The notes under the pieces: model-generated
The model's database searches: none
What the model saw: only the letters and a program-made list of their open reading frames with translations
What the model was told of the DNA's origin: nothing
Made by a program: the position numbers and the translations under genes
NCBI GenBank assembly: GCA_028280285.1
Contig: JANQMA010000026.1
Span: 822 to 64,821 of the forward strand
Source: Candidatus Omnitrophota bacterium
GTDB taxonomy: Bacteria; Omnitrophota; Gorgyraeia; Zapsychrales; Zapsychraceae
Reading direction: 5' to 3'
Length of the DNA stretch: 64,000 nucleotides
Part shown: one piece after another, positions 1 through 64,000 of the stretch
Layout: each line of letters begins with the position of its first letter
Position numbering within the stretch: position 1 is the first letter of the stretch

Positions 1-3000
1 CATTCACAATTATCAGGTGTTTCTGACTGATAGCCATCTAAAGGTTATGCTGGAAAAGGACCTTTTTGCCGCACGCCAGGAAATTGGCGCAGATGTAGCG
101 CACATGGAGGCGGCAGGCGAACTGGTCAGCTCGGAAGAAGTAGCTGCTGTGATCCGTGAAGTGCTTATTCCTGAGATTGAGTACGAGATCAATCATGGTA
201 AAAATTTCGCGACACTCCGTCAGATTTTTAACTCTGTTATTTTGGCCTCTTGGTATAAAGACAATCTAAAGGAGTCTTTACTCGGGAAGGTGTATGTTGA
301 TCAAAATAAGCTTGAAGGAATCAATGACAATGATACGGCCACCAATGAAGCGATCTACAATCAGTATTTAGAGGCATTTAAAGCCGGTGTCTATGACTAT
401 ATTAAGGAAGGGTACGATCCGAGCGCCCAGCAAATGACAGCCAAAAAATACTTCTCAGGCGGAATTGCAGATTTAGTTAGTTTAAAGCGTAAAGATAATG
501 GAGTATTAGGCAAAGATCTTACGGGCAGTGATAGTGCGACTTTAGCTAATCAATTGCGTATTCGAATAGCGAATTTTGAAGTAAACCTTCTTGAGTGGGT
601 TAAAGAACTTACTTCTGGTATTGAGGAAAGGGCAAAACAAAAACATGAAGCAGCTGTCCGTTATCGGGATTTTATTGATACAAAAGAACGGGTTAACATA
701 GAAAAAGGTTTATCAAATTTACCTGAAAAATATGAAAGAGCTGCCAGAGCTTTAATGGAATTACCAAAAGCATATTTTTCACAGAGACAGATTAGAAGTT
801 TACAAACAAGAATTATAAAGTCACCTAGGCGTCAGTTAGAGAGTACAAGTGAAAGCATTGCACAGAGTTTAGAGCTCAAATTAACTAAGTCTATGTCTGC
901 TAATACTGAATATAATTATAACAACATAATACGCTTTGTGTTCAAAGATGTGGTTAGTGGAGCAAAAGCTTTGCATATTATTAGTACTGATATGAGTGGG
1001 AATTATCATGAACAACCTTGGATTAGGCCAAGTAAGGATATTAAATTAGTTGTTGATCTTTTTCGGAGATTTGCTGAGTTACAACCGGATCCCACTACGT
1101 TTAAAAAAGCAGATAATCTTTTGGCGAATTATTTTAACGATGGTAGCGCCACGGCTTGGGCTGCGATAGGTCTTGGTAATACAGAAATTACAGATCCGGA
1201 TTTCTATAGGGAGTTAATGGCAGGAAATCTTAGGCGTGAACAAATTGCCCAAAAGATTTTATATTTTTCAGAGATTGTAGATGAATATGAATCTGTTAAG
1301 CTTGATCGCACGACAGCCGTAACCGAAGATAAACTTATTGGATTTAATGGATTGAGGCCAGCAAGTGTGCTTGATGTGCTTCGTGAGCTAGTTGATATCG
1401 AAAAAATAATAAAAACCAGCGATGCCGCCTCTATTGCAGACATTCCCGATGATGTCATATCTCCTAAAAGGAAACAAGAGCACATAAATAAGCTTAAAAA
1501 AGCTGGTACGCTCGCCAGCAGTGTAGAGAAGCAAAAACTGAGAACTGACACGATTAAGGCTATGCTACAGGATTTTTATGAGTATACTCAAAGGATTTTA
1601 CGTGAGAACGACAAAAAAAGAAGCAGCAATAGTTTGACAACGCTAGGTTATTTTATGCCTGATATAAAGAGCATGGAGTTTCAGTATAATCAAAGTGAGT
1701 ATGAATTAGTAGAACAAGACAACAGTTTAGTTGTTTATTCTCTTGGTGACGAGCGCTCGATTTTACCAAATCAAGATATTACGAGTAATTTGCTTGTAGA
1801 GATTTCTAAGGTATTGAAGCAACGGGCAGACCGCATGACTCAAAAGACAGAAGAGGCTGTTAAAAAATCTTCAGACGAAGAGTGGGAAGAAATTTATAAC
1901 CTTGTTGGTGATGAAAGTGATGCATGGTTAGATTTAGATTCCGCTGAAGGCCAGATGAAAGATGAGGCCTCACTAGACACGCTGCTGATTGATTATAAAG
2001 GTCATGATCCTGAGTTGCGCGATGTGACCAATGTGATTAATGCGTTGCCTAAAAAATATCGTGAGGCAATAGAAGAAGCAGATCGTCCTTCATCTGTTGC
2101 TGATATAATTACGAAAGCTGAATCAGAGGGTTTGGTTGAATTTGCAATAATTACCAAGAGCGATCAGGTACGGCCAGCCATAAGGCGTTTATTTTATGAT
2201 GAAGAGCTGCTGCCAGTTACATCTGCGAGCTTGGCAGTGAATTATACTGGAAAAACTCAAATCACTAAGCGAGTTACTGAAGTGCTTAACGCCGAGGCAA
2301 AAGATGATTCAGATTTTGATCAACAATTAAGGGGAGGACTATTAAAGAGAGAAGTCATTATTGAAAGGGTTATGAATTCTAAACATGCGCCGGATGATTT
2401 GCGCGCAGGAGATAGATATGTTCTTATCGGCGCTGCGATCGATGAGTTGGTCGAACGGGGAAATATGAAAACCAGCGACGCCGCCGCGCTTGGGCAGGAA
2501 ACCGTGGACGAATTTGATGCGGCGGACTTGGATATCGAAAAAGAGGATGATTGGGATGATATCATAAAAGCTGTTCGTCAATTAAAGCCAGGGAAGACAG
2601 AAGAAGGTTTACATGAGGCTATTATGGCGTATATGAAGAGACACCAAAAAATGTTTAAGGTTGATCAGGGAGCATATGAGATGTATGTTCTTCCGCAAAT
2701 GAGTAGGATCTTTGCTGAATTTTATGAAATGGGGGGGATACCCCTGTACATGCTAAAAGGCCTTAAAGATCATCTTGATGAAATTTCAAAGGCACCGACA
2801 AGAGATGAACAGGTTTTTTTCCTAGCTACAGTAACTCTAAATATTTTGGGTCTACATGAATATGATGCGAAGAAGATTTTTTCTGATTCTTCTTTGCCGA
2901 TGCAGGACTCCGGTATTAGCAAAGAAGATAGAATTAATACAATTACCAAAAACTATGACGCACTGAAAGAAAAGGCCCAATTTTTAAGTGTAATTGAATC

Positions 3001-6000
3001 AAGACTTAAAGCTAAAAATAATCAAGGAGATGCGGATGCAGATAAGCTGCTACTTAGGCATCGTTTGTTGACCGATATAATACGGTCTAGTTTAGTTAGG
3101 TTCAGTGTATCTTTAGATCGTATGATTTCTGAGATGCGATTATCACTTGAAGTAGATGAAGAATCGGTTCAGGAAGTGGATCTGCATTATGTGGACTACA
3201 CTCTTCGGGCGATACATTTGACTTTAGACTTTTTAATAACAGATGTAGACAAAGCCGCGCTTGAGCAGACTGATGCGGCGATATTATTAAGTCCTGAGGA
3301 GGAAGAAAGAGCGCTATTATTAACAGCAGCTGAAGATCGAATTAATACGCTTTTGGATGAGCAGTACAAATCAGGAAGTGTAACAAAAGAAATTTATGAA
3401 AAATCAAGGAAAAGCGCCTTTAAAAATTTTAAAGAATGGACAGAAAGCGAAGAGCTGTACCGCTTAGCACCGGGGATTCGCATGGCCAATTTGCAGGCTG
3501 TCCGTGATGGACGTTTTAATGATATCGTGGAGGCTTATCGTCAAGAAATCGCCTTTGGAACAGCAGGTATTCGCGGGAAAGCGGCACTAACTCTGGATGA
3601 ACTTTTTAAAATGAAAGAGGATGGTCCAGCGGCAGCAATTCTTAAGGGAATTAACACAATTAATGATGTCGTTCTTCTACATAAAACAGCCGGTGTTATC
3701 AAATATGCACAGGAGACAGGGCGCACACGTATTGTGCTTGGGTATGATAGCCGCATCGGCGGATCAGAATTTATTGATATGATTGCGCGTTTATTCATTA
3801 AAGCGTCCAAGCCCGAACATGAATTTAAACTTTTTATTTTTGACGAATCGGCGCCTTTTCCAGAGCTGTCTTTTGGTATTACAACAAAAGAAGTTCAAGG
3901 GCATATCGGTATTTTTATATCGGCAAGCCATAACCCTGCGGATTATAACGGATACAAAATTACACTGGAAACAGGAGCCCAATTGAACCAAGAAAATAAA
4001 AATCTTGTATTGGATGCGGTAAATAGAACAACATTTGCAGATATTGTGTTAGCAGATTCACTTGCGGATGCTAAACCTGGACAAATTGTATGGTTAGGTG
4101 GGAAAGAAAGGCTAGAAGATAAGCAGTATTATGGATTTGATTTGATCGATATGCATACATTACATGTTGAACAGGTAAAAAAGTTGATTCTTGATAAAGA
4201 AGCGATCACGCGTGAAGGGCGTAATGTTAATATCGGATTTGCTGCATTTAATGGGGCCGGGCGCAAAGCAGTACCACGTTTGTTGGATGAAACAGATTTT
4301 GATAATGTAAAGGTTGTGTCAAAACTCCAAGAGTTAGACGGGCTTTTTCCTGCCTTTAAATATGGAGAACAACCCGATCCAGGTGACCCAATTGCAGGGG
4401 AAATTGCCGTCAATGAGTTCATTAAGGAGCATGGGCAAGAAGCGTTTGATGAACTAGATCTTCTGGTGGGAACTGATCCTGATTCTGATCGTATGGGCGC
4501 GGTACTGAAAGTCCCTGAAAGCCAACAAGCACAATTTGGAAAATATAGATTAATATCAGCCAATGATGCCTGGACACTCCTTACATGGTACAGACTTATG
4601 AAAAAGAAGGAGATGGGTTTATTAGAAAATCCCGAAAACCATCTTGTTGTAACAACACATGCAACGAGTGATGCGATTGCTGAAGTTGCTGAACAGGAAT
4701 TTGGTGTTGGTTCATATGGAAGAATGTTAGATATGAATAAAAAAGAAGATCGTGGAGATTATTTAAATGGTCAGCGCACATGGGTTGGCTTTACATATGT
4801 CTCAGAGGCTTTTGAGGAAATTTTAAAGATGGGGAAAGTTGCCGAAGGCGGTTATGAAGAATCTAATGGAATGAGTTTGCACGGACACACAAATGATAAA
4901 GATGGAACTTTGGCGGCCATTTTATTTGCGGAAATGGCGGCTTATGCGAAATCAGAAGGAACAACGCTATTTGAAATGCTCGATGAAATTTATTTAAAAA
5001 TAGGGCATTTTGGAACGGCTAACAAACCGTTACCAAGGGTTGGTTCGTTTGAAGGGGCAGCAGGCGTTTCAGAGAAAATTAATATATTAAAGAAAGCACA
5101 AGAGTGGGCGGCTGAAGCAAATAGTCGTGCCGGAACAGATAATCCTTTTATGATTGCCGGCCGTGAGGTTATCGGAGCCGTTGAGTTTAAATCGGGGCGC
5201 ATTGATCATAATCACTATGAAGGCGTACCTGATGAAGGAATTAGATTTTTCTTTAAAGATGAAAACATGAAAGAGGGGGATCATTTTATAAAGAGTAAAA
5301 ATTATGTAATGATTCGCCCTTCCGGTACATCTCAGACATTACGATTCTATACACAACTTCTTAAAAAAGTTGATCGTGAAAATATTGCTCAGCAAAAGCT
5401 GGAAAATTATATAGCGACAGAGCAATTAGCGCTTATGACGCAAAGGCAAATCTTGGGAGATGTTGGTTTGACTAAATATTTTGCAATGGTGGATGCACAA
5501 CTAGCGGAAGTAAGTCTTTCTAATGATAACGCAGCAATTGAAGAGGAAAAAGAAGATGCAGCAAGCTTGGCCGCTGAAGTTGCCTTGAAGCAGCTGGAAC
5601 GGGCCATTGGGGATGATTTTTCCTTTTTTATGAATTATACAGCAAAATTAGAGTATCAAGGTAATGTTAGAAATATTTATTATAACGATAATAGGCCTTT
5701 AGAATTAGAAATGTTAGAAAAAGTTATGCGTCATTATCAGAAATTGTTAATTGACCATGGGTTTTTCGATTTGGAGGTCAAGCGTCTGCGCATTCAAGGA
5801 TTACCGATTGACAATGAAGTCCTTAAGGTAACCCGTCAATCAGAATTTGAGTATGCTATAAATTTAGGCGATAGCAAGCCGGTTAGCATGAGTATTGATG
5901 ATATTCGTTCATTTATTAGACAAGCCCGGGCTAAGCTTCTTAAGAATGGAGATATAAGAAACGGTATTTTAACGCAACTGGCAAAACAATTAAGTAAAAA

Positions 6001-8059
6001 GGGTATTGCGCGTCTAGAGATTCAGCCATTCCTACCGTGGACTTCGGGATGGGTTTTTGAGTCTCATCCTGAGGGTAAGTTTGAGTTGTTGAGAAAGGGC
6101 AAGCCCGTTGAGGTGACGGAAGGGCTGTTGACTCGAATTGCAAACAAAGCTATAGAAGAACTAAACCGTAAAAAAGCTGAGAAGGATTTTAAAAACAAAG
6201 GATTTAAAAAATTACTCGAAGACGCCGCGGCATTTACAAAAGAAGATTTAGCAAGTATCGCCCGTATTTCAACAGAAATTATCTCAGAAGAAAAAATGAA
6301 AACAATTATAGCGAAACTAAAGGCAATTCGTGAATCATCAAGTACACCTTCAGAGCTAAAAGAATCACGTGAAAGTGCTGTGCAAGGAATGCTAAATGAC
6401 TTTCAAGAGTATGCTACGCAGGTTTTAGGCGAAATTAATACCCTAAGAGCGAAAGCAAATCAAGATCCTATTGAGGAATTTATTGGTAAATATGATACAT
6501 TCAATCATGATGGAAAAGATTATCATATTACTATGAACGAATCGCTCACAATTTTTGCTCAACATTGGAATGGTCCATTTCCTCTGGAAAGAGTTACTGG
6601 GGCTTTGTTAAGGGCAATATCAGTTAAACTTACTACTCAGAAAGACAATTTACAGGAGGATGTTAAGGCGTTAAATGCAGAAGCATTGGAAGCTGAGCAA
6701 AGTAAAATTGATGAGTTTCTTGATGATGCGGCATTAACAGTAGTTGAAGCAACGCCTGCCGACGCCGCGGCATTGAATATGGTAGAGAAATTGGCTAAAG
6801 GGCTTAACGGTCAAACAATAGGTCTGTTGACTCTGGATTATGATTCTGATGAGAGTAAAAGATCGGATACTAAAGGACTCGCTGTCTTTGAATTGAATAT
6901 GAAACAAGCAACTTCTATTAATGCATTTATGGAACTTCATGTTGGCGTTGAACGGATCAAAAAAGCCAAAGGTGAGAAGAAAGATACGATGCGTGTGTAT
7001 GTGAATTTGTCAGGACAGATTAAAGAGCAGACTGCTGATGGGATAGAGAGATTTGATGTGTTAGAAATTATTCAGGAAAGAGGTGAAGATCGAAAGATTG
7101 TGGAGGAGTTTGCTCATCAATTAATGGACAGACTTCCTTCCATTGTTGAGTTTGGGAATAGGGTTTTGCAGATTGATTTTGAAAAAAATATTGTTGATAC
7201 GGTAGGTGAGACAGAGCTTAAAGAGTACTTTGCAGAGCGTAAGGCTAAAGTAAAGGTTACACAATATGCCGGTGGACCTGTTATGAGTGTAATATTTGGT
7301 CCTGCCGCACTTGAGCAGGAAGGGCAAGACGGGTCCAATGATTATCTATTGTTTTCTGTATTAGCGAACTCAAAAGTTTTAACAAAAGATGATAAAAACG
7401 CACTTAATTTTACATATACCCGGGTTGATGACTACGTTGATTCAGTAAAGAGAACGCAAGATTTATATTGGGATGTTGTTGAAAAAATAGGTGATCGGTT
7501 AAAAGAAAAAGGGATTCTCAACGCGGAAATGACTTCACTTAAAATGAGGGCACCTGTCCTTGGAAAGTTTAGGGGAAAGACAATTATTTTTAAAGAAAAT
7601 CCGAATAGATTTAACGTTAACCAATATACGGCGCCGTCAACGAAATATGCTTTATTTAGATATGAAGGTGTGAAGGAAGTGATAATGAAGCCTGATGAGA
7701 TTACAGAATCTATGCTTCGTAAGGTAATTAAAGCGGCAAATAAAGCATTGGAAGATCACGCGGCACTTGACCCGCTTGGGGGTATTGATCTTAATCCTGA
7801 CCTTTTGGATCTGCAAATTAAGCGCGACGGCCGCGGTATTCCACTGCCACTTGATCAACAACCGCTTGAAAATATGCAAATTGACGGTTTTCTACCTATT
7901 ATTATTAATATTAATCCAGTTGCCAATTTGCCGCTTCTTTTGGGGCTTCTAGATGAGGATGGAGAGACCAATGAGGCTGAGGCGGATGCCTCTCAATCAG
8001 CGCAACTATATGGAAGAGAAGAACTTAGCTATTTAAGAGAAGGTGACAGCGAATTCTAA
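1..8059 (+). CDS. Giant exported-family protein, paralog A (5' end lies outside the window; >2680 aa) with embedded phosphohexomutase domain
   Basis: ORF is open to the window edge. Codons 2-16 (IHNYQ) continue the paralog alignment 'IYIHN..VFLTDSHLKVMLEKD' seen in 14001..17330, so GTG at 17 is internal. Shares the N-module (NFATLRQIFNSVILASWYKDNLKE...YFSGG) and C-module (GGIDLNPDLLDLQIKRDGRGIPLP...GFLPIIININPVANLPLLLGL) with the next two genes. Stop TAA at 8057-8059. Confidence 0.85.
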   Translation, partial: IHNYQVFLTDSHLKVMLEKDLFAARQEIGADVAHMEAAGELVSSEEVAAVIREVLIPEIEYEINHGKNFATLRQIFNSVILASWYKDNLKESLLGKVYVDQNKLEGINDNDTATNEAIYNQYLEAFKAGVYDYIKEGYDPSAQQMTAKKYFSGGIADLVSLKRKDNGVLGKDLTGSDSATLANQLRIRIANFEVNLLEWVKELTSGIEERAKQKHEAAVRYRDFIDTKERVNIEKGLSNLPEKYERAARALMELPKAYFSQRQIRSLQTRIIKSPRRQLESTSESIAQSLELKLTKSMSANTEYNYNNIIRFVFKDVVSGAKALHIISTDMSGNYHEQPWIRPSKDIKLVVDLFRRFAELQPDPTTFKKADNLLANYFNDGSATAWAAIGLGNTEITDPDFYRELMAGNLRREQIAQKILYFSEIVDEYESVKLDRTTAVTEDKLIGFNGLRPASVLDVLRELVDIEKIIKTSDAASIADIPDDVISPKRKQEHINKLKKAGTLASSVEKQKLRTDTIKAMLQDFYEYTQRILRENDKKRSSNSLTTLGYFMPDIKSMEFQYNQSEYELVEQDNSLVVYSLGDERSILPNQDITSNLLVEISKVLKQRADRMTQKTEEAVKKSSDEEWEEIYNLVGDESDAWLDLDSAEGQMKDEASLDTLLIDYKGHDPELRDVTNVINALPKKYREAIEEADRPSSVADIITKAESEGLVEFAIITKSDQVRPAIRRLFYDEELLPVTSASLAVNYTGKTQITKRVTEVLNAEAKDDSDFDQQLRGGLLKREVIIERVMNSKHAPDDLRAGDRYVLIGAAIDELVERGNMKTSDAAALGQETVDEFDAADLDIEKEDDWDDIIKAVRQLKPGKTEEGLHEAIMAYMKRHQKMFKVDQGAYEMYVLPQMSRIFAEFYEMGGIPLYMLKGLKDHLDEISKAPTRDEQVFFLATVTLNILGLHEYDAKKIFSDSSLPMQDSGISKEDRINTITKNYDALKEKAQFLSVIESRLKAKNNQGDADADKLLLRHRLLTDIIRSSLVRFSVSLDRMISEMRLSLEVDEESVQEVDLHYVDYTLRAIHLTLDFLITDVDKAALEQTDAAILLSPEEEERALLLTAAEDRINTLLDEQYKSGSVTKEIYEKSRKSAFKNFKEWTESEELYRLAPGIRMANLQAVRDGRFNDIVEAYRQEIAFGTAGIRGKAALTLDELFKMKEDGPAAAILKGINTINDVVLLHKTAGVIKYAQETGRTRIVLGYDSRIGGSEFIDMIARLFIKASKPEHEFKLFIFDESAPFPELSFGITTKEVQGHIGIFISASHNPADYNGYKITLETGAQLNQENKNLVLDAVNRTTFADIVLADSLADAKPGQIVWLGGKERLEDKQYYGFDLIDMHTLHVEQVKKLILDKEAITREGRNVNIGFAAFNGAGRKAVPRLLDETDFDNVKVVSKLQELDGLFPAFKYGEQPDPGDPIAGEIAVNEFIKEHGQEAFDELDLLVGTDPDSDRMGAVLKVPESQQAQFGKYRLISANDAWTLLTWYRLMKKKEMGLLENPENHLVVTTHATSDAIAEVAEQEFGVGSYGRMLDMNKKEDRGDYLNGQRTWVGFTYVSEAFEEILKMGKVAEGGYEESNGMSLHGHTNDKDGTLAAILFAEMAAYAKSEGTTLFEMLDEIYLKIGHFGTANKPLPRVGSFEGAAGVSEKINILKKAQEWAAEANSRAGTDNPFMIAGREVIGAVEFKSGRIDHNHYEGVPDEGIRFFFKDENMKEGDHFIKSKNYVMIRPSGTSQTLRFYTQLLKKVDRENIAQQKLENYIATEQLALMTQRQILGDVGLTKYFAMVDAQLAEVSLSNDNAAIEEEKEDAASLAAEVALKQLERAIGDDFSFFMNYTAKLEYQGNVRNIYYNDNRPLELEMLEKVMRHYQKLLIDHGFFDLEVKRLRIQGLPIDNEVLKVTRQSEFEYAINLGDSKPVSMSIDDIRSFIRQARAKLLKNGDIRNGILTQLAKQLSKKGIARLEIQPFLPWTSGWVFESHPEGKFELLRKGKPVEVTEGLLTRIANKAIEELNRKKAEKDFKNKGFKKLLEDAAAFTKEDLASIARISTEIISEEKMKTIIAKLKAIRESSSTPSELKESRESAVQGMLNDFQEYATQVLGEINTLRAKANQDPIEEFIGKYDTFNHDGKDYHITMNESLTIFAQHWNGPFPLERVTGALLRAISVKLTTQKDNLQEDVKALNAEALEAEQSKIDEFLDDAALTVVEATPADAAALNMVEKLAKGLNGQTIGLLTLDYDSDESKRSDTKGLAVFELNMKQATSINAFMELHVGVERIKKAKGEKKDTMRVYVNLSGQIKEQTADGIERFDVLEIIQERGEDRKIVEEFAHQLMDRLPSIVEFGNRVLQIDFEKNIVDTVGETELKEYFAERKAKVKVTQYAGGPVMSVIFGPAALEQEGQDGSNDYLLFSVLANSKVLTKDDKNALNFTYTRVDDYVDSVKRTQDLYWDVVEKIGDRLKEKGILNAEMTSLKMRAPVLGKFRGKTIIFKENPNRFNVNQYTAPSTKYALFRYEGVKEVIMKPDEITESMLRKVIKAANKALEDHAALDPLGGIDLNPDLLDLQIKRDGRGIPLPLDQQPLENMQIDGFLPIIININPVANLPLLLGLLDEDGETNEAEADASQSAQLYGREELSYLREGDSEF
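3389..5420 (+). other. Complete alpha-D-phosphohexomutase (PGM/PMM, PgcA/PGM2-like) domain embedded in the giant ORF
   Basis: All four family motifs are in frame. FGTAGIRG begins at 3551. Phosphoserine loop SASHNP is at 3920-3937. Metal loop GTDPDSDRMG is at 4469-4498. Sugar loop GGYEESNG is at 4847-4870. Phosphate loop IRPSGTSQTLRFY is at 5312-5350. Domain boundaries are approximate. Confidence 0.85.
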
Positions 8060-8094
8060 CAAGGCCACACACTATCCCCCAAACCGTTTCAATC

Positions 8095-8122
8095 TTGAAT
8101 TGGCTTAACAGCATGCTATACT
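8095..8122 (+). promoter_or_regulatory. Putative sigma70-type promoter of giant paralog B (TTGAAT-N16-TATACT)
   Basis: TTGAAT at 8095-8100, 16-nt spacer, TATACT at 8117-8122, about 70 nt upstream of ATG 8193. The identical hexamer pair and spacing recur upstream of paralog C. Confidence 0.4.
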
Positions 8123-8192
8123 TATAACTATAATATTAGAAATTAAGGCATTTAGGTGCTGTTTGTATACTTTTACCAGGGAAGGGGTAAAT

Positions 8193-11100
8193 ATGTCTAT
8201 TAGTTTTAAATCATCCAGTAAATCTCCATTGACTCAGATTACATCCCTATTTGTCGCGTTTATATTTTGTTTTACTTCCGTTATTGCTCCCGGCTCGGCC
8301 CGGGCACAATTTATCCCGACACCGGCTGTCATGCCGGCAGTCGGCAGTATGGTGCAGATTTCCAATGCCTTTGATCCGCTTATTATCAAGGGTCTTACCA
8401 TTCATCCGGAGAATCCTCTGGAGTTTTCATTTTTAGTCGATTTAGGCGATACCAATTATAGCGAAACAAAGATCAAAGATGAGTCGCAGCGGCTGATTAC
8501 CTATTTTATGGCCGGTTTAACGGTCCCTGAAAGCGAGCTGTGGGTCAACCTTTCCCCTTATGAGAATAACCGTATTATTCCCGACAGCCTTGGCCAGACA
8601 GCCATGGGGCGTGATCTTCTCGCGCAAGACTATCTGCTTAAGCAGTTAACCGCGTCTTTAATGTATCCGGAAGATGAACTGGGCGATAAATTCTGGACAC
8701 AGATTAAACAGCGTGTGGAAGCTTTATATGGTCCGGGCGTTGATATCCCGACCAATGTGTTTAACAAGGTCTGGATTATGCCGGAAAGTGCGGAAATCTA
8801 TATTCATAACACCAGTGTTTTTCTTTTGGGTAGCCGTCTTCAGGTTATGCTGGAAGAAGATTATGTGGCGGCGCGCAAGGCCATTGGCGCGGATGTTGCG
8901 CATATGGAGACTGCCGGAGAGTTATTGGGCCATCAAGAGGTAGCGGAGGTTGTCCGTGAAGTGATCCTGCCGGCTATTGAAGAAGAAGTCAACTTTGGCG
9001 AAAACTTTTCTACCCTGCGGCAAATCTTTAATTCGATTATCCTTGCCTCCTGGTACAAAGACAATCTGAAAGAAACGATTTTAGGCCAGATTTATGCCGA
9101 TCAAAACAAGCTTAAAGGGATTGATGAAAACGACAAGCAAACAAATCAGCAGATTTATCAAAAGTATTTAGAGGCCTTTGAAGAGGGTGTTTATAACTAT
9201 ATTAGAGAAGAGTACGATCCGGCTAAGCAGCAGATTATTCCACGCAAATACTTCTCCGGCGGATGGCTTCATGATCAGGCAGCGCTACTCACTCATGAAA
9301 ATACAGTAGTGGAAGGCCAGTACGGCCAACCCCTTGATGCAGCCGTGCTTCAGAATTTTGGCAAGGCTATGACTCCTGAAGTTGTGAGGAAAATGAAACG
9401 AGTTAGGGCTCAATTGGCTCAAGAAAGTGCGAAAACGCATACAGTTGAGTCAATTGCTTACCAACCGCTTTTGTCTAATATTCCAAAGACAATAATTAAT
9501 AATGTGGAGGCTAGCCAACTAACCGATTTATTACAAGAAGATCAAATTAATCTCATCGCCAGAAAAACGCTGCTTGAGCTTATTAATCAGAGGGGTGTTT
9601 TGGATTATGGGATTGATGTTAATGTGCAAGCGGGTGAAGCGATCGATTTTATTTTTAACACAGACATGGATGACCGGATTATGCGTGCCGTGCGCACAGA
9701 ATTGCAATCGGAAGAAGAGTTGAGCACGCAACGCATGCTTGATTTGTTAGATGCATTTAGTGTAGAAGTTACGATTGTTGAAGGTGGTGCTTCTCGTTCT
9801 GAGGAAATGAGTTTGCGTGATTATATTCAAGGTAATCTCCAACATGCCGTTTATTTGGCCCATGCTGTCGGTAATGCGGATGAAAGAGGTGATGAGTCGA
9901 CGCGTGTAAGAAAGCGAAGAGGAATAAGAGAACAATTAGAACGTAGCTTTCCCGGTGTTAGCTCGGTAACTCTTAGAACTATTGCGCGTGATTTGGTTAA
10001 ATTACAAAGGAACAGATTAAATGATGATCATATGTCATTAATCGTACAAGCTGTTTCTGATAAGGTCCAGGCTAAGGTTAGTTTTGATCAGGTATACACA
10101 ACAGATGAATTTTCTTTCCGTGTTAGAAAGCAAGGGCAACTGGAAATCGCCGCGGCACGGGGAAACATTTTTAGTGATGTATCGTGGGGTAGCTTAACAG
10201 TCAATCAGCTAGGCCTTATAGCCCAGGCGGTTGACAATGCTTCGATACAAGATCCCGTCGAACCCGGTACGATTCAACAGCAATCAATGGTGAAAGAATC
10301 CGCTGATTTTAACCGGATTACTTCATATGCGGGGCAATCTTTCCAAAGAGATAATTTGTCTCAATTGATGCGTGAAGCAAGCTTTGTATCAGAGAGCCGT
10401 GAAAATTTTGTTGAGTTAAGAGATCAATTCGAACGCATACGAACGGCGTCAGATCCGCAGGGTAGCATTGTTGGTATTAAGGTTATTGAAAATACTCAGC
10501 CTCTTCAATATGGAGGGGGTTTTGAGCTTGACGGCATAGTATATGTTGAACAAAGCTTATTAGATCATATCGAAAAGAATAATAACCCTTTTAATATGCG
10601 TGAACGTATGTTGCGCAATTTCTTTCGTAAAGGAACTGCCCTTGAGAGAAAAATTGCGGAATATGATGAATTGGTTCAAAAATACGGAGAATCCAGGTTA
10701 AACTTATTTCCGGAAGGCCGTGTCCTACAAAGCTATCGCGATACGCTTTATGGGCAATTACCGGCAGATAAAAATAATACAGAAAGGCTTAATATTATAC
10801 TTGAAAAACACGGATTCAATAATGTTAAAATTACTGAGCCTGATGAAAAAGCGATTGAATTAACTAATATATTAAAGGAACACATTGATATTGCTTTATA
10901 CACAATGGCGATCAATTCGGCGAATAAATTTATTGATTTAAATAAAAATATCCGTATGCATACGGATGATCCTTTATTGGATTCAAATGAGGAGTATGTA
11001 GCTAATTTTTTTGCTTTCGCCGCTTATCCAGCGACTGTTGCGCACTTTATTACTGTTGCCTTAAAAGGAGGCGCGCTGTCCTATTCGGATGATAATATTT

Positions 11101-13742
11101 TTTATGTGTCCAAAGATCAGCTAAAACCAGAGGCCTATCGTGAATATGATAGTCGTTATGATATTACGGAAGCCGTAGTGGAAAATACTATGCAAGGTCT
11201 GGCACGGTTAATGCCCAAAACGACTGAAAGGCAGGGCAAAAATGGAGAAAACATGTTGCTTCCTCTGGCTGAAAAGAATATAGGAGCTAAGCAAATCACT
11301 TTTAATTATATGATTGGGGAGGATCATTGGCTTGCCTTTGCGCGCTATACTGAAGACCATGTGAAAAAAGCAAAGCGAACAATTAATGATCTTGAGAAAG
11401 AAAAAGAGCAATTAAACAGTAAGATAAAAAATGCTGAGGTGCCAGAAGAAAAAGATCAAACGGAGTTTCGAGTAGAAATTAATAGGCGCCTAACAGAGAT
11501 TGATCAAAAAATAGAGCACAACCAGAATATTAAGGCGGGAGGTATTATACCCACCCGTGTAAAGTTGGATGAAGCGGATTTTATGGTTATGGAGGGGTAT
11601 CTGGATTTATTGAAATTATTGCTTGAGAAGGATAAAGAAAGCTTAACAGATCAGCAGGTTGAGGCCATTGAAGTACTCCTTGACCAAAGAGCTCTTTTCT
11701 TAGATGAATTGTCTGATGCGGCTGAGGAAGATAGGAAGTTAGATAACGATGACCCTGAAGATACGCCACATTTGTTTGAAGTATTTAAAAAATATGGTAT
11801 TTCAGAAGTTCCTAAGCTGGACACAGCCGGAAAGATTCATTTATCGGCAAAGGAATTTAAAAAACGTCATCCGGATCAGCCTATTGAAATGAGGGTTGTA
11901 ATTACCAAGCGCGGCAGTATTATGGAAGATAAAATTCGCGATGAGCTTAAAGTTCCACATACTATTAATCCAGGTTTGGACTATCCGGTTTCTTCAACCG
12001 CACTGAGAACTGCGCTTGTGAATATTCCACGTGATAGGTTAGACCGAGGTGAATTGCCTTTTGTATTTATCGATACCGTGGATGAATTATTAGAATCTCA
12101 GAGGAGAGAACATCTTTATTCATTGTTATTGACAAAAAGTGAACCAACCCTAGCTAATGCACTTGAAGTTGTATTTCCTAAAAATCAAGCAAGAAAAGAA
12201 CAGCGGCATACTCAATTAAGAGCAGATCTTCAACAGGCGCTTCAAGAGGGATATTATACCAACAATGTAAATGTTGATGGGCATGTTGAGCCCAAAAACA
12301 ACCGTTCTGTATTGGACATTCAAGTTAATGACGATAAATTTCGTGTTGTCTATAATGTTGTCAATCGTGCAAAGACAAAGGGAAACATAGTTCGATTTGC
12401 TGTTAGCGATCAGAATAATAAAGAAATTAGTCAGACGGAGTGGTCAGAAAAATCTGTTTTAAGTAGTGCCGTAGAAGAATATTTGAAAAGTTATACTGGC
12501 GCTGTTGTTACGACATACTTGCCACTTGAGGAGTTAAGTAAACGTGAGCTTGTCCATCAAAGAGGTAAGGATCTCAATTTTCTTTCCAGCAATGATGGTC
12601 AAATTATGCAATTCATGCAAGAGTTTGCGCAGGAATTCACACATGATACTACTACTGAATCCCGTGAACAAGAATTATCAGAAGACTTTGAGCTTGTTGT
12701 CTTTGACCGCCCACGATTTTTACGTCAAGATGGGCGGATTGAGATTCAATTTACTCATCAAATATTTAATGATCCAGTTAATAAGGCATGGACAGCAGAT
12801 GGATATTTTCAATATATTGATGAAAAAATTGTTTCTGAGCTAAATTGGTTTTTAAGTGATAGGCGACTAAAAGCCGAAGCGCTAAACAATACGTTAACGA
12901 TCAATAAGAATAGAGACGGCATGCCTTACGTTACAATGGAAATTGAAATATCTAAGGTCTCGGCTACTTTGGGGCAAAAAGACAGTGAAAACGAGTCCGA
13001 CGCCCCGACTATGACCAGTGGACAAAGATTATTTGTTGTTAACGAATCGCAGAATAAGGTAAACCAATTTAGTGTAGAGGATATGGATCCTGATTTTGGA
13101 AGGATAAAAAGCACGGCAACGGTACGGTTTCTTCCGTCGAACGGTAACGGTGTTGTCAAGGGTATGGTGAGGTATATTCCTAATCAACGTGATAATTCAA
13201 ATCAAAATGAATTAAATAAATTAAAATTTAAATTAAAAGAAAAATATGTGCAGAATAATGAACAAGAAAAGCGCGATATCGAAGAGGAAATTAAAACACT
13301 TGAGACTAAGCTTAAAGAAAGCAGGGAAAATGTTTTAACAAAACTTGAAAAGGAGTTAAATTCTTTAAACGATGACCTCAATCCCGGAGAAACACAGGAG
13401 TATGATGTTAAACCTTCTCGACTCGTTACCAATGATGGCTTTGAACTAACCATTACGTTGCAGGATAACGCAGCGGTTACAGCCGATCCGGTGGGTGGTA
13501 TTGATCTTAATCCCGAGATGCTTGATCTTCAGATCAAACGCGACGCAAGCGGCATGCCGCTTCCGGTGAGTCAGCAGCCGATTATCAATATGGATATCGA
13601 AGGGTTTGTGCCGGTTATTATTAATATCACGCCTGTTACCAATGTTCCGCTTATGCTGGGTTTAATTAATGAAGGAACGATTGAGGTAGAAGAAGAGCCG
13701 CTTGAGGCCGTTCAGGCCGTCCGGTTTGATGAGTTGAGTTAA
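8193..13742 (+). CDS. Giant exported-family protein, paralog B (1849 aa)
   Basis: ATG 8193 is preceded by GGAAGGGG. Signal peptide ends ...APGSARA|QF. Has the conserved N-module and C-module (GGIDLNPEMLDLQIKRDASGMPLP...GFVPVIINITPVTNVPLMLGL) around a unique ~1400-aa core with coiled-coil stretches. Confidence 0.85.
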   Translation: MSISFKSSSKSPLTQITSLFVAFIFCFTSVIAPGSARAQFIPTPAVMPAVGSMVQISNAFDPLIIKGLTIHPENPLEFSFLVDLGDTNYSETKIKDESQRLITYFMAGLTVPESELWVNLSPYENNRIIPDSLGQTAMGRDLLAQDYLLKQLTASLMYPEDELGDKFWTQIKQRVEALYGPGVDIPTNVFNKVWIMPESAEIYIHNTSVFLLGSRLQVMLEEDYVAARKAIGADVAHMETAGELLGHQEVAEVVREVILPAIEEEVNFGENFSTLRQIFNSIILASWYKDNLKETILGQIYADQNKLKGIDENDKQTNQQIYQKYLEAFEEGVYNYIREEYDPAKQQIIPRKYFSGGWLHDQAALLTHENTVVEGQYGQPLDAAVLQNFGKAMTPEVVRKMKRVRAQLAQESAKTHTVESIAYQPLLSNIPKTIINNVEASQLTDLLQEDQINLIARKTLLELINQRGVLDYGIDVNVQAGEAIDFIFNTDMDDRIMRAVRTELQSEEELSTQRMLDLLDAFSVEVTIVEGGASRSEEMSLRDYIQGNLQHAVYLAHAVGNADERGDESTRVRKRRGIREQLERSFPGVSSVTLRTIARDLVKLQRNRLNDDHMSLIVQAVSDKVQAKVSFDQVYTTDEFSFRVRKQGQLEIAAARGNIFSDVSWGSLTVNQLGLIAQAVDNASIQDPVEPGTIQQQSMVKESADFNRITSYAGQSFQRDNLSQLMREASFVSESRENFVELRDQFERIRTASDPQGSIVGIKVIENTQPLQYGGGFELDGIVYVEQSLLDHIEKNNNPFNMRERMLRNFFRKGTALERKIAEYDELVQKYGESRLNLFPEGRVLQSYRDTLYGQLPADKNNTERLNIILEKHGFNNVKITEPDEKAIELTNILKEHIDIALYTMAINSANKFIDLNKNIRMHTDDPLLDSNEEYVANFFAFAAYPATVAHFITVALKGGALSYSDDNIFYVSKDQLKPEAYREYDSRYDITEAVVENTMQGLARLMPKTTERQGKNGENMLLPLAEKNIGAKQITFNYMIGEDHWLAFARYTEDHVKKAKRTINDLEKEKEQLNSKIKNAEVPEEKDQTEFRVEINRRLTEIDQKIEHNQNIKAGGIIPTRVKLDEADFMVMEGYLDLLKLLLEKDKESLTDQQVEAIEVLLDQRALFLDELSDAAEEDRKLDNDDPEDTPHLFEVFKKYGISEVPKLDTAGKIHLSAKEFKKRHPDQPIEMRVVITKRGSIMEDKIRDELKVPHTINPGLDYPVSSTALRTALVNIPRDRLDRGELPFVFIDTVDELLESQRREHLYSLLLTKSEPTLANALEVVFPKNQARKEQRHTQLRADLQQALQEGYYTNNVNVDGHVEPKNNRSVLDIQVNDDKFRVVYNVVNRAKTKGNIVRFAVSDQNNKEISQTEWSEKSVLSSAVEEYLKSYTGAVVTTYLPLEELSKRELVHQRGKDLNFLSSNDGQIMQFMQEFAQEFTHDTTTESREQELSEDFELVVFDRPRFLRQDGRIEIQFTHQIFNDPVNKAWTADGYFQYIDEKIVSELNWFLSDRRLKAEALNNTLTINKNRDGMPYVTMEIEISKVSATLGQKDSENESDAPTMTSGQRLFVVNESQNKVNQFSVEDMDPDFGRIKSTATVRFLPSNGNGVVKGMVRYIPNQRDNSNQNELNKLKFKLKEKYVQNNEQEKRDIEEEIKTLETKLKESRENVLTKLEKELNSLNDDLNPGETQEYDVKPSRLVTNDGFELTITLQDNAAVTADPVGGIDLNPEMLDLQIKRDASGMPLPVSQQPIINMDIEGFVPVIINITPVTNVPLMLGLINEGTIEVEEEPLEAVQAVRFDELS

Positions 13743-13748
13743 ATTTAT

Positions 13749-13818
13749 TAGATCCTAGATCCTTGATTCTTGATGCTAGATATCCAGAATCTAGAATCCA
13801 GGATCAAGCATCTAGAAT
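13749..13818 (+). terminator. Heptad-periodic hairpin after paralog B
   Basis: Left arm is tagatcc tagatcc ttgattc ttgatgc tagatat. Right arm is ccagaat ctagaat ccaggat caagcat ctagaat. It starts 7 nt after the stop codon. Confidence 0.5.
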
Positions 13819-13911
13819 GTGAATTTTTTGTAACACGTCTTCGCATTTCCCAAAATCGTATAAGTCATTTATCATCAGTAGTTTAGATTTATTCTATCCT
13901 GCGCCCTCCTA

Positions 13912-13939
13912 TTGAATTCCCTCTAATTTACGTTATACT
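13912..13939 (+). promoter_or_regulatory. Putative sigma70-type promoter of giant paralog C (TTGAAT-N16-TATACT)
   Basis: TTGAAT at 13912-13917, 16-nt spacer, TATACT at 13934-13939, about 61 nt upstream of TTG 14001. Same hexamers and spacing as at 8095-8122. Confidence 0.4.
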
Positions 13940-14000
13940 TTTACTACAGTATTTCTGTGACACAGTATTGTTCAATTCTACCAAATAGAAGGAGTTACCA

Positions 14001-17000
14001 TTGAAGTCGCTTAAATCTTTCATCCTATCTAAAGTCATTTCATCGCTTACTATATTAATATTTTTATTAGGTAATATTATTATTCCAACCAATACATACG
14101 CAGAGCAAATTGCCACGCCTGTCTTTATGCCGCCTGTAGGTAGTATGATAGGCGCAAGTGAAATGTATACGCCAACGATTATCAACGGATTAATCATCAA
14201 TCCCGATGATCCACTGCAATTTTCATTCCTTGTCGATGCCGGTGATGCGAATCTTCAAGGCGAGGCGTTTAAAGAAGAGTCGCAACGCTTAGTGAATTAT
14301 TTTATGGCGGGGTTAGCTGTTCCGGAAGATGAGATATGGGTTAACTTGTCGCCCTATGAGAAAAATCGTATTGTTCCTGATGCCTTAGGGCAAACAGCGA
14401 TGGGGCGTGACTTGCTTGCCCAAGATTATTTGCTTAAACAATTTACAGCTTCTCTGATGTATCCGGAAGATGAAATGGGTAAAGCCTTCTGGAAGCGAAT
14501 TAAAGAGAAGGTAAGCACCAAACATGGCATTGATGATATCCCGACTAATATGTTTAGTAAAGTTTGGATCGTCCCAGAAAGTGCAAAGATTTATATTCAC
14601 AATATGACAGTATTTTTAACGGATAGTCATTTAAAGGTTATGCTTGAAAAAGACTATTTAGCGACGCGTGAGGCGGTAGGTGATGATGTATCGCATATGG
14701 AAACAGAGCAGGAGCTTTTATCTTCAGAAAATGTTGCCTCTATCATACGAGACATCATTATTCCTGAAATTGAGCATGAGGTAAATCATGGCAAAAACTT
14801 TGCACCTCTTCGCCAAATCTTTAACTCGGTTATTCTTGCTTCCTGGTACAAGGCGAACTTAAAAGAGTCTTTGCTCGGACAAATCTATATTGACCAAAAC
14901 AAAATCGAAGGCATTAATGACAATGCGCCGGCAACGAATCAAGCGATTTACGACCAGTATCTAGAGGCCTTTAAAGCAGGCGTTTATAATTATGTGAAAG
15001 AAGAGTATGACCCTGCAGCCCAGCAAATGGTGGCGCAAAAATATTTTTCCGGCGGGATCGCAAACGATTTTGCAGCAATGGTTGATAATTCCAAATTACA
15101 AACAGTTGGAAAAATAATGGACGGGTTGGATCCGGCCAACATATCTGATTTGCAGAATAGCAATAGTGGGAGTATTCAAAGAGTAGATGTTGAAGTAAAG
15201 CCTGAAGAAATAAATCTTACTACAGTGGATGCTGCCATTTTAGAAGAAATTTCTTACATAAAAGCACTACTGGAACTTTCCTTTGAAGAAGAAGGTAATA
15301 ATGGTGATGAGGAATTTATTGAGGAAATCATGAGCAGTACATCGAGAATAATTGATTACTTCAAAGGTGCTGAAGAAAAGGATTTTAAATCTGACTATGA
15401 AGAAACTGTCCAACACTTAGTTTGGTGGCTTGGGTTCAAATTGCGTGAGGCTAGCTCTCCTGAGGATGGGTTAAATAAGACAATTCAAGTTAATTTCTTA
15501 CATAAAGGCAATGAATATGAGTACGTAGAAAAAAATGATATTAATAGGTCGATGGTAAGGGTTAAAAGTGACAGTTGGAAGAAGGAAGTTAGTCCAATAA
15601 ATACTCCAAGTCTTGCTGAGAACATCAGTTTACTTGAAGTCATGTTGGCTAGCAGTAGGCGAAACCTTGATACACATGTAAGGCGTCCAGTCAAAAACGA
15701 TGTCATTGAGCGTGTCAGGAAATGGCCTTTATTTGTTTTTGAGAATAACGCCGAAAGAAGATGGGTTCTTGATGCGCTTACAAGGAGACGTAATAAAGAT
15801 ATTAATTTAGGTAGCCTCCAGCTTGACGGCTTTGATGCTATTTTAGACAGAATTATTTCACGCCAACTAAAGGGTCAAAAGCGTAATGTAACCGTTGACG
15901 AAAAGCAAATACTTTTAAATCCTATTAATAACAGAAAAACTCTTTACGGAGGGGCGGATATAAGCAGCATACCTATTTTGGTATTACTTAGTATTGTTGA
16001 AGAGATTTACGAGCTGAAGATGTCTAATGAGGTTATTGAGACTACCAGGAAAAAGATGGAGTCAGTTAAGGATAATACTTGGAATATAGTTCGAAAATTT
16101 ATTGATGAGCAAATGAGCGAATATGAGGATCATGAATTGGTTTGGTCGATATATACGAAACCTGATTCTGATTTTAATACAGAAACAGTGTTGGTTATTG
16201 TTCCAAAGAAAGAAAATATAGATCGAGAAAAATTTAATCGGCAGATTGGTATTTTAAGTGAAGCGATTATTGAAAATGTAAATCTTCCCGAGGGGATAAA
16301 TATATTTAAACAAGGGGATAAAAACGCTTCAGATAAAGATTTATTAATCTTCAGAGAAAAAGAAGATGTTAAATTTACTGATGCTGAATCAGGAGAAATA
16401 TTGGAGTTTTATGAAGGAGTAAAGTTGCGTATTAAGCATGCTCCCGAATTTTTCCAACTTGACGGGAAAGGTAATCAATCAGTATTATCACAAAATGACC
16501 GCGAAAAACGGGCTGTGCGCAATATTACACGTGATTTTTATTTGGATTTACGTGTGGCAGATGAAACAAAAGACGATTTAAAACGGATCGATGTCCATTA
16601 TTATTATGGGCTTTCCTCTGGTCGTCGAGGGGTTGTGCCTATTTATGTAAAACAAGATGAGGATATTAACAATATTGCTGATGCGTTGTTGTTTGGTGTG
16701 CAGAGCCAGGTTAATGAAACTAATTTTTATAGACTTATATTTAATGATGTGCGCAGTACTTTAGTTAGACTTTTTGATGGAGAAAATCAAAAAAGACTTA
16801 ACCAGTTTGATAAAATTATTGCCGAAGCGGTAAAAAAAGGAAAATTTGCAAGCGAAGCAAAAGAAAAAATCTTTAAATGGGGCAGAGAAAATCAGCAGTA
16901 TACAGATAAAGAAGGATTAGAAGAGTTTCTACGTGCGCAATACGCGACTTTTAATATTGATTCAGAAATTATACTTAAGCATCTTCTTGACTCAGACTAC

Positions 17001-17330
17001 TTTTCCCAAATAAAAGATATAGTCCGCGGGTTTGACTTGAGCGCAGATAATGCTCATCTGACACCCGGTGGTATTGACCTTAATACCAAGATGCTTGATC
17101 TTAAGCTTGAGTATGATGGCAGCAATATACTGCCTACCGTGGATCCTGCGGTCTTAAAAGACATCAACATTAAAGGGCTTACCCCAATTATTACGAATGT
17201 GGTGCCGATCAGCAATTTGCCGCTTATGCTCGGGTTTGGTGATGGGCCGGGTTCGGATGACTCCGGGCCCTATACGATGGGGTCTGTTGGCGATCTTTCC
17301 TATCTTAAGTCGCAGGAGTTATATAAGTAA
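14001..17330 (+). CDS. Giant exported-family protein, paralog C (1109 aa)
   Basis: TTG start lies 6 nt after GAAGGAG. Signal peptide ends ...PTNTYA|EQ. The N-module is about 3/4 identical to paralog A by hand count over ~150 aa. C-module is GGIDLNTKMLDLKLEYDGSNILP...GLTPIITNVVPISNLPLMLGF. The core is unique. Confidence 0.85.
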   Translation: MKSLKSFILSKVISSLTILIFLLGNIIIPTNTYAEQIATPVFMPPVGSMIGASEMYTPTIINGLIINPDDPLQFSFLVDAGDANLQGEAFKEESQRLVNYFMAGLAVPEDEIWVNLSPYEKNRIVPDALGQTAMGRDLLAQDYLLKQFTASLMYPEDEMGKAFWKRIKEKVSTKHGIDDIPTNMFSKVWIVPESAKIYIHNMTVFLTDSHLKVMLEKDYLATREAVGDDVSHMETEQELLSSENVASIIRDIIIPEIEHEVNHGKNFAPLRQIFNSVILASWYKANLKESLLGQIYIDQNKIEGINDNAPATNQAIYDQYLEAFKAGVYNYVKEEYDPAAQQMVAQKYFSGGIANDFAAMVDNSKLQTVGKIMDGLDPANISDLQNSNSGSIQRVDVEVKPEEINLTTVDAAILEEISYIKALLELSFEEEGNNGDEEFIEEIMSSTSRIIDYFKGAEEKDFKSDYEETVQHLVWWLGFKLREASSPEDGLNKTIQVNFLHKGNEYEYVEKNDINRSMVRVKSDSWKKEVSPINTPSLAENISLLEVMLASSRRNLDTHVRRPVKNDVIERVRKWPLFVFENNAERRWVLDALTRRRNKDINLGSLQLDGFDAILDRIISRQLKGQKRNVTVDEKQILLNPINNRKTLYGGADISSIPILVLLSIVEEIYELKMSNEVIETTRKKMESVKDNTWNIVRKFIDEQMSEYEDHELVWSIYTKPDSDFNTETVLVIVPKKENIDREKFNRQIGILSEAIIENVNLPEGINIFKQGDKNASDKDLLIFREKEDVKFTDAESGEILEFYEGVKLRIKHAPEFFQLDGKGNQSVLSQNDREKRAVRNITRDFYLDLRVADETKDDLKRIDVHYYYGLSSGRRGVVPIYVKQDEDINNIADALLFGVQSQVNETNFYRLIFNDVRSTLVRLFDGENQKRLNQFDKIIAEAVKKGKFASEAKEKIFKWGRENQQYTDKEGLEEFLRAQYATFNIDSEIILKHLLDSDYFSQIKDIVRGFDLSADNAHLTPGGIDLNTKMLDLKLEYDGSNILPTVDPAVLKDINIKGLTPIITNVVPISNLPLMLGFGDGPGSDDSGPYTMGSVGDLSYLKSQELYK

Positions 17331-17445
17331 TAAAATAAAGAGAGGTTATGTTTGGGCTAGAACACTGAACACTAAGTTATTGCCCTATCCGCACTTTCGT
17401 GTATAATAAACTCACCCTTTAACTTCTACTATTCTTACTAATATA

Positions 17446-18513
17446 ATGATTAATATAGCGATCATCGGCTGCGGATATTGGGGGCCGAATCTTTTAAGAA
17501 ACTTCCAAGATATTGGTAATGTGCAGGTTACGCTTGTCGTGGATTTGGATAATGACCGTTTGGCGTATGCCGCGGAAAAATATCCCAAGATAAGGGTTAG
17601 CAAAGATTACCATGATGCGTTTGCCGGTGACATCGATGCTATTGTCATTGCCACACAGCCGACCAATCATTATCAACTCACCAAAGAGGCACTGGAACAT
17701 AATAAACATGTGCTTGTCGAAAAACCATTGGCCATGTCTGTCAGTGAAGCAGAAGAATTGGTGCGGATGGCCGATGCCCGTGATTGTATATTAATGGTGG
17801 GTCATACCTTTGAATACAATCCTGCTGTACGACTATTAAAACGTGAGATCGATTGTGGTACGATCGGCAAACCTTATTACTTTTATACCCAGCGTCTTAA
17901 CTTCGGTATTGTGCGTCAGGATGTCAGCTCCCTGTGGAGTTTGGCCCCGCATGATATTTCTATTCTCAATTATTTGATTGGAGGTATGCCAGAGCGTGTG
18001 GCGGCCCATGGGTTTGATTTTATCCAACCGCAACTGGCAGATGTGGTGTTTATGGTCTTGCATTATCCGGGGGGTGTCAAGGCACATGTGCAGGTCAGCT
18101 GGCTTGATCCGCGCAAGGTGCGTTCTTTAACGGTCGTCGGCAGTGAAAAGATGATTGTCTATGATGATATGGCCGATAGCAAAATACAGATTTATGATAA
18201 AGGGATCAAGCGTCAGAATATTGATGAGTCATTGGGACCTTATGATGATTTTGGTAAATACCAACTGATTAAATCAGCGGGCGATGTTACTTTTCCTAAA
18301 ATTGATTTTACCGAACCGCTGAGAAGTGAATGTGAAGAGTTTATTGAATGTATTACTGAATCAAGAAGACCCCAGGCGGATGGGCTCAATGGTCTTCAGG
18401 TTGTTTCTGTCCTTGAGGCTGCTGACCGGTCGATTAAAACAGGTGGAGAAGAAGTAGTAATAGAAGAGATAAAAGAAATAAGTGGCACGAAAGCTAGAAC
18501 CTATTACCTATAG
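17446..18513 (+). CDS. Gfo/Idh/MocA-family NAD-dependent sugar-nucleotide oxidoreductase (WbpB/GnnA-like), copy 1
   Basis: N-terminal Rossmann motif IAIIGCGYWGPN and EKPLA motif. Paralogous to 22989..23969 and 40330..41343. Confidence 0.75.
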   Translation: MINIAIIGCGYWGPNLLRNFQDIGNVQVTLVVDLDNDRLAYAAEKYPKIRVSKDYHDAFAGDIDAIVIATQPTNHYQLTKEALEHNKHVLVEKPLAMSVSEAEELVRMADARDCILMVGHTFEYNPAVRLLKREIDCGTIGKPYYFYTQRLNFGIVRQDVSSLWSLAPHDISILNYLIGGMPERVAAHGFDFIQPQLADVVFMVLHYPGGVKAHVQVSWLDPRKVRSLTVVGSEKMIVYDDMADSKIQIYDKGIKRQNIDESLGPYDDFGKYQLIKSAGDVTFPKIDFTEPLRSECEEFIECITESRRPQADGLNGLQVVSVLEAADRSIKTGGEEVVIEEIKEISGTKARTYYL

Positions 18514-18524
18514 ATTCGAACAAG

Positions 18525-19622
18525 ATGAATATTCCCCTCGTCGATCTAAAGACCCAATATAAATCTATTGAACAAGAGATTATGCTGGCGGTTGAAGAAG
18601 TTTTCACGTCGTGCGGTTTTATTGGTGGGCCACATATCAAGCAGTGCGAAGATGATTTTGCGGCGATGTGCGGTGCTGCCTGTGGTGTTGCGACCAGTTC
18701 CGGCACAACCGCGCTTCATGTGGCCTTAGACAGCCTTGGGATCACAGACGGCGATGAGGTGATTACTGTATCAAACACCTTTGCGGCAACCGTTGAGGCC
18801 ATTATCCAAACCGGTGCGACGGTTAAGTTTTGTGATATTGATCGTGATACGTACAATATTGATGTGACCCGAATCGAAGGGCTTATCACCGGTCAAACAA
18901 AAGCGATTGTTCCGGTTCACCTCTATGGGCAGCCGTGCGACATGGATGCGATTCTTGCTCTGGCCGATAAACATAATCTATGGGTGATTAATGATACGGC
19001 CCAAGCCCATCTTGCGCAATATAAAGGCAAGCCGCTTGGATCATACGGGCATTGTGGGTGTTACAGTTTTTATCCGGGTAAAAATCTGGGATGCTATGGC
19101 GACGGGGGAATGGTCATTACCAATGATGCACAGCTTGCAACCAAGATGAGAATGCTGACTAATCATGGAACGAGCAGTAAATATGTGCATGAAATGCCGG
19201 GATACAATTATCGTTTGGATGCTGTGCAGGCGGCTATTCTTAATGTGAAGCTTAGACATATTGTCAATTGGACCAAGCTTCGTCAAAAAGCCGCTGCCTT
19301 GTATACAGAAAAACTGAAAGATGTGGATGTTGTCACGCCATTTATTCAGGACGATATTGCACATGTCTTTCATTTGTATGTTGTACGTGTTGAAAATCGG
19401 GATGAGGTGTTTAAACACATGCAGGATCAGGGGATTGGGGTTGGTCTCCACTATCCTGTGCCTTTGCATCTGCAAAAAGCTTTTGCATCGCTCGGTTACG
19501 GCGAAGGAAGTTTGCCGGTGACCGAAGAGGTGGCGGGCAAAATTTTGTCTTTACCTATGTTTCCGGAGATCACCGAGGAGCAGATTGACTACATTTGTGA
19601 GAATTTGAAAGATAATGTATAG
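18525..19622 (+). CDS. DegT/DnrJ/EryC1/StrS-family PLP aminotransferase (WbpE/ArnB/GnnB-like), copy 1
   Basis: Family-typical N-terminus (IPLVDLKTQY), the GxxxGxYGDGG region, and the C-terminal SLPMFPEIT motif. Confidence 0.8.
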   Translation: MNIPLVDLKTQYKSIEQEIMLAVEEVFTSCGFIGGPHIKQCEDDFAAMCGAACGVATSSGTTALHVALDSLGITDGDEVITVSNTFAATVEAIIQTGATVKFCDIDRDTYNIDVTRIEGLITGQTKAIVPVHLYGQPCDMDAILALADKHNLWVINDTAQAHLAQYKGKPLGSYGHCGCYSFYPGKNLGCYGDGGMVITNDAQLATKMRMLTNHGTSSKYVHEMPGYNYRLDAVQAAILNVKLRHIVNWTKLRQKAAALYTEKLKDVDVVTPFIQDDIAHVFHLYVVRVENRDEVFKHMQDQGIGVGLHYPVPLHLQKAFASLGYGEGSLPVTEEVAGKILSLPMFPEITEEQIDYICENLKDNV

Positions 19623-20562
19623 AGATAAAAAAATAGCCTTAGTTATTCCCTGTTATAACGAAGAAAAGTTGATCAGACCGACGCTTGAAAATGTGCCGGA
19701 AAAAATCGACCGTATTTTTGTCGTCGATGATTGCAGTACAGATAATATGGATGCGGTTGTGCGTGCCTTGGCGGCGGCGGATCAGCGTATTAACTATACG
19801 CGTCACGCAACCAATCAAGGGCCGGGCCAGGCGATTATCACCGGATACAAAAAATCATCGGAGGAAGGATGTGATATCACGGTCGTTGTCGGGGGAGATT
19901 ATCAAATGCCGCTTGAGGAGGTCGACCGTTTTCTTGATCCGCTCATTGACGGCCGTGCCGATTATACCAAGGGCAACCGGTTTTTTGTCTGGGAGAAAAC
20001 GAAGGTCAAGATGCCGAAGATTCGTATTTTAGGCAATATCATCATTACCGCACTGACTAAAATGGCGTCAGGTTATTATAAGATTATGGACGTTGTCGAC
20101 GGGTATACGGCGATTACCAAAGATGCGATTGACCGTGTTGATTGGGATCGTGCATGGAAAAAGTACGGTTATCCAATGGATTTTTTGATCCGTATGAATG
20201 CCTATGGGCTTCGCGTGCGTGATATTCCACGCACGCCGATTTATTTGGAGGGTGAGAGGCAATCACAGATCAAAGGCATGAAGTATGCGCTGCGTGTCTC
20301 CCCTATGCTTGTGCGCGGATTTTTTTGGCGGATGTTTTTTAAGTATATCTATCTTGATTTTCATCCGCTGTTTTTCTTTTATATGCTTGGTCTTTTGTTT
20401 GTCCCGATTGGGCTTGTGCTCGGGTGTCATCAACTATATGCCGAGTTTTTCGGTGGGGGGGCCACAGGGCCCATGTCTATACTTTGTGCGCTGACAACGA
20501 TTACGGGTTTGCAGTTTTTATTATTCGGAATGTGGTTTGATATGGAAGTGGGAAAGGGGTAA
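19615..20562 (+). CDS. Family-2 glycosyltransferase with two C-terminal TM helices (polyprenyl-phosphate sugar synthase, ArnC/GtrB-like)
   Basis: ALVIPCYNEE...VVDDCSTDN GT-A motifs plus hydrophobic C-terminal helices. Overlaps the upstream gene by 8 nt. Confidence 0.7.
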   Translation: MYRDKKIALVIPCYNEEKLIRPTLENVPEKIDRIFVVDDCSTDNMDAVVRALAAADQRINYTRHATNQGPGQAIITGYKKSSEEGCDITVVVGGDYQMPLEEVDRFLDPLIDGRADYTKGNRFFVWEKTKVKMPKIRILGNIIITALTKMASGYYKIMDVVDGYTAITKDAIDRVDWDRAWKKYGYPMDFLIRMNAYGLRVRDIPRTPIYLEGERQSQIKGMKYALRVSPMLVRGFFWRMFFKYIYLDFHPLFFFYMLGLLFVPIGLVLGCHQLYAEFFGGGATGPMSILCALTTITGLQFLLFGMWFDMEVGKG

Positions 20563-20761
20563 AAATTAAAAAATAAAAAAGAAAAAGTAAAAAAGAAAAT
20601 TGAGAATTGAGAAAGAATGAGAATTTAAAAAATAGTATTTGGTAATTGGTAGTTAGTAATTGGTCACAACATGCATTTTTTCCAGTTTAATTTTGATTTT
20701 TAAATTTATTTAATTTTTTAATTTTTACTTTTATTTTTTCATTCTAACTTTTTAATTAGTT
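20563..20761. repeat. About 200-bp extremely AT-rich spacer with purine-strand to pyrimidine-strand switch (compound imperfect inverted repeat)
   Basis: The left half is an almost pure A/G run (gaaaatt gagaatt gagaaag aatgaga). The right half is a T-rich complement (tttttactttt...ttttcattc). The centre carries tatttggtaattggtagttagtaattggt (20636-20664), one arm of the family C element. Confidence 0.5.
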
Positions 20762-21853
20762 ATGGCAGATAATAATCGTCCAAAGAAGATACTCTTTTTT
20801 CTCAACCACCCGGCTCATTTTCATTTGTTTAAGTTTATTATCCGGCGTCTTAGAGAAAAAGACTTTGACGTTATTATTTATATTGTCACCAAAGATGTAC
20901 TGGAAGACTTGGTCAAAGCAGAGGGGTGGGACTATGTTAATCTTTTCCCAAAGGGCAGACGCAGCAAAGTTTTGCCGAAGGTATTGTCGACGGCCCTTTT
21001 TATGCTGTTGACGCAGATCAAATTGTTTCTGAAGCTCCTTTTTAACAGAGTCGATCTTTTAATCGGCAGTGAACGGACCATTACGCATGTAGGGCGGATG
21101 CTTTTTATTCCGTCTTTGTATGTCAACGAAGATGATACGATTTCCATTGATAATTACATCACGTATCCTTTTGCGACCAAAGTCATTGTGCCGGAGTGTT
21201 GCGACCGTAACCGGTGGAATGGCAAAAAGATCACGTATAATGGCAACCATGAACTGGCATATTTAAGGCCTGAGCATTTCACCCCGGATGAAGCGGTGGT
21301 AAGAAAATTTAATCCGGGTATGGAACGGTATTTCATTCTGCGTCTGGTTTCTTTAACGGCCAGTCATGATATCGGCAAACAAGGGATCAATGATGACTTT
21401 GCCCGACGGATTATTGCCACATTAGAAGAGTATGGCAAGGTGTATATCACAGCGGAAAGACCTTTGGCCGATGAGTTTGAGCGCTATCGTCTTCCGGTGG
21501 CAGCCTATGATATTCATCATGTGATGTATTTTGCCGATCTTTTTATAGGAGATAGTTTATCGATGGCGATGGAGGCCTCTGTTCTCGGTACGCCTTCTTT
21601 GCGACTCAATGATTTTGTTGGTATCATCAGTGTTCTGAATGAAATGGATGAGGATTATGAATTATCGTATGGGTTTAAGACAGATCAAAAAGAAGAATTG
21701 ATAGAAAAGCTTAAGGAGCTTTTGGCTCTTCAGGATATTAAGGATGAGTGGCGACAAAAACGCGAGCGTCTTTTAAATGACAAGGATGATGTAGTAGGAT
21801 TTTTTGTTGAGACAATAGAAAAATACGCTAATAATAGAGTAATAAAAAATTAA
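20762..21853 (+). CDS. DUF354-like protein (GT-B/epimerase-like fold, polysaccharide clusters)
   Basis: The N-terminus KILFFLNHPAHFHLFKFIIRRLREKDFDV resembles the DUF354 signature. The context is a glycan cluster. Confidence 0.45.
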   Translation: MADNNRPKKILFFLNHPAHFHLFKFIIRRLREKDFDVIIYIVTKDVLEDLVKAEGWDYVNLFPKGRRSKVLPKVLSTALFMLLTQIKLFLKLLFNRVDLLIGSERTITHVGRMLFIPSLYVNEDDTISIDNYITYPFATKVIVPECCDRNRWNGKKITYNGNHELAYLRPEHFTPDEAVVRKFNPGMERYFILRLVSLTASHDIGKQGINDDFARRIIATLEEYGKVYITAERPLADEFERYRLPVAAYDIHHVMYFADLFIGDSLSMAMEASVLGTPSLRLNDFVGIISVLNEMDEDYELSYGFKTDQKEELIEKLKELLALQDIKDEWRQKRERLLNDKDDVVGFFVETIEKYANNRVIKN

Positions 21854-21920
21854 GTGGTCTGTTGTCTGTGGTCAGTGGTCATAAACTAAAACTGATCACA
21901 GAGCACCGAACACAGAACAC
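21854..21920 (+). terminator. Heptad-periodic hairpin
   Basis: Left arm gtggtct gttgtct gtggtca gtggtca, 10-nt loop, right arm ctgatca cagagca ccgaaca cagaaca. It starts 1 nt after the stop. Confidence 0.55.
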
Positions 21921-21945
21921 AAATGTTTACATTTATAGCTAATTC

Positions 21946-22992
21946 ATGAAGATTATTTCTGTAGTTGGAGCGCGTCCCAATTTTATAAAAATCAAGCCCG
22001 TTTTAGATGCCTTTGCCAAACGTAAAAGCATTAAGTCGATTTTGGTCCATACGGGACAGCATTATGATGCGCTCATGAGCCGTAAGTTTTTTAAGGAGCT
22101 GAATATCCCGAAGCCTGACATTAATTTGGATGCGGGATCGGGAACCCATGGTAAACAGACGGCTAAAATCCTTGAGAAATTTGAGCGTGTTCTTTTAAAA
22201 GAAAAGCCTGACTGTGTTTTGGTTGTCGGGGATGTTAACTCAACATTTGCCTGTAGTTTAGCCGCCAGTAAACTGGGTATTAAAATCGCGCATGTTGAGG
22301 CCGGTAAGCGCAGTTATAACCGGGCGATGCCTGAGGAGATTAACCGCGTTTTAACCGATCAGATATCCGATTATCTATTTGTCCCGAGCGCAGCGGAAAA
22401 GAAAATATTGCGCGGCGAAGGCATTGCCGCCAACAAAATTCATGTTGTCGGGAATGTCATGGCCGACACCTTGCTTGGCCTTAAACGCAAGGCTGTGAAG
22501 ACAAAAGATACGTATGGTGTTCTGACATTGCATCGTCCGCATAATGTGGATGATAAAGCCAGATTTAAGCAAGCGGTCAAAATTATTAACACAATTGCCC
22601 GGAAAACAGATATAATTTTTCCGGCACATCCACGGACGGTTAAACAATTAAAGGCGTTTAAATTAAAGGCAAAGTTGAGCAAGAATGTGAAGATGATTGA
22701 ACCTGTCGGATATAAAACTATGGTTAACCTGGTTGACGGGGCCCAATTTATTTTAACTGATTCCGGAGGGCTTCAGGCCGAGGCGGTGATATTGAAAACG
22801 CCGTGCATCACACTGCGTGATCAAACCGAGTGGACGGAGACGCTTGGCTGGGGTAATACGTTGACAGGCCTCAATGAACGCAAAATTAAAACGGCTGTCA
22901 ATAAGGCCTTGGCAGGCCAAGTAAAGTTTAAAACAATTCCCTATTGGGATGGAAAAAGTGCGGAGCGTATTGCGCGCGCACTGATGAAATGA
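21946..22992 (+). CDS. wecB: UDP-N-acetylglucosamine 2-epimerase (non-hydrolysing), WecB/WbpI-like
   Basis: VVGARPNFIK...HTGQHYD...VVGDVNST...HVEAG.R...PEEINR motif series. Confidence 0.85.
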   Translation: MKIISVVGARPNFIKIKPVLDAFAKRKSIKSILVHTGQHYDALMSRKFFKELNIPKPDINLDAGSGTHGKQTAKILEKFERVLLKEKPDCVLVVGDVNSTFACSLAASKLGIKIAHVEAGKRSYNRAMPEEINRVLTDQISDYLFVPSAAEKKILRGEGIAANKIHVVGNVMADTLLGLKRKAVKTKDTYGVLTLHRPHNVDDKARFKQAVKIINTIARKTDIIFPAHPRTVKQLKAFKLKAKLSKNVKMIEPVGYKTMVNLVDGAQFILTDSGGLQAEAVILKTPCITLRDQTEWTETLGWGNTLTGLNERKIKTAVNKALAGQVKFKTIPYWDGKSAERIARALMK

Positions 22993-23969
22993 TGGACAAA
23001 AATATCGGTATTATTGGTTTAGGGTATTGGGGCAAAAATCTTGTGCGGAATTTTGCCCAGATCGGTGTTTTATATGGTCTCTGTGATATTAATGAAGCAC
23101 AACTGAAAAATTTTTCCGATCAATATGATGTTAGTTTAGCGACGACGAATTCTAGTGATTTAATCAACGACAAATCGGTTAAGGCGGTTGTTATCGCCAC
23201 ACCGGCCGTAACACATTATACCCTTGTTAAAGAAGCGCTTGAGGCGGGTAAGGATGTGTTTGTTGAAAAGCCATTGGCGCTTCATGTCGATGAAGCCACG
23301 GAGCTTAAGCAGCTTGCCGATCAAAAACAGTGTGTTTTAATGGTTGATCATATTTTATTGTATCATCCGGCGCTTAAGAAACTTAAAGAGCTCATTGAAG
23401 ATGGCGCACTGGGAGACTTGCGTTATATTTATTCTAACCGTTTAAACATCGGCCTTTTGCGCAGGGAAGAAAATATTTTGTGGAGTTTTGCGCCACATGA
23501 TATTTCTCTTATTCTTCATTTAACCGCTCAGCGTCCACTGAGTGTTGAGGCATTTGGTGAGGCGTATCTGCAACCCGCTGTTTTTGATACGACGCTTATG
23601 AATTTGACGTTTGATCATAAACTAAAGGCCCATATTTATGTCAGCTGGCTCCATCCGTTTAAAGAACAGAAACTCGTTGTCATCGGCAGTAAAAATATGG
23701 CTGTCTTTAATGATATGGAAAAAGATAATAAGCTGATGCTTTATCCGCATAAGGTTGATTGGGTGGATGAAGTTCCCGTCGCGAATAGAGCGCAGGGAGA
23801 AGCGGTCGCTTTTGATGTAAAAGAACCTCTGCGCGAGGCCTGCTTGCATTTTTGTGACTGTATAAAAACGCGCAGACGCCCGCTGACGGATGGGGATGAG
23901 GCCATTAATGTCTTATCTGTTATTGCCCAGGCGCAAGAATCAGTGCAAAGGAATATACAACATGTCTGA
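22989..23969 (+). CDS. Gfo/Idh/MocA-family sugar-nucleotide oxidoreductase (WbpB-like), copy 2
   Basis: Start is taken at ATGATG 22989, which overlaps the wecB stop by 4 nt. Carries [12 protein letters not shown] Rossmann and EKPLA motifs. The track's 22944 start would be an extension into wecB. Confidence 0.75.
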
Positions 23970-24543
23970 GCAACAATATTTTGTGCATGAATCTTCTTAT
24001 GTGGACGACGGGGCAGTGATTGGCGAAGGCACGTCGATCTGGCATTTTTCGCATGTTATGAGTGGGGCGAAGATCGGGAGAAATTGTAAATTAGGTCAAA
24101 ACGTTGTTATTCATCCGACGGTGGTTATCGGTAATGATGTGAAAGTGCAAAACAGTGTGTCCATTTATGATGGGGTGATTTTAGAAAATAGTGTTTTTTG
24201 TGGGCCGTCATGTGTCTTTACCAATGTCGTCAGCCCGCGTTCGGCTTATCCGAAAGACTTAGAAGAGTATTCTAAAACGCTTGTAAAAAAAGGAGCAACG
24301 ATCGGGGCCAACGCAACAATTGTTTGTGGCGTGACCATTGGGCAATTTGCATTTGTCGGCGCCGGTGCTGTTGTTACCCGTAATGTGCCTGATTATGCGG
24401 TTGTCTACGGCAATCCAGCTATAGAAAAGGGCTACAGATGTGAGTGCGGAGAAAAAATCGATTTTACTGGTAGTGAAGGTGAGTGTCGGGGAAAATGTGA
24501 AAAGAAGTATCAAATTATAGAAGGGGTGGTGGTTGAAAAATGA
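23962..24543 (+). CDS. Left-handed beta-helix (hexapeptide-repeat) N-acetyltransferase (WbpD/WlbB-like), copy 1
   Basis: ATG 23962 ([32 protein letters not shown]...) with hexapeptide repeats. Overlaps the upstream gene by 8 nt. Confidence 0.75.
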
Positions 24544-25646
24544 GTATAGAATTTGTTGATTTAGTTGCGCAGTATAATAAGTATAAAACAGAAATTGATC
24601 GTAGCATTAATGATGTTGTATCCAAAGCCCACTTTGTTATGGGGCCGCAAGTAACTGAACTGGAAGAAAAATTGGCCAATTATGTTGGTGTCAAAAGTGC
24701 GATTGGCTGTGGTTCAGGAACAGACGCCCTGCAGCTTGCGCTGATGGCTTATAATATCGGCCCCGGTGATGAGGTGATTGTGCCGGCGTATTCATTTATC
24801 GCAACGGCGGAAGTAATCACTTTTCTCGGCGCCAAACCTGTTTTTGTGGATGTTGAAAAAGAGACATGGAATATTGATCCTGCAAAAATCAAGGCAGCCA
24901 TTACACCCCATACCCGTGGGATCATTACCGTTAATATGTTTGGCTTGCCGTGTGATTATGATACGGTCAATAAAGTTGCACGTGACGGCAATCTTTTTGT
25001 GATTGAAGATGCGGCTCAATCTTTTGGCGCGGAGTATAAGGGGCAGAAATCTTGCGGTCTGACGGATATTGGATGCACATCGTTTTTTCCTGCCAAGATT
25101 TTGGGGGCCTATGGCGACGGAGGGATGATTTTTACCGATAATGTTGAGCTGGCTGAGAAAATGAAATCTATTCGTATTCATGGCAAGGGGGGCAGTAAAT
25201 ACGACAATATACGACAAGGAATTAATTCCCGTCTTGATACTATTCAAGCCGCGATATTGCTGGTTAAATTTAACCACATGCAAGAAGAAATCACGTTGCG
25301 GCAAAGAATTGCACAAGCTTATGATAATATTCTCCTCGAACATGGTGATTTGCAAATTGCCCCGTCGGATATGCAACATACACGATGTAATTACTGTGTA
25401 TTAACGGCCCAACGTGATGTTTATAAAGAGGCTTTAACGGCCAAGGGTATACCTACACATATCTATTATATTAAGCCTCTTCATTTGCAAGAAGTATTTG
25501 ATAACTTGGGCTATAAACCAGGGGATATGCCGGTGACAGAAGATATTTGCCAAAGAAATCTTGCCCTTCCTATGCATCCGTTTTTATCTAGTGATGATAT
25601 CGCTCTTATCACGCAGACATTTAAAGAAACCAAGTTAGCTGTTTAA
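24540..25646 (+). CDS. DegT/DnrJ/EryC1-family PLP aminotransferase (WbpE/WlbC-like), copy 2
   Basis: Family N-terminus [24 protein letters not shown], and ALPMHPFLS at the C-terminus. Confidence 0.8.
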
Positions 25647-25659
25647 CGACAATTGTTTT

Positions 25660-26703
25660 ATGAAAATTGCCATTGCCTGCGGACTATCTGATCATAAGCT
25701 TTCCAGTATCTTAAAGCCTTTATCCGCGTTGGGTTTTATCGACGGGATATCGTTAATCCGCCATAAAAAACTTGATTTTCCCGGCATTGTCTCACTTGTC
25801 CCCCCGGTCATTATCCGAAGCATTTTACCTCTAAGAGAAGTGTGCAGATGTGCCGTCCTCTTTTATTTGTGTTTAGCCAAAAAGGTTGATTATCTGGTAG
25901 GGATTCATTTTCGTATGCATTGTGTTTATGTGGGGGTGTTAGGGTGCGTGTTTAATCTTCCTTATTGCATGATGATTATTGAAGATCCGAAAAAATATCA
26001 TGGCAGTGCGATATTCCGGTATTTCGTGCAAAAGGCAGATAAAGTTAGCGTGCGTGGGGAAATCTCGAAGCAGTACCTGATTAACCAATGCAAAGCTGAT
26101 ACTAATAAGATATTTGTTCTTCCTGATGTCATTGATTTAAATGGCAACATCACCGGGGAGAAAGAGTATGATTTTATTTTTATCGGCAATATGGTGCAGG
26201 AGAAGCGGCCTGATGTGCTCATCGATATTTTTGATGCTCTTAAAAAAAAGGGATTGTCTTTTAAAGCCGCTATTCTGGGGCAGGGACCTTTAGCCAATCA
26301 GGTTCAGAAAAAAATAAACACCTGCGCCCTTGAAAGTCATGTTGAGTTTTTAGGTCATCAAGACAATGTTTTTGATTATTTAAAGAGGAGTAAATATTTA
26401 CTTATGACGTCTCAAACGGAAGGCCTGCCTGTTGTTATTTTGGAAAGTTATAGTTGTGGTGTGCCGGTGATTGTGCCGGATATTGCCGATATTTCTGATG
26501 TGGTTCAAGATGGGCAAACAGGCTTTGTGGTTGAGCGTTTAGATTTTGATCAGTATTGCGCTGTCTGCGAAAAGGCACTTAAGGACGATAGCGTTTATGA
26601 GACTTTAGCTAAAGGTGTTTGTGATTTTAGGATAAAAAATTCACAAAGGTATACCCAGCAAGAAGTTACAGATATTTGGCAGGGCGCTCTAAATAAGAGT
26701 TGA
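25660..26703 (+). CDS. GT-B glycosyltransferase (family 4/1-like)
   Basis: C-terminal TSQTEGLPVVILESYSCGVPVIVPD motif (E-x7-E type). Confidence 0.65.
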   Translation: MKIAIACGLSDHKLSSILKPLSALGFIDGISLIRHKKLDFPGIVSLVPPVIIRSILPLREVCRCAVLFYLCLAKKVDYLVGIHFRMHCVYVGVLGCVFNLPYCMMIIEDPKKYHGSAIFRYFVQKADKVSVRGEISKQYLINQCKADTNKIFVLPDVIDLNGNITGEKEYDFIFIGNMVQEKRPDVLIDIFDALKKKGLSFKAAILGQGPLANQVQKKINTCALESHVEFLGHQDNVFDYLKRSKYLLMTSQTEGLPVVILESYSCGVPVIVPDIADISDVVQDGQTGFVVERLDFDQYCAVCEKALKDDSVYETLAKGVCDFRIKNSQRYTQQEVTDIWQGALNKS

Positions 26704-26787
26704 ACTCACATATCTTCACATATATAATACACACCTCAAAGAAGCGACAGCCCCTAATTTATTACTATTAATATAAAGGAGTTACAG

Positions 26788-27108
26788 ATGCCAGCGCTAC
26801 AATTAAAAGAAGATACGTTTGAGACAGAAGTATTAAAGTCGGATATACCGGTCTTGGTTGATTTTTGGGCCGAGTGGTGTGGGCCGTGTAAAGCCATTGC
26901 TCCGGTTGTGGATGAGTTGGCCGATGAGTTAAGCGGTAAGGTCAAGATTACCAAGCTTGATGTTGATTCAGCCCAAGAACTTGCGATGAAATATAATGTT
27001 ATGTCTATTCCAACGATGATGATTTTTAAAAGTGGTGAGCCGGTTGACCAGCTGGTCGGCGCGCTTCCTAAGAATCAGATACTTGAAAAGATTAATGCGA
27101 ATTTATGA
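26788..27108 (+). CDS. trxA: Thioredoxin
   Basis: WAEWCGPCK active site. 106 aa. Confidence 0.9.
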   Translation: MPALQLKEDTFETEVLKSDIPVLVDFWAEWCGPCKAIAPVVDELADELSGKVKITKLDVDSAQELAMKYNVMSIPTMMIFKSGEPVDQLVGALPKNQILEKINANL

Positions 27109-27452
27109 TAATCGAAATTGTTAAATCCAAAATTGCCCACGCAACGATTAAAGAAGCGAACCTTCATTATGAAGGCAGCATCACGATCGATACGGACTTG
27201 CTCGACCAAGCAAATATTATTATCGGAGAAAAAGTGCAGGTGCTCAACATCAATAATGGAGAGCGCTTTGAAACCTATGTGATTGAAGGGGAAGCAGGCT
27301 CCGGCCAGATTTGTTTAAACGGTCCTGCCGCAAGGCTTGGTCTCGTCGGTGATAAAATTATGATTATCAGCTATTGCATGGTTGAGCGAGAAAAGGTAAG
27401 TTCAGTTAAACCGGTTGTTCTTAATCTCGATGATAACAATCAAGTGCGATAG
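27105..27452 (+). CDS. panD: Aspartate 1-decarboxylase
   Basis: KSKIAHATIKEANLHYEGSITID with the Gly-Ser self-cleavage site. 115 aa. Confidence 0.9.
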   Translation: MIIEIVKSKIAHATIKEANLHYEGSITIDTDLLDQANIIIGEKVQVLNINNGERFETYVIEGEAGSGQICLNGPAARLGLVGDKIMIISYCMVEREKVSSVKPVVLNLDDNNQVR

Positions 27453-27489
27453 AAACATATCTAATCGTAATTACTAACTACCAAATAAA

Positions 27490-27996
27490 ATGTCCCAACT
27501 CAAAATACGCCTATATGGAGATCCTTGTCTTCGCCAAAAATGCGACACCGTGACGGATGTCGGTTCTGCCGAGAGAATGTTAATCCAATCAATGATTCAA
27601 ACAATGCACGCGCATAAAGGCATTGGTCTAGCCGCTCCTCAGGTTGGCATTAACCGGCGGATCCTTGTTATCGATATTAATGACGGGCAGGGGCCGCTGG
27701 CCATGATTAATCCTACAATTGTTAAGACAAATCGTTATGCGGATATGGAAGAAGGGTGTTTGAGCATACCCAATGTCCACATTGTCGTGGAGCGTCCTTA
27801 TGAAATTATTGTGCGTTATACCAATGCCGATAACAAAGAAGAGGAAAAACGTTTTACAGAGCTAATGGCGCGCGCAGTTCAGCATGAAATGGATCATCTT
27901 GATGGGAAACTGATAGTGGACTATGCGTCTGATGAGGAATTGGATAAGTATAGAGATAAACTGGAAGAAATAAAAAAGCAGGCCAAAAATAATTGA
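27490..27996 (+). CDS. def: Peptide deformylase
   Basis: GIGLAAPQVG, EGCLS and HEMDH motifs. Confidence 0.9.
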   Translation: MSQLKIRLYGDPCLRQKCDTVTDVGSAERMLIQSMIQTMHAHKGIGLAAPQVGINRRILVIDINDGQGPLAMINPTIVKTNRYADMEEGCLSIPNVHIVVERPYEIIVRYTNADNKEEEKRFTELMARAVQHEMDHLDGKLIVDYASDEELDKYRDKLEEIKKQAKNN

Positions 27997-28000
27997 TATA

Positions 28001-28069
28001 AGGTTTCGGGTTTTAGGTGTTAGGTTTTAAAAAACAGACCTAACACCCAACACCTCAAACCTTACACCT
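28001..28069 (+). terminator. Heptad-periodic hairpin, family A (aggtgtt / aacacct)
   Basis: Left arm aggtttc gggtttt aggtgtt aggtttt. Right arm cagacct aacaccc aacacct caaacct tacacct. It starts 5 nt after the def stop. Confidence 0.55.
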
Positions 28070-28072
28070 AAT

Positions 28073-28981
28073 ATGACAAATAAAACTGCCAATATTTCAC
28101 ACAAGCTTCCAAGTTGGTTCAAGCAAGAACTGCCCGACATGGATAAAATCCGTGCAATGAAGGGCATGTTCCGTAAGTCCAAACTCCATACGGTTTGTGA
28201 AAGTGCTTTGTGTCCGAACATGGGCGAGTGCTGGGGTGCCGGCGTTGCGACGTTTATGATTCTCGGGGACATTTGCACGCGCGCCTGCCGTTTTTGTGCG
28301 ATTAAAGCAGGTCGGCCGCTTGCGGTTGATCCTAATGAACCGCAGGAAGTGGCTGAGGCCGTCAAACAGCTTAATCTGCGTTATGTTGTGGTGACATCTG
28401 TTGCACGGGACGATCTTCCCGATGAGGGAGCTGAGCAGTTTTATCAAACTATCACAGAGATCCGCAAATTAATGCCACAGACCAAGATCGAGGTATTGAT
28501 TCCGGATTTTTCCAACAAGATGCAAAGTATAGAACGTCTCATCGCCGCACGGCCTGATGTGGTGAGTCATAATATTGAAACGGTACGCCGTTTATCTGAA
28601 TATGTGCGTTCTAAAGCTTTGCATGACCGTTCACTTAAAGTATTGCGTAACTTTAAACGTATCGCCCCGGATATTATTACCAAATCGAGTTTTATGGTGG
28701 GGATGGGAGAAGAGCACGATGATATTGAAGCTGTGATGAAAGAGCTGGTGGAGGCCGGTGTTGATATTTTAACGATTGGTCAATATCTTCGTCCGACGGG
28801 GCTTAAGCGGCACATTCCGGTTGAGAAATTTTATACACCATCGGAATTCAAGTTTTATAAAGAGTTTGGTGAGCACACAGGTTTTAAATATGTCGAAAGC
28901 GGGCCTAAGGTGCGCAGTTCATTTATTGCCGAGGAAGGTTACCGTCGGTGTATTCAGATTTTGGAGGCAGCTTATTCATGA
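28073..28981 (+). CDS. lipA: Lipoyl synthase
   Basis: CESALCPNMGECW and radical-SAM CTRACRFC cysteine clusters. Confidence 0.9.
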   Translation: MTNKTANISHKLPSWFKQELPDMDKIRAMKGMFRKSKLHTVCESALCPNMGECWGAGVATFMILGDICTRACRFCAIKAGRPLAVDPNEPQEVAEAVKQLNLRYVVVTSVARDDLPDEGAEQFYQTITEIRKLMPQTKIEVLIPDFSNKMQSIERLIAARPDVVSHNIETVRRLSEYVRSKALHDRSLKVLRNFKRIAPDIITKSSFMVGMGEEHDDIEAVMKELVEAGVDILTIGQYLRPTGLKRHIPVEKFYTPSEFKFYKEFGEHTGFKYVESGPKVRSSFIAEEGYRRCIQILEAAYS

Positions 28982-29970
28982 CAGAAAAAATTAAAGGTGT
29001 TTTATCATTTATTTTGCGGTTCGGCTTAAGCGGACTTCTTTTGTGGTGGTTGTTCACCAAGATTGATACAGAGAAGACCATTGCCGTTTTAAAAGAGGCT
29101 GATCCGTTTTTTATCGGATTGGCTATCGCTGTATTTTTCGTTAACAATGCGATACTTATTTGGCGTTGGTTTGTTTTCATTGATGCTTTGGATTTAAAGG
29201 CCAAGGCGTTCGACATTATCCGTTATTATTTGTTTGGTTTGTTTGGTAATCTTTTTTTACCAAGTGCAGTGGGAGGCGACATTATTAAAGCGGTCGGGTT
29301 GTGTAGCCAAAGTGATCAGAAGCCGCGAGTGGTGGCCTCGATTCTCCTCGACAGATTATCGGGTTTTGTCGGGTTGGTTATCCTGGCTGTTGTGACCTAT
29401 TGTGTTGGATATAAACTTGTTAATGATCCGAGTTTAATGAAGTTTATCATTATTTTGGCTGTCGGGCCGTGTACGCTTGCGGTGGTTCTTTTTAATGAAA
29501 CGATTTTTCCTTTTGGATGCAAGGTTTTTGGATTTTGGCCGAAGCTTAAAAACGCTTTGATTACTATGCACGACGATATTCAAATGCTTAAAGGCAAACA
29601 AGCCCAAGGCTGGTTCGCGATTTTTCTTTCTGTTTTAGGGCAGTTTATTTTTTCCATTTGTTTTTTTCTTATTGCCCGGGCCCTTCATCAGGATGTTAAC
29701 TTAATTCACTTTTTAATCTTTGTGCCGATGATTTGTGTTGTGTCATCGCTGCCGTCTATCGGGGGACTGGGTGTGCGTGAAGTCGGCGCGGTGTATCTGT
29801 TTTCCAAAATCGGTATCGCCGAAGGAGTTTCGGTTAGTATTTCTCTTATGGTTTTTCTACTTATGGTATTAGTTGGTATTATCGGCGGAATATTTTATGT
29901 CACTACAGTATCTTCTGGACGGTTACAATCTGATTCACAAGATGGCAAATCTCAGCTCAAAGAAGCTTGA
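28978..29970 (+). CDS. Polytopic membrane protein, UPF0104/lysyl-PG-synthase-TM-region (flippase-like) family
   Basis: ATG 28978 overlaps the lipA stop. Multiple TM helices and the LPSAVGGDIIKA motif typical of the family. Confidence 0.55.
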   Translation: MTEKIKGVLSFILRFGLSGLLLWWLFTKIDTEKTIAVLKEADPFFIGLAIAVFFVNNAILIWRWFVFIDALDLKAKAFDIIRYYLFGLFGNLFLPSAVGGDIIKAVGLCSQSDQKPRVVASILLDRLSGFVGLVILAVVTYCVGYKLVNDPSLMKFIIILAVGPCTLAVVLFNETIFPFGCKVFGFWPKLKNALITMHDDIQMLKGKQAQGWFAIFLSVLGQFIFSICFFLIARALHQDVNLIHFLIFVPMICVVSSLPSIGGLGVREVGAVYLFSKIGIAEGVSVSISLMVFLLMVLVGIIGGIFYVTTVSSGRLQSDSQDGKSQLKEA

Positions 29971-30364
29971 GGAGCAAAGAGCGGGGCTTATCCGCTATAT
30001 TGAACTTAAAAGCCCCCAAGGCAATAATTCTGTAACCATTGTTTTTGATGGAAAAGAAGATGTTTATTCGCCTGCCGTTGATTCGAAGGTCAGAATTATT
30101 TATACGAAGGGTGAGTCGGCGGATGAGAAGATCAAGAAGATGGTTAAGGCCTCTTCTCAGGTCAAGTCGATTGTTGTGGTGACTGATGACCGGGACATTC
30201 AATATTCGGTGAGAGCCGCCGGAGCTAAAATAAGCAGCGTACATGATTTTTTACATCAAAAACCAGCTCCCAAGTCGGGCCGAAGCCGTAAGGTGTCCAG
30301 AGAGTCTGAGCAAAAAATCAATGAAGAATTGAAAGATATCTGGCTAAAAGATAATAATGAATGA
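29897..30364 (+). CDS. YacP/Rae1-like NYN (PIN-like) domain protein
   Basis: MSLQYLLDGYNLIH... and VVTDDRDIQ motifs. The start is uncertain (29873 or 29897); either one overlaps the upstream gene. Confidence 0.6.
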   Translation: MSLQYLLDGYNLIHKMANLSSKKLEEQRAGLIRYIELKSPQGNNSVTIVFDGKEDVYSPAVDSKVRIIYTKGESADEKIKKMVKASSQVKSIVVVTDDRDIQYSVRAAGAKISSVHDFLHQKPAPKSGRSRKVSRESEQKINEELKDIWLKDNNE

Positions 30365-30431
30365 TAGGAGGTGTTAGGTTGTAGGTGTTGGGTGCTAGTA
30401 TACTAAAACCTAAAACCCAGAACCTAACACC
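30365..30431 (+). terminator. Heptad-periodic hairpin, family A
   Basis: Left arm aggtgtt aggttgt aggtgtt gggtgct, then loop, then right arm taaaacc taaaacc cagaacc taacacc, followed by tttt. It abuts the stop codon. Confidence 0.6.
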
Positions 30432-30454
30432 TTTTATCATTTTCTTTTACTACT

Positions 30455-31225
30455 ATGTCTACTATTATTTCTCATATTACCAATACTATCCTTGCCATTG
30501 GTGAATCGTTTTGGTTTTTGGTTGATGTTTTGCGTAATATTTGTCTCGGACGCATACGCATCGGTGAAGTCCTTAAGCAGATGTATGAGCAGGGGATTCA
30601 ATCGATTATTATTATTGCGTTGACATCACTGGCTTCGGGTGTGGTGCTTGCTTTGCAGAGTTCGGTTGTGTTGGAGCGTTTCGGGGCCAAGGAATTTATT
30701 GCACCGCTGGTTGCCTTATCTTTGGTGCGTGAACTAAGTCCTGTCTTTACAGCGCTTATTTTTTCCGGTAAGGCCGGGGCGCGGATTACCGCCGAGCTTG
30801 GGGCAATGAATGTTAACAGCCAAATACTTGCCACACGCACGATGGGGGTGGATCCGATTGAGTTTTTGGTCCTACCGCGGTTTCTGGGATGTTTTTTGGT
30901 GCTTCCGGTTCTAACGGTTTTTTCGGAATTAGTCGGGATATTCGGCGGGTATATGATCGGTGTTTATGAGGCGAATGTGCCATCAACCTTTTATATCAAT
31001 CAGACGATTGATTCGATTCGTTATGTGGACTTTTTCAGCGGGTTTTTCAAGGTATTCTTTTTCTCGATATTGATCGGATGGACGTGTTGTTTTCAAGGAT
31101 ATGTGGCGCGTGGCGGATCACTGGGGGTTGGGCGTTTTACGACAAAAGCAGTTGCGTTTTCCTATATATTTGTCATAATTTCAAATACATTGTTAACCAA
31201 GTTAATTTTGGTCTATTGGGGATAA
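30455..31225 (+). CDS. mlaE: MlaE-like ABC transporter permease
   Basis: 256-aa polytopic protein with MlaE-type layout, in an operon with an ATPase and an MCE protein. Confidence 0.75.
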   Translation: MSTIISHITNTILAIGESFWFLVDVLRNICLGRIRIGEVLKQMYEQGIQSIIIIALTSLASGVVLALQSSVVLERFGAKEFIAPLVALSLVRELSPVFTALIFSGKAGARITAELGAMNVNSQILATRTMGVDPIEFLVLPRFLGCFLVLPVLTVFSELVGIFGGYMIGVYEANVPSTFYINQTIDSIRYVDFFSGFFKVFFFSILIGWTCCFQGYVARGGSLGVGRFTTKAVAFSYIFVIISNTLLTKLILVYWG

Positions 31226-31226
31226 A

Positions 31227-31565
31227 ATGAATAATAAAGTATGTACCACAATTACCGCCCTATTCTGTATTTTTACTATTTTGACTATGATTTCATGTCA
31301 AACGACTACAAGTAGAAGGCATTTGGACCGCAGTTATCCCTTTGAGGCTATTGAAGCGGATTGGATTGTAAATGGTGAGCCGATAGAGTTTGAAGGAGAA
31401 CAATGGTATCCTCAGGATGGTATCGAAGTCTTTACAGATCAGGAAATGCATTTGCTTGGTGAGTATCGTGATGTTCAGTTTTTTGTCGATAAAGTGGATG
31501 TGCGGCCGTTTGCGCGGCTCTATACGAAGTTTGATAATAATAAGTTCCGTTATTATAAAAAATGA
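31227..31565 (+). CDS. Small lipoprotein of unknown function inserted in the mla operon
   Basis: Signal peptide with lipobox LTMISC. Tightly packed between mlaE and mlaF, with a 4-nt overlap with mlaF. Confidence 0.5.
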   Translation: MNNKVCTTITALFCIFTILTMISCQTTTSRRHLDRSYPFEAIEADWIVNGEPIEFEGEQWYPQDGIEVFTDQEMHLLGEYRDVQFFVDKVDVRPFARLYTKFDNNKFRYYKK

Positions 31566-32281
31566 TCATTGAAGTCGATAATCTTCACAAATCATTTAAG
31601 GGCCAACCGGTGCTTGACGGTGTTTCATTTACGGTCAATGCAGGCGAAACACTGGTGATTCTTGGGGAGAGTGGCACGGGCAAAAGCGTTCTTTTAAAAC
31701 ATATGATTGGTTTGCTTAAACCCGATCGTGGTTCAGTGAAAATCGAAGGCGAAGAAATCACATCTCTTCGGGAGAAGAGGCTGCTTAAGATCAGGCAGAA
31801 GATGGGATATATGTTTCAGGAAGGGGCCTTGTACGATTTTATGAATGTCTATGAGAATATTGCCTTTCCGCTGCGCGAGCATACCGTCCTGAGTGCTGAA
31901 GAAATCAGCGCTAAAATTTATGAATTGCTTGAGTTGATTGATTTAAAAGATGTGGCGTCTAAGTATCCATCGGAGTTGAGCGGCGGGATGAAAAAACGTG
32001 TCGCGCTTGCGCGGAGTATGGTTTTGGGTTCGAAAGTACTTTTTTGTGACGAGCCGACTTCCGGACTTGATCCGATCCGCAGTAGGGATATTTCGGATCT
32101 TATCAAGCAGGTGAGCCGTGAGAAAAAATGCACGACGATTATAACATCACATGATATGAAGAACTCATTTCGCATTGCCGACAGGTTGCTTTTACTTAGA
32201 AATGGTAAGATAGTTTTAATGGGGAAGGAGGAGAACTTCGTTAATTCTTCCGATTCATTCGTCAGGGAGTTTGTTGATTAG
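31562..32281 (+). CDS. mlaF: MlaF-like ABC transporter ATP-binding protein
   Basis: Walker A GESGTGKS, signature LSGGMKKRVALAR, Walker B LFCDEP. Confidence 0.8.
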   Translation: MIIEVDNLHKSFKGQPVLDGVSFTVNAGETLVILGESGTGKSVLLKHMIGLLKPDRGSVKIEGEEITSLREKRLLKIRQKMGYMFQEGALYDFMNVYENIAFPLREHTVLSAEEISAKIYELLELIDLKDVASKYPSELSGGMKKRVALARSMVLGSKVLFCDEPTSGLDPIRSRDISDLIKQVSREKKCTTIITSHDMKNSFRIADRLLLLRNGKIVLMGKEENFVNSSDSFVREFVD

Positions 32282-32294
32282 AACTTGAGGTATA

Positions 32295-32363
32295 GTACTT
32301 AGGACATAGGACTTGGGACTTAGGGTGCCAACCTCCAGGTCCTAAGTCCCAACGCCTAAGTAC
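32295..32363 (+). terminator. Heptad-periodic hairpin
   Basis: Left arm gtactta ggacata ggacttg ggactta. Right arm ccaggtc ctaagtc ccaacgc ctaagta. Confidence 0.55.
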
Positions 32364-32376
32364 AATAAAAATAACT

Positions 32377-33048
32377 ATGACTAACAACGATTTTATCAAA
32401 CGATTTTCGGCCGGTGTTTTTCTTATAGCCGGTGTTGTGATGATTTTTATGTTTATCGCAACGCTCGGTAGAGACAAAGGTCTTGCGCGGGATAAATTTC
32501 AAGTAACTGTTCTTTACCGCAATATTGGCGGTCTAGTTATTGGTGCGCCCACACGGCTTGCCGGGGTTAATGTGGGGAGTGTGACCGAAATTGCTTTTCT
32601 TGATGAGGAAATAGAGGGTAGACAGGTTAAAATAGTTCTTAATATTTTCAACCGATATAAAAAGCAGTTTGCTCAGGGACTTGTTTTTGCGATCCGTACC
32701 GAAGGTGTGTTGGGATCAAAGATTGTTGAAATTTATCCGGTCGAAGGAGCTCCGGCTATTGATATTACACGCCCGGTATTGGGTAATGATCCGATTGACG
32801 TTCAGGATCTAGCCAAGGAATTTTCTCAAGCGGCCGAAGCATTCACTAAAACAGCCCAAGAGATGAGCCGTATTGACATGTTTGAATTATCAGAGGTAAT
32901 GATTGAATCCTCGCGCGCGCTTCTGGAGACATCCAAAGGGATTAATGGCATTTTAGATGAAATGGAAGATATAACCATTAAGTCGAAAAGAATGTTTGAC
33001 CGTATTGAAGAAAAGGTCATTAATGATGAACTGTTTAAAGTGTTTTAA
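32377..33048 (+). CDS. mlaD: MlaD-like MCE-domain protein
   Basis: N-terminal TM helix followed by the MCE core (VLYRNIGGLVIGAPTRLAGVNVGSVTEI). Confidence 0.7.
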   Translation: MTNNDFIKRFSAGVFLIAGVVMIFMFIATLGRDKGLARDKFQVTVLYRNIGGLVIGAPTRLAGVNVGSVTEIAFLDEEIEGRQVKIVLNIFNRYKKQFAQGLVFAIRTEGVLGSKIVEIYPVEGAPAIDITRPVLGNDPIDVQDLAKEFSQAAEAFTKTAQEMSRIDMFELSEVMIESSRALLETSKGINGILDEMEDITIKSKRMFDRIEEKVINDELFKVF

Positions 33049-33059
33049 AAGGGGAGATT

Positions 33060-33353
33060 ATGTTTGTCTTAAGTAATTTTATTGTGGCCATAGCCAAGCT
33101 TGTGAATATTTTTTTAACGATCATGTATTGGCTTATTTTGATCCGGGCGCTCATTAGCTGGGTGAACCCTGATCCGTATAATGCGATTGTGCAATTTTTG
33201 CATCGCACGACCGAACCGATATTGCAACCGGTCAGACGCATGCTGCCGCCAATGGGGATTGATATTTCGCCGATTATTGTTTTTATTGCTATTATTTTCT
33301 TGCAGTCTTTTTTGGTTAGAACGCTTTATGATATAGCGCATAGCTTGCGCTAA
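33060..33353 (+). CDS. YggT-family membrane protein
   Basis: 97 aa. ALISWVNPDPYN...TEPILQPVRRMLPPMGIDISP pattern. Confidence 0.7.
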   Translation: MFVLSNFIVAIAKLVNIFLTIMYWLILIRALISWVNPDPYNAIVQFLHRTTEPILQPVRRMLPPMGIDISPIIVFIAIIFLQSFLVRTLYDIAHSLR

Positions 33354-33481
33354 GGCCTATTCAGTCCTAAAAAAAGGTTGCAAAACAGTCCCATAGAGGG
33401 TAATATTCGTAGTTTGGCTACGAAAGTTATATAAAAATAGATAGCCAATATGTAGAAAAAAGAGGTAAAGAGGTATTATAT

Positions 33482-33561
33482 AAACATTTTAAAACATTAA
33501 ACTTTAAACACTTAACAGATTTATTTCCAAACAGTTTAATGTTTATTGTTTAAAGTTTGAA
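33482..33561 (+). terminator. Heptad-periodic hairpin, family B (aaacatt / gtttaat)
   Basis: Left arm aaacatt aaacttt aaacact. Right arm gtttaat gtttatt gtttaaa gtttgaa. Confidence 0.45.
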
Positions 33562-33593
33562 TTTATCTCTATTATTAAGATAGGAGCAAAGTG

Positions 33594-33875
33594 ATGTTCG
33601 ATAAAATGAAAGAAATGATGGAAATGAAAAAGCAGGCCGATACGATCAAGAAGACTCTTGATAAGGATCTGCTAACGGTAACAGATGTACGTGGCATCAA
33701 AATCGTTATAAATGGTTCGCAAATGATTCAGTCGATTGAGATTGAGGAAGGTTTTCATAAAAACTCATCTCGTGAGCGTTTGGAAAAAGATTTTATGCGG
33801 GCTGTCAATACAGCGATCGGTAAATCACAAAAGGCAGCTGCTAAGAAAATGCAAGGCATGATGCCGGGATTTTAG
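33594..33875 (+). CDS. ybaB: YbaB/EbfC nucleoid-associated protein
   Basis: About 93 aa with the family layout (MKEMMEMKKQ...VINGSQMIQSIEIEE...). AGGAG lies 7 nt before ATG 33594. GTG 33591 is an alternative start. Confidence 0.7.
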   Translation: MFDKMKEMMEMKKQADTIKKTLDKDLLTVTDVRGIKIVINGSQMIQSIEIEEGFHKNSSRERLEKDFMRAVNTAIGKSQKAAAKKMQGMMPGF

Positions 33876-33909
33876 TCAAAATTGTTCAATAATTAATAAA
33901 GGAGATAAA

Positions 33910-34143
33910 ATGCCGTACGATAAGTCACTTGACATTGAGTCATTTAAAGAAACAAAAGAATGGGAAGAAACACGAATCTCTGTTGGGGTTTTTTCATATA
34001 ATGAAGGAGCTAAAAAACTACAGTTATCACGTGAAAATCTGGGTTCAACCGGTGAATGGCGCTTTGCCAAATTGGGGCGTATGAACAAAGAAGAAGCACA
34101 AGAAATTGTTCCGATTATGATGAAGGCCATTGAGAATATGTAA
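33910..34143 (+). CDS. Small conserved-looking hypothetical protein (possible YdbC/PC4-like fold)
   Basis: 77 aa. The resemblance to YdbC-type ssDNA-binding proteins rests on pattern only (VFSYNEGAKKLQLSRE...GEWRFAKLGRMNKEEAQEI). Confidence 0.3.
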   Translation: MPYDKSLDIESFKETKEWEETRISVGVFSYNEGAKKLQLSRENLGSTGEWRFAKLGRMNKEEAQEIVPIMMKAIENM

Positions 34144-34145
34144 TG

Positions 34146-34218
34146 TAGGGAGTAGGGAATAGGGCATAGGGAACAGTGTTACACTTACTGTTACCTAACC
34201 CCTAATCCCTATTCCCTA
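34146..34218 (+). terminator. Heptad-periodic hairpin
   Basis: Left arm tagggag tagggaa tagggca tagggaa, then loop, then right arm ttaccta accccta atcccta ttcccta. It starts 3 nt after the stop. Confidence 0.6.
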
Positions 34219-34232
34219 AATAAGGAGCAAGT

Positions 34233-34706
34233 ATGGACGATATTTATGTAACACGTGAATTTTTTCATAAACTTAATGATAATCTTGAGAAATTGAAAAA
34301 AGACAGCATTAAGATTGCCGGTCAAATAGAGGAAGCTCGCCTTTTGGGGGATTTAAAGGAAAATGCTGAGTATCATGCGGCGAAAGAGGCGCAAGCCCAT
34401 AATGCGGCCCGCCAATCAGATTTAGAAGATAAAATTTCACGTGCCAAAATTATCGAAGATCAAAACATACCGTCCGATAAAATATATATCGGGGCATATG
34501 CGACGGTTCAAGATTTGAAAAGCAAAGAAGAAATTGTCTACATGCTTGTTTCGGCTGAAGAATCTGATTTCGAAGCCAATAAGATATCAATTTTGTCTCC
34601 CATTGGAAAAGGTCTTCTGGGTAAAGCCGAAGGCGAAGAGGTTGAAATTGATGTTCCTGCCGGCAAAATTAATTATAAGATTTTAAAAATTGAGCGACCA
34701 AGCTAA
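34233..34706 (+). CDS. greA: Transcription elongation factor GreA
   Basis: ARLLGDLKENAEYHAAKEAQ motif and a C-terminal FKBP-like domain. 157 aa. Confidence 0.85.
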   Translation: MDDIYVTREFFHKLNDNLEKLKKDSIKIAGQIEEARLLGDLKENAEYHAAKEAQAHNAARQSDLEDKISRAKIIEDQNIPSDKIYIGAYATVQDLKSKEEIVYMLVSAEESDFEANKISILSPIGKGLLGKAEGEEVEIDVPAGKINYKILKIERPS

Positions 34707-35381
34707 ATGCTTTCGGTTATCATCCCTGTCTATAATGAAGAAAGGACCGTATCAGAAGTTATTGATAAGGTCCTTTCTTCTAGCCTGCCTACGAAACTTT
34801 CTTTAGAGATTATTGCCATTAATGACGGTTCAACTGACGGGACACGTGCTATTCTTGATAACATCAAGTATCCGCAGCTGCGCGTTTTTCATCAGGAGAC
34901 CAATCGGGGAAAGACGTCAGCTGTTAGAAAGGGGATTTTTGAAGCAAAGGGTTCATTGATCATTATCCAAGATGCCGATCTAGAATATTCACCGGTTGAT
35001 TATGCCGCTATTATTCAGAAAATGGATGATACTGGTGCAGAGGTAGTGTACGGCTCCAGATTTCTAGGAGAGATCAAGGATATGGCGCCGATCAATTGGA
35101 TGGCTAATCGCATATCGAATATTGTCTTTAACTTAAAGTTTAAAACGAATATTACAGATATTAATACATGTTTTAAATTATTTAAAGCGGATGTGCTTAA
35201 ACAATTAACCATTGAGTCTGATCATTTTGGTTTTGAAACCGAGGTTACCACCAAGCTAATACGGCAGGGAGTAAGGATCATCGAAACGCCCATTTCTTAT
35301 CATGCGCGCACCAAAGCCGAAGGTAAAAAAATCGATTGGGCTAAGGCGGTGCAAATGTTTTTAGGGATGTTTAGATATTAA
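34707..35381 (+). CDS. Family-2 glycosyltransferase (soluble, Dpm1/polyprenol-phosphate glycosyltransferase-like)
   Basis: SVIIPVYNEE...AINDGSTDGT...IQDADLEY GT-A motifs. Confidence 0.7.
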   Translation: MLSVIIPVYNEERTVSEVIDKVLSSSLPTKLSLEIIAINDGSTDGTRAILDNIKYPQLRVFHQETNRGKTSAVRKGIFEAKGSLIIIQDADLEYSPVDYAAIIQKMDDTGAEVVYGSRFLGEIKDMAPINWMANRISNIVFNLKFKTNITDINTCFKLFKADVLKQLTIESDHFGFETEVTTKLIRQGVRIIETPISYHARTKAEGKKIDWAKAVQMFLGMFRY

Positions 35382-35395
35382 ACTAGGAGGCTAGT

Positions 35396-36328
35396 TTAAT
35401 ACGGTTTTAAGCTGATCCGGGCGAGCTGCTCGCTGAAAGTTAAACGGCCCAGTTTTTTTGACTTATCTATTTCTGCTTGAATTACCGCAGCAGCTTTTTT
35501 CTTATCGACTCTATTTAGAATTTCTTTCATCATCACAAGTGTATCAATCTGATAAGGATTTTGAACAAGAATCTTCTGGGCGATCTTAACCGCCTGGTCG
35601 CCTTTGTTGTTTTTTAAGGCGATTTGAGCCAGGGCATAATTATAAAATGTTTCTCGTTTAGGGTCTATTTTTTTGCCGAGATTAATATGCTGCACTGCCC
35701 GGGGTGTTTGATTTAAAGTAAGGTAGCATTTAAGTAGGAGTGCATTTGCGTTTTGTTTGGCAATGAGTAGTTCATTTTGTAACTCTTTAGGGCCCGTGAT
35801 GCCTGCAGTCTTTAAAACAGGTCCATAAATCATAGGAGAGTGTAGGGTTTTTAAAATGGTTGATTTTTCATTGGCCTGCATAGCCAGTGTTAATGATTGT
35901 GCGGCAAGGTCGTATTTTTTTTCTTTGTGGTAAATAATACCTGCATTATAGTGTGCCCAAAACCAATCGGGATATTTTTTGCTGACGTGGTTATAGGCTT
36001 CTAGGGCTTTTTGATGTTGTCCTAAAGCTGCATATGTGGCGCCGAGCAGACCCCATGCCGCAGTCATATCGGGCCTGAATTCAATGGCTTTTTTGTAATA
36101 AAAGTTAATTTGGTTGAGCGTGCGTGGATTGATATTTTCGTCATTATGTTCCAATATCGATAATAGATGATGATAATGATAAGGCTTTGGAATAGATGCA
36201 TTTAATGTCCGGACATGATAGGCATTTTTGATTTTTTGATTATCCGTCAGCAGATTACAGCAAACAAATACGGCGATATACAGTAGAAGGACTCTAGTAA
36301 TAAAAGGTTTTATTTTTTTAAGCATCAT
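35396..36328 (-). CDS. TPR-repeat protein with N-terminal membrane anchor
   Basis: Hydrophobic N-terminus followed by repeated A..Y/W..G...Y TPR-like units. Last gene of the minus-strand operon. Confidence 0.6.
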   Translation of the reverse strand: MMLKKIKPFITRVLLLYIAVFVCCNLLTDNQKIKNAYHVRTLNASIPKPYHYHHLLSILEHNDENINPRTLNQINFYYKKAIEFRPDMTAAWGLLGATYAALGQHQKALEAYNHVSKKYPDWFWAHYNAGIIYHKEKKYDLAAQSLTLAMQANEKSTILKTLHSPMIYGPVLKTAGITGPKELQNELLIAKQNANALLLKCYLTLNQTPRAVQHINLGKKIDPKRETFYNYALAQIALKNNKGDQAVKIAQKILVQNPYQIDTLVMMKEILNRVDKKKAAAVIQAEIDKSKKLGRLTFSEQLARISLKPY

Positions 36329-38408
36329 GTCTTTTTCTTCGGCAGCAGTGAATATAGTATCCCAAAGTACAGATGAATATAATCCAGAGTATTATTTTCA
36401 ATCCCATTAATTGGGGGTTTATGTATCTTAAGGTGATAGTGTTTTGCCCTGCCGGGGCTAATACCCCTTTGAAACTCAAATTGCTGCGCAAAATTTCGGT
36501 TTCTTGACCGTTAATATAGGCTTTCCAGTCTTTATGGTAAGAATCAGTGTAAATAATGAATTTCTCAGACGGAAAATCAGTTGTGAAGGTTATATAATTA
36601 GGAGAAAAATCAATTACACTAAACTCCTTGGAATCCTCTGTGATGACGTTTGCATTGGCAGGGGCAGAGGGATTGATCAAGCGGTTGTTTGTATCTTTTG
36701 ATTCGACAAAAGCTATATTGGAAAAATTTTGCATACTTTTTTCAATGGCAGAAAAATTATTGAAACCAGGCGTGATCAACTGTGTATTGTCATAAATGAA
36801 AATTAGATGATTGGCATAGTTTTTAAATATACTCGGTGTTATGTGGGCATACATGCGATTGACCGAACGAGTCGCCACGTAGGTGACTAGTTTGTCGTTA
36901 ATATCAATACTTCTTTTATAGGAGAAGTCTAAATTAAGTGGCGGATAGTTTATGCGCTGCTTTCTTTGGTAGTTTTGGCTTAAATGAAGGTAAGGATTGA
37001 GTGCCGGGATGATAATGAGTAATGAGAAGAGAGTCAAGAAAATTGGTTTGTGGGGGTGTAGTTTTTTAAGAATGCAGGATATAAGAAGCAGAAATATTAA
37101 AATAGAACAAATAAACAGCAGCCAGTTGACATTGTCGATTGATGTAAGAAAAAAGATAAATGTAAAAAATCCTAATGTTGTAGATATGATATGGTAAATT
37201 TTCTTTTTTTGGTCTTCGCTATCATAAAAAATTATCTGCCTCGCAAGGGACGTGCCGAATAATATAATCAATGGCAGCAGGCCTAACCAAGTAAAAAAGA
37301 TCGAGTTTCTAAAAAGTTTGAAAAAGAAGACGTGTTTATACAAGAAAGGATAGACAGGTGTCGCGTTATTCAGACCGATCATATAAATTAAGACAATCCA
37401 CAGGGCCCAAAAGATATGTTGACGCTTCAGGCGGTTAAATATCCCGGCAAAAAAACAGATTATGATAAAAGCCGGTATATAGATGCGGTCTAAACTTATA
37501 TGTAAGAAATTGGTAAACATATTTTCAACAATAAAAGGAAGGACAATGCCTCCGGCAGAAACAGACTGTTCTGTGACTTGCAGCACATTAGTGTCGCTGA
37601 CAGCACCATGCCTGACAGCTAAAGCCAATTCGGACTTTCCGGAGAGCAGCATCAGAACACCCGGCGTGAGAGATGCGATAATCAGAAAAATGCATATAAG
37701 GCTTAACAGTTTATGTTTTACGATAAAGGCGAGATACTTTTTAAGAATCAAACAAAATTTATGCCAGTAGACAATGATAAAGCTTATTAAAAAGGTGAGG
37801 AAGATCGTTAGAAAATAGAACGGTATATATGTGCTTAACAAGATCATGAGACAAAAGACCGCACCAATCAAATGCTGTTTTTTTGTTTTTTCTGTAAATG
37901 AAACAAGAAAATAAAAGAAGCCGGTCATCGGGGTGAAGACCAGAATGATAAAGGAATTGAATATTTGTGTTCCCATCGATGAGAAGAGTAGCGCAGAAAA
38001 GGCGATGTAGGCCAGAACGTTATTTTTAAATATTTTTTTTGCTAACAGAAAAAAGAATACTGTCCCAATAAAGAAATATAGTATCTGAAAAACCATGTAT
38101 ACAGGCGGAAACGGCAACCCTATTTTGTAGAACAGAACGAGCACTAGATAGAGCGGATTTAAATCGTTAAAGCGTCTTAGGAAAAAGTCATTTGGCAGTC
38201 CATATTCCCACAAATGACTCCAGAAAGGGAATGTGCCTTTAGAGAGGCCGGTGACAAAGTATTGAATATGGTAAAAATAAGAAAAGGCATCTCTTTGTAG
38301 AGGTGCCCAAAAGGTAATAAAGGTGTAAAATACGGCACACCATATGCAAAATAAAACTATCATAAATAAAAAAATATGGCGGCTGGATTTTATCTGTTTA
38401 TGACTCAT
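36318..38408 (-). CDS. Large polytopic membrane protein (YfhO/GT-C-like) with C-terminal soluble domain
   Basis: 696 aa. More than 12 hydrophobic segments followed by a ~200-aa hydrophilic tail. 11-nt overlaps with both neighbours. Confidence 0.4.
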   Translation of the reverse strand: MSHKQIKSSRHIFLFMIVLFCIWCAVFYTFITFWAPLQRDAFSYFYHIQYFVTGLSKGTFPFWSHLWEYGLPNDFFLRRFNDLNPLYLVLVLFYKIGLPFPPVYMVFQILYFFIGTVFFFLLAKKIFKNNVLAYIAFSALLFSSMGTQIFNSFIILVFTPMTGFFYFLVSFTEKTKKQHLIGAVFCLMILLSTYIPFYFLTIFLTFLISFIIVYWHKFCLILKKYLAFIVKHKLLSLICIFLIIASLTPGVLMLLSGKSELALAVRHGAVSDTNVLQVTEQSVSAGGIVLPFIVENMFTNFLHISLDRIYIPAFIIICFFAGIFNRLKRQHIFWALWIVLIYMIGLNNATPVYPFLYKHVFFFKLFRNSIFFTWLGLLPLIILFGTSLARQIIFYDSEDQKKKIYHIISTTLGFFTFIFFLTSIDNVNWLLFICSILIFLLLISCILKKLHPHKPIFLTLFSLLIIIPALNPYLHLSQNYQRKQRINYPPLNLDFSYKRSIDINDKLVTYVATRSVNRMYAHITPSIFKNYANHLIFIYDNTQLITPGFNNFSAIEKSMQNFSNIAFVESKDTNNRLINPSAPANANVITEDSKEFSVIDFSPNYITFTTDFPSEKFIIYTDSYHKDWKAYINGQETEILRSNLSFKGVLAPAGQNTITLRYINPQLMGLKIILWIIFICTLGYYIHCCRRKRHDA

Positions 38409-39756
38409 GATTGTTTGAAAACATCACTTTAAAATTAAAAAATAATACCGATGGCAGAAGATAGAACATAATACGCTTAAGCGTAAATGTCAATCGCCAC
38501 GCTAAATCAAAATTGATTGTCGTTAAGTAGATTATGATAATTACACCACAATAACCTAAAAAGAAAAGCGTGAATAATATATTTTTTTTATCAAAGTATT
38601 GCCTGATCGACAAAATAAACATGGCCAGGATTAAGATCCAAATATAAGCCCATTGCGGGTGTATCAGTTGCACGAGAAATGCTTTTAGAATTAATAGAAG
38701 TCCGTTGAGATTCAAAAATTCATATTCGACATTACTTGCAAATAAAACAATATCGGGATTTTTAGGCGTGAGAAACAGTTTAAATGATGCTGTGATAGCG
38801 GCGATGGCTGCATAGGCCACCATTAGATATATTATGTGTTTCAGATGTTTTTTGTCTTTGAGTTGACGGATCACTAGATGAAGAGTCATGAGCGCTATCA
38901 GGATAAGGCTTAGGACAATGCCTTCATTTTTGGTAAATGTCATAAGCCCTAAAAAGATACCGGTTAAAAGACACAATCGCGGATCTTGATGTTTGAAGTA
39001 AAGCGCTATGCTGAGAAAAGAGGCGAGCAGATAAAAGGCCAGGAGAATATCTGCATATTGTGAGGTCGATAATAAGATGTAATAGGGATTGCCTAACATA
39101 AGAATAGCGGCCAATAAAGCTATTTCTCGTCGGATAAATTGTTTGAGTCCTGTAAATAAAAGCAGACCTGTTGAGCCGGATAATACAATGGCTGTTATGA
39201 AGGGTATTTTATTTATACTGGTTTTGGCAAAGGACAAAAGCCATGTATTGATGCAAGACAGCAGTAAAGGATAGTCCGGCTGTGCGTGCCAATGGATTTC
39301 TGTAAATATACTTTTCCACTCTTTGCCGCCCAACAGCATGAATTTTGTTTTCATATTCCATAAAGCCCAGCCGTCCCAGCCCCCATAAGGATAGCGTGCA
39401 GCAAGTAAGCCCACACAGGCCGTTAACGCAATAAACACGATCAAGGCAAAGTAGTCAAAGACGGATTTATCTTTTATCTGCATTATTATGTCTGTGAATG
39501 TATTTTTGATATGGTTACGGTCAATGATAATAAAAGTTATGAGTATCAGGATATGCAATGCGATCAAAAAAAAGGGGGAATAGTGGCCAAATCCTAATAA
39601 TGTTAAAAATGTCAGTAGTCCGGATAAACCAAGCCCAAGGCCTAGGGCCAGCGCGCATTTTAACCCAATGCTGATGATTTTAGATGTGCCGGTGATTTTT
39701 TCAATGAGTAAAAACCCGATAAGGCTTGAAATGATATAGGAAAGCGCTAATGTCAT
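38398..39756 (-). CDS. Polytopic membrane protein, ArnT/PMT-like (GT-C fold) glycosyltransferase candidate
   Basis: 452 aa and highly hydrophobic. The call rests on architecture and operon context only; no catalytic motif was verified. Confidence 0.4.
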   Translation of the reverse strand: MTLALSYIISSLIGFLLIEKITGTSKIISIGLKCALALGLGLGLSGLLTFLTLLGFGHYSPFFLIALHILILITFIIIDRNHIKNTFTDIIMQIKDKSVFDYFALIVFIALTACVGLLAARYPYGGWDGWALWNMKTKFMLLGGKEWKSIFTEIHWHAQPDYPLLLSCINTWLLSFAKTSINKIPFITAIVLSGSTGLLLFTGLKQFIRREIALLAAILMLGNPYYILLSTSQYADILLAFYLLASFLSIALYFKHQDPRLCLLTGIFLGLMTFTKNEGIVLSLILIALMTLHLVIRQLKDKKHLKHIIYLMVAYAAIAAITASFKLFLTPKNPDIVLFASNVEYEFLNLNGLLLILKAFLVQLIHPQWAYIWILILAMFILSIRQYFDKKNILFTLFFLGYCGVIIIIYLTTINFDLAWRLTFTLKRIMFYLLPSVLFFNFKVMFSNNHES

Positions 39757-40172
39757 TTGATTTTTATCGCAATGGTTTTACCGTGTTTGTTGATATAAAG
39801 GGGTTTAAGTTTGTGTTGTTGCAAAATGGCCACCAGGGCTTCTTTGCTGGTTGTGCTGATGATGTTTACTGTGTGTGTTTGGCCAAGATCAAGAACGATG
39901 GGGGCCAGGGCATACTGGGCCATCAGAAATTCGCCATCATTTTTTTCAGAAGAGACGTCCTTATTGGTGAGATAGCCGGCTATTTTAAGGCTCTTGAGTT
40001 TGTCTTTCAGGTCTAGAAAAGCGGCCCCGGGGTAGGGCTTGTCATTACTCCAATTTTTCCTAACTTTAATGATTTCAGGTGTTAATGTATAAAACGAAAT
40101 AATAGTAAGAATAATAGCACTGCAGAGCACACAAAACTGCAGGACTTGGGTATATCTTTGGGTCAATTTCAT
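39753..40172 (-). CDS. Small membrane-anchored hypothetical protein
   Basis: 139 aa with one N-terminal TM helix. First gene of the minus-strand operon, with a 4-nt overlap with the next gene. Confidence 0.45.
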   Translation of the reverse strand: MKLTQRYTQVLQFCVLCSAIILTIISFYTLTPEIIKVRKNWSNDKPYPGAAFLDLKDKLKSLKIAGYLTNKDVSSEKNDGEFLMAQYALAPIVLDLGQTHTVNIISTTSKEALVAILQQHKLKPLYINKHGKTIAIKIK

Positions 40173-40329
40173 AAGAATGTAACGGGTTGGATTTCAGATA
40201 TTTGCAAGAATTATACTATATTGCCCTTTAAATAGAAATAAAAACTTTGAAATTAATACTAATAAAGTATAATAATGGCTGTAAACTTCATAAACACAAC
40301 TTTTTCCCAATCCCATCAAAGGAATAAGA

Positions 40330-41343
40330 ATGGTTAATATTGGTATTATCGGCTGTGGTCATTGGGGGCCGAATCATATACGCGTGTTTACTCAGCTTAA
40401 AGGGTGTGAGGCGGTTATCTGTAGTGATTTGGACGCAGAGAGGCTTGCCAAAATGAAGGCCGTTTATCCCGACATTGAAACAACACAAGATTATAAGCCA
40501 GTGTTTGAAAATGACGATATTCATGCGGTGTGCGTATCGACCCCAACTAATACGCATTATCAAATAACCAAAGAAGCGCTTCAGGCAGGCAAGCATGTGT
40601 TGTGTGAAAAACCATTGGCATTAACATACGAAGAATCCAATGAGTTATACCAGTTGGCTCAAGAGGTGGACAAAATTTTGATGGTGGGCCATGTTTTTCT
40701 GTTTAATGCAGGGATATTGTGGCTTAAAGAATTTATTGATAGCGGTGAGCTGGGCGATGTACAATATGCTTACGCTACACGTACTAATTTGGGTCCGTTT
40801 AGATATGATGTGAATGCATTGTGGGATTTGGCGCCACATGATATATCCATTTTCAATTTTTTATTTAATGCCCCACCCTTTAGCGCATCCGGGCGCGGAC
40901 ATAAATGTTTGGGTAACACGTTAGAAGATCTGGCCTTTGCCGCGCTTAATTATGACAATAATGTTGTGGCGCACCTTCATGTCAGCTGGCTGGATCCTAA
41001 AAAGGTGCGGCAAATAACGGTTGTTGGGGATAAGAAGATGGTTGTGTGGGATGATTTGGATGGGGAAGGGCCGATTAAGGTGTATGATAAATATGTCGAG
41101 AAAACATCACGGTTTTACGAAACGTACGGGGAGTTTCAATTACTGTCCAAAGAAGGAAGTATTACAATTCCCAAGATCCCATCACAAGAACCGCTGAAGG
41201 CGCAAGGCCAATTTTTTCTTGATTGCATTAATGCAAAAGAATCGGTTGAAAAAGTCGACGGGCATAAAGCAGGCGACGTGATTAAAACACTGATAGCGGT
41301 ACAAAAGTCGATGGATAGCGATGGGAAGACTTTGACTTTGTAG
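40330..41343 (+). CDS. Gfo/Idh/MocA-family sugar-nucleotide oxidoreductase (WbpB-like), copy 3
   Basis: IGIIGCGHWGPN Rossmann and EKPLA motifs. Clearly paralogous to 17446..18513. Confidence 0.75.
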   Translation: MVNIGIIGCGHWGPNHIRVFTQLKGCEAVICSDLDAERLAKMKAVYPDIETTQDYKPVFENDDIHAVCVSTPTNTHYQITKEALQAGKHVLCEKPLALTYEESNELYQLAQEVDKILMVGHVFLFNAGILWLKEFIDSGELGDVQYAYATRTNLGPFRYDVNALWDLAPHDISIFNFLFNAPPFSASGRGHKCLGNTLEDLAFAALNYDNNVVAHLHVSWLDPKKVRQITVVGDKKMVVWDDLDGEGPIKVYDKYVEKTSRFYETYGEFQLLSKEGSITIPKIPSQEPLKAQGQFFLDCINAKESVEKVDGHKAGDVIKTLIAVQKSMDSDGKTLTL

Positions 41344-41356
41344 ATAAGGAAGATGA

Positions 41357-41857
41357 ATGGAATATTTCAAACATGAACAAGCTATAGTTGATGATAAGGC
41401 TCAAATCGGCCGTGGAACACGTATTTGGGCGTTTTCCAATATTCAAGAAGGTGCTGTTGTCGGAGAGGATTGTAACTTGTGCGACGGATGTTTTATAGAA
41501 GGCGGGGCGGTTGTCGGGAATAATGTAACGGTTAAACATCATGTTTCGATTTTTGATGGGGTGACGATTGAAGATGATGTTTTTATCGGATCTAATATTG
41601 CGTTTATCAATGACAGGTTTCCGCGCAGCAAGGCGCATGATATTGAGTGGGACAAGACATTGATCAAACAAGGGGCGTCGATCGGCACTAATGCTGTTGT
41701 ATTAGGTGGTATTACCGTCGGGCGCTATGCCTTTGTCGGGGCCGGCAGTGTGGTAACGCGTGATGTGCCTGATTATGGGCTTGTTTACGGTAATCCGGCT
41801 CAATTGCATGGGTATGTGACCAAAGACGGAAAGCGCACAGACCAGCCACCTGAGTGA
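41357..41857 (+). CDS. Left-handed beta-helix N-acetyltransferase (WbpD-like), copy 2
   Basis: Hexapeptide repeats. Colinear with 23962..24543 but lacks its Cys-rich tail. Confidence 0.7.
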   Translation: MEYFKHEQAIVDDKAQIGRGTRIWAFSNIQEGAVVGEDCNLCDGCFIEGGAVVGNNVTVKHHVSIFDGVTIEDDVFIGSNIAFINDRFPRSKAHDIEWDKTLIKQGASIGTNAVVLGGITVGRYAFVGAGSVVTRDVPDYGLVYGNPAQLHGYVTKDGKRTDQPPE

Positions 41858-41863
41858 TAAATT

Positions 41864-41977
41864 TTATTCGGTTATAGTTACGGTTGCGAAGCCCGCTTCG
41901 TATGTTCGTTTAACGGTTGTCGTCATAAAACACGTTTAACGTAACCAAAAGCCGATACGGGCATCGATACCGAATAA
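41864..41977. repeat. Long imperfect inverted repeat with TTATTCGG...CCGAATAA ends (family D-related)
   Basis: ttattcgg at 41864-41871 pairs with ccgaataa at 41970-41977. Inner pairing is cggttgcgaagcccg with cgggcatcgataccg. The arm resembles 45191-45221 and 55389-55418. Confidence 0.35.
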
Positions 41978-42015
41978 CGAATGACATAACCGGATTATTG
42001 ATAAACTGAAAAAAT

Positions 42016-42750
42016 ATGTCCAATAGAATTCTAGTAAGCCCGATAGCGTTCAATGAGAATGTTAAGTTAAAGAGTGTTATCGACCGTTTTTTGACATCGC
42101 GTTTTTATGGACAGGCCGATTATTTGGTGATGGATGATTGTTCTGATGACGGCACTTCGGCCATTGTGGCAGAATATGCAGCGCAAGGTGTTAAGACAAT
42201 CCGGCATGATCAACGCAGCGGTGTCGGCGCATCGATTCGCACGGTTATTCAATATGCGCGTGAGCACGGTTACACTATTTTGGTGATTATGGCGGGCAAT
42301 GATAAAGACAATCCGGAAGAAATTTCTGCTCTTGTGGATCCGATCGTTAAGGAAGACTATGATTTTGTCCAGGGTTCGCGTTATTTAAAAAAAGATGGCG
42401 TCGGAGGAGATATGCCGTTTTACCGTAAGATTGCAACACGCATTCATCCGCTTCTTATGCGTGTTATTACCGGTAAAAAAGTTACCGATACAACTAATGG
42501 TTTTCGTGCATTTAAATTGTCTATTTTCGACGATGATCGTATTAATATTGATCAAACATGGCTTAATCAATATGAATTAGAGCCGTATGTTTTGTATAAA
42601 GTATTAAAATGCGGATACAAATGTAAAGAGGCGCCGGTGACAAAAATATATCCATCTAGATCTTTAGGCTATACAAAAATGAAGCCTCTTGTCGGATGGT
42701 GGAGTATTTTAAAGCCGCTGATTTATTTAGGGTTAGGGATTAAAAAGTAA
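42016..42750 (+). CDS. Family-2 glycosyltransferase
   Basis: LVMDDCSDDGT and GT-A core. 244 aa. Confidence 0.6.
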   Translation: MSNRILVSPIAFNENVKLKSVIDRFLTSRFYGQADYLVMDDCSDDGTSAIVAEYAAQGVKTIRHDQRSGVGASIRTVIQYAREHGYTILVIMAGNDKDNPEEISALVDPIVKEDYDFVQGSRYLKKDGVGGDMPFYRKIATRIHPLLMRVITGKKVTDTTNGFRAFKLSIFDDDRINIDQTWLNQYELEPYVLYKVLKCGYKCKEAPVTKIYPSRSLGYTKMKPLVGWWSILKPLIYLGLGIKK

Positions 42751-42771
42751 ACCATAACAAAGGATATTATT

Positions 42772-43044
42772 ATGAAAAAACTGTTTCTTGTTGTTTTGTG
42801 TTTAAGTGCCGTTGGATGTGCAGACATGTCGAAAGAGGGAATTAAGTTTAGAGAATATTTTATGCAGCCACGTAATTTTATTAATGATCCGCATTTTGCT
42901 GATTATAAAGCCAAAAGAGATGCGATTGAAAGTATGTATTTAAGTAAAGAGATTGATTATGTCGAATATACACGGCGTATGGAAGACTTAGAGAATAAAT
43001 ATACCGCCGAGGTTCAGGCGAGGGACTATAAAATTCATAATTAA
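42772..43044 (+). CDS. Small lipoprotein, unknown function
   Basis: MKKLFLVVLCLSAVGC lipobox. Confidence 0.5.
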   Translation: MKKLFLVVLCLSAVGCADMSKEGIKFREYFMQPRNFINDPHFADYKAKRDAIESMYLSKEIDYVEYTRRMEDLENKYTAEVQARDYKIHN

Positions 43045-43046
43045 TC

Positions 43047-43787
43047 ATGCGACTATTCGGTAAAAATCCAGTTATAGAGCGCTTACGTTCTGACCCGCAA
43101 AGTATCCAAAAGATTTATATTGAAGAGGGAACAAGCGGGGCGGCGTTAGTGCGTAAAAAAGCTAAACAGCATAATATCCCTGTTATGACGGTCAATGCGT
43201 CTAAAATGATTAAAATGGCGCGTCATAAAAACACACAGGGTGTTATGAGTGTCATCACGGGCTTTGAATATGAAGACTATGACGACTTGCTGGCCAATGC
43301 GCTTAAAAACAAGCGTTGTCCCATATTTTTAGACGGTATCACCGATCCTCAAAATCTCGGGGCTATGATTCGTAGTGTGGCCTGCCTCGGCAAATTCGCG
43401 ATTGTCTTACCAACACATGATTCGGTGGGTGTGACCGAAACAGTTTTGCGTATTGCCTCCGGCGGAGAGAACTATGTTCCTATTGCGCAGGTCGCTAATA
43501 TCAACAAGGCACTACGCAAGGCTAAAGATTTAGGCTTTTGGATTATTGGTTCGGTTGTTGACAATGGTGAGGTTCTGGGGGAGGCGAGTCTTCCTCTGCC
43601 TAATGCGCTCGTGATCGGCTCAGAACAAAAAGGTATCCGTGAAGTTATTTTGAAAAACATTGATGTTAAGGTGACCATTCCTATGTCGGCACAGACATTA
43701 TCATTTAATGCATCGCATGCCGCAAGTATCCTATGTTATGAAATCACAAGGCAAAAAAAAGAGCACAAAAAAGAAAAAAGCAAATAA
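43047..43787 (+). CDS. rlmB: SpoU/TrmH-family 23S rRNA 2'-O-methyltransferase (RlmB-like)
   Basis: N-terminal substrate-binding domain followed by SPOUT motifs (DGITDPQNLGAMIRS, LVIGSEQKGI, IPM...SLNASHAA). Confidence 0.75.
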   Translation: MRLFGKNPVIERLRSDPQSIQKIYIEEGTSGAALVRKKAKQHNIPVMTVNASKMIKMARHKNTQGVMSVITGFEYEDYDDLLANALKNKRCPIFLDGITDPQNLGAMIRSVACLGKFAIVLPTHDSVGVTETVLRIASGGENYVPIAQVANINKALRKAKDLGFWIIGSVVDNGEVLGEASLPLPNALVIGSEQKGIREVILKNIDVKVTIPMSAQTLSFNASHAASILCYEITRQKKEHKKEKSK

Positions 43788-44361
43788 TACATACGTTAAT
43801 GCATTAAACTTTTTCGCCGAGGCCGGACTTCTTAAACATGTAAAAAGAAGCGGGTGGTGGGTGGCAGGCATCAAGGATCCGGAAAGTGTCGCCGAGCATT
43901 CTTTTCGTTGTGCGATTATTGCGTATTATTTAGCGCATTTGGAATGTGTTGATGCCAGCCGCACAATGCTTATGGCACTTTTCAATGATATCCATGAGGC
44001 GCGGATTAATGATTTGCATAAAATGGGACACTATTATATCGATTTTAGAGATGCTGAGAAAAAAGTATTTGCCGATCAAATATACAGGTTGGATCCTTCT
44101 GTTCAAAAAGATATGACACATTTCAGAAAAGAATATGAAGCACAAAAAACTAAAGAAAGTATAGTCGCGCGTGATGCGGATGTGTTGGAATGTTTGCTGC
44201 AGGCTAAAGAATATGTAGATAACGGGTATACAAAGGCAAAGAAGTTTTTTCAAAAAGCGCCGGATTTTTTACACACAGTTTCGGCTAAAAAGATATGGAA
44301 GGAAGTTAAAACCTGGGACAGCGGCAGCTGGTGGGAAGAGGTTGTGAAATTTGAGCGATGA
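43738..44361 (+). CDS. HD-domain phosphohydrolase (YfbR/5'-deoxynucleotidase-like)
   Basis: LKHVKRSGW...ESVAEHSF...NDIHEARINDL HD motifs. The start is uncertain (43708 or 43738); both overlap rlmB. Confidence 0.6.
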   Translation: MKSQGKKKSTKKKKANNTYVNALNFFAEAGLLKHVKRSGWWVAGIKDPESVAEHSFRCAIIAYYLAHLECVDASRTMLMALFNDIHEARINDLHKMGHYYIDFRDAEKKVFADQIYRLDPSVQKDMTHFRKEYEAQKTKESIVARDADVLECLLQAKEYVDNGYTKAKKFFQKAPDFLHTVSAKKIWKEVKTWDSGSWWEEVVKFER

Positions 44362-44370
44362 CCTTGCTCA

Positions 44371-45180
44371 TTGATTGGCAAAAAACAGACTATGGTTTTT
44401 TTTCGTTTTTATATTTTTTTCATTCTTGTTCTTTTGATAATGGCGCAAGGATGCGCCTCTTTCGGCACGTATAACCCAGCGACGGGGAAAAAAGAGTTTG
44501 TCGCCGTGTCAACGCGTCAAGAAATCAGTATGGGCGCGACCGTTCACAATCGGCTCAAACAGAGGATGACGTTTTCGAATGATCCTGTGAAGTTAAGCCG
44601 GCTTGAAAAGATTGGTCAGCGCGTGGCCCTTGTCTCCGATAGACAGGATTATATATATCAGTTTTATTTGGTTGAAGACGAGACTTTAAATGCCTTTACC
44701 ACGCCGGGGGGCAATATTTATTTTAATACCGGGCTTATGGAAAAATTAGAAAATGATGATCAGGTTGCCTTTGTCATCGCACATGAGATCGGGCACTGTG
44801 CCGCTAAACATGTGGCGAAAAAATATCAGGCGGCGCTCGGTTATGATTTAATCGGGTCGATCATTCTTGATCAAGTTTCGGGAGGAGGCTATGCCAAAAG
44901 CCTGGCATCGCTCGGTTCCGATGTTCTGATGAATTTGGTGTTTTCAGCCTACAGTCGTAAGGATGAACGCGAGGCGGATCTTTTAGCCGTTAAATATTCT
45001 TACCTTGCCGGGTATGACCCGGAAGAAGGGGTTAAGACGTTCATTATCTTGAAGAAACATTCTAAGGGAACAATGGTTCCGCATATGTTGCGTTCTCATC
45101 CCGACTTACTGGAAAGGATTGAAAATGTGGAAAAAGAAGCGAAAAGGGTCAAATTAGAATACGGAAAATTTTCAAAATAA
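44371..45180 (+). CDS. M48-family zinc metallopeptidase lipoprotein (BepA/YcaL-like)
   Basis: Lipobox MAQGC and zinc motif AHEIGHCAAKH. TTG 44371 or ATG 44392 could be the start. Confidence 0.75.
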   Translation: MIGKKQTMVFFRFYIFFILVLLIMAQGCASFGTYNPATGKKEFVAVSTRQEISMGATVHNRLKQRMTFSNDPVKLSRLEKIGQRVALVSDRQDYIYQFYLVEDETLNAFTTPGGNIYFNTGLMEKLENDDQVAFVIAHEIGHCAAKHVAKKYQAALGYDLIGSIILDQVSGGGYAKSLASLGSDVLMNLVFSAYSRKDEREADLLAVKYSYLAGYDPEEGVKTFIILKKHSKGTMVPHMLRSHPDLLERIENVEKEAKRVKLEYGKFSK

Positions 45181-45190
45181 GGTAAACTTA

Positions 45191-45221
45191 TTATTCGGCT
45201 CGAGTTAGCCGCTTGCATTGG
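45191..45221. repeat. Solo arm copy of the family D element
   Basis: ttattcggctcgagttagccgcttgcattgg matches 55389-55418 (ttattggttcgagttggccgcttgcattgg) at 28 of 31 positions. Confidence 0.6.
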
Positions 45222-45251
45222 AATACTACCTGACAAACTGGTGGAGTTATT

Positions 45252-45566
45252 ATGAAACGTATCGGTGTTGCCGCGAGTAAGATCGCAAAAGATAATTATT
45301 GGTTGTACTACTTTTATGTGATTTTGATCTCCCTTATGTTGTCTCTGCTGCTTTTTCTTGTGGTGGGAATGGTTGTTATCTTTGCCATTGCGGTTTTAAC
45401 ATATGTTGCTACCGAGCTTATGGGCTATGATTTTGCTGAAAAGCGCAATACTATCGTGACCATTTGTATGGCGACACTCACGGTGGTGATTCTCTTATTT
45501 AATGTTTTTTCCATACTGTGTAATATCAATTTTTCAAAAGAAAGTGACAAAAAGGTAGAAAATTAG
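45252..45566 (+). CDS. Small membrane protein, unknown function
   Basis: 104 aa with three hydrophobic helices. Confidence 0.4.
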   Translation: MKRIGVAASKIAKDNYWLYYFYVILISLMLSLLLFLVVGMVVIFAIAVLTYVATELMGYDFAEKRNTIVTICMATLTVVILLFNVFSILCNINFSKESDKKVEN

Positions 45567-45610
45567 GAAATATTTCCTTATGATCGAATTGTCTAATGGA
45601 AGGATAAAAA

Positions 45611-45961
45611 ATGGGCCAAAATGTTGTTGATTTAGATGAATTAAAAGAGCGCGTTCAAAACGATACTGAGCTTTTGCTTGAGTTGTTTGATATTTTTACA
45701 GAAGACTATGAGCCAAAGCGCAAGCAATTGGAAGCAAGCCTTTCGGGGGGTAATTTTGAAGAGGTTAGAAATATTGCGCATTCACTTAAAGGAGCCTCCG
45801 GGAACATATCTGCCAAAGATCTACGTGAAAAACTAATCATTTTTGAGGAAATGGGCGCAAAGAACGATGCGCAAGGTTTCGAAGACTTATTAAAAGAGCT
45901 CGATGCTTCTTACGCAGAGTTAGTTGTGCGGATTACGGAAATCAAAAAAGATTTAGCATAA
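45611..45961 (+). CDS. Hpt (histidine phosphotransfer) domain protein
   Basis: AHSLKGASGNISA motif with the phosphorylatable His. 116 aa. Confidence 0.75.
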   Translation: MGQNVVDLDELKERVQNDTELLLELFDIFTEDYEPKRKQLEASLSGGNFEEVRNIAHSLKGASGNISAKDLREKLIIFEEMGAKNDAQGFEDLLKELDASYAELVVRITEIKKDLA

Positions 45962-45986
45962 TAGACCCTTCCCTGGAGTTATCACA

Positions 45987-46691
45987 ATGTCCTCAATGAC
46001 GATAGCGATCGGCCTCTGTATTATCACGGTTATTTGTTTAGGTATTATCTTTATGATGCCTGATGAAAAGTCTATGGCGCAGAAAAGAAAACAAGAAAAG
46101 GCCGAAAGACGCCGTGAGAGGAAACAAGAACAGCAGACATCGCACAAAGATTGGGAAAAAACCGCTCGGCGCTATCAATCTCAACTGCACCAAGTCAAAA
46201 ATGAATTAGAGTCCCATGCTCAGCAGATACGTGAGCTTCAAAAACAGCTTTTAGCTGAGCAGGTTAAGACAGAAAAAATTAAAGAAAAATATAATAAAGT
46301 AAAAGAGTGGATTGCCAAAAAAGAAAGTGATGTCGGTAAAAAAGAAAAAGGAATGACGGATATCAAACAGGAGTTAAAAAAGGTTCAAGATCTTTATAGT
46401 GATGAGCATGTTAAAAATATTCATCTGCAAAAGCAACTGGATGAGCTTAAAAAAGAGCATGAATTAACCGTTGAACAAAGACGCCTGGCTGAAAATGAAA
46501 GCGCGACCCTCAAGGCGAAAAACGACATCCACCGTCAAGAAATAGCTCATCTCAAAAAGGACATCGCGATCTTAACCAAAAAAAAGAATGACGAAACCTT
46601 TGTGGCGCGGTCTGAGTTTTTAAAACTCGAAAAAGAATTAAAAGAAAAAAATAAAGAAATAGAACGCCTTAATCGGCAAAAAGAAAGTTAA
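45987..46691 (+). CDS. Membrane-anchored coiled-coil protein
   Basis: N-terminal TM helix followed by a K/E/Q-rich heptad-like sequence. Confidence 0.5.
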   Translation: MSSMTIAIGLCIITVICLGIIFMMPDEKSMAQKRKQEKAERRRERKQEQQTSHKDWEKTARRYQSQLHQVKNELESHAQQIRELQKQLLAEQVKTEKIKEKYNKVKEWIAKKESDVGKKEKGMTDIKQELKKVQDLYSDEHVKNIHLQKQLDELKKEHELTVEQRRLAENESATLKAKNDIHRQEIAHLKKDIAILTKKKNDETFVARSEFLKLEKELKEKNKEIERLNRQKES

Positions 46692-46742
46692 AGGGGTCAG
46701 AGCATTTTTTCATTCATGATGAAAAAATGCTCTGACCCCTTT
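46692..46742 (+). terminator. Canonical intrinsic terminator (perfect 22-bp stem, 5-nt loop, T-run)
   Basis: aggggtcagagcattttttcat (46692-46713) pairs perfectly with atgaaaaaatgctctgacccct (46719-46740), followed by tt. Confidence 0.85.
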
Positions 46743-46749
46743 AGGAGAT

Positions 46750-47916
46750 GATAAGATCCGCTTTGCTGAAAGAACAAATTGGGATTTCACCCCCAATGAA
46801 ATATCTGCACTTATTGACCGTTACAAAAAAGAAAAGACAGCCTATATCGATTTAACGGTCTCTAACCCTACGGAATGCGCATTTTCTTTTTATTCAAAAC
46901 ATTTATTAGGGCCATTCACGGCCATTGATAATCTCACATATCATCCAAGCTCCTCAGGGCTCGATGCTCCGCGCGCCGCAATTACTCAATACTATCATGA
47001 CGACGGTTATACTGTTGATTGTGAGCGTATTATTTTAACCGCGTCAACCTCGGAGAGCTATTCGTATCTTTTTAAGCTTTTATTAAATCCGGACGAAGAG
47101 GTATTGTGCCCTCAGCCAAGTTATCCATTATTTTCCTTTTTAGGTGATGTCAATGATGTACGGATGGTACCGTACAGATTAACCTATGCTGCGTCTTGGC
47201 GCATTGATTTCGATTCCTTGGAAAACAGTATTACAGATAGTACGCGTGCGGTTTTGTTGGTCAATCCGAATAATCCGACAGGGTCTTTTATTAAAAGAGA
47301 CGAAATCGAACGCCTCAATGGCATATGCCAAAAACATAATTTGGTGATTATGAGTGATGAAGTATTTAATAATTATGCGATTGATGATGAAGAAAAATTG
47401 TCACTTATAAATAACACAGAGGTGCTCACTTTCGTTTTAAGCGGGCTGTCAAAGGTATTGGCTTTGCCACAGATGAAATTGGCCTGGATTATTATGAATG
47501 GTCCGCACGATCAGATGAAAGACGCTTACAGCCGTCTGGAAATGATCGCCGATACATATTTGTCTGTCAGCACGCCTGTTCAAAATGCCTTGGTGCATTG
47601 GCTGTCATTAAGGAAAGAAATTCAAAATGACATACGCAATCGAATTGAAGACAATCTTGCAATTATCGAAAAATTACTGGATAATCATATATCCACACTG
47701 CTTAAATTTGAGGGTGGGTGGAGTGCGGTATTAAGGTTTAACGGCCTAACTGATGACTTTGCTTACAGGTTGCTTGATCAACACAAGGTCTATATCCATC
47801 CCGGTTATTTTTATGATTTTGATGAGGCGAGCTATTGTGTGCTAAGCTTATTGACACCGACGAACATATTAGCAGAGGGATTGGAGAGAATACTCAAATG
47901 TCAAAATGGAGGATAA
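46750..47916 (+). CDS. Class I/II PLP-dependent aminotransferase; true start codon unresolved
   Basis: The frame is open from 46723 and encodes a family-typical N-terminus (KIRFAERTNWDF...IDLTVSNPT...). PLP lysine is in SGLSKVLALPQMKLAW. No ATG/GTG/TTG occurs before TTG 47104, which lies inside the conserved VLCPQPSYP motif. Confidence 0.65.
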   Translation, partial: DKIRFAERTNWDFTPNEISALIDRYKKEKTAYIDLTVSNPTECAFSFYSKHLLGPFTAIDNLTYHPSSSGLDAPRAAITQYYHDDGYTVDCERIILTASTSESYSYLFKLLLNPDEEVLCPQPSYPLFSFLGDVNDVRMVPYRLTYAASWRIDFDSLENSITDSTRAVLLVNPNNPTGSFIKRDEIERLNGICQKHNLVIMSDEVFNNYAIDDEEKLSLINNTEVLTFVLSGLSKVLALPQMKLAWIIMNGPHDQMKDAYSRLEMIADTYLSVSTPVQNALVHWLSLRKEIQNDIRNRIEDNLAIIEKLLDNHISTLLKFEGGWSAVLRFNGLTDDFAYRLLDQHKVYIHPGYFYDFDEASYCVLSLLTPTNILAEGLERILKCQNGG

Positions 47917-48318
47917 ATGATGACTATGCGCAAAGTGTTGGTCGCTGATGACGAGGAGGAAGTATTGGAAATCATGGCCAAAAAGGTTACCCTGGAGGGT
48001 TATTGTGTCATCGAGGCGGCTGACGGCCAAGAGGCCTGGGATAAGATTAAGGAAGAGAATCCGGATATTATTGTGCTTGATTTGAATATGCCGCGTATGC
48101 ATGGCTTTGAAGTGCTTCAACTTATCCGGGAAAATCCGCTCTCTAAAAAATGGCAGCCGGTGATTATTGTCTCAGCTCAAAATGAACTCGCGGACATACA
48201 AAAAGGATATTCACTTGAGGCTGACCACTACATTGCTAAACCCTGTTCCATGACCGATATTGTGAAAGCCATTAAATTAATGGAAAGTTTGATCCCACAG
48301 AGAGTGAGTGAAGAATAA
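47917..48318 (+). CDS. Single-domain response regulator (CheY-like receiver)
   Basis: VLVADDEEE, VLDLNMPRMHG (phospho-Asp) and YIAKP motifs. Confidence 0.8.
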   Translation: MMTMRKVLVADDEEEVLEIMAKKVTLEGYCVIEAADGQEAWDKIKEENPDIIVLDLNMPRMHGFEVLQLIRENPLSKKWQPVIIVSAQNELADIQKGYSLEADHYIAKPCSMTDIVKAIKLMESLIPQRVSEE

Positions 48319-49116
48319 ATGAAAATATTAGTGATACTTGTTAGTTTTTGCTTCGCGTTTTTTCTTTATGTACGGTATTTAGAGAAAAAGACGATATTTT
48401 ATCCGGATAAGAATATTGAAATGATTCCGACGGATTATCATTTAGAGTACGCGGATGTTCACTTTCTATCGGGTGGGAACAAGCTCCATGGATGGTGGAT
48501 TCCAAAAGACGGCGCCACGCACACAATCATTTATTTGCATGGCAATGCAGGCAATATTTCCGGAAGGCTTGAAAAAGTAAGCATTTTAAATGCCCTTGGT
48601 GTTAATGTCTTTATTTTTGATTATCGCGGCTACGGGTTGAGTGAAGGCTCTCCTTCGGAAGAAGGGCTGTATGAAGATGCCGATGCGGCCTATGATTATC
48701 TGATTCAGGAAAGAAAGCTTGATCCGAACAGTATTGTAATCTATGGCGCTTCGTTGGGTGGGGCCCCGGCTGTTGATTTAGCCTCAAAAGTTGATTGTGG
48801 GGCGCTTATTCTAAATTCAACATTTACCTCTGGCGTTGATATGGGCAAACATATCTATCCGTTTATTCCATCGTTTTTGGTTAATATCAAATTAGATTCG
48901 GTGAGTAAAATCAAAAATATAACGGTACCAAAATTATTTATTCACAGTGTGGATGATAAAGTCGTTCCATTTGTGCTGGGGGAAAAATTATTTAACGCAG
49001 CCGCTGAACCGAAAAGATTCGAACGCATGGTCGGCGATCATGTCAATGCGCATTTTTATGAATATGACCGGTATAAAAAAGTTTTAGGTGATTTCTTAAA
49101 AGGCCTTGCCATATGA
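48319..49116 (+). CDS. Alpha/beta hydrolase (BEM46/ABHD13-like) with N-terminal anchor
   Basis: LHGNAGNI and nucleophile elbow GASLGG. Hydrophobic N-terminus. Confidence 0.7.
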   Translation: MKILVILVSFCFAFFLYVRYLEKKTIFYPDKNIEMIPTDYHLEYADVHFLSGGNKLHGWWIPKDGATHTIIYLHGNAGNISGRLEKVSILNALGVNVFIFDYRGYGLSEGSPSEEGLYEDADAAYDYLIQERKLDPNSIVIYGASLGGAPAVDLASKVDCGALILNSTFTSGVDMGKHIYPFIPSFLVNIKLDSVSKIKNITVPKLFIHSVDDKVVPFVLGEKLFNAAAEPKRFERMVGDHVNAHFYEYDRYKKVLGDFLKGLAI

Positions 49117-50312
49117 AAAATTTTTTGAGGGTCAAGGGAACAAAAATTTATGACGGCCGTAAACAGGCTGTCTCACTACGGGGGGTTAATCTCGGCGGAT
49201 GGCTTATGATGGAAGCGTACTTCATGCATTCGCCTAATACGGCCGAGCAGCTTTTTAAGAAGAATTTTGTCAAACATCTTTCCCCTTCGGCTCTTAAGAG
49301 TTTTGAAAAGTCGTTTAGAGATAATTTTATCCGTGAAGCTGATATTAAAACAATCAAATCGCTTGGTTTTAATTGTATGCGTGTGCCGTTTAATTGCCGT
49401 TTAATTGAAACAAAGCCGTACAGTTACAGTAAGACAGGACTTAGTTATTTGGATAGGGTTGTCGCTTGGGCGCGCAAATACAAAATATGGGTTATTTTGG
49501 ATTTGCATGCCGCCCCTGGGGCGCAAAATAACGATTGGCATGGCGACAGCCTCGGGCCGGCGGATTTGTGGGCCAAGGAGTCTAATCGCAAACGAGTCTA
49601 TGCGCTTTGGCAGTTTATTGCCAAACGCTACAAAGAGGAAGAATGGGTTGCCGGATATGATGTCCTCAATGAATCGGTGACAACGAACACTAAGTTACTC
49701 AATAGTTTTTACAAAAAGGCAATAGAAGCGATCCGCGCAGTGGATACAAAACACATCCTTTTTATTGAAGGTAATAATTGGGCGACAGATATTAAATGTT
49801 TAGATGAATTTGATGATGATAATTATGTGTTGAGTATTCATAATTATGAGCCGCTTGATCTCACCTTTAATTTTGTCCCGTTTCTTAAGTATCCCTTAAA
49901 ATCTAAAAAACGCACGTACAATAAAGCTTTGCTTAAAAAACATCTCGATCAGTATGTGAAGATTTCGAAAAAACGTAATGTTCCCATCTATGTGGGAGAG
50001 TTTGGCGTGCATTACAGGAAAAATACATGCGGGGAGATTGATTGGCTTACAGATGTTTTGGATTTATTTAATAAAAATAATTTTCACTGGACATATTGGA
50101 CGTACAAGGCGGTCAAACACTACATGTTTCCCGACGGTATTTTTAGTTATTATGAAAATCCTCCTTGGGTGAACCGTCCGGGGCCTGTCACCGGATGGAA
50201 TACCTATTACCTGCATTGGCGTAAGTCAAAAGCCGCTATGATCCGTTCTTGGCGCTCAAAGGAGTTCAAAGAGAATAAACTTACCCTAAAAGCATTAAGA
50301 AATCATGTCTAA
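49113..50312 (+). CDS. Glycoside hydrolase family 5 (no signal peptide seen)
   Basis: RGVNLGGW, acid/base DVLNES, and nucleophile YVGEFG. Confidence 0.7.
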   Translation: MKNFLRVKGTKIYDGRKQAVSLRGVNLGGWLMMEAYFMHSPNTAEQLFKKNFVKHLSPSALKSFEKSFRDNFIREADIKTIKSLGFNCMRVPFNCRLIETKPYSYSKTGLSYLDRVVAWARKYKIWVILDLHAAPGAQNNDWHGDSLGPADLWAKESNRKRVYALWQFIAKRYKEEEWVAGYDVLNESVTTNTKLLNSFYKKAIEAIRAVDTKHILFIEGNNWATDIKCLDEFDDDNYVLSIHNYEPLDLTFNFVPFLKYPLKSKKRTYNKALLKKHLDQYVKISKKRNVPIYVGEFGVHYRKNTCGEIDWLTDVLDLFNKNNFHWTYWTYKAVKHYMFPDGIFSYYENPPWVNRPGPVTGWNTYYLHWRKSKAAMIRSWRSKEFKENKLTLKALRNHV

Positions 50313-51084
50313 AAAAATAACAAGCGTAGCCAATACGCATATTAAACAGTGTGTGGCGCTTCGCAAAGCCCAGGTCCGCAAAAAACAGGGTGTCACGTTG
50401 GTTGATGGGATTAAAGAGCTCAATCATGCTGTTAAGGGTGGCGTGCGTATTGAGGAAATCTATGTGCTTAATGCAAAGGCGCGAGGGCTTGCGCCGCTCA
50501 TCAAGAAAGCTCAATCTGTTTTTGAAATAACCGAAGCTGTGTATGAAAAGATTGCCTATGGTGCGCGCGGCGATGGGGTTGTCGCTATTGTCAGACCAAA
50601 AATTTATTCACTTAATAATTTAAATTTAAACCAAGACGCGTTGTGCATTGTTTTAGAAAATGTGGAGAAGCCCGGTAATCTTGGGGCGATTTTAAGAACA
50701 GTTGACGCAGCCGGTGCCCACTGTGTGTTTGTTTGCGATCAGCAGACAGATATTTTTAATCCGAATGTTGTTCGTGCCAGTTTAGGAACGGTATTTACAA
50801 CTAAGGTGATTAGTATATCATCGGATGAATTGATTGATTATTTGAAAGCGCATAAAGTTAGTGTTTGTGCGACGACTCCTGATGCTGCGCAAGTGTACCA
50901 TGAAGCTGACTTAAGTGGGGCCAAGGCCATTGTTATGGGAGAAGAGCATAAAGGTTTAACAGATAAATGGCTTAAAGCAGCGGATGTGAAGGTTTCTATT
51001 CCGATGGGAGGCACTGTTGATTCTTTGAATGTTTCTGTCTCAACGGCGGTTATTTTGTATGAAGCTGTTAGGCAGCGTGGATAA
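50305..51084 (+). CDS. SpoU/TrmH-family RNA 2'-O-methyltransferase, second copy
   Basis: LENVEKPGNLGAILRT, VMGEEHKGL and IPM.GTVDSLNVSV SPOUT motifs. Confidence 0.75.
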   Translation: MSKKITSVANTHIKQCVALRKAQVRKKQGVTLVDGIKELNHAVKGGVRIEEIYVLNAKARGLAPLIKKAQSVFEITEAVYEKIAYGARGDGVVAIVRPKIYSLNNLNLNQDALCIVLENVEKPGNLGAILRTVDAAGAHCVFVCDQQTDIFNPNVVRASLGTVFTTKVISISSDELIDYLKAHKVSVCATTPDAAQVYHEADLSGAKAIVMGEEHKGLTDKWLKAADVKVSIPMGGTVDSLNVSVSTAVILYEAVRQRG

Positions 51085-51099
51085 TGAAAAACAATTTTT

Positions 51100-51158
51100 A
51101 AACAATAAACTTTAAACATTAAACAGGCTTGTTTAATGTTTAGTGTTTAAAGTTTAAT
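51100..51158 (+). terminator. Heptad-periodic hairpin, family B
   Basis: Left arm aaacaat aaacttt aaacatt aaacagg. Right arm gtttaat gtttagt gtttaaa gtttaat. Confidence 0.55.
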
Positions 51159-51166
51159 CAAATAGT

Positions 51167-51889
51167 ATGACCAAAATAAGACTACAAGTTTTCCTCTCCC
51201 GCAATGGCGTTTGTTCCCGCCGGGAGGCCATGGGACTTATTAAGGAAGGCCATGTTTCGGTCAATGGTCAAAAACAGGCGGAGCCGTCTTTTGCGGTTGA
51301 TCCGGATAAAGATAAAATTTGTTTTAAGGGAAAAGTAATTGAAACAAAACAATTAGAGTATGCACTTTTTCATAAACCACAAGGATATGTGACAACCAAG
51401 GCCGATCACGGTAGTCAGAAAAATATTTACAAAATTCTGCCGAACAAGTATAAACATTTGCTGCCTGTCGGGCGTTTGGATAAAAATACAGAAGGTTTGC
51501 TGTTATTGACCAATGATGGTGATTTGGCCTTTGCTTTAACGCATCCTAAGTTTCATGTCGATAAGACATATTTTGTTATTGCCAAAGGCGATGTAGAGCT
51601 AAAAACCATCAGCCGTTTGGAAACGGGTGTTGTGATTGAAGGCGGCAAAACGGCACCGGCGAAAATAAAAGAAGTTAGAAGTAAGGGGCGTGATACGCAT
51701 TTGAAAATAACCATTCATGAAGGCAAGAAGCGTCAAATACGACTTATGTTTGAGGCCGTGGGGCATAAGGTGAAATATTTAAAACGGTTAACCCAGGGGC
51801 CTATTGGATTGGGTTCATTGCCGGTTGGTAAGACGCGTGAACTTGATCGAAAAGAGATCAAGGCATTAAAGGCCATAAGCCATAGGTAA
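51167..51889 (+). CDS. rluB: Pseudouridine synthase, RsuA/RluB family
   Basis: N-terminal S4 domain (RLQVFLSRNGVCSRREA) and catalytic GRLDKNTEGLLLLTNDG. Confidence 0.75.
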   Translation: MTKIRLQVFLSRNGVCSRREAMGLIKEGHVSVNGQKQAEPSFAVDPDKDKICFKGKVIETKQLEYALFHKPQGYVTTKADHGSQKNIYKILPNKYKHLLPVGRLDKNTEGLLLLTNDGDLAFALTHPKFHVDKTYFVIAKGDVELKTISRLETGVVIEGGKTAPAKIKEVRSKGRDTHLKITIHEGKKRQIRLMFEAVGHKVKYLKRLTQGPIGLGSLPVGKTRELDRKEIKALKAISHR

Positions 51890-51949
51890 TAGGTTTTAGG
51901 TGTTAGGTGCTAGGAGACTAAAACCTAAAACCCATAACCTAACACCCCG
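51884..51949 (+). terminator. Heptad-periodic hairpin, family A
   Basis: Left arm taggtaa taggttt taggtgt taggtgc tagg. Right arm ctaaaac ctaaaac ccataac ctaacac. The first heptamer contains the rluB stop codon. Confidence 0.6.
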
Positions 51950-51967
51950 ATCTACAAATTACAGCAT

Positions 51968-53911
51968 ATGATTAGTTTAAATAATATTTCGATGGGATTC
52001 ACCGGGCGTACGCTTTTTCAAGATGTGACGCTTAGCATTTTTCCGAAAGAGCGGATTGGCCTAACCGGTCCCAATGGAGCGGGGAAGACGACATTATTTT
52101 CGATTATTCTCGGGGAGATGGAATCAACGACCGGTAATGTGCAGATTCAAAAGAATATTAACATCGGTTATCTGCCGCAGGAGGCCAAATTTAGCTCCGA
52201 GCAGACGGTGATGGAAGAAATTACTTCGGGTGATGCGCGTATCAAAAATCTCTTAACCGAAAAACATAAACTCGAAGATCAAGGGGAGGCGGCAAGTGAT
52301 CGTTATGGTGATATTTTATCCAAGCTTGAGCAACTCGGGATTTATGAGCTCGAACATAAGGCAGAGAAAATTCTGGCCGGATTAGGGTTTAAAGAGAGTG
52401 AATTTCACAAACCTGTTGTCGAACTTAGCGGCGGCTGGCAGATGCGCACGCTTCTCGCCAAACTCTTAACGTATTCTTATGATCTGCTTCTTCTCGATGA
52501 GCCGACCAACTATCTTGACTTGCATGCCACACTTTGGCTTAAGGATTATTTAAAAAGTTATCAAGGCGCCTATGTCTTGATATCCCATGACCGCGTCTTT
52601 CTTAATGATGTCACCAATTACACAATCATTTTAGAGCAGAACAAGATGACCAAGGTCAAAGGAAATTACGAGCAGTATGAAGAGCAAAAGGCAACGGAAC
52701 AAAAGTCGCTTGAGAAAAGGAAAAAGGTGGTTGATAAAAAACGTCAACAGCTTGAGCGGTTTACCCAGCGATTTCATGCCCAGCCGAACCGTGCTTCAGC
52801 TGTTAAGAATAAACAGAAGATGATCGAAAAGCTTGAGAATATCGAACTTGATCGGGAAGTGGTGAGTGTCGGTGATTTTTCTTTTGAAGATGTGCCAACG
52901 AGCGGTTATGTGGTGGCGACCGGGCAGAACTTACATAAGGCTTATGGTGAAAAGGTGGTGTATCAAGGTTTGGATCTTGAAATCACACGCGGGCAGAAGA
53001 TTTGTTTGGTTGGACCGAATGGCGCCGGGAAATCGACACTGCTTAAGATGCTTGCCGGGATTATCAATCCCGATCAAGGCAGTGTGAAATTAGGCCATGA
53101 TGTTAAACGTGGTTATTTTTCACAAACGCGACTGGATGTGCTTCAACCGAATCGCAATGTACTCGAAGAATTAACTTCGGCCACAACCAAGAGTATTCCG
53201 GCGACAAAACTCCGTACACTGCTTGGGCTTTTCAGTTTTCATGGGGATGATGTATTTAAGCTGGTTAAAGTCTTATCAGGCGGTGAGAAGTCGCGGTTGA
53301 TTTTAGCTAAGCTTCTCATTAATCCGCCTAACTTTATGCTTTTGGATGAGCCGACAACACATCTGGACCTTGATGGGGTTAAGGCGCTGACCGGCGCGTT
53401 CCAAAAGTTTGAAGAGACCATGTGTTTTATCAGTCATGATCTTTATTTTATTAAGGAAGTGGCTGACCATATTATTGAAGTTAATGAGGGTAAGATCAAA
53501 ATCTATCACGGCGGTTTAGATTATTACTTGTATAAAAAAGAAGGTAAGGATTTTAAGGATTTGAAAAAGAGTAAGTCGTCGGCGTCAGCCTCAGCGGTTG
53601 TTGCGGCAGATAAGAAAAACAAAAAAAAGGCCAAGGCTAATCCAAAAGTCGATAATCTGTATCAAAAGCATAAAGAGGCCAAGAAAAGACTATCACAGAT
53701 TAAAAAAGAAATTTCTAGTTTAGAAAAGGAAGCAAAGGAGCTTGATACCGAAAGTTATGTGAAGGCCAGGCAGATGAGCGATACGTACGGGAAAGATCCG
53801 AAGATAATCAAAGAGCTTGGTGTACGGCTTAAGGAAATCCAAACGCGTCTGCGGGAGATTGAAAGCCGGATTAAAGAATTGGAACAGGAAAAACGTGGGA
53901 TCAGCAGATAG
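51968..53911 (+). CDS. ABC-F family ATPase (two ABC domains, no TM domain; Uup/EttA-like)
   Basis: Two Walker A motifs (GPNGAGKTT, GPNGAGKST) and two signatures (LSGGWQMR, LSGGEKSR). Basic coiled-coil tail. Confidence 0.85.
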   Translation: MISLNNISMGFTGRTLFQDVTLSIFPKERIGLTGPNGAGKTTLFSIILGEMESTTGNVQIQKNINIGYLPQEAKFSSEQTVMEEITSGDARIKNLLTEKHKLEDQGEAASDRYGDILSKLEQLGIYELEHKAEKILAGLGFKESEFHKPVVELSGGWQMRTLLAKLLTYSYDLLLLDEPTNYLDLHATLWLKDYLKSYQGAYVLISHDRVFLNDVTNYTIILEQNKMTKVKGNYEQYEEQKATEQKSLEKRKKVVDKKRQQLERFTQRFHAQPNRASAVKNKQKMIEKLENIELDREVVSVGDFSFEDVPTSGYVVATGQNLHKAYGEKVVYQGLDLEITRGQKICLVGPNGAGKSTLLKMLAGIINPDQGSVKLGHDVKRGYFSQTRLDVLQPNRNVLEELTSATTKSIPATKLRTLLGLFSFHGDDVFKLVKVLSGGEKSRLILAKLLINPPNFMLLDEPTTHLDLDGVKALTGAFQKFEETMCFISHDLYFIKEVADHIIEVNEGKIKIYHGGLDYYLYKKEGKDFKDLKKSKSSASASAVVAADKKNKKKAKANPKVDNLYQKHKEAKKRLSQIKKEISSLEKEAKELDTESYVKARQMSDTYGKDPKIIKELGVRLKEIQTRLREIESRIKELEQEKRGISR

Positions 53912-53998
53912 TATTCTTCGCTCAGACAAACGCTGCGCTACCTTTTTCTATGGAAAAAGGTATGCACCGTAACTCGCTCGGGAATACTATCTGCTAAT
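53912..53998 (+). terminator. Imperfect hairpin after the ABC-F gene
   Basis: Outer stem agtattc...gaatact. Inner stem taccttttt-ctatgg-aaaaaggta. No clear T-run. Confidence 0.35.
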
Positions 53999-53999
53999 C

Positions 54000-54305
54000 A
54001 TGTCGTTAAAATTTTTCTACGAGCGACTAGCAACGATCAACCAGCAACTAAATATGAAACTAAAACTCGACCTCCATGACATCTATTCCAACGGCCGCAA
54101 GCTTGAGCAGGCGCTCATCGATGTTATGCAGGATGCGCAGGATAAAAGAGCGAAGGTGGTTGAAATTATTCCCGGCAAAGGATCCGGGCAGCTCAAAAAA
54201 TATGTGCTGAGATTCCTTGAGAAGAATTACAAAAACGTTTATCATAGGATAGAAAAAGATGATAAAAACTGGGGGCGTATCTTTGTTCACTTTCGCTGGA
54301 AATAA
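54000..54305 (+). CDS. Smr-domain protein
   Basis: KLDLHD...VEIIPGKGSGQLK pattern of Smr/MutS2-C domains. ATG 54054 is an alternative start. Confidence 0.6.
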   Translation: MSLKFFYERLATINQQLNMKLKLDLHDIYSNGRKLEQALIDVMQDAQDKRAKVVEIIPGKGSGQLKKYVLRFLEKNYKNVYHRIEKDDKNWGRIFVHFRWK

Positions 54306-54693
54306 AAATAGTACCTGGCACTATTTATTGATGATCGCGGTTATTTTTGTCTCGGGCTGCTCGGTCACACAAAACCTCGAAGAGATCAAGACCTTACAAT
54401 CTGTGGCCAAAAGCCAAGAGCAAATAGAACAGGATATTGCCGCGGATGATAAGGTCTTTGCCACGATGATGGCCGAATATCAGTACAATCAACTGGCTGA
54501 ATACAAAACCCGGGATGATATTGTCAAAGCCTTTGGTGAGCCGGAAGGCCGCTGGGATATTAAGGAAGACAATCTTACCACCAAATGGCTTTACCGCGAG
54601 GCCGCCGACTTTTTCAAATCCGCCAAGCTCTATCTTTACTTCGATCATAACGAAAATCTCATCAAAATCGAATTCGTCCCTGTGCCACAATAA
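54259..54693 (+). CDS. Lipoprotein, unknown function
   Basis: Lipobox FVSGC. The start is uncertain (54259 or 54331). Confidence 0.45.
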   Translation: MIKTGGVSLFTFAGNKNSTWHYLLMIAVIFVSGCSVTQNLEEIKTLQSVAKSQEQIEQDIAADDKVFATMMAEYQYNQLAEYKTRDDIVKAFGEPEGRWDIKEDNLTTKWLYREAADFFKSAKLYLYFDHNENLIKIEFVPVPQ

Positions 54694-54705
54694 TTTCTTT
54701 CACTA

Positions 54706-55347
54706 ATGAGTAAATCGTATCAAAAAATCTACGACATCTTGTACGATCACTACGGTCCGCAGCATTGGTGGCCCGGGGATACACAGATCGAAATCATCGT
54801 TGGGGCGATTCTAACGCAAAATACGAATTGGAAGAATGTCGAGAAGGCCATCATTAATTTGAAGGATAACGGCGTTCTCACGGTGCCGGCGCTTAAGAGC
54901 ATTGCTGTCGACTCTTTGGCCGAATTTATCCGGCCGGCCGGGTATTTTAATGTGAAGGCCAAGCGTCTTAAGAATTTTATTCACTTTGTCTACGCGGAAT
55001 ATGATGGTGACCTAAAGATGATGGGCAAAGAGACGTTTGACGTTTTACGCCCTAAACTCCTCGCCGTCAACGGCATTGGGCAGGAGACGGCTGATTCGAT
55101 TTTACTCTATGCCTTTGACAAACCAATCTTTGTCGTCGATACCTACACCAAACGCATTTTGACCCGGCATCATTTGGTTCCGGAGGATATTGACTATCAT
55201 GGCCTTCAGGAGGAGTTTATGGCGGCTTTAGAGCCTGATGCGAAGCTGTTTAATGAGTATCATGCGCTTATTGTGCGCGTGGCTAAAGATTTCTACCAAA
55301 GAAAATCCAATGGGGCGGACTCTCCGCTGAATGTATTATTTGATTAA
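54706..55347 (+). CDS. Endonuclease III-related HhH-GPD domain protein
   Basis: HWWPGDTQIEIIVGAILTQNTNWKNVEKA and LLAVNGIGQETADSILLYA (HhH) motifs. Confidence 0.7.
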   Translation: MSKSYQKIYDILYDHYGPQHWWPGDTQIEIIVGAILTQNTNWKNVEKAIINLKDNGVLTVPALKSIAVDSLAEFIRPAGYFNVKAKRLKNFIHFVYAEYDGDLKMMGKETFDVLRPKLLAVNGIGQETADSILLYAFDKPIFVVDTYTKRILTRHHLVPEDIDYHGLQEEFMAALEPDAKLFNEYHALIVRVAKDFYQRKSNGADSPLNVLFD

Positions 55348-55388
55348 TCTCGTATTTTTGTGTAATATGGTCACGTAATTAGGGAGTC

Positions 55389-55504
55389 TTATTGGTTCGA
55401 GTTGGCCGCTTGCATTGGATTGTTGAGTGACTGAAATCGTCTTCTAAAAGGTAAACGATTTCCGGAACGAAACAACCAATGCAGAAGCCCAACGAGAACA
55501 ATAA
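55389..55504. repeat. Rod-like long hairpin I (family D), nested stems
   Basis: Outer arm ttattggttcgagttggccgcttgcattgg... pairs with ...ccaatgcagaagcccaacgagaacaataa. Inner perfect stem is gaaatcgt (55433-55440) with acgatttc (55455-55462). Confidence 0.6.
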
Positions 55505-55512
55505 TTAAGGCT

Positions 55513-55630
55513 CTCGGGGTTCTGTATTGTATTGCTCCACTTTTGGGATTTCGTTCACTTGGCAAATCGAGCAAAGCGAGATTAATAAACGAAATCAATC
55601 GTTACGCAATACAATACAACCGGCCTCGAG
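55513..55630. repeat. Rod-like long hairpin II, nested stems
   Basis: Outer arm ctcggggttctgtattgtattgc pairs with gcaatacaatacaaccggcctcgag (13 bp perfect). Inner perfect stem is gatttcgtt (55547-55555) with aacgaaatc (55588-55596). Confidence 0.6.
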
Positions 55631-55649
55631 CCGGAAGTTTATTCACAAC

Positions 55650-56912
55650 ATGACAACAATACTTCTAATAATTTCCATTCTTAATTTAGCTCTTATTGCT
55701 GTTCTTATCTTTAAACGCTCGGCCCAAAACGGGGGCGAGTTGCGCTCATCCCTTGATGCGCTGGATAAAAATCAACAACGGCTTGAAGGTATTATTAGAG
55801 AAGAACAGCAGAAGAATCTTAATACATTCTCTGAATCGCTTTTCTCACGCTTGAATGATGTCAACAATGCCAGTAAGAACCAACTGGATTCTTTCTCCAA
55901 ACAGCTGGCCCAGCTGACCCAACTTAATCAGGAAAAATTGGAACAACTCCGTTCGGCTATCGATAATCAACTCAAAGGGTTAAGGGATGATAATAGCCAA
56001 AAGCTTGAGAAAATGCGCGAAACGGTCGATGAAAAACTTCAGTCAACGCTTGAGAAACGTTTAGGCGAGTCTTTTCAAATCGTCAGCGAACGGCTTGAGA
56101 AAGTCCATCAAGGTTTAGGCGAAATGCAAAATCTAGCCTCCGGCGTTGGGGATCTGAAGAAAGTACTAACCAATGTTAAAACACGCGGCACATGGGGTGA
56201 GATTCAACTTGGTAATTTATTGGAAGAACTCCTCACACAGGATCAGTACGAGCATAATGTAATCACCAAAAAAGGTGGTCGTGATTCGGTCGAGTTTGCG
56301 GTTAAGCTGCCGGGGCGTGATGAAAAATATGTGTACTTGCCGATCGATGCGAAATTTCCTAAAGAAGATTATGAACGCCTGCAGTCAGCGCAAGACGCCG
56401 GTGATGTGGCCCAAATAGAAGAGGCAGGCAAGGCCATTGAAACACGCATAAAGCTTGAAGCCAAAAAGATCCGCGACAAATACATCGATCCGCCGCACAC
56501 AACCGACTTTGGGATTTTGTATTTGCCGATTGAAGGATTGTTTGCCGAAGTGGTGCGTCGTGACGGACTTGCTGATCTTCTGCAAAGGGAATACCGTATT
56601 AATATTGCCGGCCCGACGACCATTGCGGCGATGCTTAATAGTCTGCAGCTTGGCTTCAGGACATTGGCGGTGGAAAAACGGGCGAGTGAAGTTTGGACGC
56701 TGTTGGGTAAAGTTAAAACAGAGTTTGGTAAATTTGGCGGACTGCTTGAAAACACGCATAAAAAGCTAGAAACAGCCAGCCGTGAGATTGAAAAAGCGGC
56801 GAGCAAATCACGGACCATTGAACGCAAACTACGTGATGTCCAGGAACTTCCGGCCTCCAAACCGGCTGAGCTGATTGAGTCGAGTATGGGAGATTTTGAT
56901 GAGGAGGATTGA
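55650..56912 (+). CDS. rmuC: DNA recombination protein RmuC
   Basis: ATG 55650 gives an N-terminal TM helix (MTTILLIISILNLALIAVLIF), a long coiled coil and a C-terminal RmuC nuclease-like region. The track's 55527 start lies inside hairpin II. Confidence 0.75.
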   Translation: MTTILLIISILNLALIAVLIFKRSAQNGGELRSSLDALDKNQQRLEGIIREEQQKNLNTFSESLFSRLNDVNNASKNQLDSFSKQLAQLTQLNQEKLEQLRSAIDNQLKGLRDDNSQKLEKMRETVDEKLQSTLEKRLGESFQIVSERLEKVHQGLGEMQNLASGVGDLKKVLTNVKTRGTWGEIQLGNLLEELLTQDQYEHNVITKKGGRDSVEFAVKLPGRDEKYVYLPIDAKFPKEDYERLQSAQDAGDVAQIEEAGKAIETRIKLEAKKIRDKYIDPPHTTDFGILYLPIEGLFAEVVRRDGLADLLQREYRINIAGPTTIAAMLNSLQLGFRTLAVEKRASEVWTLLGKVKTEFGKFGGLLENTHKKLETASREIEKAASKSRTIERKLRDVQELPASKPAELIESSMGDFDEED

Positions 56913-57582
56913 TTGTTTCGGCGATGATGTGCTTGCGGCCATTACAGATGTGTCGACGGATTTTAAACTTACACCCGAGGACAATGATTTAAACGACACG
57001 CAGCGCACCTTTCTTAAAAATAATTTAAATCTAGATGATGTGGTTAATATCCGTCAGGTGCATGGCAACAGAGTTGTCTACGCACAAAGTAGTGATCAAC
57101 CGATCGAAGAGGCGGATGCCCTTATCACCGACAAAACAAATATTCCTATTACAATCCGCACCGCTGATTGTGTGCCGGTATTTATGTATGATCCGGCCCA
57201 TCATGTTATCGGTATTGTTCATGCCGGCTGGCAGAGCACGCATAAAAAAATTGTACAAACGACACTTGATATGTTAAAAGAGAAATTCGAAACTGATCCA
57301 AAAGATGTTAAGGTTTACATTGGTCCCTGCATTCGTAAAACAAGTTTTGAAGTAGGGCCTGAGTTTAAAGAGTATTTTCCGGATGAATATGAAGCTATTG
57401 ACGGTCAGGGGTTTGTTGATGTTGCCGAGGCGAATAAAAATCAGCTGCGTAGCCTAGGTGTTGTGGATAAAAATATTGAAGATTGTGGGGAAGATACGTA
57501 TACTGATAGCAATTGGTTTTCATTCCGCCGAGATGGTGAAGCCGCCGGGCGGATGCTGCATGTGATGATGCTTAAGGGTTGA
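56899..57582 (+). CDS. pgeF: YfiH/PgeF-family (DUF152, laccase-domain) protein
   Basis: RQVHGNRVV, TADCVPV and HAGWQ motifs. GGGAG lies 6 nt before ATG 56899. Confidence 0.75.
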   Translation: MRRIDCFGDDVLAAITDVSTDFKLTPEDNDLNDTQRTFLKNNLNLDDVVNIRQVHGNRVVYAQSSDQPIEEADALITDKTNIPITIRTADCVPVFMYDPAHHVIGIVHAGWQSTHKKIVQTTLDMLKEKFETDPKDVKVYIGPCIRKTSFEVGPEFKEYFPDEYEAIDGQGFVDVAEANKNQLRSLGVVDKNIEDCGEDTYTDSNWFSFRRDGEAAGRMLHVMMLKG

Positions 57583-57607
57583 GGGTAATTGAGTAATATG
57601 GAAAAAT

Positions 57608-57688
57608 GTAATTAGTAGTTAGTAATTGGTAATTGGTGGCCAATGTAGAATTTAGCTGACTAATTACTAAATACCAATTACCAAATAC
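57608..57688 (+). terminator. Heptad-periodic hairpin, family C (gtaattg / ccaatta)
   Basis: Left arm gtaatta gtagtta gtaattg gtaattg. Right arm ctaatta ctaaata ccaatta ccaaata. Confidence 0.55.
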
Positions 57689-57724
57689 ATTTGTACAGAT
57701 TAATATCTAAAACAAGGAGCAGGT

Positions 57725-58042
57725 ATGTACATTGTGGTTTATGTAACAGCTAAAAGCACTCGAGAAGCCAATAAAATCGCAGAAGCGTGCGTTAAAGAAA
57801 AATTAGTCGCTTGTGCGAATGTTTTGACCGGAATGAATTCGATTTTTTGGTGGGATGGCAAGATTAACCGCGAAAAAGAAGTTTTAGTTGTTATGAAATC
57901 ACAGAAAAAGCTTTTCAAACGGATTATGGCAACCGTTAAGAAAAACCACAGCTATATTGTCCCCGAAATTATAGCTCTTCCAATTGCCGACGGTAATTTA
58001 GAGTATTTTAACTGGATTCGGCAGTCGACCAAGGTTAGTTAG
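57725..58042 (+). CDS. cutA: Divalent-cation tolerance protein CutA
   Basis: 105 aa. KLVACANV...S.FWWDGKI...E pattern. Confidence 0.8.
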   Translation: MYIVVYVTAKSTREANKIAEACVKEKLVACANVLTGMNSIFWWDGKINREKEVLVVMKSQKKLFKRIMATVKKNHSYIVPEIIALPIADGNLEYFNWIRQSTKVS

Positions 58043-59528
58043 TTTCAGCCTCTTGCCTTTGCCGGGCAATAAGATCTTCCAAGTTAGCTTTTGCTCTAAG
58101 TGACGCGAGATATTGCTCAAAAGAAGCCGTGCGTTTTTGTGCAAGCAGTTGTTGCATAATCTTTTCTTTTTCTTCCACAAAGCCGGCCGGATCCGCACTT
58201 ACGTGACTGTCCAAATGAAGAATGTAAAATCCTGTTTCTGTTGAAACGATGCCGCTGATTTTATTGGTCTGACTGAGACGAAACGCAGCGTCTTGAAAAG
58301 AAGAAGAAATACCAATCTTGGGTAAATACTGCCCACGCAGAAATTCGGGCGTTTGTTTGATCTCTAAGCCAAGTTCTTCGGCGGCTTGACTAAAGTCGGT
58401 TGTTGCTGCGTACTTTTCTTCGAGAGAAGCCAAAGTTTTTTCAGCCTCGTTTTTGGCAATGTCTTTGGCGTTTATGCGGCGTACTTTATCCGCCACTTTT
58501 TCTTGAGCTTCCTCATATTCAGGCACGTAAGCCTCACGGCTTTCGGCTAATTTGATCAGCAAAACGCTTTGGCCTGATTGAATAGGAGGAAGGATATCGC
58601 CTTTTTCTAACTGAAAGATTTGGTTGAACACATCAAACGACCAACCGAGTGTCAGGTTTGGCTCTTCACGGCTAAAAAATCCGCTTGTTTGAATAGTAAG
58701 GCCGTTGTCTTGAGCCACAGCGGCGAGATCTTTTGATTCGAATGCCTTTTCATAGATCGTACTGGCTTTGTCGAATATTGCGTCGTTAACCGTTTGTGCG
58801 TCATCCCCATCTTCGATTAAATCAAATTTTACAAATTCAACGTTTATGCTGTAAGGCACGAGAAACTCTAGCTGGTTGTCGCTGTAATATTGTCGGGCTT
58901 CCTCTTCGGTATAAGAAGACTGGTCTTTGTAATTTTCCGGAGTGAAGAAGAGATAGCTGATTTGCACCTTTTCATTTTGTTTTTTAAAGACGTCTAAAGC
59001 TTCTTCTTCGGTTATTGCAATATCTTTGGTTGTTTGGGCGATGACTTTGGACATTTTGATTGAATCGCGAATACTTTCTTCAAAGTTACGCGGTTTCATC
59101 TCAAAAACATAACGGACAACATCGTTATAAAGAGGAGTGTCGAATTGGCCATTACGCTGGAAAAATTCATAATTTTGAATGGTGTCAACGATTTCTTGGT
59201 TTTTGACTTTGATCCCTAGACGGTCCGCTTCCTTAAGGACGATGAGCCGGTCCCAGGTTTGTGCTTCAAAATTAAGGTAGGGACGGACTTCATTATATTT
59301 ATCGCCGTAGCGGATAATGCTTTGCACGCGCACATCGGCCAAAGCTTTTTGATAGTCTTCAATACTTACCTTTTTGCCGAATATTTTTCCTGCGTAATTT
59401 GCACTGCCGGGATTAGTGTCATTGAGTAGATAGGCGGTTCCAAAAATACCGAATGATAAGATGATGATGACCGCGATAAACCAGATCAGCTTTTTCATTA
59501 CACCTTTTTTACGTAATAATTTAAGCAT
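58035..59528 (-). CDS. PpiD/SurA-like periplasmic chaperone / parvulin-type PPIase with N-terminal anchor
   Basis: The start MLKLLRKKGVMKKLIWFIAVIIILSF has GGGAG 5 nt upstream on the minus strand. SurA-N-like region and a C-terminal parvulin-like segment (ISGIVSTETGFYILHLD). Confidence 0.65.
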   Translation of the reverse strand: MLKLLRKKGVMKKLIWFIAVIIILSFGIFGTAYLLNDTNPGSANYAGKIFGKKVSIEDYQKALADVRVQSIIRYGDKYNEVRPYLNFEAQTWDRLIVLKEADRLGIKVKNQEIVDTIQNYEFFQRNGQFDTPLYNDVVRYVFEMKPRNFEESIRDSIKMSKVIAQTTKDIAITEEEALDVFKKQNEKVQISYLFFTPENYKDQSSYTEEEARQYYSDNQLEFLVPYSINVEFVKFDLIEDGDDAQTVNDAIFDKASTIYEKAFESKDLAAVAQDNGLTIQTSGFFSREEPNLTLGWSFDVFNQIFQLEKGDILPPIQSGQSVLLIKLAESREAYVPEYEEAQEKVADKVRRINAKDIAKNEAEKTLASLEEKYAATTDFSQAAEELGLEIKQTPEFLRGQYLPKIGISSSFQDAAFRLSQTNKISGIVSTETGFYILHLDSHVSADPAGFVEEKEKIMQQLLAQKRTASFEQYLASLRAKANLEDLIARQRQEAETN

Positions 59529-59635
59529 TTGTACTCCCTTATATAAATATATGAATAGTTTCAACGATTATACGATTGCCTTTGTGATTTGACAAGGCGT
59601 TTTTGCCTGCAGCTTCGCTGCAGCGATAAATTCGC

Positions 59636-59664
59636 TTTACATTTCCAATACCCATGGCTATAAT
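59636..59664 (+). promoter_or_regulatory. Putative sigma70 promoter for hisG (TTTACA-N17-TATAAT)
   Basis: TTTACA at 59636-59641, 17-nt spacer, TATAAT at 59659-59664. This leaves a leader of about 130 nt before ATG 59804. Confidence 0.45.
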
Positions 59665-59803
59665 ACGCTCTGTTTTATTAATGAGCCTTCAACTTATGAA
59701 GCCAAAGGCGAACATAAGTTTTTAGGCGAATTAATCCCGAGTTGCTGTCTTTAGCTGTTAGCAACGAGGGACCTAGTATAATATTTATAAATACGAGAGA
59801 TTT

Positions 59804-60685
59804 ATGACCGCAAAGAAGTTGAAACTAGGGTTACCAAAGGGCAGCCTTCAAGACGCAACGATCAAAGTCTTTGAACGAGCAGGGTTTAGGATCTATGTCT
59901 CGGGACGTTCTTATTTTCCGTCCATTGATGATGTCGAGATTGAGCCGGTTTTGTTAAGAGCCCAAGAGATGGCGCGTTACGTGGAAGAAGGGGCCTTGGA
60001 TTGCGGGATTACCGGGGCTGATTGGGTGTCGGAAAACAATTCAAAGGTTAATGTCCTTTCTAATTTAGTATATGCTAAGCAGAGTTCGGTGAAAGTCCGT
60101 TGGGTCCTTGCAGTTCCGGAAAAGTCAAAAATCAAAACGGCAAAAGATTTGGGTGGTAAAAAGATTGCAACGGAAGTGGTTAATATCACAAAGAAATATT
60201 TGCGTGATCATAAAGTAAAGGCTGAAGTCGAATTCAGCTGGGGTGCCACAGAAGCAAAGGTGGCCGACGGGTTGGTTGATGCGGTTGTTGAATTAACTGA
60301 GACTGGCAGCAGCTTACGTGCACACAAACTAAGGATAGTTGATACGGTGGCCGAGTCCATCACACAATTTATTGCGAATAAAAAAGCCACCAAAGATGCG
60401 TGGAAGAAGAAAAAAATGGATCAATTGTCAATGCTGCTCGAAGGAGCGATTGCGGCGAACAATATGGTGGGCCTTAAAATGAATGTGCACGAAAAAAATT
60501 ATGAAAAAGTGTTAAGTGTTTTATCATCACTGGAAAACCCGACGGTGTCGCCTCTCGCGAAGCCCGACTGGGTCGCGATTGAAACAGTCATTGACGAAGG
60601 TACAGTGCGTAACATTATTCCGCAACTGAAAAGTGCCGGAGCGACGGGGATTATTGAGTACCCATTGAATAAGTTGATATACTAA
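59804..60685 (+). CDS. hisG: ATP phosphoribosyltransferase, long form
   Basis: [23 protein letters not shown]-terminus. 293 aa including the C-terminal regulatory domain. Confidence 0.85.
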
Positions 60686-60698
60686 AATAAAATTGATT

Positions 60699-60775
60699 AA
60701 ACTTTAAACAATAAACATTAAACTGTTTGGCAAGATGTGAGTATATTGTTTAATGTTTAAAGTTTATTGTTTAAA
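60699..60775 (+). terminator. Heptad-periodic hairpin, family B
   Basis: Left arm aaacttt aaacaat aaacatt aaactgt, then loop, then right arm gtttaat gtttaaa gtttatt gtttaaa. Confidence 0.55.
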
Positions 60776-60808
60776 AATAATCCAAAACATTATCAGTCAG
60801 GTTACAAT

Positions 60809-60910
60809 ATGCCTTGCGGTAAAAAAAGAAAAGCCAGAAAAATTAGAACACATAAGCGTAAAAAACTACGCAAATCTATGCGTCACTTAAAGAAACGTAA
60901 ATCGCGTTAA
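60809..60910 (+). CDS. 33-aa highly basic protein, bS22-like (AURKAIP1/COX24-type) small ribosomal protein candidate; absent from the ORF track
   Basis: Hand translation gives MPCGKKRKARKIRTHKRKKLRKSMRHLKKRKSR*. This matches my recollection of the MPxGKKRK..K..THKRKK.LRK.RH pattern of bS22-type proteins. Confidence 0.55.
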   Translation: MPCGKKRKARKIRTHKRKKLRKSMRHLKKRKSR

Positions 60911-60959
60911 TTCTTTACTTTCCTTGCATCAAATCGCCTACAGGGTGAACAGGAGTGAC

Positions 60960-61964
60960 ATGTTGGATAAAAGCAGACAAAAGTTAGTGGGCATTCTCAT
61001 TGCAATGATGCTCGTCGTTGCTTATCCAAAACAGGTGTGTGCCTTTGCATTCCAAGATCGCGTAGCTACCGCCAAGAGCCTTGCGCATTACATGACAGGC
61101 CAGATTTATGATCTTCTTGGGGATCCTAAACGCGCTGCCATGGCGTATAAGGCGGCGTCTCAGTTTGATCCTTCCAGCTATTTAATTCGTCTTCGTCTTG
61201 GCGTTGATTATGCCCGGCTTAATATGTTGGGAGCCGCCGTTGAAGAGCTTAATATGGTCGGTGAGCTCAATAAAGACGAACTGCAGTCACACTATCTGCT
61301 TGCCCTTATTTATTCTTCGACACGACAGTTTGATAAAGCCGCGGAAGAATACGAGTATATTCTAACCACATTTTCTGAGTCAGACCCGAAGAATATCGAG
61401 ATCCATGGGTATCTTGGTCAGCTTTATTATTCTCAAAAAAAATATGATCAGGCCTTAAAACAGTTTGAACAGATTTATGCCTTGGAACCGGAGAATGCCG
61501 ATATTATGTATCTTCTAGGCTCTCTGTATATTGAAACCGGAAGAAGTGAAGAGGCATTTGAGATCTTAAATAAATCTATTAAAATTAACCCTAATCACGA
61601 CGGTAGTTTAAATACTTTGGCCTACATGTATGCCGAAGAGAACCGCAATTTAGATGAGGCGCTTGAGTATGTCAAACTGGCGATTAGTTTGTCCCCTGAC
61701 AACGGGGCCTATATCGATACCTTAGGATGGGTTTATTTTAAGAAAAAAGAATACAAAAAGGCTTTAGAGGCTTTGGAAGATGCCAATGCATTACTTAAGG
61801 ATCCTATCATACTTGATCATCTCGGTGATGTTTATATGAAGTTGAACAAACCTGATAAAGCGATCGAAAATTGGGAAGCTTCGTTAAAACTTAAGCCCGC
61901 TCAAGAAGAAGTTACGCGCAAGTTAAACGAGGCCCGCAACAACAGTGCCCACCGTACCGAATAA
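60960..61964 (+). CDS. TPR-repeat protein with signal/anchor sequence
   Basis: ATG 60960 follows AGGAG. Hydrophobic N-terminus followed by about 7 TPR units (A..Y......P.N...L..LG.VY). Confidence 0.65.
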   Translation: MLDKSRQKLVGILIAMMLVVAYPKQVCAFAFQDRVATAKSLAHYMTGQIYDLLGDPKRAAMAYKAASQFDPSSYLIRLRLGVDYARLNMLGAAVEELNMVGELNKDELQSHYLLALIYSSTRQFDKAAEEYEYILTTFSESDPKNIEIHGYLGQLYYSQKKYDQALKQFEQIYALEPENADIMYLLGSLYIETGRSEEAFEILNKSIKINPNHDGSLNTLAYMYAEENRNLDEALEYVKLAISLSPDNGAYIDTLGWVYFKKKEYKKALEALEDANALLKDPIILDHLGDVYMKLNKPDKAIENWEASLKLKPAQEEVTRKLNEARNNSAHRTE

Positions 61965-61972
61965 CGACAAAC

Positions 61973-62902
61973 ATGAACACCCTCACCCTCAAGTCCCCGG
62001 CTAAAGTCAATCTCTATTTAGAGGTTCTCAACAAGCGCGCCGACGGCTTTCACTCGATTGAGACAGTTTTTGAGAGACTTGATTTATGCGATGAAATAAC
62101 CTTTAAAAAGACGGCCAAAGATGGTATTACGATCAAATGTGCACATCCGCATGTCCCCTGTGGGCCTAAGAATTTGGTCCATAAAGTGGCCGTCCGGATC
62201 CAAAAAGATTTTGGTATTAGTGCTGGCGTAACCGTAACGATTAAAAAAAATATCCCGGTGGCGGCCGGCCTGGCCGGGGGCTCCAGTAATGCGGCAACGA
62301 CTCTTTTGGCTCTTAACCAGTTGTGGAATATAGGTTTAAGTAAATCCCAGCTTGATCGCTATGCAGCTGATCTTGGGAGCGATATTAATTTTTTCCTTAA
62401 TAAAGCCAGTTTTGCCCTTGGCACCGACCGTGGCCAAGTGATCCAAAAGCTTAATATTAGACGGAAATTGTGGCATATTGTGGTTGTCCCCAAGGTTAAA
62501 GTTTATGCGAAAGATGTCTACCAAAGCCTGTCCATTTCACCTGCCTCAGATGCTGTAACTACCCGTCAAACCAGGAGGTTAGGATCCAAAGCGGAAGGTG
62601 TCACGAATGTGTTGACAAAGAAGAAGCAAGGTGTTAATATTCTAATCCATCATTTGGAAAAAGGCAGTCCTTTGCACATTGCGCAGGGGATGAGCAATGA
62701 TTTACAGCAGGTGGTTATCGGTCTTTGTCCTAAATTAGAGAAATTGCAGAAGAAGCTTAAGTCATTGAATGCTAAGGGGGTTATGGTTTCAGGAAGTGGC
62801 CCTGCGGTGTTCGGCTTAACTGATTCTCAAAAAGAAGCGCAGGAAATAAAACGTATTTTAACCAAAACGTATAGCCAGGTCTACGTAACGAGAACTCTTT
62901 AG
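61973..62902 (+). CDS. ispE: 4-diphosphocytidyl-2-C-methyl-D-erythritol kinase
   Basis: SPAKVNLYLEV..KRADGFH and the GHMP motif PVAAGLAGGSSNAA. Confidence 0.85.
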   Translation: MNTLTLKSPAKVNLYLEVLNKRADGFHSIETVFERLDLCDEITFKKTAKDGITIKCAHPHVPCGPKNLVHKVAVRIQKDFGISAGVTVTIKKNIPVAAGLAGGSSNAATTLLALNQLWNIGLSKSQLDRYAADLGSDINFFLNKASFALGTDRGQVIQKLNIRRKLWHIVVVPKVKVYAKDVYQSLSISPASDAVTTRQTRRLGSKAEGVTNVLTKKKQGVNILIHHLEKGSPLHIAQGMSNDLQQVVIGLCPKLEKLQKKLKSLNAKGVMVSGSGPAVFGLTDSQKEAQEIKRILTKTYSQVYVTRTL

Positions 62903-62916
62903 AAAGAGGGGCGCCT

Positions 62917-63288
62917 ATGGAAGTGACAGAAGTTCGTGTCTTCCCAAAGGAAGGACAGGATAAAAAGTTAAAGGCATATGCAACAATTACGTTTGAAGAT
63001 GCGTTTGTTGTCAGAAACATTAAGGTTATAGAAGGTTCGAATGGACTTTTTATCGCTATGCCGTCGCGTAAAAATAAAATTTCGTGTTTAAGTTGCGGTT
63101 TTAAGAACGAAATCGGCAGCAAATTTTGTAATCAATGCGGTGTGAGGATTAATGAAGAAAGAGATCTCTCCGCAATCGATGTTAAGAACGAACATCGGGA
63201 CATTGCGCATCCTATCACGCAGCAATTTCGCGACTATCTACAGCAAAAAATCCTTAGTGAGTACAGTCGAGAAGTCGCTTCTGTATAG
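62917..63288 (+). CDS. spoVG: SpoVG-family protein with a zinc-ribbon insertion
   Basis: MEVTEVRV...KAYATITFEDAFVVRNIKVIEGSNGLFIAMPSRK and RDIAHPIT match the SpoVG core. A CLSC...CNQC insert sits between them. Confidence 0.8.
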   Translation: MEVTEVRVFPKEGQDKKLKAYATITFEDAFVVRNIKVIEGSNGLFIAMPSRKNKISCLSCGFKNEIGSKFCNQCGVRINEERDLSAIDVKNEHRDIAHPITQQFRDYLQQKILSEYSREVASV

Positions 63289-63340
63289 GGTTTAGATAGT
63301 TTTTCTGCTTAACCGGTAGAAAATTTCATATTTAAACGAA

Positions 63341-63411
63341 TGCCCGGTGGTGTAATGGTAGCACACGAGAATTTGGATCTCGTTGTCTAGGTTCGAGTCC
63401 TGGCTGGGCAG
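63341..63411 (+). tRNA. tRNA-Gln (anticodon TTG)
   Basis: Hand-folded cloverleaf. Acceptor TGCCCGG/CTGGGCA (U1-A72). D arm GTGT-AATGGTA-GCAC. Anticodon arm CGAGA-ATTTGGA-TCTCG. T arm CTAGG-TTCGAGT-CCTGG. No encoded CCA. Confidence 0.85.
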
Positions 63412-63429
63412 TTTATGTTGTCTAAGTAA

Positions 63430-63505
63430 GCGAGCATGGATGCTCGTTGCTGGTCGCTCGTCGCTCGCAAAAATCGAGCATCAAGCATCAAGCATCGAGC
63501 AACGA
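63430..63505 (+). terminator. Heptad-periodic hairpin after tRNA-Gln
   Basis: Left arm tcgttgc tggtcgc tcgtcgc, loop caaaaa, right arm tcgagca tcaagca tcaagca tcgagca. Followed by aaaaaa then ATG. Confidence 0.5.
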
Positions 63506-63509
63506 AAAA

Positions 63510-64000
63510 ATGAAAGATTTGCAAACAATCATATTAGCAGCGGGTAAAGGAACACGCATGAAATCAAGTGTTCCGAAAGTCCTGCACAGTGTTTGCGGTA
63601 AGCCGGTGATCCAGTATGTCTTGGATATTACCAAATCAGTCGGCTCTTTGAAAAATTATGTTGTGCTGGGTCATAAGGCCGATGAGGTGGCCACGCATCT
63701 TCCTCAGGAAGCGGTGATTGTAAAGCAGAATAAATTGCTTGGCACCGCCGATGCGGTGAGAACAGTTGAGAGTAAATTGAAGTCTTATCGGGGGCATGTG
63801 TTGATCCTTTGTGGGGATACGCCGCTTTTAAATAAGGTGGTTATCCGCGAGCTGATTCGTAAGCACAAAAAGACCAATGCCTCGGCCACAGTTCTCACAA
63901 CCGTTGTGCATGATCCACAAGGGTATGGGCGTATTATCCGTGATGAAAGTGGTAATATGATTGCTATCCGTGAAGAAAAAGATGCCGCTGGATTTGAAAA
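63510..64000 (+). CDS. glmU: Bifunctional GlmU (UDP-GlcNAc pyrophosphorylase/GlcN-1-P acetyltransferase), 3'-truncated by window edge; absent from the ORF track
   Basis: Hand translation gives MKDLQTIILAAGKGTRMKSSVPKVLHSVCGKPVI..., containing the LAAGKGTRM nucleotidyltransferase signature. Open to the end of the window. Confidence 0.8.
   Translation, partial: MKDLQTIILAAGKGTRMKSSVPKVLHSVCGKPVIQYVLDITKSVGSLKNYVVLGHKADEVATHLPQEAVIVKQNKLLGTADAVRTVESKLKSYRGHVLILCGDTPLLNKVVIRELIRKHKKTNASATVLTTVVHDPQGYGRIIRDESGNMIAIREEKDAAGFE

What the first reader, a model, noticed from the sequence alone, without database searches (positions are those of the whole stretch)
1..17330. Tandem trio of giant exported paralogs: conserved N- and C-terminal modules around unrelated hypervariable cores
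Seen in sequence. Three co-directional genes encode >2680, 1849 and 1109 aa. The two complete ones have Sec-type signal peptides (..GSARA|QF and ..NTYA|EQ). Each then has a module of about 340 aa that aligns without gaps (PxxGSM...F.FLVD.GD...ESQRL..YFMAGL.VPE.E.WVNLSPYE.NRI.PD.LGQTAMGRDLLAQDYLLKQ.TASLMYPEDE...NF..LRQIFNS.ILASWYK.NLKE...YFSGG). By hand count, paralogs A and C are about 3/4 identical over the ~150 aa visible for A. All three end with a ~55-aa block, GGIDLN(P)..LDLQIKRD..G.PLP..QQP..NM.I.GF.P.I.NI.PV.N.PL.LG, followed by a short acidic, non-conserved tail. Between the modules lie 0.65-2.2k aa with no similarity I can detect among paralogs. At the DNA level the shared modules differ at many synonymous sites, so this is an old family under purifying selection at its ends, not a recent duplication. 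I cannot place either terminal module in a named family. Inference: a 'delivery/anchor module - variable cargo - sorting module' architecture, meaning a polymorphic surface or effector family. Both ends are conserved and the middle is variable, which differs from Rhs/CDI-type toxins that vary only at the C-terminus.
Basis: partly seen in the sequence, partly recalled or inferred. Interest (0 to 1): 0.88.

Follow-up and report, generated by a model that had tools for sequence, protein, structure and literature searches.

The report
Omnitrophota exported enzyme-carrier protein family
Three neighbouring giant genes belong to a huge, apparently undescribed protein family found only in Omnitrophota bacteria, in which a signal peptide and two constant end-modules of unknown fold carry cysteine-free copies of normally cytoplasmic enzymes, which suggests these tiny bacteria export part of their enzyme set.

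Summary
Three co-directional genes (A 2888 aa in full, B 1849 aa, C 1109 aa) share a Sec-type signal peptide, a ~370-aa N-module (66-72% identical) and a 56-aa C-module with an acidic tail. Their cores are unrelated. The trio samples a family of more than 6,600 clusters (50% identity), seen only in Candidatus Omnitrophota, many copies per genome and often in tandem. Each protein has one N-module at the start and one C-module at the end. Cores often hold complete cytoplasmic-type enzymes or regulators: phosphoglucomutase in A; PGI, aldolase, PEPCK, FBPase, glycogen synthase and receiver domains elsewhere. The family is almost cysteine-free (0.042% against 1.24% in neighbouring genes). Free-standing homologues of A's mutase carry a median of 6 Cys; A's copy has none. 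Neither module matches Pfam, NCBIfam, PDB sequences or PDB folds, and I found no paper describing them. Best reading: a phylum-specific export chassis that carries cargo beyond the cytoplasmic membrane. What the modules do and where the cargo ends up are inferred. A D-x-A-[A/M]-L motif marks module boundaries. One enolase carries the C-module without signal peptide or N-module. Interest is high; the mechanism is unproven.

The parts
2..8059 (+). Paralog A, 3' 2685 codons of a 2888-aa gene. The 5' 203 codons, with the signal peptide and the first half of the N-module, lie outside the window.
2..463 (+). A: second half of the N-module, up to the invariant KYFSGG
3248..5539 (+). A: phosphoglucomutase-like cargo unit of 759 aa, bracketed by DKAAL and DNAAI motifs. 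Pfam PGM_PMM I-III map to nt 3656-4990. Motifs SASHNP, DPDSDR, GYEESNG and RPSGT are present. It has 0 Cys.
7778..7945 (+). A: C-module, GGIDLNP...NLPLLLG (56 aa)
7946..8056 (+). A: acidic tail with ELSYL
8193..13742 (+). Paralog B (1849 aa from ATG 8193; an upstream TTG at 8163 gives 1859 aa)
8193..8306 (+). B: signal peptide, predicted cleavage ARA|QF
8307..9440 (+). B: N-module (YFSGG ends at 9263; DQAAL boundary motif at 9273-9287)
9441..13463 (+). B: orphan core with no family hit and no similarity to A or C
13464..13739 (+). B: DNAAV motif (13464-13478), C-module (13494-13661), acidic tail (13662-13739)
14001..17330 (+). Paralog C (1109 aa, TTG start). It is identical to database protein P0001.
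14001..14102 (+). C: signal peptide, predicted cleavage TYA|EQ
14103..15230 (+). C: N-module. AF2 pLDDT is above 90 over most of aa 50-330. YFSGG ends at 15056, the DFAAM motif is at 15066-15080, and the terminal beta-strand or hairpin is at 15174-15227.
15231..17045 (+). C: orphan core. No homologue covers it among 5.8 billion proteins except the protein itself. The AF2 model has low confidence here.
17046..17327 (+). C: DNAHL motif (17046-17060), C-module (17067-17234), acidic tail with DLSYL (17235-17327)

Best explanation
The three genes are tandem, anciently diverged members of a very large protein family restricted to Omnitrophota. The family acts as an export chassis. Each precursor has a cleavable Sec-type signal peptide, a ~370-aa constant N-terminal domain of unknown fold, and a variable cargo region. 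In A the cargo includes a complete phosphoglucomutase-like enzyme; in B and C it is orphan sequence. A flexible linker follows, then an almost invariant 56-aa C-terminal module and an acidic tail. Shown: the architecture, its scale, its restriction to one phylum, the strict one-N-one-C arrangement, the cargo content and the near-total removal of cysteine. Inferred: the polypeptide crosses the cytoplasmic membrane through Sec and lives or travels outside the cytoplasm. That would explain the selection against cysteine. Also inferred: the two constant modules are the parts read by shared envelope machinery or by each other (docking, retention, onward translocation or assembly), while the cargo supplies the activity. 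The final destination (periplasm, surface coat or a host cell) is not resolved. The D-x-A-[A/M]-L motifs at module boundaries may be processing or docking sites.
For: The architecture SP + N + core + C holds in 119 of 123 proteins and in 115 ORFs from 158 loci, always with one copy of each module. There are 8,291 representative clusters at E<=1e-3 and 6,641 at E<=1e-30, each with a single N-terminal N-module, 420-5312 aa long among the 150 listed. All named hits and genome loci are Omnitrophota. One MAG supplies at least 9 of the 80 loci listed, and tandem arrays occur in at least 25 of 79 loci. Signal-peptide features are canonical, with Q at +1 in 90%. Cysteine: 127 in 303,974 residues (0.042%), 151 of 221 proteins have none after aa 40, against 1.24% in other ORFs of the window. 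The 106 free-standing homologues of A's mutase have a median of 6 Cys and never zero, while A's unit has 0. Radical-SAM cargoes keep 5-6 Cys. Cargo enzymes are complete: PGI 630 bits, aldolase 263 bits, plus PEPCK, FBPase, starch synthase, UDPGP+REC. A's mutase keeps its catalytic motifs. N-modules are under strong purifying selection. 210 of 221 cores lack strong TM segments. The window encodes Mla and SurA-like genes, so the organism is diderm.
Against: No experiment or dedicated predictor confirms export or signal-peptide cleavage. Cargo such as ATP-, GTP-, UTP- or NAD-dependent enzymes, receiver domains, sigma-54 activators, HTH and DnaJ domains has no obvious use outside a cytoplasm. No transporter or other partner gene recurs next to family genes (best neighbour cluster 6 of 79 loci). 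One complete enolase carries the C-module with neither signal peptide nor N-module, so the C-module can occur on a protein not predicted to use Sec. The boundary motif is present in only about a third of members. I could not inspect the relative placement of N- and C-modules in the AF2 model.
Confidence: 0.5

Rival explanations
1. Self-delivering effectors aimed at a host or prey cytoplasm, working like MARTX toxins. After secretion, the conserved N- and C-modules cooperate to carry the central cargo across the target cell membrane. There the cytoplasmic-type enzymes and regulators act, possibly after cleavage at the D-x-A-[A/M]-L sites.
For: Conserved ends around a variable modular centre is the MARTX layout (PMC5218395, PMC4453568). 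The cargo only makes biochemical sense inside a cytoplasm. Omnitrophota are inferred symbionts, predators or parasites (PMC10066038). The proteins are cysteine-free, acidic and very large. Boundary motifs bracket the 759-aa mutase unit in A. The top Foldseek hits for the N-module are ClyA-type pore formers, but these are not significant.
Against: There are no RTX repeats, no cysteine protease domain and no homology to MARTX. MARTX toxins lack Sec signals. The Foldseek hits have E 0.09-0.7 and TM about 0.1. Central-metabolism enzymes are unprecedented as effectors. No secretion genes are linked.
Confidence: 0.15
2. Resident extracytoplasmic enzyme display. The proteins stay in the periplasm or in the surface coat. 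The N- and/or C-module docks them onto the wall, the outer membrane or the giant scaffold proteins of Omnitrophota, working like dockerin-cohesin in cellulosomes.
For: It has the same layout as cellulosomal enzymes: signal peptide, catalytic modules, then a 60-aa C-terminal docking module. Omnitrophota giants carry the same Pfam cargo set and are predicted to be membrane- or surface-associated. The C-module is a confidently predicted small folded unit (pLDDT 80-95), not a loose signal. Its DGNG-type loops suggest a structured binding module.
Against: There is no Pfam dockerin or cohesin match. Nucleotide-dependent enzymes would lack substrates outside the cytoplasm. The enolase with a C-module has no signal peptide.
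Confidence: 0.17
3. One-step, C-terminus-first secretion. The C-module is a novel type I-like secretion signal, and the N-module is a retention plug that holds the protein at the envelope, working like LapA-type RTX adhesins, with release by cleavage at the Ala-Ala/Ala-Met motif.
For: The substrates are huge, acidic and cysteine-free, with a conserved extreme C-terminal module. The enolase + C-module fusion lacks any N-terminal signal. A motif containing a di-alanine sits just after the N-module, loosely like the LapG site (my own knowledge). C39-peptidase domains are common in Omnitrophota giants.
Against: The family has canonical Sec signal peptides with a conserved cleavage site, which T1SS substrates lack. 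There are no RTX repeats. No ABC/MFP/TolC genes are linked.
Confidence: 0.08
4. Cytoplasmic enzymes tethered to the inner face of the membrane by an uncleaved N-terminal anchor. The modules act as scaffolding for metabolic channelling inside the cell.
For: The cargo is cytoplasmic in type. The 2026 preprint favours a cytoplasmic-face reading for its TM-only giant proteins.
Against: The positively charged n-region followed by a hydrophobic run and an A-x-A|Q site predicts that the bulk of the protein lies outside. The 30-fold cysteine purge, absent from free-standing homologues, has no rationale in the cytoplasm.
Confidence: 0.05
5. A polymorphic toxin or contact-dependent competition family of the Rhs/CDI type, or purely structural adhesins or S-layer proteins.
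For: The proteins are large, secreted, variable and arranged in tandem.
Against: There are no RHS, TPS, toxin or immunity-type domains. Variation is central rather than C-terminal. The cargo is metabolic or regulatory. There is no conserved small downstream gene.
Confidence: 0.03

Closest known systems
MARTX toxins (Vibrio RtxA family)
   Same: They are very large secreted proteins whose conserved N- and C-terminal regions flank a variable array of independent enzymatic domains. Processing releases the central domains (PMC5218395, PMC4453568).
   Different: MARTX ends are glycine-rich repeats, export is type I without a Sec signal, a cysteine protease domain does the processing, and the cargo is toxins for eukaryotic cells. 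Here the ends are single globular or short modules with no repeats, a Sec signal is present, no protease domain was found, and the cargo is central-metabolism and regulatory domains.
Two-partner secretion exoproteins (TpsA: FHA, ShlA, CdiA)
   Same: They have a Sec signal peptide followed by a conserved N-terminal domain of about 250-300 aa that serves as the secretion handle, then a long variable remainder. They are cysteine-poor.
   Different: The TPS domain is a beta-helix (Pfam Haemagg_act). The N-module here has mixed alpha/beta secondary structure in the model, with no Pfam or fold match. No TpsB gene lies nearby. TpsA proteins have no conserved C-terminal module.
Type IX secretion cargo of Bacteroidota
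   Same: They have a Sec signal peptide, diverse functional domains and a conserved C-terminal domain of about 70-100 aa used as an outer-membrane sorting tag. There are dozens to hundreds of cargo proteins per genome.
   Different: There is no TIGR04183/TIGR04131 or Pfam CTD match. The phylum differs. T9SS cargo has no constant N-terminal domain, and its enzymes are of extracellular type.
Cellulosomal enzymes (dockerin-bearing)
   Same: They have a signal peptide, catalytic modules and a C-terminal module of about 60 aa that docks the enzyme on a giant scaffold. Omnitrophota do have giant dockerin-type proteins.
   Different: There is no dockerin signature. The cargo here is not glycoside hydrolases. 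An extra constant N-module is present.
Giant 'multi-enzyme' and Archaeovorin proteins of Omnitrophota (West-Roberts 2023 preprint; 2026 complete-genome preprint)
   Same: Same phylum and same unusual cargo repertoire: PGM, PGI, FBPase, aldolase, starch synthase, receiver, HATPase, methyltransferase, radical SAM, ROK. Both are predicted to be extracytoplasmic.
   Different: Those studies treat proteins of at least 10-30 kaa through Pfam content. In the passages I read, they do not describe the N- or C-module. Among the best 150 proteins returned by the N-module profile search, sizes are 0.4-5.3 kaa with exactly one N-module per protein, so the giants are not concatenated units of this family.

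Membership tests
Two-partner secretion TpsA (T5bSS) | N-terminal TPS domain (Pfam Haemagg_act, right-handed beta-helix) | tested here: not met
Two-partner secretion TpsA (T5bSS) | Adjacent TpsB (Omp85-type) transporter gene | tested here: not met
   Window neighbours are sugar-nucleotide and glycosyltransferase genes. No neighbour family recurs (best 6 of 79 loci).
Type IX secretion cargo | C-terminal CTD (TIGR04183 / TIGR04131 / Pfam Por_Secre_tail) | tested here: not met
   NCBIfam and Pfam scans of whole proteins and of 32 C-modules found nothing.
RTX / MARTX type I substrates | Glycine-rich nonapeptide (RTX) or MARTX A/B/C repeats | tested here: not met
   No HemolysinCabind or other repeat hit. 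The C-module occurs once per protein.
RTX / MARTX type I substrates | No N-terminal Sec signal; uncleaved C-terminal signal | tested here: not met
   Canonical signal peptides with an A|Q site are present. The conserved extreme C-terminus is only a resemblance.
Classical or trimeric autotransporters (T5a/T5c) | C-terminal beta-barrel translocator (Pfam Autotransporter / YadA_anchor) ending in an aromatic residue | tested here: not met
   No Pfam hit. The C-module is 56 aa and is followed by a variable acidic tail.
Sortase/exosortase-type C-terminal sorting signals (LPXTG, PEP-CTERM, GlyGly-CTERM) | Short motif + TM helix + basic tail | tested here: not met
   The hydrophobic stretch contains three prolines and is predicted as a beta-strand. 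The tail has net charge -3. No NCBIfam match.
Rhs / CDI polymorphic toxins | RHS/YD repeats or a TPS + FHA scaffold, with a variable C-terminal toxin and a downstream immunity gene | tested here: not met
   No such domains. The variable part is central and the C-terminus is the most conserved part. No recurrent downstream gene.
Cellulosomal dockerin | Duplicated calcium-binding F-hand (Pfam Dockerin_1) | tested here: not met
   No hit.
alpha-D-phosphohexomutase superfamily (cargo of paralog A) | Pfam domains I, II, III | tested here: met
   PGM_PMM_I 71 bits, II 34 bits, III 35 bits. 37-42% identity over 99-100% of the 601-aa query to about 740-aa free-standing proteins, some named phosphoglucomutase by their sources.
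alpha-D-phosphohexomutase superfamily (cargo of paralog A) | Catalytic phosphoserine loop (T/S)ASHNP, metal loop DxDxDR, sugar loop and phosphate-binding loop | tested here: met
   SASHNP, DPDSDR, GYEESNG and RPSGT can be read in the translation. The serine loop and sugar loop align to PDB 2f7l. Pfam domain IV was not detected, and activity was not tested.

The most novel reading that the evidence does not exclude
Omnitrophota have a phylum-specific, previously undescribed protein-targeting system. Two novel constant modules, a ~370-aa N-domain and a 56-aa C-tag, route thousands of different cargoes out of the cytoplasm. The cargoes include cysteine-purged copies of glycolytic, gluconeogenic and glycogen enzymes, kinases and transcription regulators. 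This would imply an extracytoplasmic metabolism (energised periplasm or surface coat) or mass delivery of housekeeping-type enzymes into host cells, possibly as polyproteins cut at D-x-A-[A/M]-L sites.
Probability: 0.4. Interest if true: 0.92.

Novelty: categorically new. Interest (0 to 1): 0.82.

Why it matters
Omnitrophota are widespread, uncultured, ultra-small bacteria thought to live on other cells. Their giant proteins with 'misplaced' metabolic domains are an acknowledged puzzle in two recent preprints. This family makes the puzzle tractable. Its proteins are 1-3 kaa rather than 100 kaa. It has two sharply defined constant modules that can be expressed, solved, tagged and used as search profiles. 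The cysteine purge is an internal signature of where the proteins go. If the modules are targeting devices, they define a new export or delivery route and a catalogue of thousands of cargoes. If the enzymes work outside the cytoplasm, that challenges assumptions about bacterial compartmentation. At the least, two large domain families are missing from Pfam and NCBIfam, so about 400 aa of each of these proteins is currently not annotated.

Tried and rejected
1. Giant Omnitrophota proteins might be tandem fusions of SP-N-core-C units. Rejected: the profile search of 1.84 billion representatives lists a single N-terminal N-module as the main match in each of the 150 proteins shown; multi-copy proteins would have ranked first.

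2. A dedicated transporter or immunity gene might sit next to family genes. Clustering of 759 flanking ORFs from 79 loci gave no family present in more than 6 loci.

4. Sequence-profile searches of the N- and C-modules against PDB, Pfam and NCBIfam at E<=10 found nothing consistent.

5. A C-module profile search in the word-indexed protein database returned only short gene fragments and was uninformative. The first metagenome attempt failed for lack of conserved columns, so I repeated it with a tighter alignment.

6. The D-x-A-M-L motif as a universal processing site. It is strongly enriched, but 134 of 212 proteins lack the strict form, and enzyme-bearing members such as P0014 and P0073 have none. 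I keep it as an accessory feature.

7. Promoter and terminator scans between the three genes were at chance level.

8. Five literature searches, plus reading three Omnitrophota papers, found no description of the modules.

9. Cores as membrane proteins. Only 11 of 221 have a strong TM-like segment.
Full report
**1. What is in the window**

Three co-directional ORFs fill bases 1-17,330: 2..8059 (open at the 5' end), 8163..13742 and 14001..17330 (translations). BLASTP between them finds only two shared regions. The first is an N-terminal block, 55-68% identical (E 1e-63 to 1e-142). The second is a C-terminal block, 35-56% identical (E 1e-14 to 1e-28). Every other pairing scores E>2, so the cores are unrelated at this sensitivity.

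A longer public contig with the same genes shows that gene A is 2888 aa. It also begins with a signal peptide and a full N-module. Over 309 aligned codons the N-modules are 66-72% identical. Synonymous sites are saturated (pS 0.75-0.82) and dN is only 0.20-0.27. These are therefore old duplicates under purifying selection, not a recent amplification. Six-frame HMM scans find no further copy in the 64-kb window.

**2. The trio samples a very large family confined to one phylum**

A search with paralog C returned more than 2,657 proteins. The 120 listed match the query only over its N-terminal third at most (28-44% coverage, 42-65% identity). All sources that name an organism say Candidatus Omnitrophota or Omnitrophica.

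A profile of the N-module was run against 1.84 billion cluster representatives. It found 8,291 clusters at E<=1e-3 and 6,641 at E<=1e-30. Each of the 150 listed has its N-module match at residues ~30-365, and the proteins are 420-5312 aa long.

The 80 best that were listed all come from Omnitrophota MAGs or from MAGs auto-labelled 'Planctomycetales'. One MAG contributed at least 9 of the top 80. Co-directional tandem arrays like the one here occur in at least 25 of 79 loci.

In 119 of 123 proteins, and in 115 ORFs from 158 loci, the layout is the same: signal peptide, one N-module, a core, and one C-module at the extreme C-terminus. Core length runs from about 160 aa in the shortest complete member to more than 4,800 aa, with a median near 800. 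ORFs that carry only one of the modules are cut by contig ends or are halves of split genes.

**3. The constant parts**

*Signal peptide.* Across the family the n-region has median net charge +3 and the uncharged run is 19 residues. There is a small residue at -3 and Ala at -1. Gln is at +1 in 162 of 181 proteins. In the window the predicted sites are ARA|QF (B), TYA|EQ (C) and AAA|QL (A). No dedicated predictor was available, so this rests on rules.

*C-module.* The consensus is vGGIDLNPxlLDLQIKRDGnGvPLPxxqQpIenmnIdGFxPVIINiTPvtNLPLLLG. GGI, G-F-x-P-x-I and a later Pro are at least 97% conserved. It is preceded by an Ala/Ser-rich linker. It is followed by a tail of about 33 aa with net charge -3 and a frequent (D/E)LS(Y)L motif. 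It too has no match anywhere. In the full-length model it is predicted with pLDDT 80-95. This suggests a small folded unit rather than a loose peptide signal. I could not inspect what it packs against.

**4. The variable part is cargo of cytoplasmic type**

Paralog A contains PGM_PMM domains I-III. The phosphoserine loop SASHNP, the metal loop DPDSDR, the sugar loop GYEESNG and the loop RPSGT are all present. This unit is 37-42% identical over its whole length to free-standing proteins of about 740 aa from many phyla, which some sources name phosphoglucomutase.

Other family members carry complete PGI (630 bits) and class I aldolase (263 bits). Others carry PEPCK, FBPase, starch/glycogen synthase, UDP-glucose pyrophosphorylase with a receiver domain, and a HAD hydrolase. 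By precomputed Pfam accession numbers, which I name from my own knowledge of Pfam, further members carry histidine-kinase ATPases, sigma-54 activators, HTH, DnaJ, PP2C, methyltransferases, radical SAM, ROK kinases, nucleotide kinases and amino-acid dehydrogenases.

B and C have orphan cores. No protein among 5.8 billion covers the core of C except the protein itself.

The same odd cargo set has been noted in the giant (at least 10 kaa) proteins of this phylum. There it is predicted to be extracellular or membrane-associated and is treated as a puzzle (10.1101/2023.11.21.568195; 10.64898/2026.06.07.730766). In the passages I read, those papers work from Pfam content and do not describe the two modules. 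Neither does the main genomic survey of the phylum (PMC10066038).

**5. Independent evidence that these proteins leave the cytoplasm: a cysteine purge**

The mature parts of A, B and C contain no cysteine at all. Across 221 family members there are 127 Cys in 303,974 residues (0.042%), and 151 proteins have none. The other ORFs of the same window have 1.24%.

The control is direct. The 106 free-standing homologues of A's mutase have a median of 6 Cys (0.87%) and never zero. A's copy has none. Members whose cargo is a radical-SAM enzyme keep 5-6 Cys. So cysteine is kept where chemistry demands it and removed elsewhere.

Scarcity of cysteine is a known trait of proteins that cross the envelope unfolded. 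For autotransporter passengers this is noted in PMC9769942; for RTX proteins it is my own knowledge. Together with the signal peptides, this makes an extracytoplasmic fate the best-supported step of the model. It argues against a cytoplasm-facing tether. The organism is diderm: MlaD/E/F and a SurA/PpiD-like chaperone are encoded in the window.

**6. What I infer, and how firmly**

Shown: the architecture, scale, phylum restriction, cargo content, cysteine purge, purifying selection on both modules, and absence of known relatives.

Inferred, about 0.8: the proteins are exported across the cytoplasmic membrane.

Inferred, about 0.5: the two constant modules are handles read by shared machinery or by each other, for docking, retention, onward translocation or assembly. 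That would make the family an export chassis for variable cargo.

Not resolved: the destination. The cargo only makes biochemical sense in a cytoplasm, which favours delivery into a host or prey cell, working like MARTX toxins (PMC5218395, PMC4453568). There is no homology to any delivery system, and no linked secretion genes. A resident surface or periplasmic display, working like dockerin-tagged cellulosomal enzymes on the phylum's giant scaffolds, fits the small folded C-module. It leaves the nucleotide-dependent cargo unexplained.

A type I-like, C-terminus-first route fits one striking exception. A complete enolase with its native N-terminus, no signal peptide and no N-module carries a linker and the C-module (L119). 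But this route conflicts with the conserved Sec signals of the family.

**7. A boundary motif**

The pentapeptide D-x-A-M-[LVM..] occurs 167 times in 228,056 post-N-module residues, against 10.8 +/- 2.9 in shuffles. It is concentrated just after the N-module (51 sites) and just before the C-module (24 sites). In some members it recurs every 110-250 aa.

The window's paralogs use a D-x-A-[A/H/M]-[LVIFM] variant. B and C each have exactly two sites outside the N-module, one right after YFSGG and one 5-6 residues before GGIDLN. A has seven sites against 0.58 expected (0 of 2000 shuffles reach seven). Two of them bracket 759 aa containing the mutase, which is the size of the free-standing enzyme.

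This looks like a processing or docking site that partitions a polyprotein-like cargo. About two-thirds of members lack the strict motif, so it cannot be essential to the family.

**8. Comparison and membership**

I tested the defining features of these families: TpsA/TPS, T9SS cargo, RTX/MARTX, autotransporters, sortase-type sorting signals, Rhs/CDI toxins and dockerins. For each, at least one defining feature was tested and not met (see the membership table). The family resembles several of them in logic, but is a member of none. The only secure family assignment is the phosphohexomutase cargo in A.

**9. Novelty and verdict**

Two large domain families, present in thousands of proteins, are absent from Pfam (2025 copy) and NCBIfam (2026). 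They have no PDB fold relative and no description in the searchable literature. They frame cargo of a kind unprecedented for exported protein families. I rate the system as lying outside known kinds. The caveats are that the mechanism is inferred, subscription literature was not searchable, and AFDB-scale fold searches could not be run. Interest 0.82.

Noticed in passing
L119:3705-5543 (metagenome contig Ga0209515_10024286): A complete enolase (Enolase_N 184 bits, Enolase_C 407 bits) with its native N-terminus, no signal peptide and no N-module. It continues through a linker of about 130 aa into the GGIDLNP C-module and has 0 Cys. GT9 and GT2 genes lie upstream. It is the only clear case of a C-module without an N-module among about 125 genes.
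   Followed up: partly
window 2477-2491, 3248-3262, 5525-5539, 6221-6235, 6722-6736, 6761-6775, 7754-7768 (A); 9273-9287, 13464-13478 (B); 15066-15080, 17046-17060 (C): A short motif, D-x-A-[A/M/H]-[LVIFM], sits at module boundaries. Family-wide the strict D-x-A-M-L form is 15-fold enriched over shuffles. In A it brackets the 759-aa mutase unit. It could be a cleavage or docking site.
   Followed up: yes
window 457-463, 9257-9263, 15050-15056 (end of N-module) and 7778-7783, 13494-13499, 17067-17072 (start of C-module): An invariant double glycine occurs at both junctions (KYFSGG and GGIDLN). C39 (double-glycine) peptidase domains are reported as common in Omnitrophota giant proteins. The link is speculative and was not tested.
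   Followed up: no
N-module of C, window ~14337-14360 (WVNLSPYE): The most conserved motif of the N-module lies in a stretch with low pLDDT in the module-only model (block mean 49). This is more typical of a functional binding or catalytic loop than of the structural core.
   Followed up: no
family-wide; window 8307-8309, 14103-14105: The signal peptides are unusually alike between paralogs and species (..YRILSAFIAFTFIFS..PP..YA|Q). Gln is at +1 in 90% of members, though C has Glu. This may indicate pyroglutamate formation or a dedicated recognition step.
   Followed up: partly
window 8163 vs 8193: Paralog B has two candidate starts. Public collections hold both forms: 1859 aa from TTG (NCBI) and 1849 aa from ATG (Logan). 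A promoter-like site matching 11 of 12 positions lies at 8105-8134, but such sites occur at chance frequency in the region.
   Followed up: partly
window 17446-26703: Directly downstream lies a sugar-nucleotide and glycan cluster: two GFO/IDH/MocA oxidoreductases, two DegT aminotransferases, a hexapeptide acyltransferase, a UDP-GlcNAc 2-epimerase, GT2, GT1 and DUF354. It resembles pathways for diacetamido-uronic acid sugars of surface glycans.
   Followed up: partly
window 28948-33048 and 35396-39756 (- strand): Envelope genes: an LPG_synthase_TM protein, MlaE/MlaF/MlaD, and on the minus strand a TPR protein, a YfhO-like membrane protein and a PMT-family glycosyltransferase. These are consistent with a diderm envelope and possible protein or glycan mannosylation.
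   Followed up: no
window 49113-50312: A GH5 cellulase-family glycoside hydrolase sits among housekeeping genes.
   Followed up: no
L160:1-8598; also L003, L019, L059, L102, L155: Several family genes in public assemblies are interrupted by an in-frame stop (L160) or split into an N-half and a C-half in different frames. This affects about 5-6 of about 125 genes. It could be sequencing error in long genes, pseudogenisation or recoding.
   Followed up: no
models ma3dd165a0a99 and m264ff1dde145: In both Foldseek runs the top hits, none significant, were ClyA-family pore-forming toxins (MakE, MakB, MakA, NheA), with E 0.09-0.7 and TM about 0.1.
   Followed up: partly
family members P0107, P0079 (radical SAM cargo): The few cysteine-containing members are mainly those whose cargo needs Cys for an Fe-S cluster. 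This implies the purge is selective and that the cargo is meant to be active.
   Followed up: partly

Follow-up and report, generated by a model that had tools for sequence, protein, structure and literature searches.

A short peptide motif marks module boundaries, within unstructured segments, in three giant proteins (A, B and C) encoded in the window, the 64,000-nucleotide stretch of Omnitrophota DNA analysed here, and in the protein family to which they belong. The motif exists as a signal at the peptide level: it is enriched, depends on the order of its residues, lies at junctions, is restricted to the family, is spelled concordantly by paralogs of one genome, and is free in its choice of codons. 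Our preferred reading, to which we would give a little less than an even chance, is that the motif is the recognition site of a co-evolving, genome-encoded factor acting in trans, most probably an endopeptidase that would cut after export.

Modules and motif copies of the three giants

The N-modules of A, B and C are 55-68% identical to each other by alignment. A search for internal repeats among the three cores found none. Cargo shared with 118 other family members amounts to a single weak match (B 808-1070 with P0086), and a homolog search with the C-terminal cargo of A (window 5555-7756) gave no match. The full N-module of A is visible in the full-length protein P0121. The motif, as refined here, is five residues long, D-x-A-[A/M/L/V/I/S]-[L/I/V/M/F]. 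The features are listed below by position in the window.

2-8059, + strand: giant A; the ORF runs off the 5' edge of the window and corresponds to residues 204-2888 of the 2888-aa P0121
2-463, + strand: C-terminal part of the A N-module, ending KYFSGG; 68% identical to C and 60% to B
530-544, + strand: A motif copy DSATL (SDSATL), 23 aa past the N-module
1421-1435, + strand: A motif copy DAASI (KTSDAAS)
1961-1975, + strand: A motif copy DEASL
2477-2491, + strand: A motif copy DAAAL (KTSDAAA), followed by a weaker DAADL at 2516-2530
3248-3286, + strand: A doublet DKAAL ... DAAIL, directly upstream of the phosphoglucomutase (PGM) enzyme
3554-4990, + strand: A cargo, phosphoglucomutase/phosphomannomutase domains I-III (Pfam/NCBIfam matches)
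5525-5569, + strand: A doublet DNAAI ... DAASL, downstream of the PGM enzyme
6221-6259, + strand: A doublet DAAAF ... DLASI
6722-6775, + strand: A doublet DDAAL ... DAAAL
7754-7768, + strand: A motif copy DHAAL, 3 aa ahead of the C-module
7778-7951, + strand: A C-module GGIDLNP...NLPLLLGLL, 58 aa, then an acidic tail
8163-13742, + strand: giant B, 1859 aa from TTG 8163; the database protein P0005 begins at ATG 8193
8163-9263, + strand: B signal-peptide-like N-terminus and N-module (alignment; heuristic reading of the N-terminus)
9273-9287, + strand: B motif copy DQAAL, 3 aa past KYFSGG
9336-9350, + strand: B motif copy DAAVL (PLDAAVLQ), 25 aa past the N-module
10233-10247, + strand: B motif copy DNASI
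13464-13478, + strand: B motif copy DNAAV, 5 aa ahead of the C-module (LQDNAAV-TADPV-GGIDLNP)
13494-13667, + strand: B C-module
14001-17330, + strand: giant C, 1109 aa, identical to P0001
14001-15056, + strand: C signal-peptide-like N-terminus and N-module; AF2 residues 50-290 have pLDDT ~90
15066-15080, + strand: C motif copy DFAAM, 3 aa past KYFSGG
15228-15242, + strand: C motif copy DAAIL (TTVDAAILEE), after a conserved post-N beta-strand; a predicted helix begins here
17046-17060, + strand: C motif copy DNAHL (SADNAHL-TP-GGIDLN), 2 aa ahead of the C-module, pLDDT <50
17067-17240, + strand: C C-module; AF2 pLDDT 80-90 in parts

An earlier note on this DNA had described DAA tripeptides at the module junctions, and every peptide that it quoted is present: eight DAA in A (KTSDAAS, KTSDAAA, FDAADL, QTDAAIL, EDAASL, LEDAAAF, LDDAAL and PADAAAL), the variants DKAAL, DNAAI and DHAAL in the same protein, PLDAAVLQ and LQDNAAV in B, and TTVDAAILEE and SADNAHL in C. 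The recurrent signal is real, but its unit is a pentapeptide of the type D-x-A-(A/M)-hydrophobic and not DAA itself. The motif does bracket the variable core in every paralog, including A, where the copy past the N-module (DSATL, 530-544) was missing from the earlier list. The PGM enzyme of A has motif doublets on both sides (3248-3286 and 5525-5569), and all three copies of C fall in segments with pLDDT <50 in the AF2 model.

Enrichment of the motif in the window

Within the three variable cores the refined motif occurs 18 times against 2.64 expected, a count reached by none of 1000 shuffles, and the excess over composition that the earlier note had expected is borne out for this form of the motif, more strongly than the note itself could show. 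The 41 other ORFs of the window hold 8 copies against 6.45 expected, which is not significant. Three versions with permuted residue order occur once each in the window (1, 1, 1 vs 18 for the real order), so that the excess is not a local composition effect. DAA alone occurs 8 times in A against 1.46 expected (nominal P = 1.4e-4) and is the top-ranked tripeptide there, but an equally extreme tripeptide of some kind turns up in 25% of the shuffles of A; corrected for post-hoc choice, the excess in A alone is only suggestive. Neither B (2 vs 0.47 expected) nor C (1 vs 0.23) shows a significant excess. Because the A-only excess fails this look-elsewhere correction, family-level tests were used instead. 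The failed correction is what speaks for an accident of Ala- and Asp-rich linkers; such an origin is refuted by order controls, independent family tests, the position test and genome concordance, and we assign it next to no probability.

Codon choice is free at the 20 copies in the window (GAT/GAC for Asp; GCA/GCC/GCG/GCT for Ala), and no conserved nucleotides were found flanking these copies. The free codon variation indicates selection on the peptide.

A large protein family of Omnitrophota

Omnitrophota are widespread, uncultivated, ultra-small bacteria. The giants belong to a large, undescribed, Omnitrophota-specific family of about 7,900 clusters at 50% identity, with 7,875 N-module representatives at E <= 1e-3, all carrying one N-terminal copy. 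Members range from 0.4 to 5.3 kaa and share an architecture of a signal-peptide-like start, an N-module of ~350 aa, variable cargo and a 58-aa GGIDLNP C-module. The single-copy, N-terminal N-module has the hallmarks WVNLSPYE ... GRDLLAQDY ... KYFSGG. The C-module, with the consensus GGIDLNPxxLDLQIKRDGxGxPLP...GFxPVIINIxPVxNLPLLLG near the C-terminus, was found in A, B, C and 115 of the 120 best family matches; it is Pro/Asn-rich, strand-predicted and followed by an acidic tail. Neither conserved module is present in Pfam, NCBIfam or the PDB, and fold comparison of the N-module gave no protease-like or other known fold. The cargos, often ordinary and mutually unrelated enzymes, include PGM, phosphoglucose isomerase (PGI), UGPase and methyltransferases, among others.

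By heuristic criteria, the N-termini of complete members contain a hydrophobic 15-aa window in 120 of 129 cases and a small-x-small pattern in 112 of 129. A signal-peptide-like pattern (basic start, hydrophobic stretch, small-x-small before Q/E/A) fits B, C and full-length A. Read in this way, the N-termini suggest that the family is exported. Export fits poorly with cargo of cytoplasmic type such as PGM, PGI and response regulators.

The motif lies at junctions across the family

A de novo pattern search over the 40 aa ahead of the C-module in 109 other members gave SSP (30 vs 4.2 expected, P = 1e-17), D.AM (22 vs 4.0, P = 8e-11) and DAA (11 vs 2.1) as the most enriched patterns, and a set of 83 further members reproduced the enrichment. 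Across 196 family cores, D.AM was counted 245 times compared with 14-65 for permuted orders, and SSP followed by a hydrophobic residue (SSPφ) 160 times compared with 6-29.

Independent members have copies past the N-module, between their enzyme domains and at a distance of 2-25 residues ahead of the C-module. Since the window cargo has no usable homologs, the junction test relied on Pfam domains in other members. P0045 reads SSPV at 428, PGM at 452-977, SSPV at 1007, PGI to 1510, SSPV at 1538 and C-module at 1542; P0173 has DKAM, a methyltransferase and then DKAM-NAP-GGID; and in P0014, SSPM at 1050 is 4 aa ahead of a receiver domain. Together with P0032, P0015 and P0118, in which the motif also separates cargo enzymes, these proteins uphold the coincidence with module boundaries that the earlier note had proposed. 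Pfam matches account for 40% of the variable sequence, yet of 39 strict copies only one lies within them and 38 lie outside (P = 6.5e-8); the motif thus avoids folded domains. A protein may hold up to 16 copies, and family proteins are 4-10 times as dense in the motif as the products of neighbouring genes in the same genomes. The flanks are rich in E, G, D and S and otherwise unconserved. Against the preferred reading, about 40% of members have no strict-pattern copy before the C-module, although many have degenerate forms.

The earlier note had also considered a seam at which cores are swapped by recombination, so that the motif would be the translated footprint of a nucleotide site for exchange of cargo cassettes. 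The cargo is indeed extremely diverse between conserved ends, and polymorphic toxins have demarcation motifs at constant/variable junctions, such as VENN in CdiA. Such a seam is nevertheless very improbable, given the free synonymous codons and unconserved flanks of all 20 window copies, the occurrence of the motif between cargo domains far from the conserved ends, and spellings that are defined at the amino-acid level.

Genome-specific spellings of the motif

The motif is spelled D-x-A-A-φ in the present genome and D-x-A-M-L, N-x-A-M-L, D-S-S-M-L or S-S-P-[V/I/L] elsewhere. Paralogs of the same genome agreed in this dialect in 39 of 40 pairs (permutation mean 24.7, maximum 38, P < 2e-4). Members with an S-type copy before the C-module hold 50 SSPφ in their cores against 0.9 expected and no excess of the D type, and those with a D-type copy hold 105 D.A[AMLVI] against 47. 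The same spelling within a genome and different spellings between genomes suggest that the motif is probably read by a genome-encoded partner protein. This accords with the recognition site that the earlier note had offered as one reading, the motif being conserved, junction-marking and alike in paralogs of a genome. When columns of the N- and C-modules were compared with dialect, the maximum mutual information was 0.42 bit, a weak signal that may be phylogenetic; as no column tracks dialect strongly, neither the N- nor the C-module is likely to be the reader.

A partner might instead bind the motif without cutting it. Candidates for such docking are chaperones, factors of secretion or assembly, and the family's own N- or C-module (in cis or in trans), and several copies per protein would then provide multivalent tethering or ordered assembly of enzyme cargos. 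Dialect concordance, family restriction and disordered context fit docking as well as cleavage; doublets and multiple copies suit multivalency, and family members bear both conserved modules along with the motif. In addition, the post-N strand of C is predicted confidently when the C-module is included in the model (pLDDT 83) and falls below 50 when it is left out, hinting at contacts between the N- and C-sides beside motif copies. We nonetheless regard docking as rather unlikely, because no module column strongly tracks dialect, no partner was found, and a motif placed so strictly at every domain boundary, in some copies only 2-5 residues away from the C-module, would be expected of a processing site more than of a docking site.

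The motif could also serve as a structural boundary element, a helix N-cap or hinge that recurs wherever a module begins with a capped helix and that needs no reader. Position 1 is D, N or S, which are classical N-cap residues in helix-capping statistics; a predicted helix of C (409-430) begins exactly at D410, and helix-like sequence follows several copies in A. A generic preference, however, should not switch between D-x-A-M-L and S-S-P-V by genome with 39/40 concordance, nor be depleted 4-10-fold in the other proteins of these genomes. Moreover, the copies before the C-module precede 2-5 non-helical residues and then GGIDLNP, and we consider a purely structural role improbable.

The hydroxyl residues of the S-S-P-φ dialect and the GT-C type glycosyltransferases (PMT_2, YfhO-like) encoded in the window at 36318-39756 would suit a site of post-translational modification such as O-glycosylation or, in the S-S-P dialect, Ser phosphorylation. 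The D-x-A-A/M-φ dialects, including all window copies, need no Ser, Thr or Tyr, and in other genomes the family shows no linkage to GT-C genes, which makes modification quite improbable.

A candidate cleavage site

Under the preferred reading, one genome-encoded, co-evolving protein would recognise the motif in trans and, most probably as an endopeptidase, cut there after export. Cutting would separate the cargo modules from one another and release them from both conserved modules, in a polyprotein-like maturation, and the giants may in this sense be polyproteins. If the dialects are aligned as S-S-P|V and D-x-A|M, the putative scissile bond would lie between Pro or Ala (P1) and a hydrophobic residue (P1'). 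In its D-x-A-A-φ form the motif may resemble the CtpA processing site of the D1 protein, and it may also recall the A-x-A of signal peptidases or the specificity of post-proline or post-alanine endopeptidases. A still broader claim, that a phylum-wide punctuation code of genome-specific 4-5-residue motifs directs a single co-evolving protease to thousands of exported modular precursors, is possible but doubtful.

Self-cleavage, as suggested in the earlier note, finds no support, since Pfam and NCBIfam detected no protease domain in the giants and the N-module lacks a protease-like fold. The genes downstream of the giants are another family member or sugar-metabolism genes. Clustering of 673 neighbouring ORFs from 78 loci revealed no conserved neighbour or protease. 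Doublets, and the copies flanking the short post-N strand, would yield tiny fragments if all were cut. An internal translation start at the Met of D-x-A-M looks unlikely; the S-S-P dialect argues against it, and no ribosome-binding-like sequence is implied.

Comparison with known systems

MARTX toxins similarly have conserved N- and C-regions flanking mosaic cargo whose units are separated by short sites in unstructured linkers. They have RTX-type repeats together with a cysteine protease domain of their own that cleaves after Leu; searches of A, B and C with Pfam and NCBIfam found neither RTX-type repeats nor Peptidase_C80. Unlike MARTX toxins, the present family has largely housekeeping-type enzymes as cargo and genome-specific dialects of its motif. 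Polymorphic toxins also form multi-paralog families with a short peptide at the constant/variable border (VENN in CdiA, PxxxxDPxGL in Rhs). That demarcation motif occurs once per protein, ahead of a C-terminal toxin with an immunity gene downstream, whereas the family motif stands at every junction and a conserved C-module follows the cargo, with no toxin/immunity organisation. The giants end in this C-module and not in a variable toxin, and polymorphic-toxin repeat families (FHA, YD) were absent from A, B and C in Pfam and NCBIfam searches.

Viral polyproteins, such as those with picornavirus 3C sites, likewise have one recognition sequence at each unit boundary that co-evolves with the protease. 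They encode that protease themselves, whereas none was detected in or near the giant genes, and the recognisable peptidase domain or fold that a self-processing polyprotein requires was not found inside the giants. The T9SS CTD/PorU and sortase LPXTG systems resemble the family in that a signal peptide stands at the N-terminus and a short site directly precedes a conserved module at the C-terminus; they are not known to have internal copies at cargo-cargo junctions. NCBIfam and Pfam models of the T9SS CTD (Por secretion-tail) did not match the C-terminal regions of the giants, and the sortase signal (LPXTG-like, hydrophobic helix, basic tail) was absent from their C-termini.

A precedent for cleavage at such a motif is found in the P97/P102 paralogous exported families of Mycoplasma hyopneumoniae, where the endoproteolytic motif S/T-X-F|X-D/E, five residues long and located in disordered regions, was defined before the protease was known and predicts fragments (PMC3322551). 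Both cases involve a five-residue motif in disordered regions of a paralogous, surface-directed family. Cleavage is proven there by mass spectrometry and inferred here, sequence, phylum and architecture differ, and no genome-specific dialects were reported for P97/P102 (PMC3322551).

That oversized Omnitrophota proteins contain ordinary cytoplasmic-type enzymes has been a puzzle in recent studies. These describe long or giant proteins in which domains of metabolic enzymes are embedded (bioRxiv 10.1101/2023.11.21.568195; 10.64898/2026.06.07.730766) and which have in common with the present family PGM, PGI, aldolase, starch synthase, methyltransferase and receiver cargo, as well as signal peptide or transmembrane features. 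The same studies suspect cutting into products and state that no cleavage points are known (10.1101/2023.11.21.568195; 10.64898/2026.06.07.730766). A term search of these papers returned no description of the N-module, C-module or junction motif (10.1101/2023.11.21.568195; 10.64898/2026.06.07.730766). The present family differs in its size of 0.4-5.3 kaa and its single N-terminal N-module.

Implications

If the broader claim of a punctuation code is true, Omnitrophota would have a bacterial polyprotein system of undescribed scale and organisation, many of whose precursors would carry the ordinary metabolic and regulatory enzymes of the cell, and the code may also show where the giant (>10,000 aa) proteins of the phylum are cut, for which such a map is missing. 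The dialects offer a route to the reader, as a protein whose specificity pocket covaries with dialect. Whatever the mechanism, a new large family absent from Pfam, NCBIfam and the PDB is defined. In its ~7,900 protein clusters the motif predicts module boundaries, and possibly cut sites, genome by genome, and gives a workable guide for dividing members into domains before their structures are predicted.

Three giant paralogs with unrelated cores

The stretch from 2 to 17330 of the window is occupied by three long genes on the + strand.

2-8059, + strand: giant A, an ORF that the 5' edge of the window truncates (open from base 2), corresponding to residues 204-2888 of database protein P0121 (2888 aa)
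3554-4990, mid-A: a complete phosphoglucomutase/phosphomannomutase (PGM), the sole recognised domain in A, B and C
8163-13742, + strand: giant B, 1859 aa
14001-17330, + strand: giant C, 1109 aa, identical to database protein P0001

The real start of A is not the GTG at base 17 given by the ORF listing, and full-length A (P0121) carries a complete N-module and a signal-peptide-like start. The start of B is ambiguous within 8163-8193, the ORF listing giving a TTG at 8163 and the database version of B, P0005, an ATG 10 codons later. All three proteins share an N-module of ~350 aa that ends in KYFSGG (55-68% identity) and a C-module of 58 aa (GGIDLNPxxLDLQIKRDGxGxPLP...GFxPVIINIxPVxNLPLLLG) followed by an acidic tail, while comparison of the cores between these modules showed them to be unrelated to one another. 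By our own reading and a simple heuristic, B, C and full-length A begin with what looks like a Sec signal peptide, basic residues being followed by a hydrophobic stretch and then by small-x-small ahead of Q or E; statements here on signal peptides and export are heuristic in this sense.

A five-residue motif brackets the cores

An earlier note had described DAA tripeptides at the module junctions of A, B and C, and all the peptides that it quoted are present in the sequences. The excess claimed for A was nominally strong (8 occurrences against 1.46 expected, P 1.4e-4, the top-ranked tripeptide), but some equally extreme tripeptide arose in a quarter of the shuffled A sequences, and neither B nor C singly showed a significant excess. 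The tripeptide count from the window alone is therefore only suggestive. Alignment of the copies, however, gave a unit of five residues, D-x-A-[A/M/L/V/I/S]-[L/I/V/M/F], and the three cores contain 18 copies of this motif (2.64 expected), a count that none of 1000 shuffles reached. Elsewhere in the window, 41 ORFs (12.7 kaa) contained 8 copies against 6.45 expected, and three order-permuted versions of the motif occurred once each in the window. We regard chance as a negligible explanation. Regular expressions for such D-x-A spellings (D-type) have a sizeable background, and single D-type copies are less certain than the class as a whole, the least certain in the window being DEASL, DLASI, DNASI and DAADL.

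The core is indeed bracketed in all three paralogs, with copies 3-25 aa past KYFSGG and 2-5 aa ahead of GGIDLNP; the copy after the N-module in A, SDSATL, is an addition to those listed earlier. Doublets in A flank PGM on both sides and also separate the remaining core segments. In C, the model gives pLDDT below 50 for the segments that contain its three copies. Codons at the 20 window copies vary freely, and selection is at the peptide level. This free codon choice argues against the earlier proposal of a recombination-tolerant seam, if read as a DNA-level site, which we consider very improbable.

The protein family

A search with C as query retrieved more than 2,600 proteins, and all organism-identifying source names were Omnitrophota or Omnitrophica. 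When the N-module was used for an exhaustive phmmer search, 7,875 cluster representatives (50% identity) matched, 6,096 at E <= 1e-30; among the best 150 of the 7,875, the N-module match started within about the first 75 residues and protein lengths ranged from 420 to 5312 aa. Many of the family-carrying MAGs are titled 'uncultured Planctomycetales bacterium' (loci L005, L007, L009, L010 and others), which may reflect labelling or an occurrence of the family more widely in the PVC group.

The cargo between the conserved modules is very diverse across the family and includes PGM, UDP-glucose pyrophosphorylase (UGPase), glucose-6-phosphate isomerase (PGI), aldolase, FBPase and starch synthase, as well as methyltransferases, HATPase, receiver domains, DnaJ and radical SAM. 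Such cytoplasmic housekeeping-type cargo behind a signal-peptide-like start, which is frequent across the family, is a topological puzzle. Examination of neighbours across loci revealed no conserved genomic context.

String searches of the searchable literature found no occurrence of the N- or C-module signature strings. Two preprints on long proteins of Omnitrophota noted enzyme domains and suspected cleavage (bioRxiv 10.1101/2023.11.21.568195; 10.64898/2026.06.07.730766), and term searches of them returned neither the modules nor the junction motif. A similar term search of the main phylum paper gave no match for fusion, paralog, protein-family, hypothetical-protein or phosphoglucomutase. 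New here are the family itself, the housekeeping-type cargo after a signal-peptide-like start, and a motif at the junctions whose dialect is specific to the genome.

The motif marks module boundaries across the family

In 109 members from outside the window, de novo pattern analysis of the 40 residues upstream of the C-module gave SSP (30 against 4.2 expected, P 1e-17), D.AM (22 against 4.0, P 8e-11) and DAA (11 against 2.1) as the top patterns, with DSA, DNA and D.AL also enriched. These patterns define two main spellings before the C-module, [A/S]-D-x-A-M-[L/T/V]-[S/A/G/T] and [S/A/V/T]-S-S-P-[V/I/L/M] (S-type). The spelling before the C-module predicted that in the core: cores of S-type members contained 50 copies of SSPφ (φ, hydrophobic) against 0.9 expected and no excess of D-type copies (39 against 35), and cores of D-type members contained 105 copies of D.A[AMLVI] against 47 expected. 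This was replicated in 83 further members (SSPφ, 51 against 3.6; D-type, 306 against 189), and order controls across the family gave 245 D.AM against 14-65 for permuted versions and 160 SSPφ against 6-29.

Exact (strict) copies begin at a median of 23 aa past KYFSGG, and the last usually lies 4-25 aa upstream of GGIDLNP, with a few at 27-39 aa; a strict copy before the C-module is missing in ~40% of members, many of which have degenerate forms. In multi-enzyme members the motif stands between enzymes, and module boundaries coincided with it in the following database proteins:

P0045: SSPV at 428, PGM 452-977, SSPV at 1007, PGI to 1510, SSPV at 1538, C-module at 1542
P0032: nine copies, none within PGI (840-1330)
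P0014: SSPM 4 aa upstream of a receiver domain
P0015 and P0118: DAAML and DNAIL between UGPase and PGM
P0173, a minimal member: N-module, DKAM, methyltransferase, DKAM-NAP-GGID

In a position test on 13 proteins, 1 strict copy fell in Pfam-matched stretches, which make up 40% of the variable regions, and 38 fell outside (P 6.5e-8). Compared with neighbouring ORFs of the same genomes, family proteins had a motif density 4-10 times higher. The flanks are rich in E, G, D and S and otherwise lack conservation. At locus L022 of MAG246 (288-3050, + strand), an ORF of 921 aa has a degenerate C-module-like tail and five copies of (E)DQAML but lacks an N-module, and the motif may thus be used outside the canonical architecture as well.

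Each genome has its own dialect

We scanned one genome per species (85 family proteins, 78 loci) and found that paralog pairs within a genome agreed on the spelling in 39 of 40 cases (permutation mean 24.7, maximum 38). Dialect is thus a property of the genome. D-x-A-A-φ is the dialect of the window's genome and its closest relatives (P0002-P0006), and other genomes use N-x-[A/S]-M-L, D-S-S-M-L or D-x-A-[V/I]-[L/M]. The densest array seen, in a member cut by the contig start (L010, 108-9131, + strand), has 16 very regular D-x-A-M-L copies and one SSPL in 3008 aa.

A genome-wide switch of spelling, common to paralogs whose N-modules are ~50-60% identical, is poorly explained by intrinsic structure. 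A structural cap or hinge, against which the restriction of the motif to the family also speaks, is accordingly improbable, and a modification site is even less probable, since D-type dialects occur without a hydroxyl residue. The switch points instead to one trans-acting reader per genome, which would co-evolve with its motif sites.

A possible recognition site for processing

Enrichment, position, dialects and free codon variation bear out the suggestion of a conserved, recognition-site-like linker: a short linear motif that lies in disordered segments between modules and is read as protein. The reader could be an endopeptidase and the motif its recognition site, which we tentatively take as the most likely mechanism. 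We favour it for the placement, as in processing sites of polyproteins and multi-effector toxins, with one site per boundary, including straight after the N-module and a few residues before the C-module. A precedent in bacteria that has been demonstrated by experiment comes from adhesin paralogs of Mycoplasma hyopneumoniae, with the motif S/T-X-F|X-D/E (PMC3322551). As to the protease or self-cleavage site proposed earlier, domain and fold searches detected no protease within the giants, the fold-match negative relying on models of moderate overall confidence, and none was found in the neighbourhood. A phylum-wide polyprotein system is a real, if less likely, possibility.

As an arrangement of cleavage sites, the frequent doublets and the copies flanking a short strand after the N-module are not evidently economical. 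A docking motif that is not cleaved is a less likely alternative to the endopeptidase site. The strand (15174-15203; C aa 392-401) is conserved, lies between motif copies one and two, and is predicted as a short beta-strand with pLDDT 83 in the full-length model against below 50 in the model of the N-module only. The difference hints at pairing with the C-module, which may close the cargo into a loop.

Variable cargo split by repeated short sites resembles MARTX toxins and viral polyproteins, and there is also a resemblance to the demarcation motifs of polymorphic toxins. A, B and C lack the RTX repeats and CPD of MARTX, the YD/FHA repeats, VENN and DPxGL of polymorphic toxins, the T9SS CTD and an LPXTG-type sortase signal. 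The motif is kin to the motifs that mark junctions or processing sites in modular precursors; the architecture belongs to none of the systems compared.

Other genes of the window

Nothing in this analysis linked the downstream genes to the motif, and in other genomes neither the M48 peptidase nor the GH5 cellulase was linked to the family of the giants.

17446-26703, directly 3' of the giants: sugar/polysaccharide cluster (GFO/IDH/MocA oxidoreductases, two DegT-type aminotransferases, GT2, DUF354, UDP-GlcNAc 2-epimerase, GT1)
35396-39756, - strand: TPR protein, YfhO-like membrane protein and PMT_2 (GT-C) glycosyltransferase
44371-45180: M48-family peptidase
49113-50312: GH5 cellulase
58035-59564, - strand: SurA-like PPIase, the only other large - strand gene besides the trio
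Downstream of the giants: lipoyl-synthase-like radical SAM gene; ABC-F, RmuC and HisG

A 195-aa ORF (24792-25379, - strand) antisense within a DegT-type aminotransferase gene is probably spurious. The window is almost entirely + strand, with the trio at 35396-39756 as the main - strand block, and its cumulative GC skew rises steadily.

What the first reader, a model, noticed from the sequence alone, without database searches (positions are those of the whole stretch)
3389..5420. Motif-intact cytoplasmic-type phosphohexomutase embedded in the middle of a giant exported-family protein
Seen in sequence. About 680 aa inside paralog A carry the complete ordered motif set of alpha-D-phosphohexomutases. 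These are FGTAGIRG, the phosphoserine loop SASHNPADYNGYK, the Mg loop GTDPDSDRMG, the sugar loop GGYEESNG and the phosphate loop IRPSGTSQTLRFY, plus the N-terminal helical extension typical of PgcA/PGM2-type enzymes. Established knowledge: these motifs define catalytically competent PGM/PMM enzymes, which normally are free-standing cytoplasmic proteins of 450-600 aa. Here the domain has more than 1100 aa upstream and about 880 aa downstream. It sits between the family-specific N- and C-modules, and no stop or frameshift appears anywhere in 8 kb. Inference: an enzymatic 'cargo' in a modular exported protein. It could act on sugar phosphates outside the producer's cytoplasm, for example inside a host or prey cell if the family is an effector family. 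Alternatively it has been repurposed as a sugar-phosphate-binding module.
Basis: partly seen in the sequence, partly recalled or inferred. Interest (0 to 1): 0.82.

Follow-up and report, generated by a model that had tools for sequence, protein, structure and literature searches.

The report
Phosphoglucomutase cassette inside Omnitrophota modular protein
A complete, apparently working sugar-phosphate mutase really is built into the middle of a 2,888-residue signal-peptide-bearing protein of an Omnitrophota bacterium, but such embedded metabolic enzymes are a recurrent feature of this phylum's long proteins that two preprints have already noted.

Summary
All five phosphohexomutase motifs sit in order in one stop-free frame (window nt 2-8059), which belongs to a 2,888-aa protein. 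The real unit is a 748-aa cassette (nt 3281-5524). It is a full copy of a widespread, free-standing, leaderless ~740-aa "long-form" alpha-D-phosphohexomutase. The model has pLDDT 95 and a four-domain PGM fold, and the catalytic residues are invariant.

The fusion is not an assembly artefact. An independent assembly is identical over 18 kb. In 14 of 16 Omnitrophota species representatives that carry the cassette, it lies inside ORFs larger than a free-standing enzyme. It often sits beside UDP-glucose pyrophosphorylase, PGI, PFK or PGK cassettes.

The carrier belongs to a large family found almost only in Omnitrophota. It consists of a Sec-type signal peptide, a ~350-aa N-module, variable cassettes and a "GGIDLNP" C-module (4,287 clusters). 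Its recognisable cargo is mostly central-metabolism enzymes, and PGM is the commonest.

Two preprints already report PGM/PMM domains in long Omnitrophota proteins, so this is a new member of a known kind. Where the enzyme acts is unresolved: periplasm or surface, host, or cytoplasm after processing. The carrier family and a D-x-A-[A/M]-L junction motif were not found described in the searched literature.

The parts
2..8059 (+). Paralog A: the C-terminal 2,685 codons plus stop of a 2,888-aa modular protein (P0265). The first 203 codons, including the signal peptide, lie left of the window.
   Evidence: L064 is 100% identical to the window over 18,059 nt.
2..463 (+). C-terminal part of the conserved N-module, ending in the near-invariant 'KKYFSGG' (YFSGG at nt 449-463).
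   Evidence: 60-68% identical to the N-modules of paralogs B and C. N-module family search: 1,044 clusters; nearly all hits that carry a source name are Omnitrophota/Omnitrophica MAGs. YFSGG position.
3272..3280 (+). 'DAA' junction motif immediately upstream of the PGM cassette (…EQTDAA|ILLSPEEEE…).
   Evidence: Homology to relatives begins at window residues 1089-1107. Motif enrichment.
3281..5524 (+). PGM cassette of 748 aa: a ~90-aa N-terminal helical extension, the four phosphohexomutase domains, and two C-terminal helices. It equals an entire free-standing ~740-aa long-form phosphohexomutase.
   Evidence: (pLDDT 95.3, pTM 0.94).
3554..3577 (+). Domain I motif FGTAGIRG.
   Evidence: F, G, T, G and R are invariant in the 60-sequence alignment.
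3920..3958 (+). Phosphoserine loop SASHNPADYNGYK. The catalytic Ser is the S before H, nt 3926-3928.
   Evidence: Aligns with ITASHNPAPYNGIK of 2f7l. S-A-S-H-N is invariant.
4469..4498 (+). Metal-binding loop GTDPDSDRMG (D-x-D-x-D-R).
   Evidence: Aligns with ATDGDADRVG of 1tuo. Invariant.
4847..4870 (+). Sugar-binding loop GGYEESNG.
   Evidence: E, S and G are invariant.
5312..5350 (+). Phosphate-binding loop IRPSGTSQTLRFY (domain IV).
   Evidence: R, S, G, T and R are invariant.
5525..5536 (+). 'DNAA' junction motif immediately downstream of the cassette. A second motif, 'EDAAS', follows 10 residues later.
   Evidence: Homology to relatives ends at residues 1834-1857.
1409..1861 (+). Orphan module that starts right after a 'SDAAS' motif. 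It is a distant internal repeat of the module at 6209-6691.
   Evidence: 26% identity over 140 aa, pairwise E 4e-09. No Pfam or PDB match.
6209..6691 (+). Second copy of the orphan module, starting after 'EDAAA'.
7742..7966 (+). C-module (…DHAALDPLGGIDLNPDLLDLQIKRDG…IININPVANLPLLLGLL), followed by a ~30-aa acidic tail to the stop.
   Evidence: Profile search: 4,287 representative clusters, always 20-35 aa from the C-terminus.
8193..13742 (+). Paralog B (1,849 aa from the ATG): signal peptide, N-module, orphan cargo, C-module.
   Evidence: (P0266). No Pfam or NCBIfam hit.
14001..17330 (+). Paralog C (1,109 aa): signal peptide, N-module, orphan cargo, C-module.
   Evidence: (P0267).

Best explanation
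What it is. The segment is the core of a 748-aa cassette. The cassette is a complete copy of a 'long-form' alpha-D-phosphohexomutase, spliced between short D-(x)-A-A linker motifs. The host protein is a 2,888-aa member of a modular family found almost only in Omnitrophota: Sec-type signal peptide, ~350-aa N-module, variable cassettes, ~65-aa 'GGIDLNP' C-module.

Shown:
- One uninterrupted ORF, reproduced by an independent assembly.
- A confident four-domain PGM fold with every catalytic residue retained.
- The same cassette embedded in signal-peptide-bearing carriers in most Omnitrophota species that have it, often next to UDP-glucose pyrophosphorylase, PGI, PFK or PGK cassettes.

Inferred:
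- The module is an active mutase. It would interconvert hexose-1-phosphate and hexose-6-phosphate through its phosphoserine and a bisphosphate intermediate.
- It works as one bead of a tethered sugar-phosphate / sugar-nucleotide enzyme string.
- The polypeptide is taken across the inner membrane by Sec. The enzyme would then act in the periplasm, at the cell surface, or at the interface with a host or prey cell, where sugar phosphates become available. Chlamydia's secreted PGM acts outside its bacterium in a comparable way.

The identity and integrity of the fusion are near-certain (about 0.9). The site of action is the weak step (about 0.4 for extracytoplasmic catalysis). The confidence given is for the explanation as a whole.
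For: ORF and motifs.

Cassette equals a whole free-standing enzyme. Hits of 739-751 aa cover 97-100% of the query at 36-41% identity. They have no leader peptides and sit in housekeeping contexts.

Structure: pLDDT 95.3, pTM 0.94. Foldseek hits to PMM/PGM and PGM1 structures reach E 3.6e-24 with TM up to 0.87.

Catalytic residues are invariant across 60 sequences. All motif scans are positive in 12 of the 16 Omnitrophota species representatives.

Assembly: L064, from another assembler, is identical over 18,059 nt. The protein is on record from NCBI and Logan.

Recurrent embedding:
- L007: N…PGM…C, 2,243 aa
- L012: N-UDPGP-PGM-RR-C, 2,480 aa
- L008: N-PGM-C
- L014: PGM-PGK-UDPGP
- L022: PGM-PGI
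- L017: at least 7,401 aa
- Ca. Zapsychrus exili: N-UDPGP-PFK-PGI-(TGA)-PGM

Signal peptides. The full-length A N-terminus is MILTFQRSSKTLSSRIFSFFLAFTFIFSSIMPTGAAAQ. Sixty of 60 family members with a complete N-terminus begin with a signal-peptide-like segment, by my inspection of the 25 printed. The complete carriers whose start is clear (L007, L008, L012, L014, L022) have such N-termini.

C-module: 4,287 clusters, always near the C-terminus.

Cargo census: PGM is the commonest Pfam cargo, in 4 of 16 proteins.

Precedent for a housekeeping PGM working outside the bacterium: PMC9251005, PMC4829429.

Prior reports of PGM domains in long Omnitrophota proteins.
Against: No localisation or activity data exist.

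PGM needs Mg2+, a glucose-1,6-bisphosphate primer and phosphosugar substrates. Sister cassettes need other factors: UDPGP, PFK, PGK and PPDK need UTP or ATP, GAPDH needs NAD, and receiver domains need a phosphodonor. None of these is known in a periplasm or outside cells.

The signal peptide was judged by eye only (positive n-region, hydrophobic core, AxA-like site). No predictor was available.

One relative (L022) has FGTAGIRE and RPAGT variants, so not every copy need be active.

Protein A has no recognisable partner enzyme. Its other modules are orphans.
Confidence: 0.55

Rival explanations
1. Polyprotein. The long protein is a precursor that is cut at the D-x-A-[A/M]-L junctions, and possibly after the GG of 'YFSGG' and 'GGIDLN'. 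This would release a free ~750-aa PGM and the other modules, which then act as separate enzymes.
For: The junction motif is enriched about 5-fold in cargo regions: 67 observed versus 12.5±3.0 expected, and 115 versus 22±4.9.

The motif brackets whole enzyme domains:
- In L001, UDPGP, PFK and PGI begin 19, 20 and 57 aa after DAAM/DQAM motifs, and PGI ends 16 aa before the next motif.
- In P0289, the receiver domain at 511-600 lies between motifs at 503 and 638.
- The window cassette is flanked by DAA and DNAA.
- The motif occurs at 7 of 27 PGM junctions, against about 0.03 expected per 40-residue junction window.

West-Roberts et al. raise cleavage of giant Omnitrophota proteins as an open question and note that no cleavage points are known.
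Against: No protease domain was found in A, B or C. The motif is absent from many family members and from most PGM junctions. A linker, docking or recombination-scar role explains the same pattern. There are no proteomic data.
Confidence: 0.2
2. Cytoplasmic, membrane-tethered metabolon. The N-terminal hydrophobic segment targets or anchors the protein, but the enzyme string stays on the cytoplasmic side. There it channels hexose phosphates towards UDP-sugars for envelope glycan or glycogen synthesis.
For: The cargo is overwhelmingly cytoplasmic-type, nucleotide-dependent enzymes and receiver domains. PGM, UDPGP and PGI form a coherent G6P→G1P→UDP-Glc route. In the window, the three paralogs lie directly upstream, on the same strand, of a UDP-sugar/glycan biosynthesis cluster. 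The 2026 preprint favours a cytoplasmic-face reading for the sugar-metabolism module in TM-only long proteins.
Against: The charge distribution (K/R before the hydrophobic core, an AxA-like site after it, and an acidic mature start) predicts N-in/C-out. I noticed no obvious second hydrophobic segment in the translation that could return the chain to the cytoplasm, but no topology predictor was run. A conserved module at the extreme C-terminus is typical of sorting signals of exported proteins. LysM cargo in one relative is an extracytoplasmic-type domain.
Confidence: 0.2
3. Repurposed, non-catalytic module. The PGM fold is kept as a sugar-phosphate or glycan-binding or adhesive domain (moonlighting surface 'glycolytic enzyme'), not as a mutase.
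For: PGM5 is a precedent for an inactive phosphoglucomutase paralog that keeps intact substrate binding (PMC7761743, listed). Some embedded copies show substitutions in motifs, such as L022 FGTAGIRE/RPAGT and L014 SASHNQ. From my own knowledge, surface-displayed glycolytic enzymes acting as adhesins are known in other bacteria.
Against: The catalytic Ser, all three metal-binding Asp, the sugar-loop Glu/Ser and the phosphate-loop Arg/Ser/Thr are retained in the window copy. They are invariant across the 60 aligned free-standing and embedded homologues at 38-60% overall identity. That is the pattern expected under selection for catalysis.
Confidence: 0.12
4. Artefact or separate gene. The fusion would be a chimeric assembly, would hide a frameshift, or the cassette would be translated from its own internal start.
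For: The window comes from a metagenome-type assembly, and read mapping was not possible. One relative (L001/L013) has a single in-frame TGA inside its cassette's N-terminal extension.
Against: An independent Logan assembly is identical over 18,059 nt. Complete N…PGM…C ORFs exist in other species (L007, L012, L008). Cassette boundaries coincide with family linker motifs, not with contig or coverage features. There is no ATG/GTG/TTG with a usable spacing at the cassette start, and promoter-like sites occur at chance frequency (46 versus 48.7±8.0).
Confidence: 0.02

Closest known systems
Multi-enzyme long or giant proteins of Omnitrophota ('Archaeovorins' and 'multi-enzyme metabolic clusters'; bioRxiv 10.1101/2023.11.21.568195 and 10.64898/2026.06.07.730766)
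   Same: Same phylum. The proteins are long, carry a signal peptide and/or TM segments, and contain whole sugar-metabolism enzyme domains. PGM/PMM is named explicitly: PF02878/79/80 occur in 88/65/64 of 916 proteins of at least 10 kaa. TIM, PGI, FBPase, aldolase and PPDK are also reported. The same puzzle, predicted-extracellular metabolic enzymes, is raised.
   Different: The window protein is only 2,888 aa, below those studies' size cut-offs. It lacks HEAT, GT5, C39 and dockerin content. It belongs to a sharply defined N-module/C-module family with tandem paralogs, which neither preprint describes (term searches found nothing).
Free-standing long-form (~740 aa) alpha-D-phosphohexomutase-like proteins of uncultivated bacteria and archaea (for example P0010, P0022, P0055)
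   Same: Colinear over the full 748 aa, including the N-terminal helical extension and C-terminal helices, at 36-52% identity and with identical catalytic motifs.
   Different: They are stand-alone and leaderless, in housekeeping neighbourhoods. I found no characterised member, so substrate specificity is unknown.
Characterised PMM/PGM and PGM enzymes (T. kodakarensis 9du5, P. horikoshii 1wqa, T. thermophilus 1tuo, P. aeruginosa PMM/PGM, Salmonella 3olp, human PGM1)
   Same: Four-domain fold and all four active-site loops.
   Different: Only 14-21% identity. The cassette has about 200-300 extra residues as terminal helices and insertions. NCBIfam equivalog scores are far below their cut-offs (75 versus 439 for archaeal GlmM). 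It is not specifically PgcA/PGM2-like.
Chlamydia trachomatis CT295, a housekeeping PGM that is a type 3 secretion substrate (PMC9251005), and secreted chlamydial glycogen enzymes (PMC4829429)
   Same: A cytoplasmic-type PGM from a host-dependent bacterium (Chlamydiae, which to my knowledge belong to the same PVC group as Omnitrophota) acquired an export signal. It acts on hexose phosphates outside the bacterial cytoplasm, together with other glucose-polymer enzymes.
   Different: CT295 is a stand-alone enzyme with a T3S signal. Here the enzyme is one cassette of a Sec-signal-bearing multi-module protein, and no secretion or activity has been shown.
Exported proteins with a conserved C-terminal sorting domain (T9SS CTD, PEP-CTERM, LPXTG) or with conserved termini and a variable middle (flagellins with enzymatic inserts)
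   Same: The layout is an N-terminal signal peptide, hypervariable cargo, and a short conserved module at the extreme C-terminus.
   Different: There is no sequence or Pfam similarity to any of these. The resemblance is architectural only and is recalled from general knowledge.

Membership tests
alpha-D-phosphohexomutase superfamily | Phosphoserine loop [ST]-[AG]-S-H-N-P…G-[YFI]-K | tested here: met
   GIFISASHNPADYNGYK at window residues 1303-1319. Aligned to ITASHNPAPYNGIK of 2f7l. Invariant in A2.
alpha-D-phosphohexomutase superfamily | Metal-binding loop D-x-D-x-D-R | tested here: met
   GTDPDSDRMG. Aligned to TDGDADRVG of 1tuo. Invariant.
alpha-D-phosphohexomutase superfamily | Sugar-binding loop (Glu/Ser) and phosphate-binding loop (R-x-S-G-T…R) | tested here: met
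   GGYEESNG and IRPSGTSQTLR.
alpha-D-phosphohexomutase superfamily | Four-domain fold; Pfam domains I-IV above threshold | tested here: met
   PF02878, PF02879 and PF02880 are above their gathering scores. PF00408 (domain IV) is not detected by sequence. The AF2 model (pLDDT 95.3) aligns over 630-690 columns to full-length PMM/PGM and PGM1 structures, TMt 0.7-0.87.
alpha-D-phosphohexomutase superfamily | Mutase activity on a hexose phosphate | not testable with these tools
   Needs an enzyme assay of the excised cassette.
   The best PDB hits are archaeal and Thermus PMM/PGMs, then PGM1-type enzymes. NCBIfam gives only sub-threshold partial hits to archaeal GlmM, PgmG and GlmM. The true relatives are an uncharacterised ~740-aa clade.
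Long-form (~740 aa) phosphohexomutase clade | Colinear over the whole length, including N- and C-terminal helical extensions | tested here: met
   97-100% query coverage at 36-63% identity to 739-751-aa proteins. Alignment A2. In an NJ tree without bootstrap support, the window copy falls within the Omnitrophota group.
Omnitrophota SP–N-module–cargo–'GGIDLNP' C-module family (not found described in the literature searched) | N-terminal Sec-type signal peptide followed by the ~350-aa N-module ending in YFSGG | tested here: met
   The window holds the last ~155 residues of the N-module (60-68% identical to B and C). Full-length P0265 has the signal peptide and the whole module. The signal peptide was judged by sequence inspection only.
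Omnitrophota SP–N-module–cargo–'GGIDLNP' C-module family (not found described in the literature searched) | Conserved C-module 20-35 residues from the C-terminus | tested here: met
   nt 7742-7966. P0265 is the top hit of the profile search (E 1.2e-33).
Archaeovorin / giant proteins of Omnitrophota (West-Roberts et al. 2023; 2026 preprint catalogue) | Length at least 10,000 aa (2026 catalogue) or about 30,000 aa and above (2023) | tested here: not met
   2,888 aa.
Archaeovorin / giant proteins of Omnitrophota (West-Roberts et al. 2023; 2026 preprint catalogue) | HEAT repeats, GT5/GT1, C39 peptidase and multiple TM helices | tested here: not met
   No such Pfam hits in A, B or C. It works like these proteins (embedded sugar-metabolism enzymes, N-terminal signal) but is not a member by their criteria.
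Secreted chlamydial PGM (CT295-type) | Type 3 secretion signal and demonstrated secretion | not tested
   Functional analogy only (PMC9251005). No T3SS evidence was examined in this window.

The most novel reading that the evidence does not exclude
The SP–N-module–cassettes–GGIDLNP family would be a phylum-wide, dedicated system. It has 4,287 clusters at 50% identity and tandem paralogs in this genome. It would export whole central-metabolism enzymes as modular cassettes punctuated by D-x-A-[A/M]-L junctions. The cargo seen includes PGM, UDPGP, PGI, PFK, PGK, GAPDH, TIM, PPDK, isocitrate lyase and malate synthase. The junctions would be processing sites, and the C-module a new sorting signal. 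The released or displayed enzymes would operate outside the producer, for example in the cytoplasm or lysate of a host or prey cell. That would amount to an 'exported metabolism' for ultra-small episymbionts.
Probability: 0.15. Interest if true: 0.85.

Novelty: new member of a known kind. Interest (0 to 1): 0.5.

Why it matters
If the cassette is active and really leaves the cytoplasm, it is part of an unusual strategy: a bacterium with a tiny cell places core sugar-phosphate metabolism on exported, modular polypeptides.

This locus is a compact, tractable example of a phenomenon so far described only for proteins too large to handle. It has three tandem paralogs of 1.1-2.9 kaa and one clean enzyme cassette.

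The defined N- and C-modules and the junction motif give concrete handles on the open question raised in the giant-gene literature. That question is whether these proteins act whole or are cut, and where. The handles include constructs for export assays and predicted cleavage or boundary sites for proteomics.

Tried and rejected
1. A single-protein scan of genome contigs with the cassette found no relatives. It succeeded with a subgroup alignment.
2. The word-indexed search with the C-module profile returned only 24 short contig-end fragments. The exhaustive profile search replaced it.
4. The orphan modules of A have no PDB sequence match and no BLASTP homology to relatives or paralogs.
5. A literature search for 'GGIDL' found nothing relevant.
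6. Internal start or promoter at the cassette: promoter-like sites occur at chance level. The GAGGAGG at nt 3296-3302 simply encodes EE(E) and has no start codon downstream in frame.
7. The idea that the 'M' of DxAM is the relic start codon of captured genes was considered and not adopted. The D-x-A part is conserved at protein level, and the window copy has A/I instead of M.
8. C39-type double-glycine cleavage after 'YFSGG' and 'GG|IDLN' was considered. The upstream residues do not fit the leader consensus as I recall it, and no C39 domain is present. It is kept only as speculation.
9. The PgcA/PGM2 assignment was rejected.
Full report
**1. The observation**

Frame 2 of the + strand is open from nt 2 to the stop at 8057-8059 (2,685 codons).
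- FGTAGIRG: nt 3554-3577
- SASHNPADYNGYK: nt 3920-3958
- GTDPDSDRMG: nt 4469-4498
- GGYEESNG: nt 4847-4870
- IRPSGTSQTLRFY: nt 5312-5350

Pfam PGM_PMM_I, II and III all exceed their gathering scores. HMMER alignments to solved PMM/PGMs place the Ser loop, the Mg loop and the sugar loop opposite their counterparts.

The ORF runs off the left edge of the window. The complete protein is on record as P0265 (2,888 aa). Its N-terminus, MILTFQRSSKTLSSRIFSFFLAFTFIFSSIMPTGAAAQ, looks like a Sec signal peptide. Window residue 1 is full-length residue 204.

**2. What the PGM segment is**

A search with residues 1130-1806 returned two groups of hits.
- About 14 close relatives (52-63% identity). Most of those that carry a source name are from Omnitrophota MAGs, and many are fragments cut by contig ends.
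- Hundreds of free-standing proteins of 739-751 aa that cover 97-100% of the query at 36-41% identity. They come from many uncultivated bacterial lineages and apparently from archaea.

The free-standing proteins have no leader peptide and lie in housekeeping neighbourhoods.

The region of A that is homologous to relatives starts at window residues 1089-1107 and ends at 1834-1857. That is exactly between a 'DAA' motif (1091-1093) and a 'DNAA' motif (1842-1845). The unit is therefore a 748-aa cassette (nt 3281-5524) that equals one whole long-form enzyme.

With a 60-sequence alignment, AlphaFold2 gives pLDDT 95.3 and pTM 0.94 for the whole cassette. The model has a ~90-residue N-terminal helical extension, four alpha/beta domains and two C-terminal helices. 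Foldseek matches full-length PMM/PGM and PGM1 structures (E down to 3.6e-24, target TM 0.7-0.87, 14-21% identity).

The following residues are invariant in all 60 sequences:
- the catalytic Ser-His-Asn
- the three Asp and the Arg of the metal loop
- the sugar-loop Glu and Ser
- the phosphate-loop Arg, Ser, Gly and Thr

The PgcA/PGM2 label is not supported. NCBIfam equivalog scores are far below their cut-offs, and the nearest structures are archaeal or Thermus enzymes.

**3. The fusion is real and recurrent**

A Logan assembly of SRR20820735 (L064) is identical to the window over 18,059 nt, spanning all three paralogs.

A scan of one genome per GTDB species found the cassette at 49-63% identity in 16 genomes. 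Most are labelled Omnitrophota, and a few carry other labels that may be mislabels. In 14 of them the cassette lies inside an ORF larger than a free-standing enzyme:

| Locus | ORF | Layout |
|---|---|---|
| L007 | 2,243 aa, complete | N-module…PGM…C-module |
| L012 | 2,480 aa | N-UDPGP-PGM-receiver-C |
| L008, L010 | ~1,200 aa | N-PGM-C variant |
| L014 | 1,997 aa | PGM-PGK-UDPGP |
| L022 | 3,511 aa | PGM-PGI |
| L017 | at least 7,401 aa, open at both ends | PRK, PPDK, PGM, LysM |
| L018 | at least 4,956 aa | not scanned against Pfam |

Of the remaining two, one is free-standing (L020) and one has TM segments (L009).

In Ca. Zapsychrus exili, a 2,027-aa N-UDPGP-PFK-PGI protein is separated from the PGM cassette by a single in-frame TGA.

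Motif scans are fully positive in 12 of the 16 copies. The exceptions:
- L021 is cut by a contig end.
- L007 has a conservative RTSGT.
- L014 has SASHNQ.
- L022 has FGTAGIRE and RPAGT.

An NJ tree, not bootstrapped, puts embedded and free-standing Omnitrophota copies in one clade.

**4. The carrier**

Paralogs B (nt 8193-13742) and C (nt 14001-17330) share only two things with A. One is a signal peptide plus a ~350-aa N-module ending in YFSGG. The other is a ~65-aa C-module (…GGIDLNP.LLDLQIKRDG…P.IINI.P..NLPLLLGL) about 30 residues from the C-terminus.

- The N-module search gave 1,044 clusters. Nearly all hits that carry a source name are Omnitrophota/Omnitrophica MAGs, and the continuations after the module are hypervariable.
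- An exhaustive profile search with the C-module found 4,287 representative clusters (1,531 at E≤1e-10). The match is always at the extreme C-terminus, in proteins of up to 5,312 aa.
- Of 75 hits of at least 700 aa, 62 have the N-module. Sixty have complete N-termini, and the 25 that were printed all look like signal peptides.

A Pfam census of 16 large members shows what the recognisable cargo is:
- PGM in 4 of 16, the commonest
- PGK in 3
- isocitrate lyase, malate synthase and UDPGP in 2 each
- PPDK, GAPDH, TIM, an aminotransferase, a receiver domain and WD40 propellers in single members

The other modules of A are orphans. Two of them are distant internal repeats, and each starts after a DAA motif.

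**5. Junction motif**

D-x-A-[A/M], usually followed by L, is about 5-fold enriched in cargo regions. The counts are 67 versus 12.5±3.0 and 115 versus 22±4.9 for the five-residue form.

It brackets whole Pfam domains in L001 and P0289. It occurs at 7 of 27 PGM-cassette junctions, where about 0.03 would be expected per 40-residue junction window. It is not universal.

**6. How it most likely works**

Shown: an intact long-form phosphohexomutase cassette is part of a single long protein that carries a signal peptide.

Inferred: it is catalytically active. It would serve with UDPGP, PGI, PFK or PGK-type cassettes as a tethered sugar-phosphate / sugar-nucleotide line.

The N-terminal sequence predicts Sec export. 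That would put the enzyme in the periplasm, on the surface, or at a host interface. Chlamydia offers a precedent: its PGM CT295 is a type 3 secretion substrate, and glycogen enzymes act outside the bacterium (PMC9251005, PMC4829429).

Against this, the cargo needs nucleotides and cytoplasmic partners. A cytoplasmic tether or proteolytic release therefore remain live rivals. No internal start or promoter supports an independent gene.

**7. Comparison with what is known, and novelty**

Two preprints already report PGM/PMM domains in long Omnitrophota proteins.
- West-Roberts et al. 2023 list them, with TIM, GPI, FBPase and aldolase, in 'Archaeovorins'. They note the predicted extracellular location and ask whether the proteins are cleaved.
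- A 2026 preprint counts PF02878/79/80 in 88/65/64 of 916 proteins of at least 10 kaa, as part of a sugar-metabolism module.

The window protein is much smaller and lacks their hallmark domains. It is a new member of a known kind rather than a new phenomenon. I did not find the N/C-module family, its size, its enzyme-rich cargo or the junction motif described in the searchable literature.

**8. Verdict**

- Observation: confirmed.
- Interpretation: partly supported. 'Enzymatic cargo in a modular, signal-peptide family' is right. The extracytoplasmic or effector action is unproven. The subgroup label is wrong.
- Interest: moderate (0.5). The embedded PGM itself is ordinary for this phylum. The locus is nevertheless a compact entry point to an unresolved question.

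Noticed in passing
window 8193-13742 and 14001-17330: Two further tandem paralogs (1,849 and 1,109 aa) share only the signal peptide, N-module and C-module with A. Their middle regions have no Pfam or NCBIfam match and no similarity to each other. The strongest promoter-like site in the first 17.5 kb (11 of 12 matches) lies at 8105-8134, in the gap before paralog B.
   Followed up: partly
family-wide; window residues 474, 826, 1091, 1842, 1852, 2074, 2242, 2254, 2588; L001 protein residues 399, 917, 1375, 1987: A short D-(x)-A-[A/M]-(L) motif punctuates module junctions. It is about 5-fold enriched over shuffles and brackets whole UDPGP, PFK, PGI, receiver and PGM domains. It is a candidate boundary or processing site for Omnitrophota long proteins.
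   Followed up: partly
L001 (= Ca. Zapsychrus exili JAVCCJ010000069.1) nt 9959-9961: A single in-frame TGA separates a 2,027-aa N-UDPGP-PFK-PGI gene from the PGM cassette, which continues in the same frame. The stop falls inside the cassette's N-terminal helical extension. It could be a nonsense mutation, a sequencing error or recoding; this is unresolved.
   Followed up: partly
window 1409-1861 and 6209-6691: Two orphan modules of protein A are distant internal repeats (26% identity over 140 aa, pairwise E 4e-09). Each begins right after a DAA motif.
   Followed up: yes
window 17446-26703 and 40330-42750: Directly downstream and on the same strand lies a UDP-sugar/glycan biosynthesis cluster. 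It includes three GFO/IDH/MocA oxidoreductases, two DegT aminotransferases, two hexapeptide acyltransferases, a UDP-GlcNAc 2-epimerase, GT2 and GT1 genes and a DUF354 gene. A functional link to the PGM-bearing protein is possible but untested.
   Followed up: partly
L002/L003 and L014 (Omnitrophota loci): A second carrier type carries the same PGM cassette. It has a short signal peptide (MG[VI]FGQ[KR]KY…) and proteins in a tandem array that end in '…QAI', '…SAI' or '…NAI'. Small PilZ genes are interspersed, as West-Roberts et al. noted next to giant genes.
   Followed up: no
family members in alignment A5: Isocitrate lyase and malate synthase domains occur as cargo in 2 of 16 large family proteins each (best E 7e-69 and 3e-31). 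Yet the 2026 preprint scores the glyoxylate shunt as absent in all 176 complete Omnitrophota genomes. Embedded copies may escape KO-based annotation.
   Followed up: no
P0009 (1,034 aa, JGI): An Omnitrophota-type PGM cassette is followed, in the same predicted protein, by a CsrA domain (PF02599) at the C-terminus. This could be a real fusion or a gene-calling merge.
   Followed up: no
window 1-64000: GC skew is positive in every 2-kb bin, and nearly all ORFs of at least 150 aa that appear to be genes are on the + strand. The only exceptions are 35396-39756 and 58035-59564. This is consistent with one replichore of a small genome.
   Followed up: no
window 49113-50312: A GH5 cellulase-family gene sits among housekeeping genes (SpoU methylases, an alpha/beta hydrolase).
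   Followed up: no
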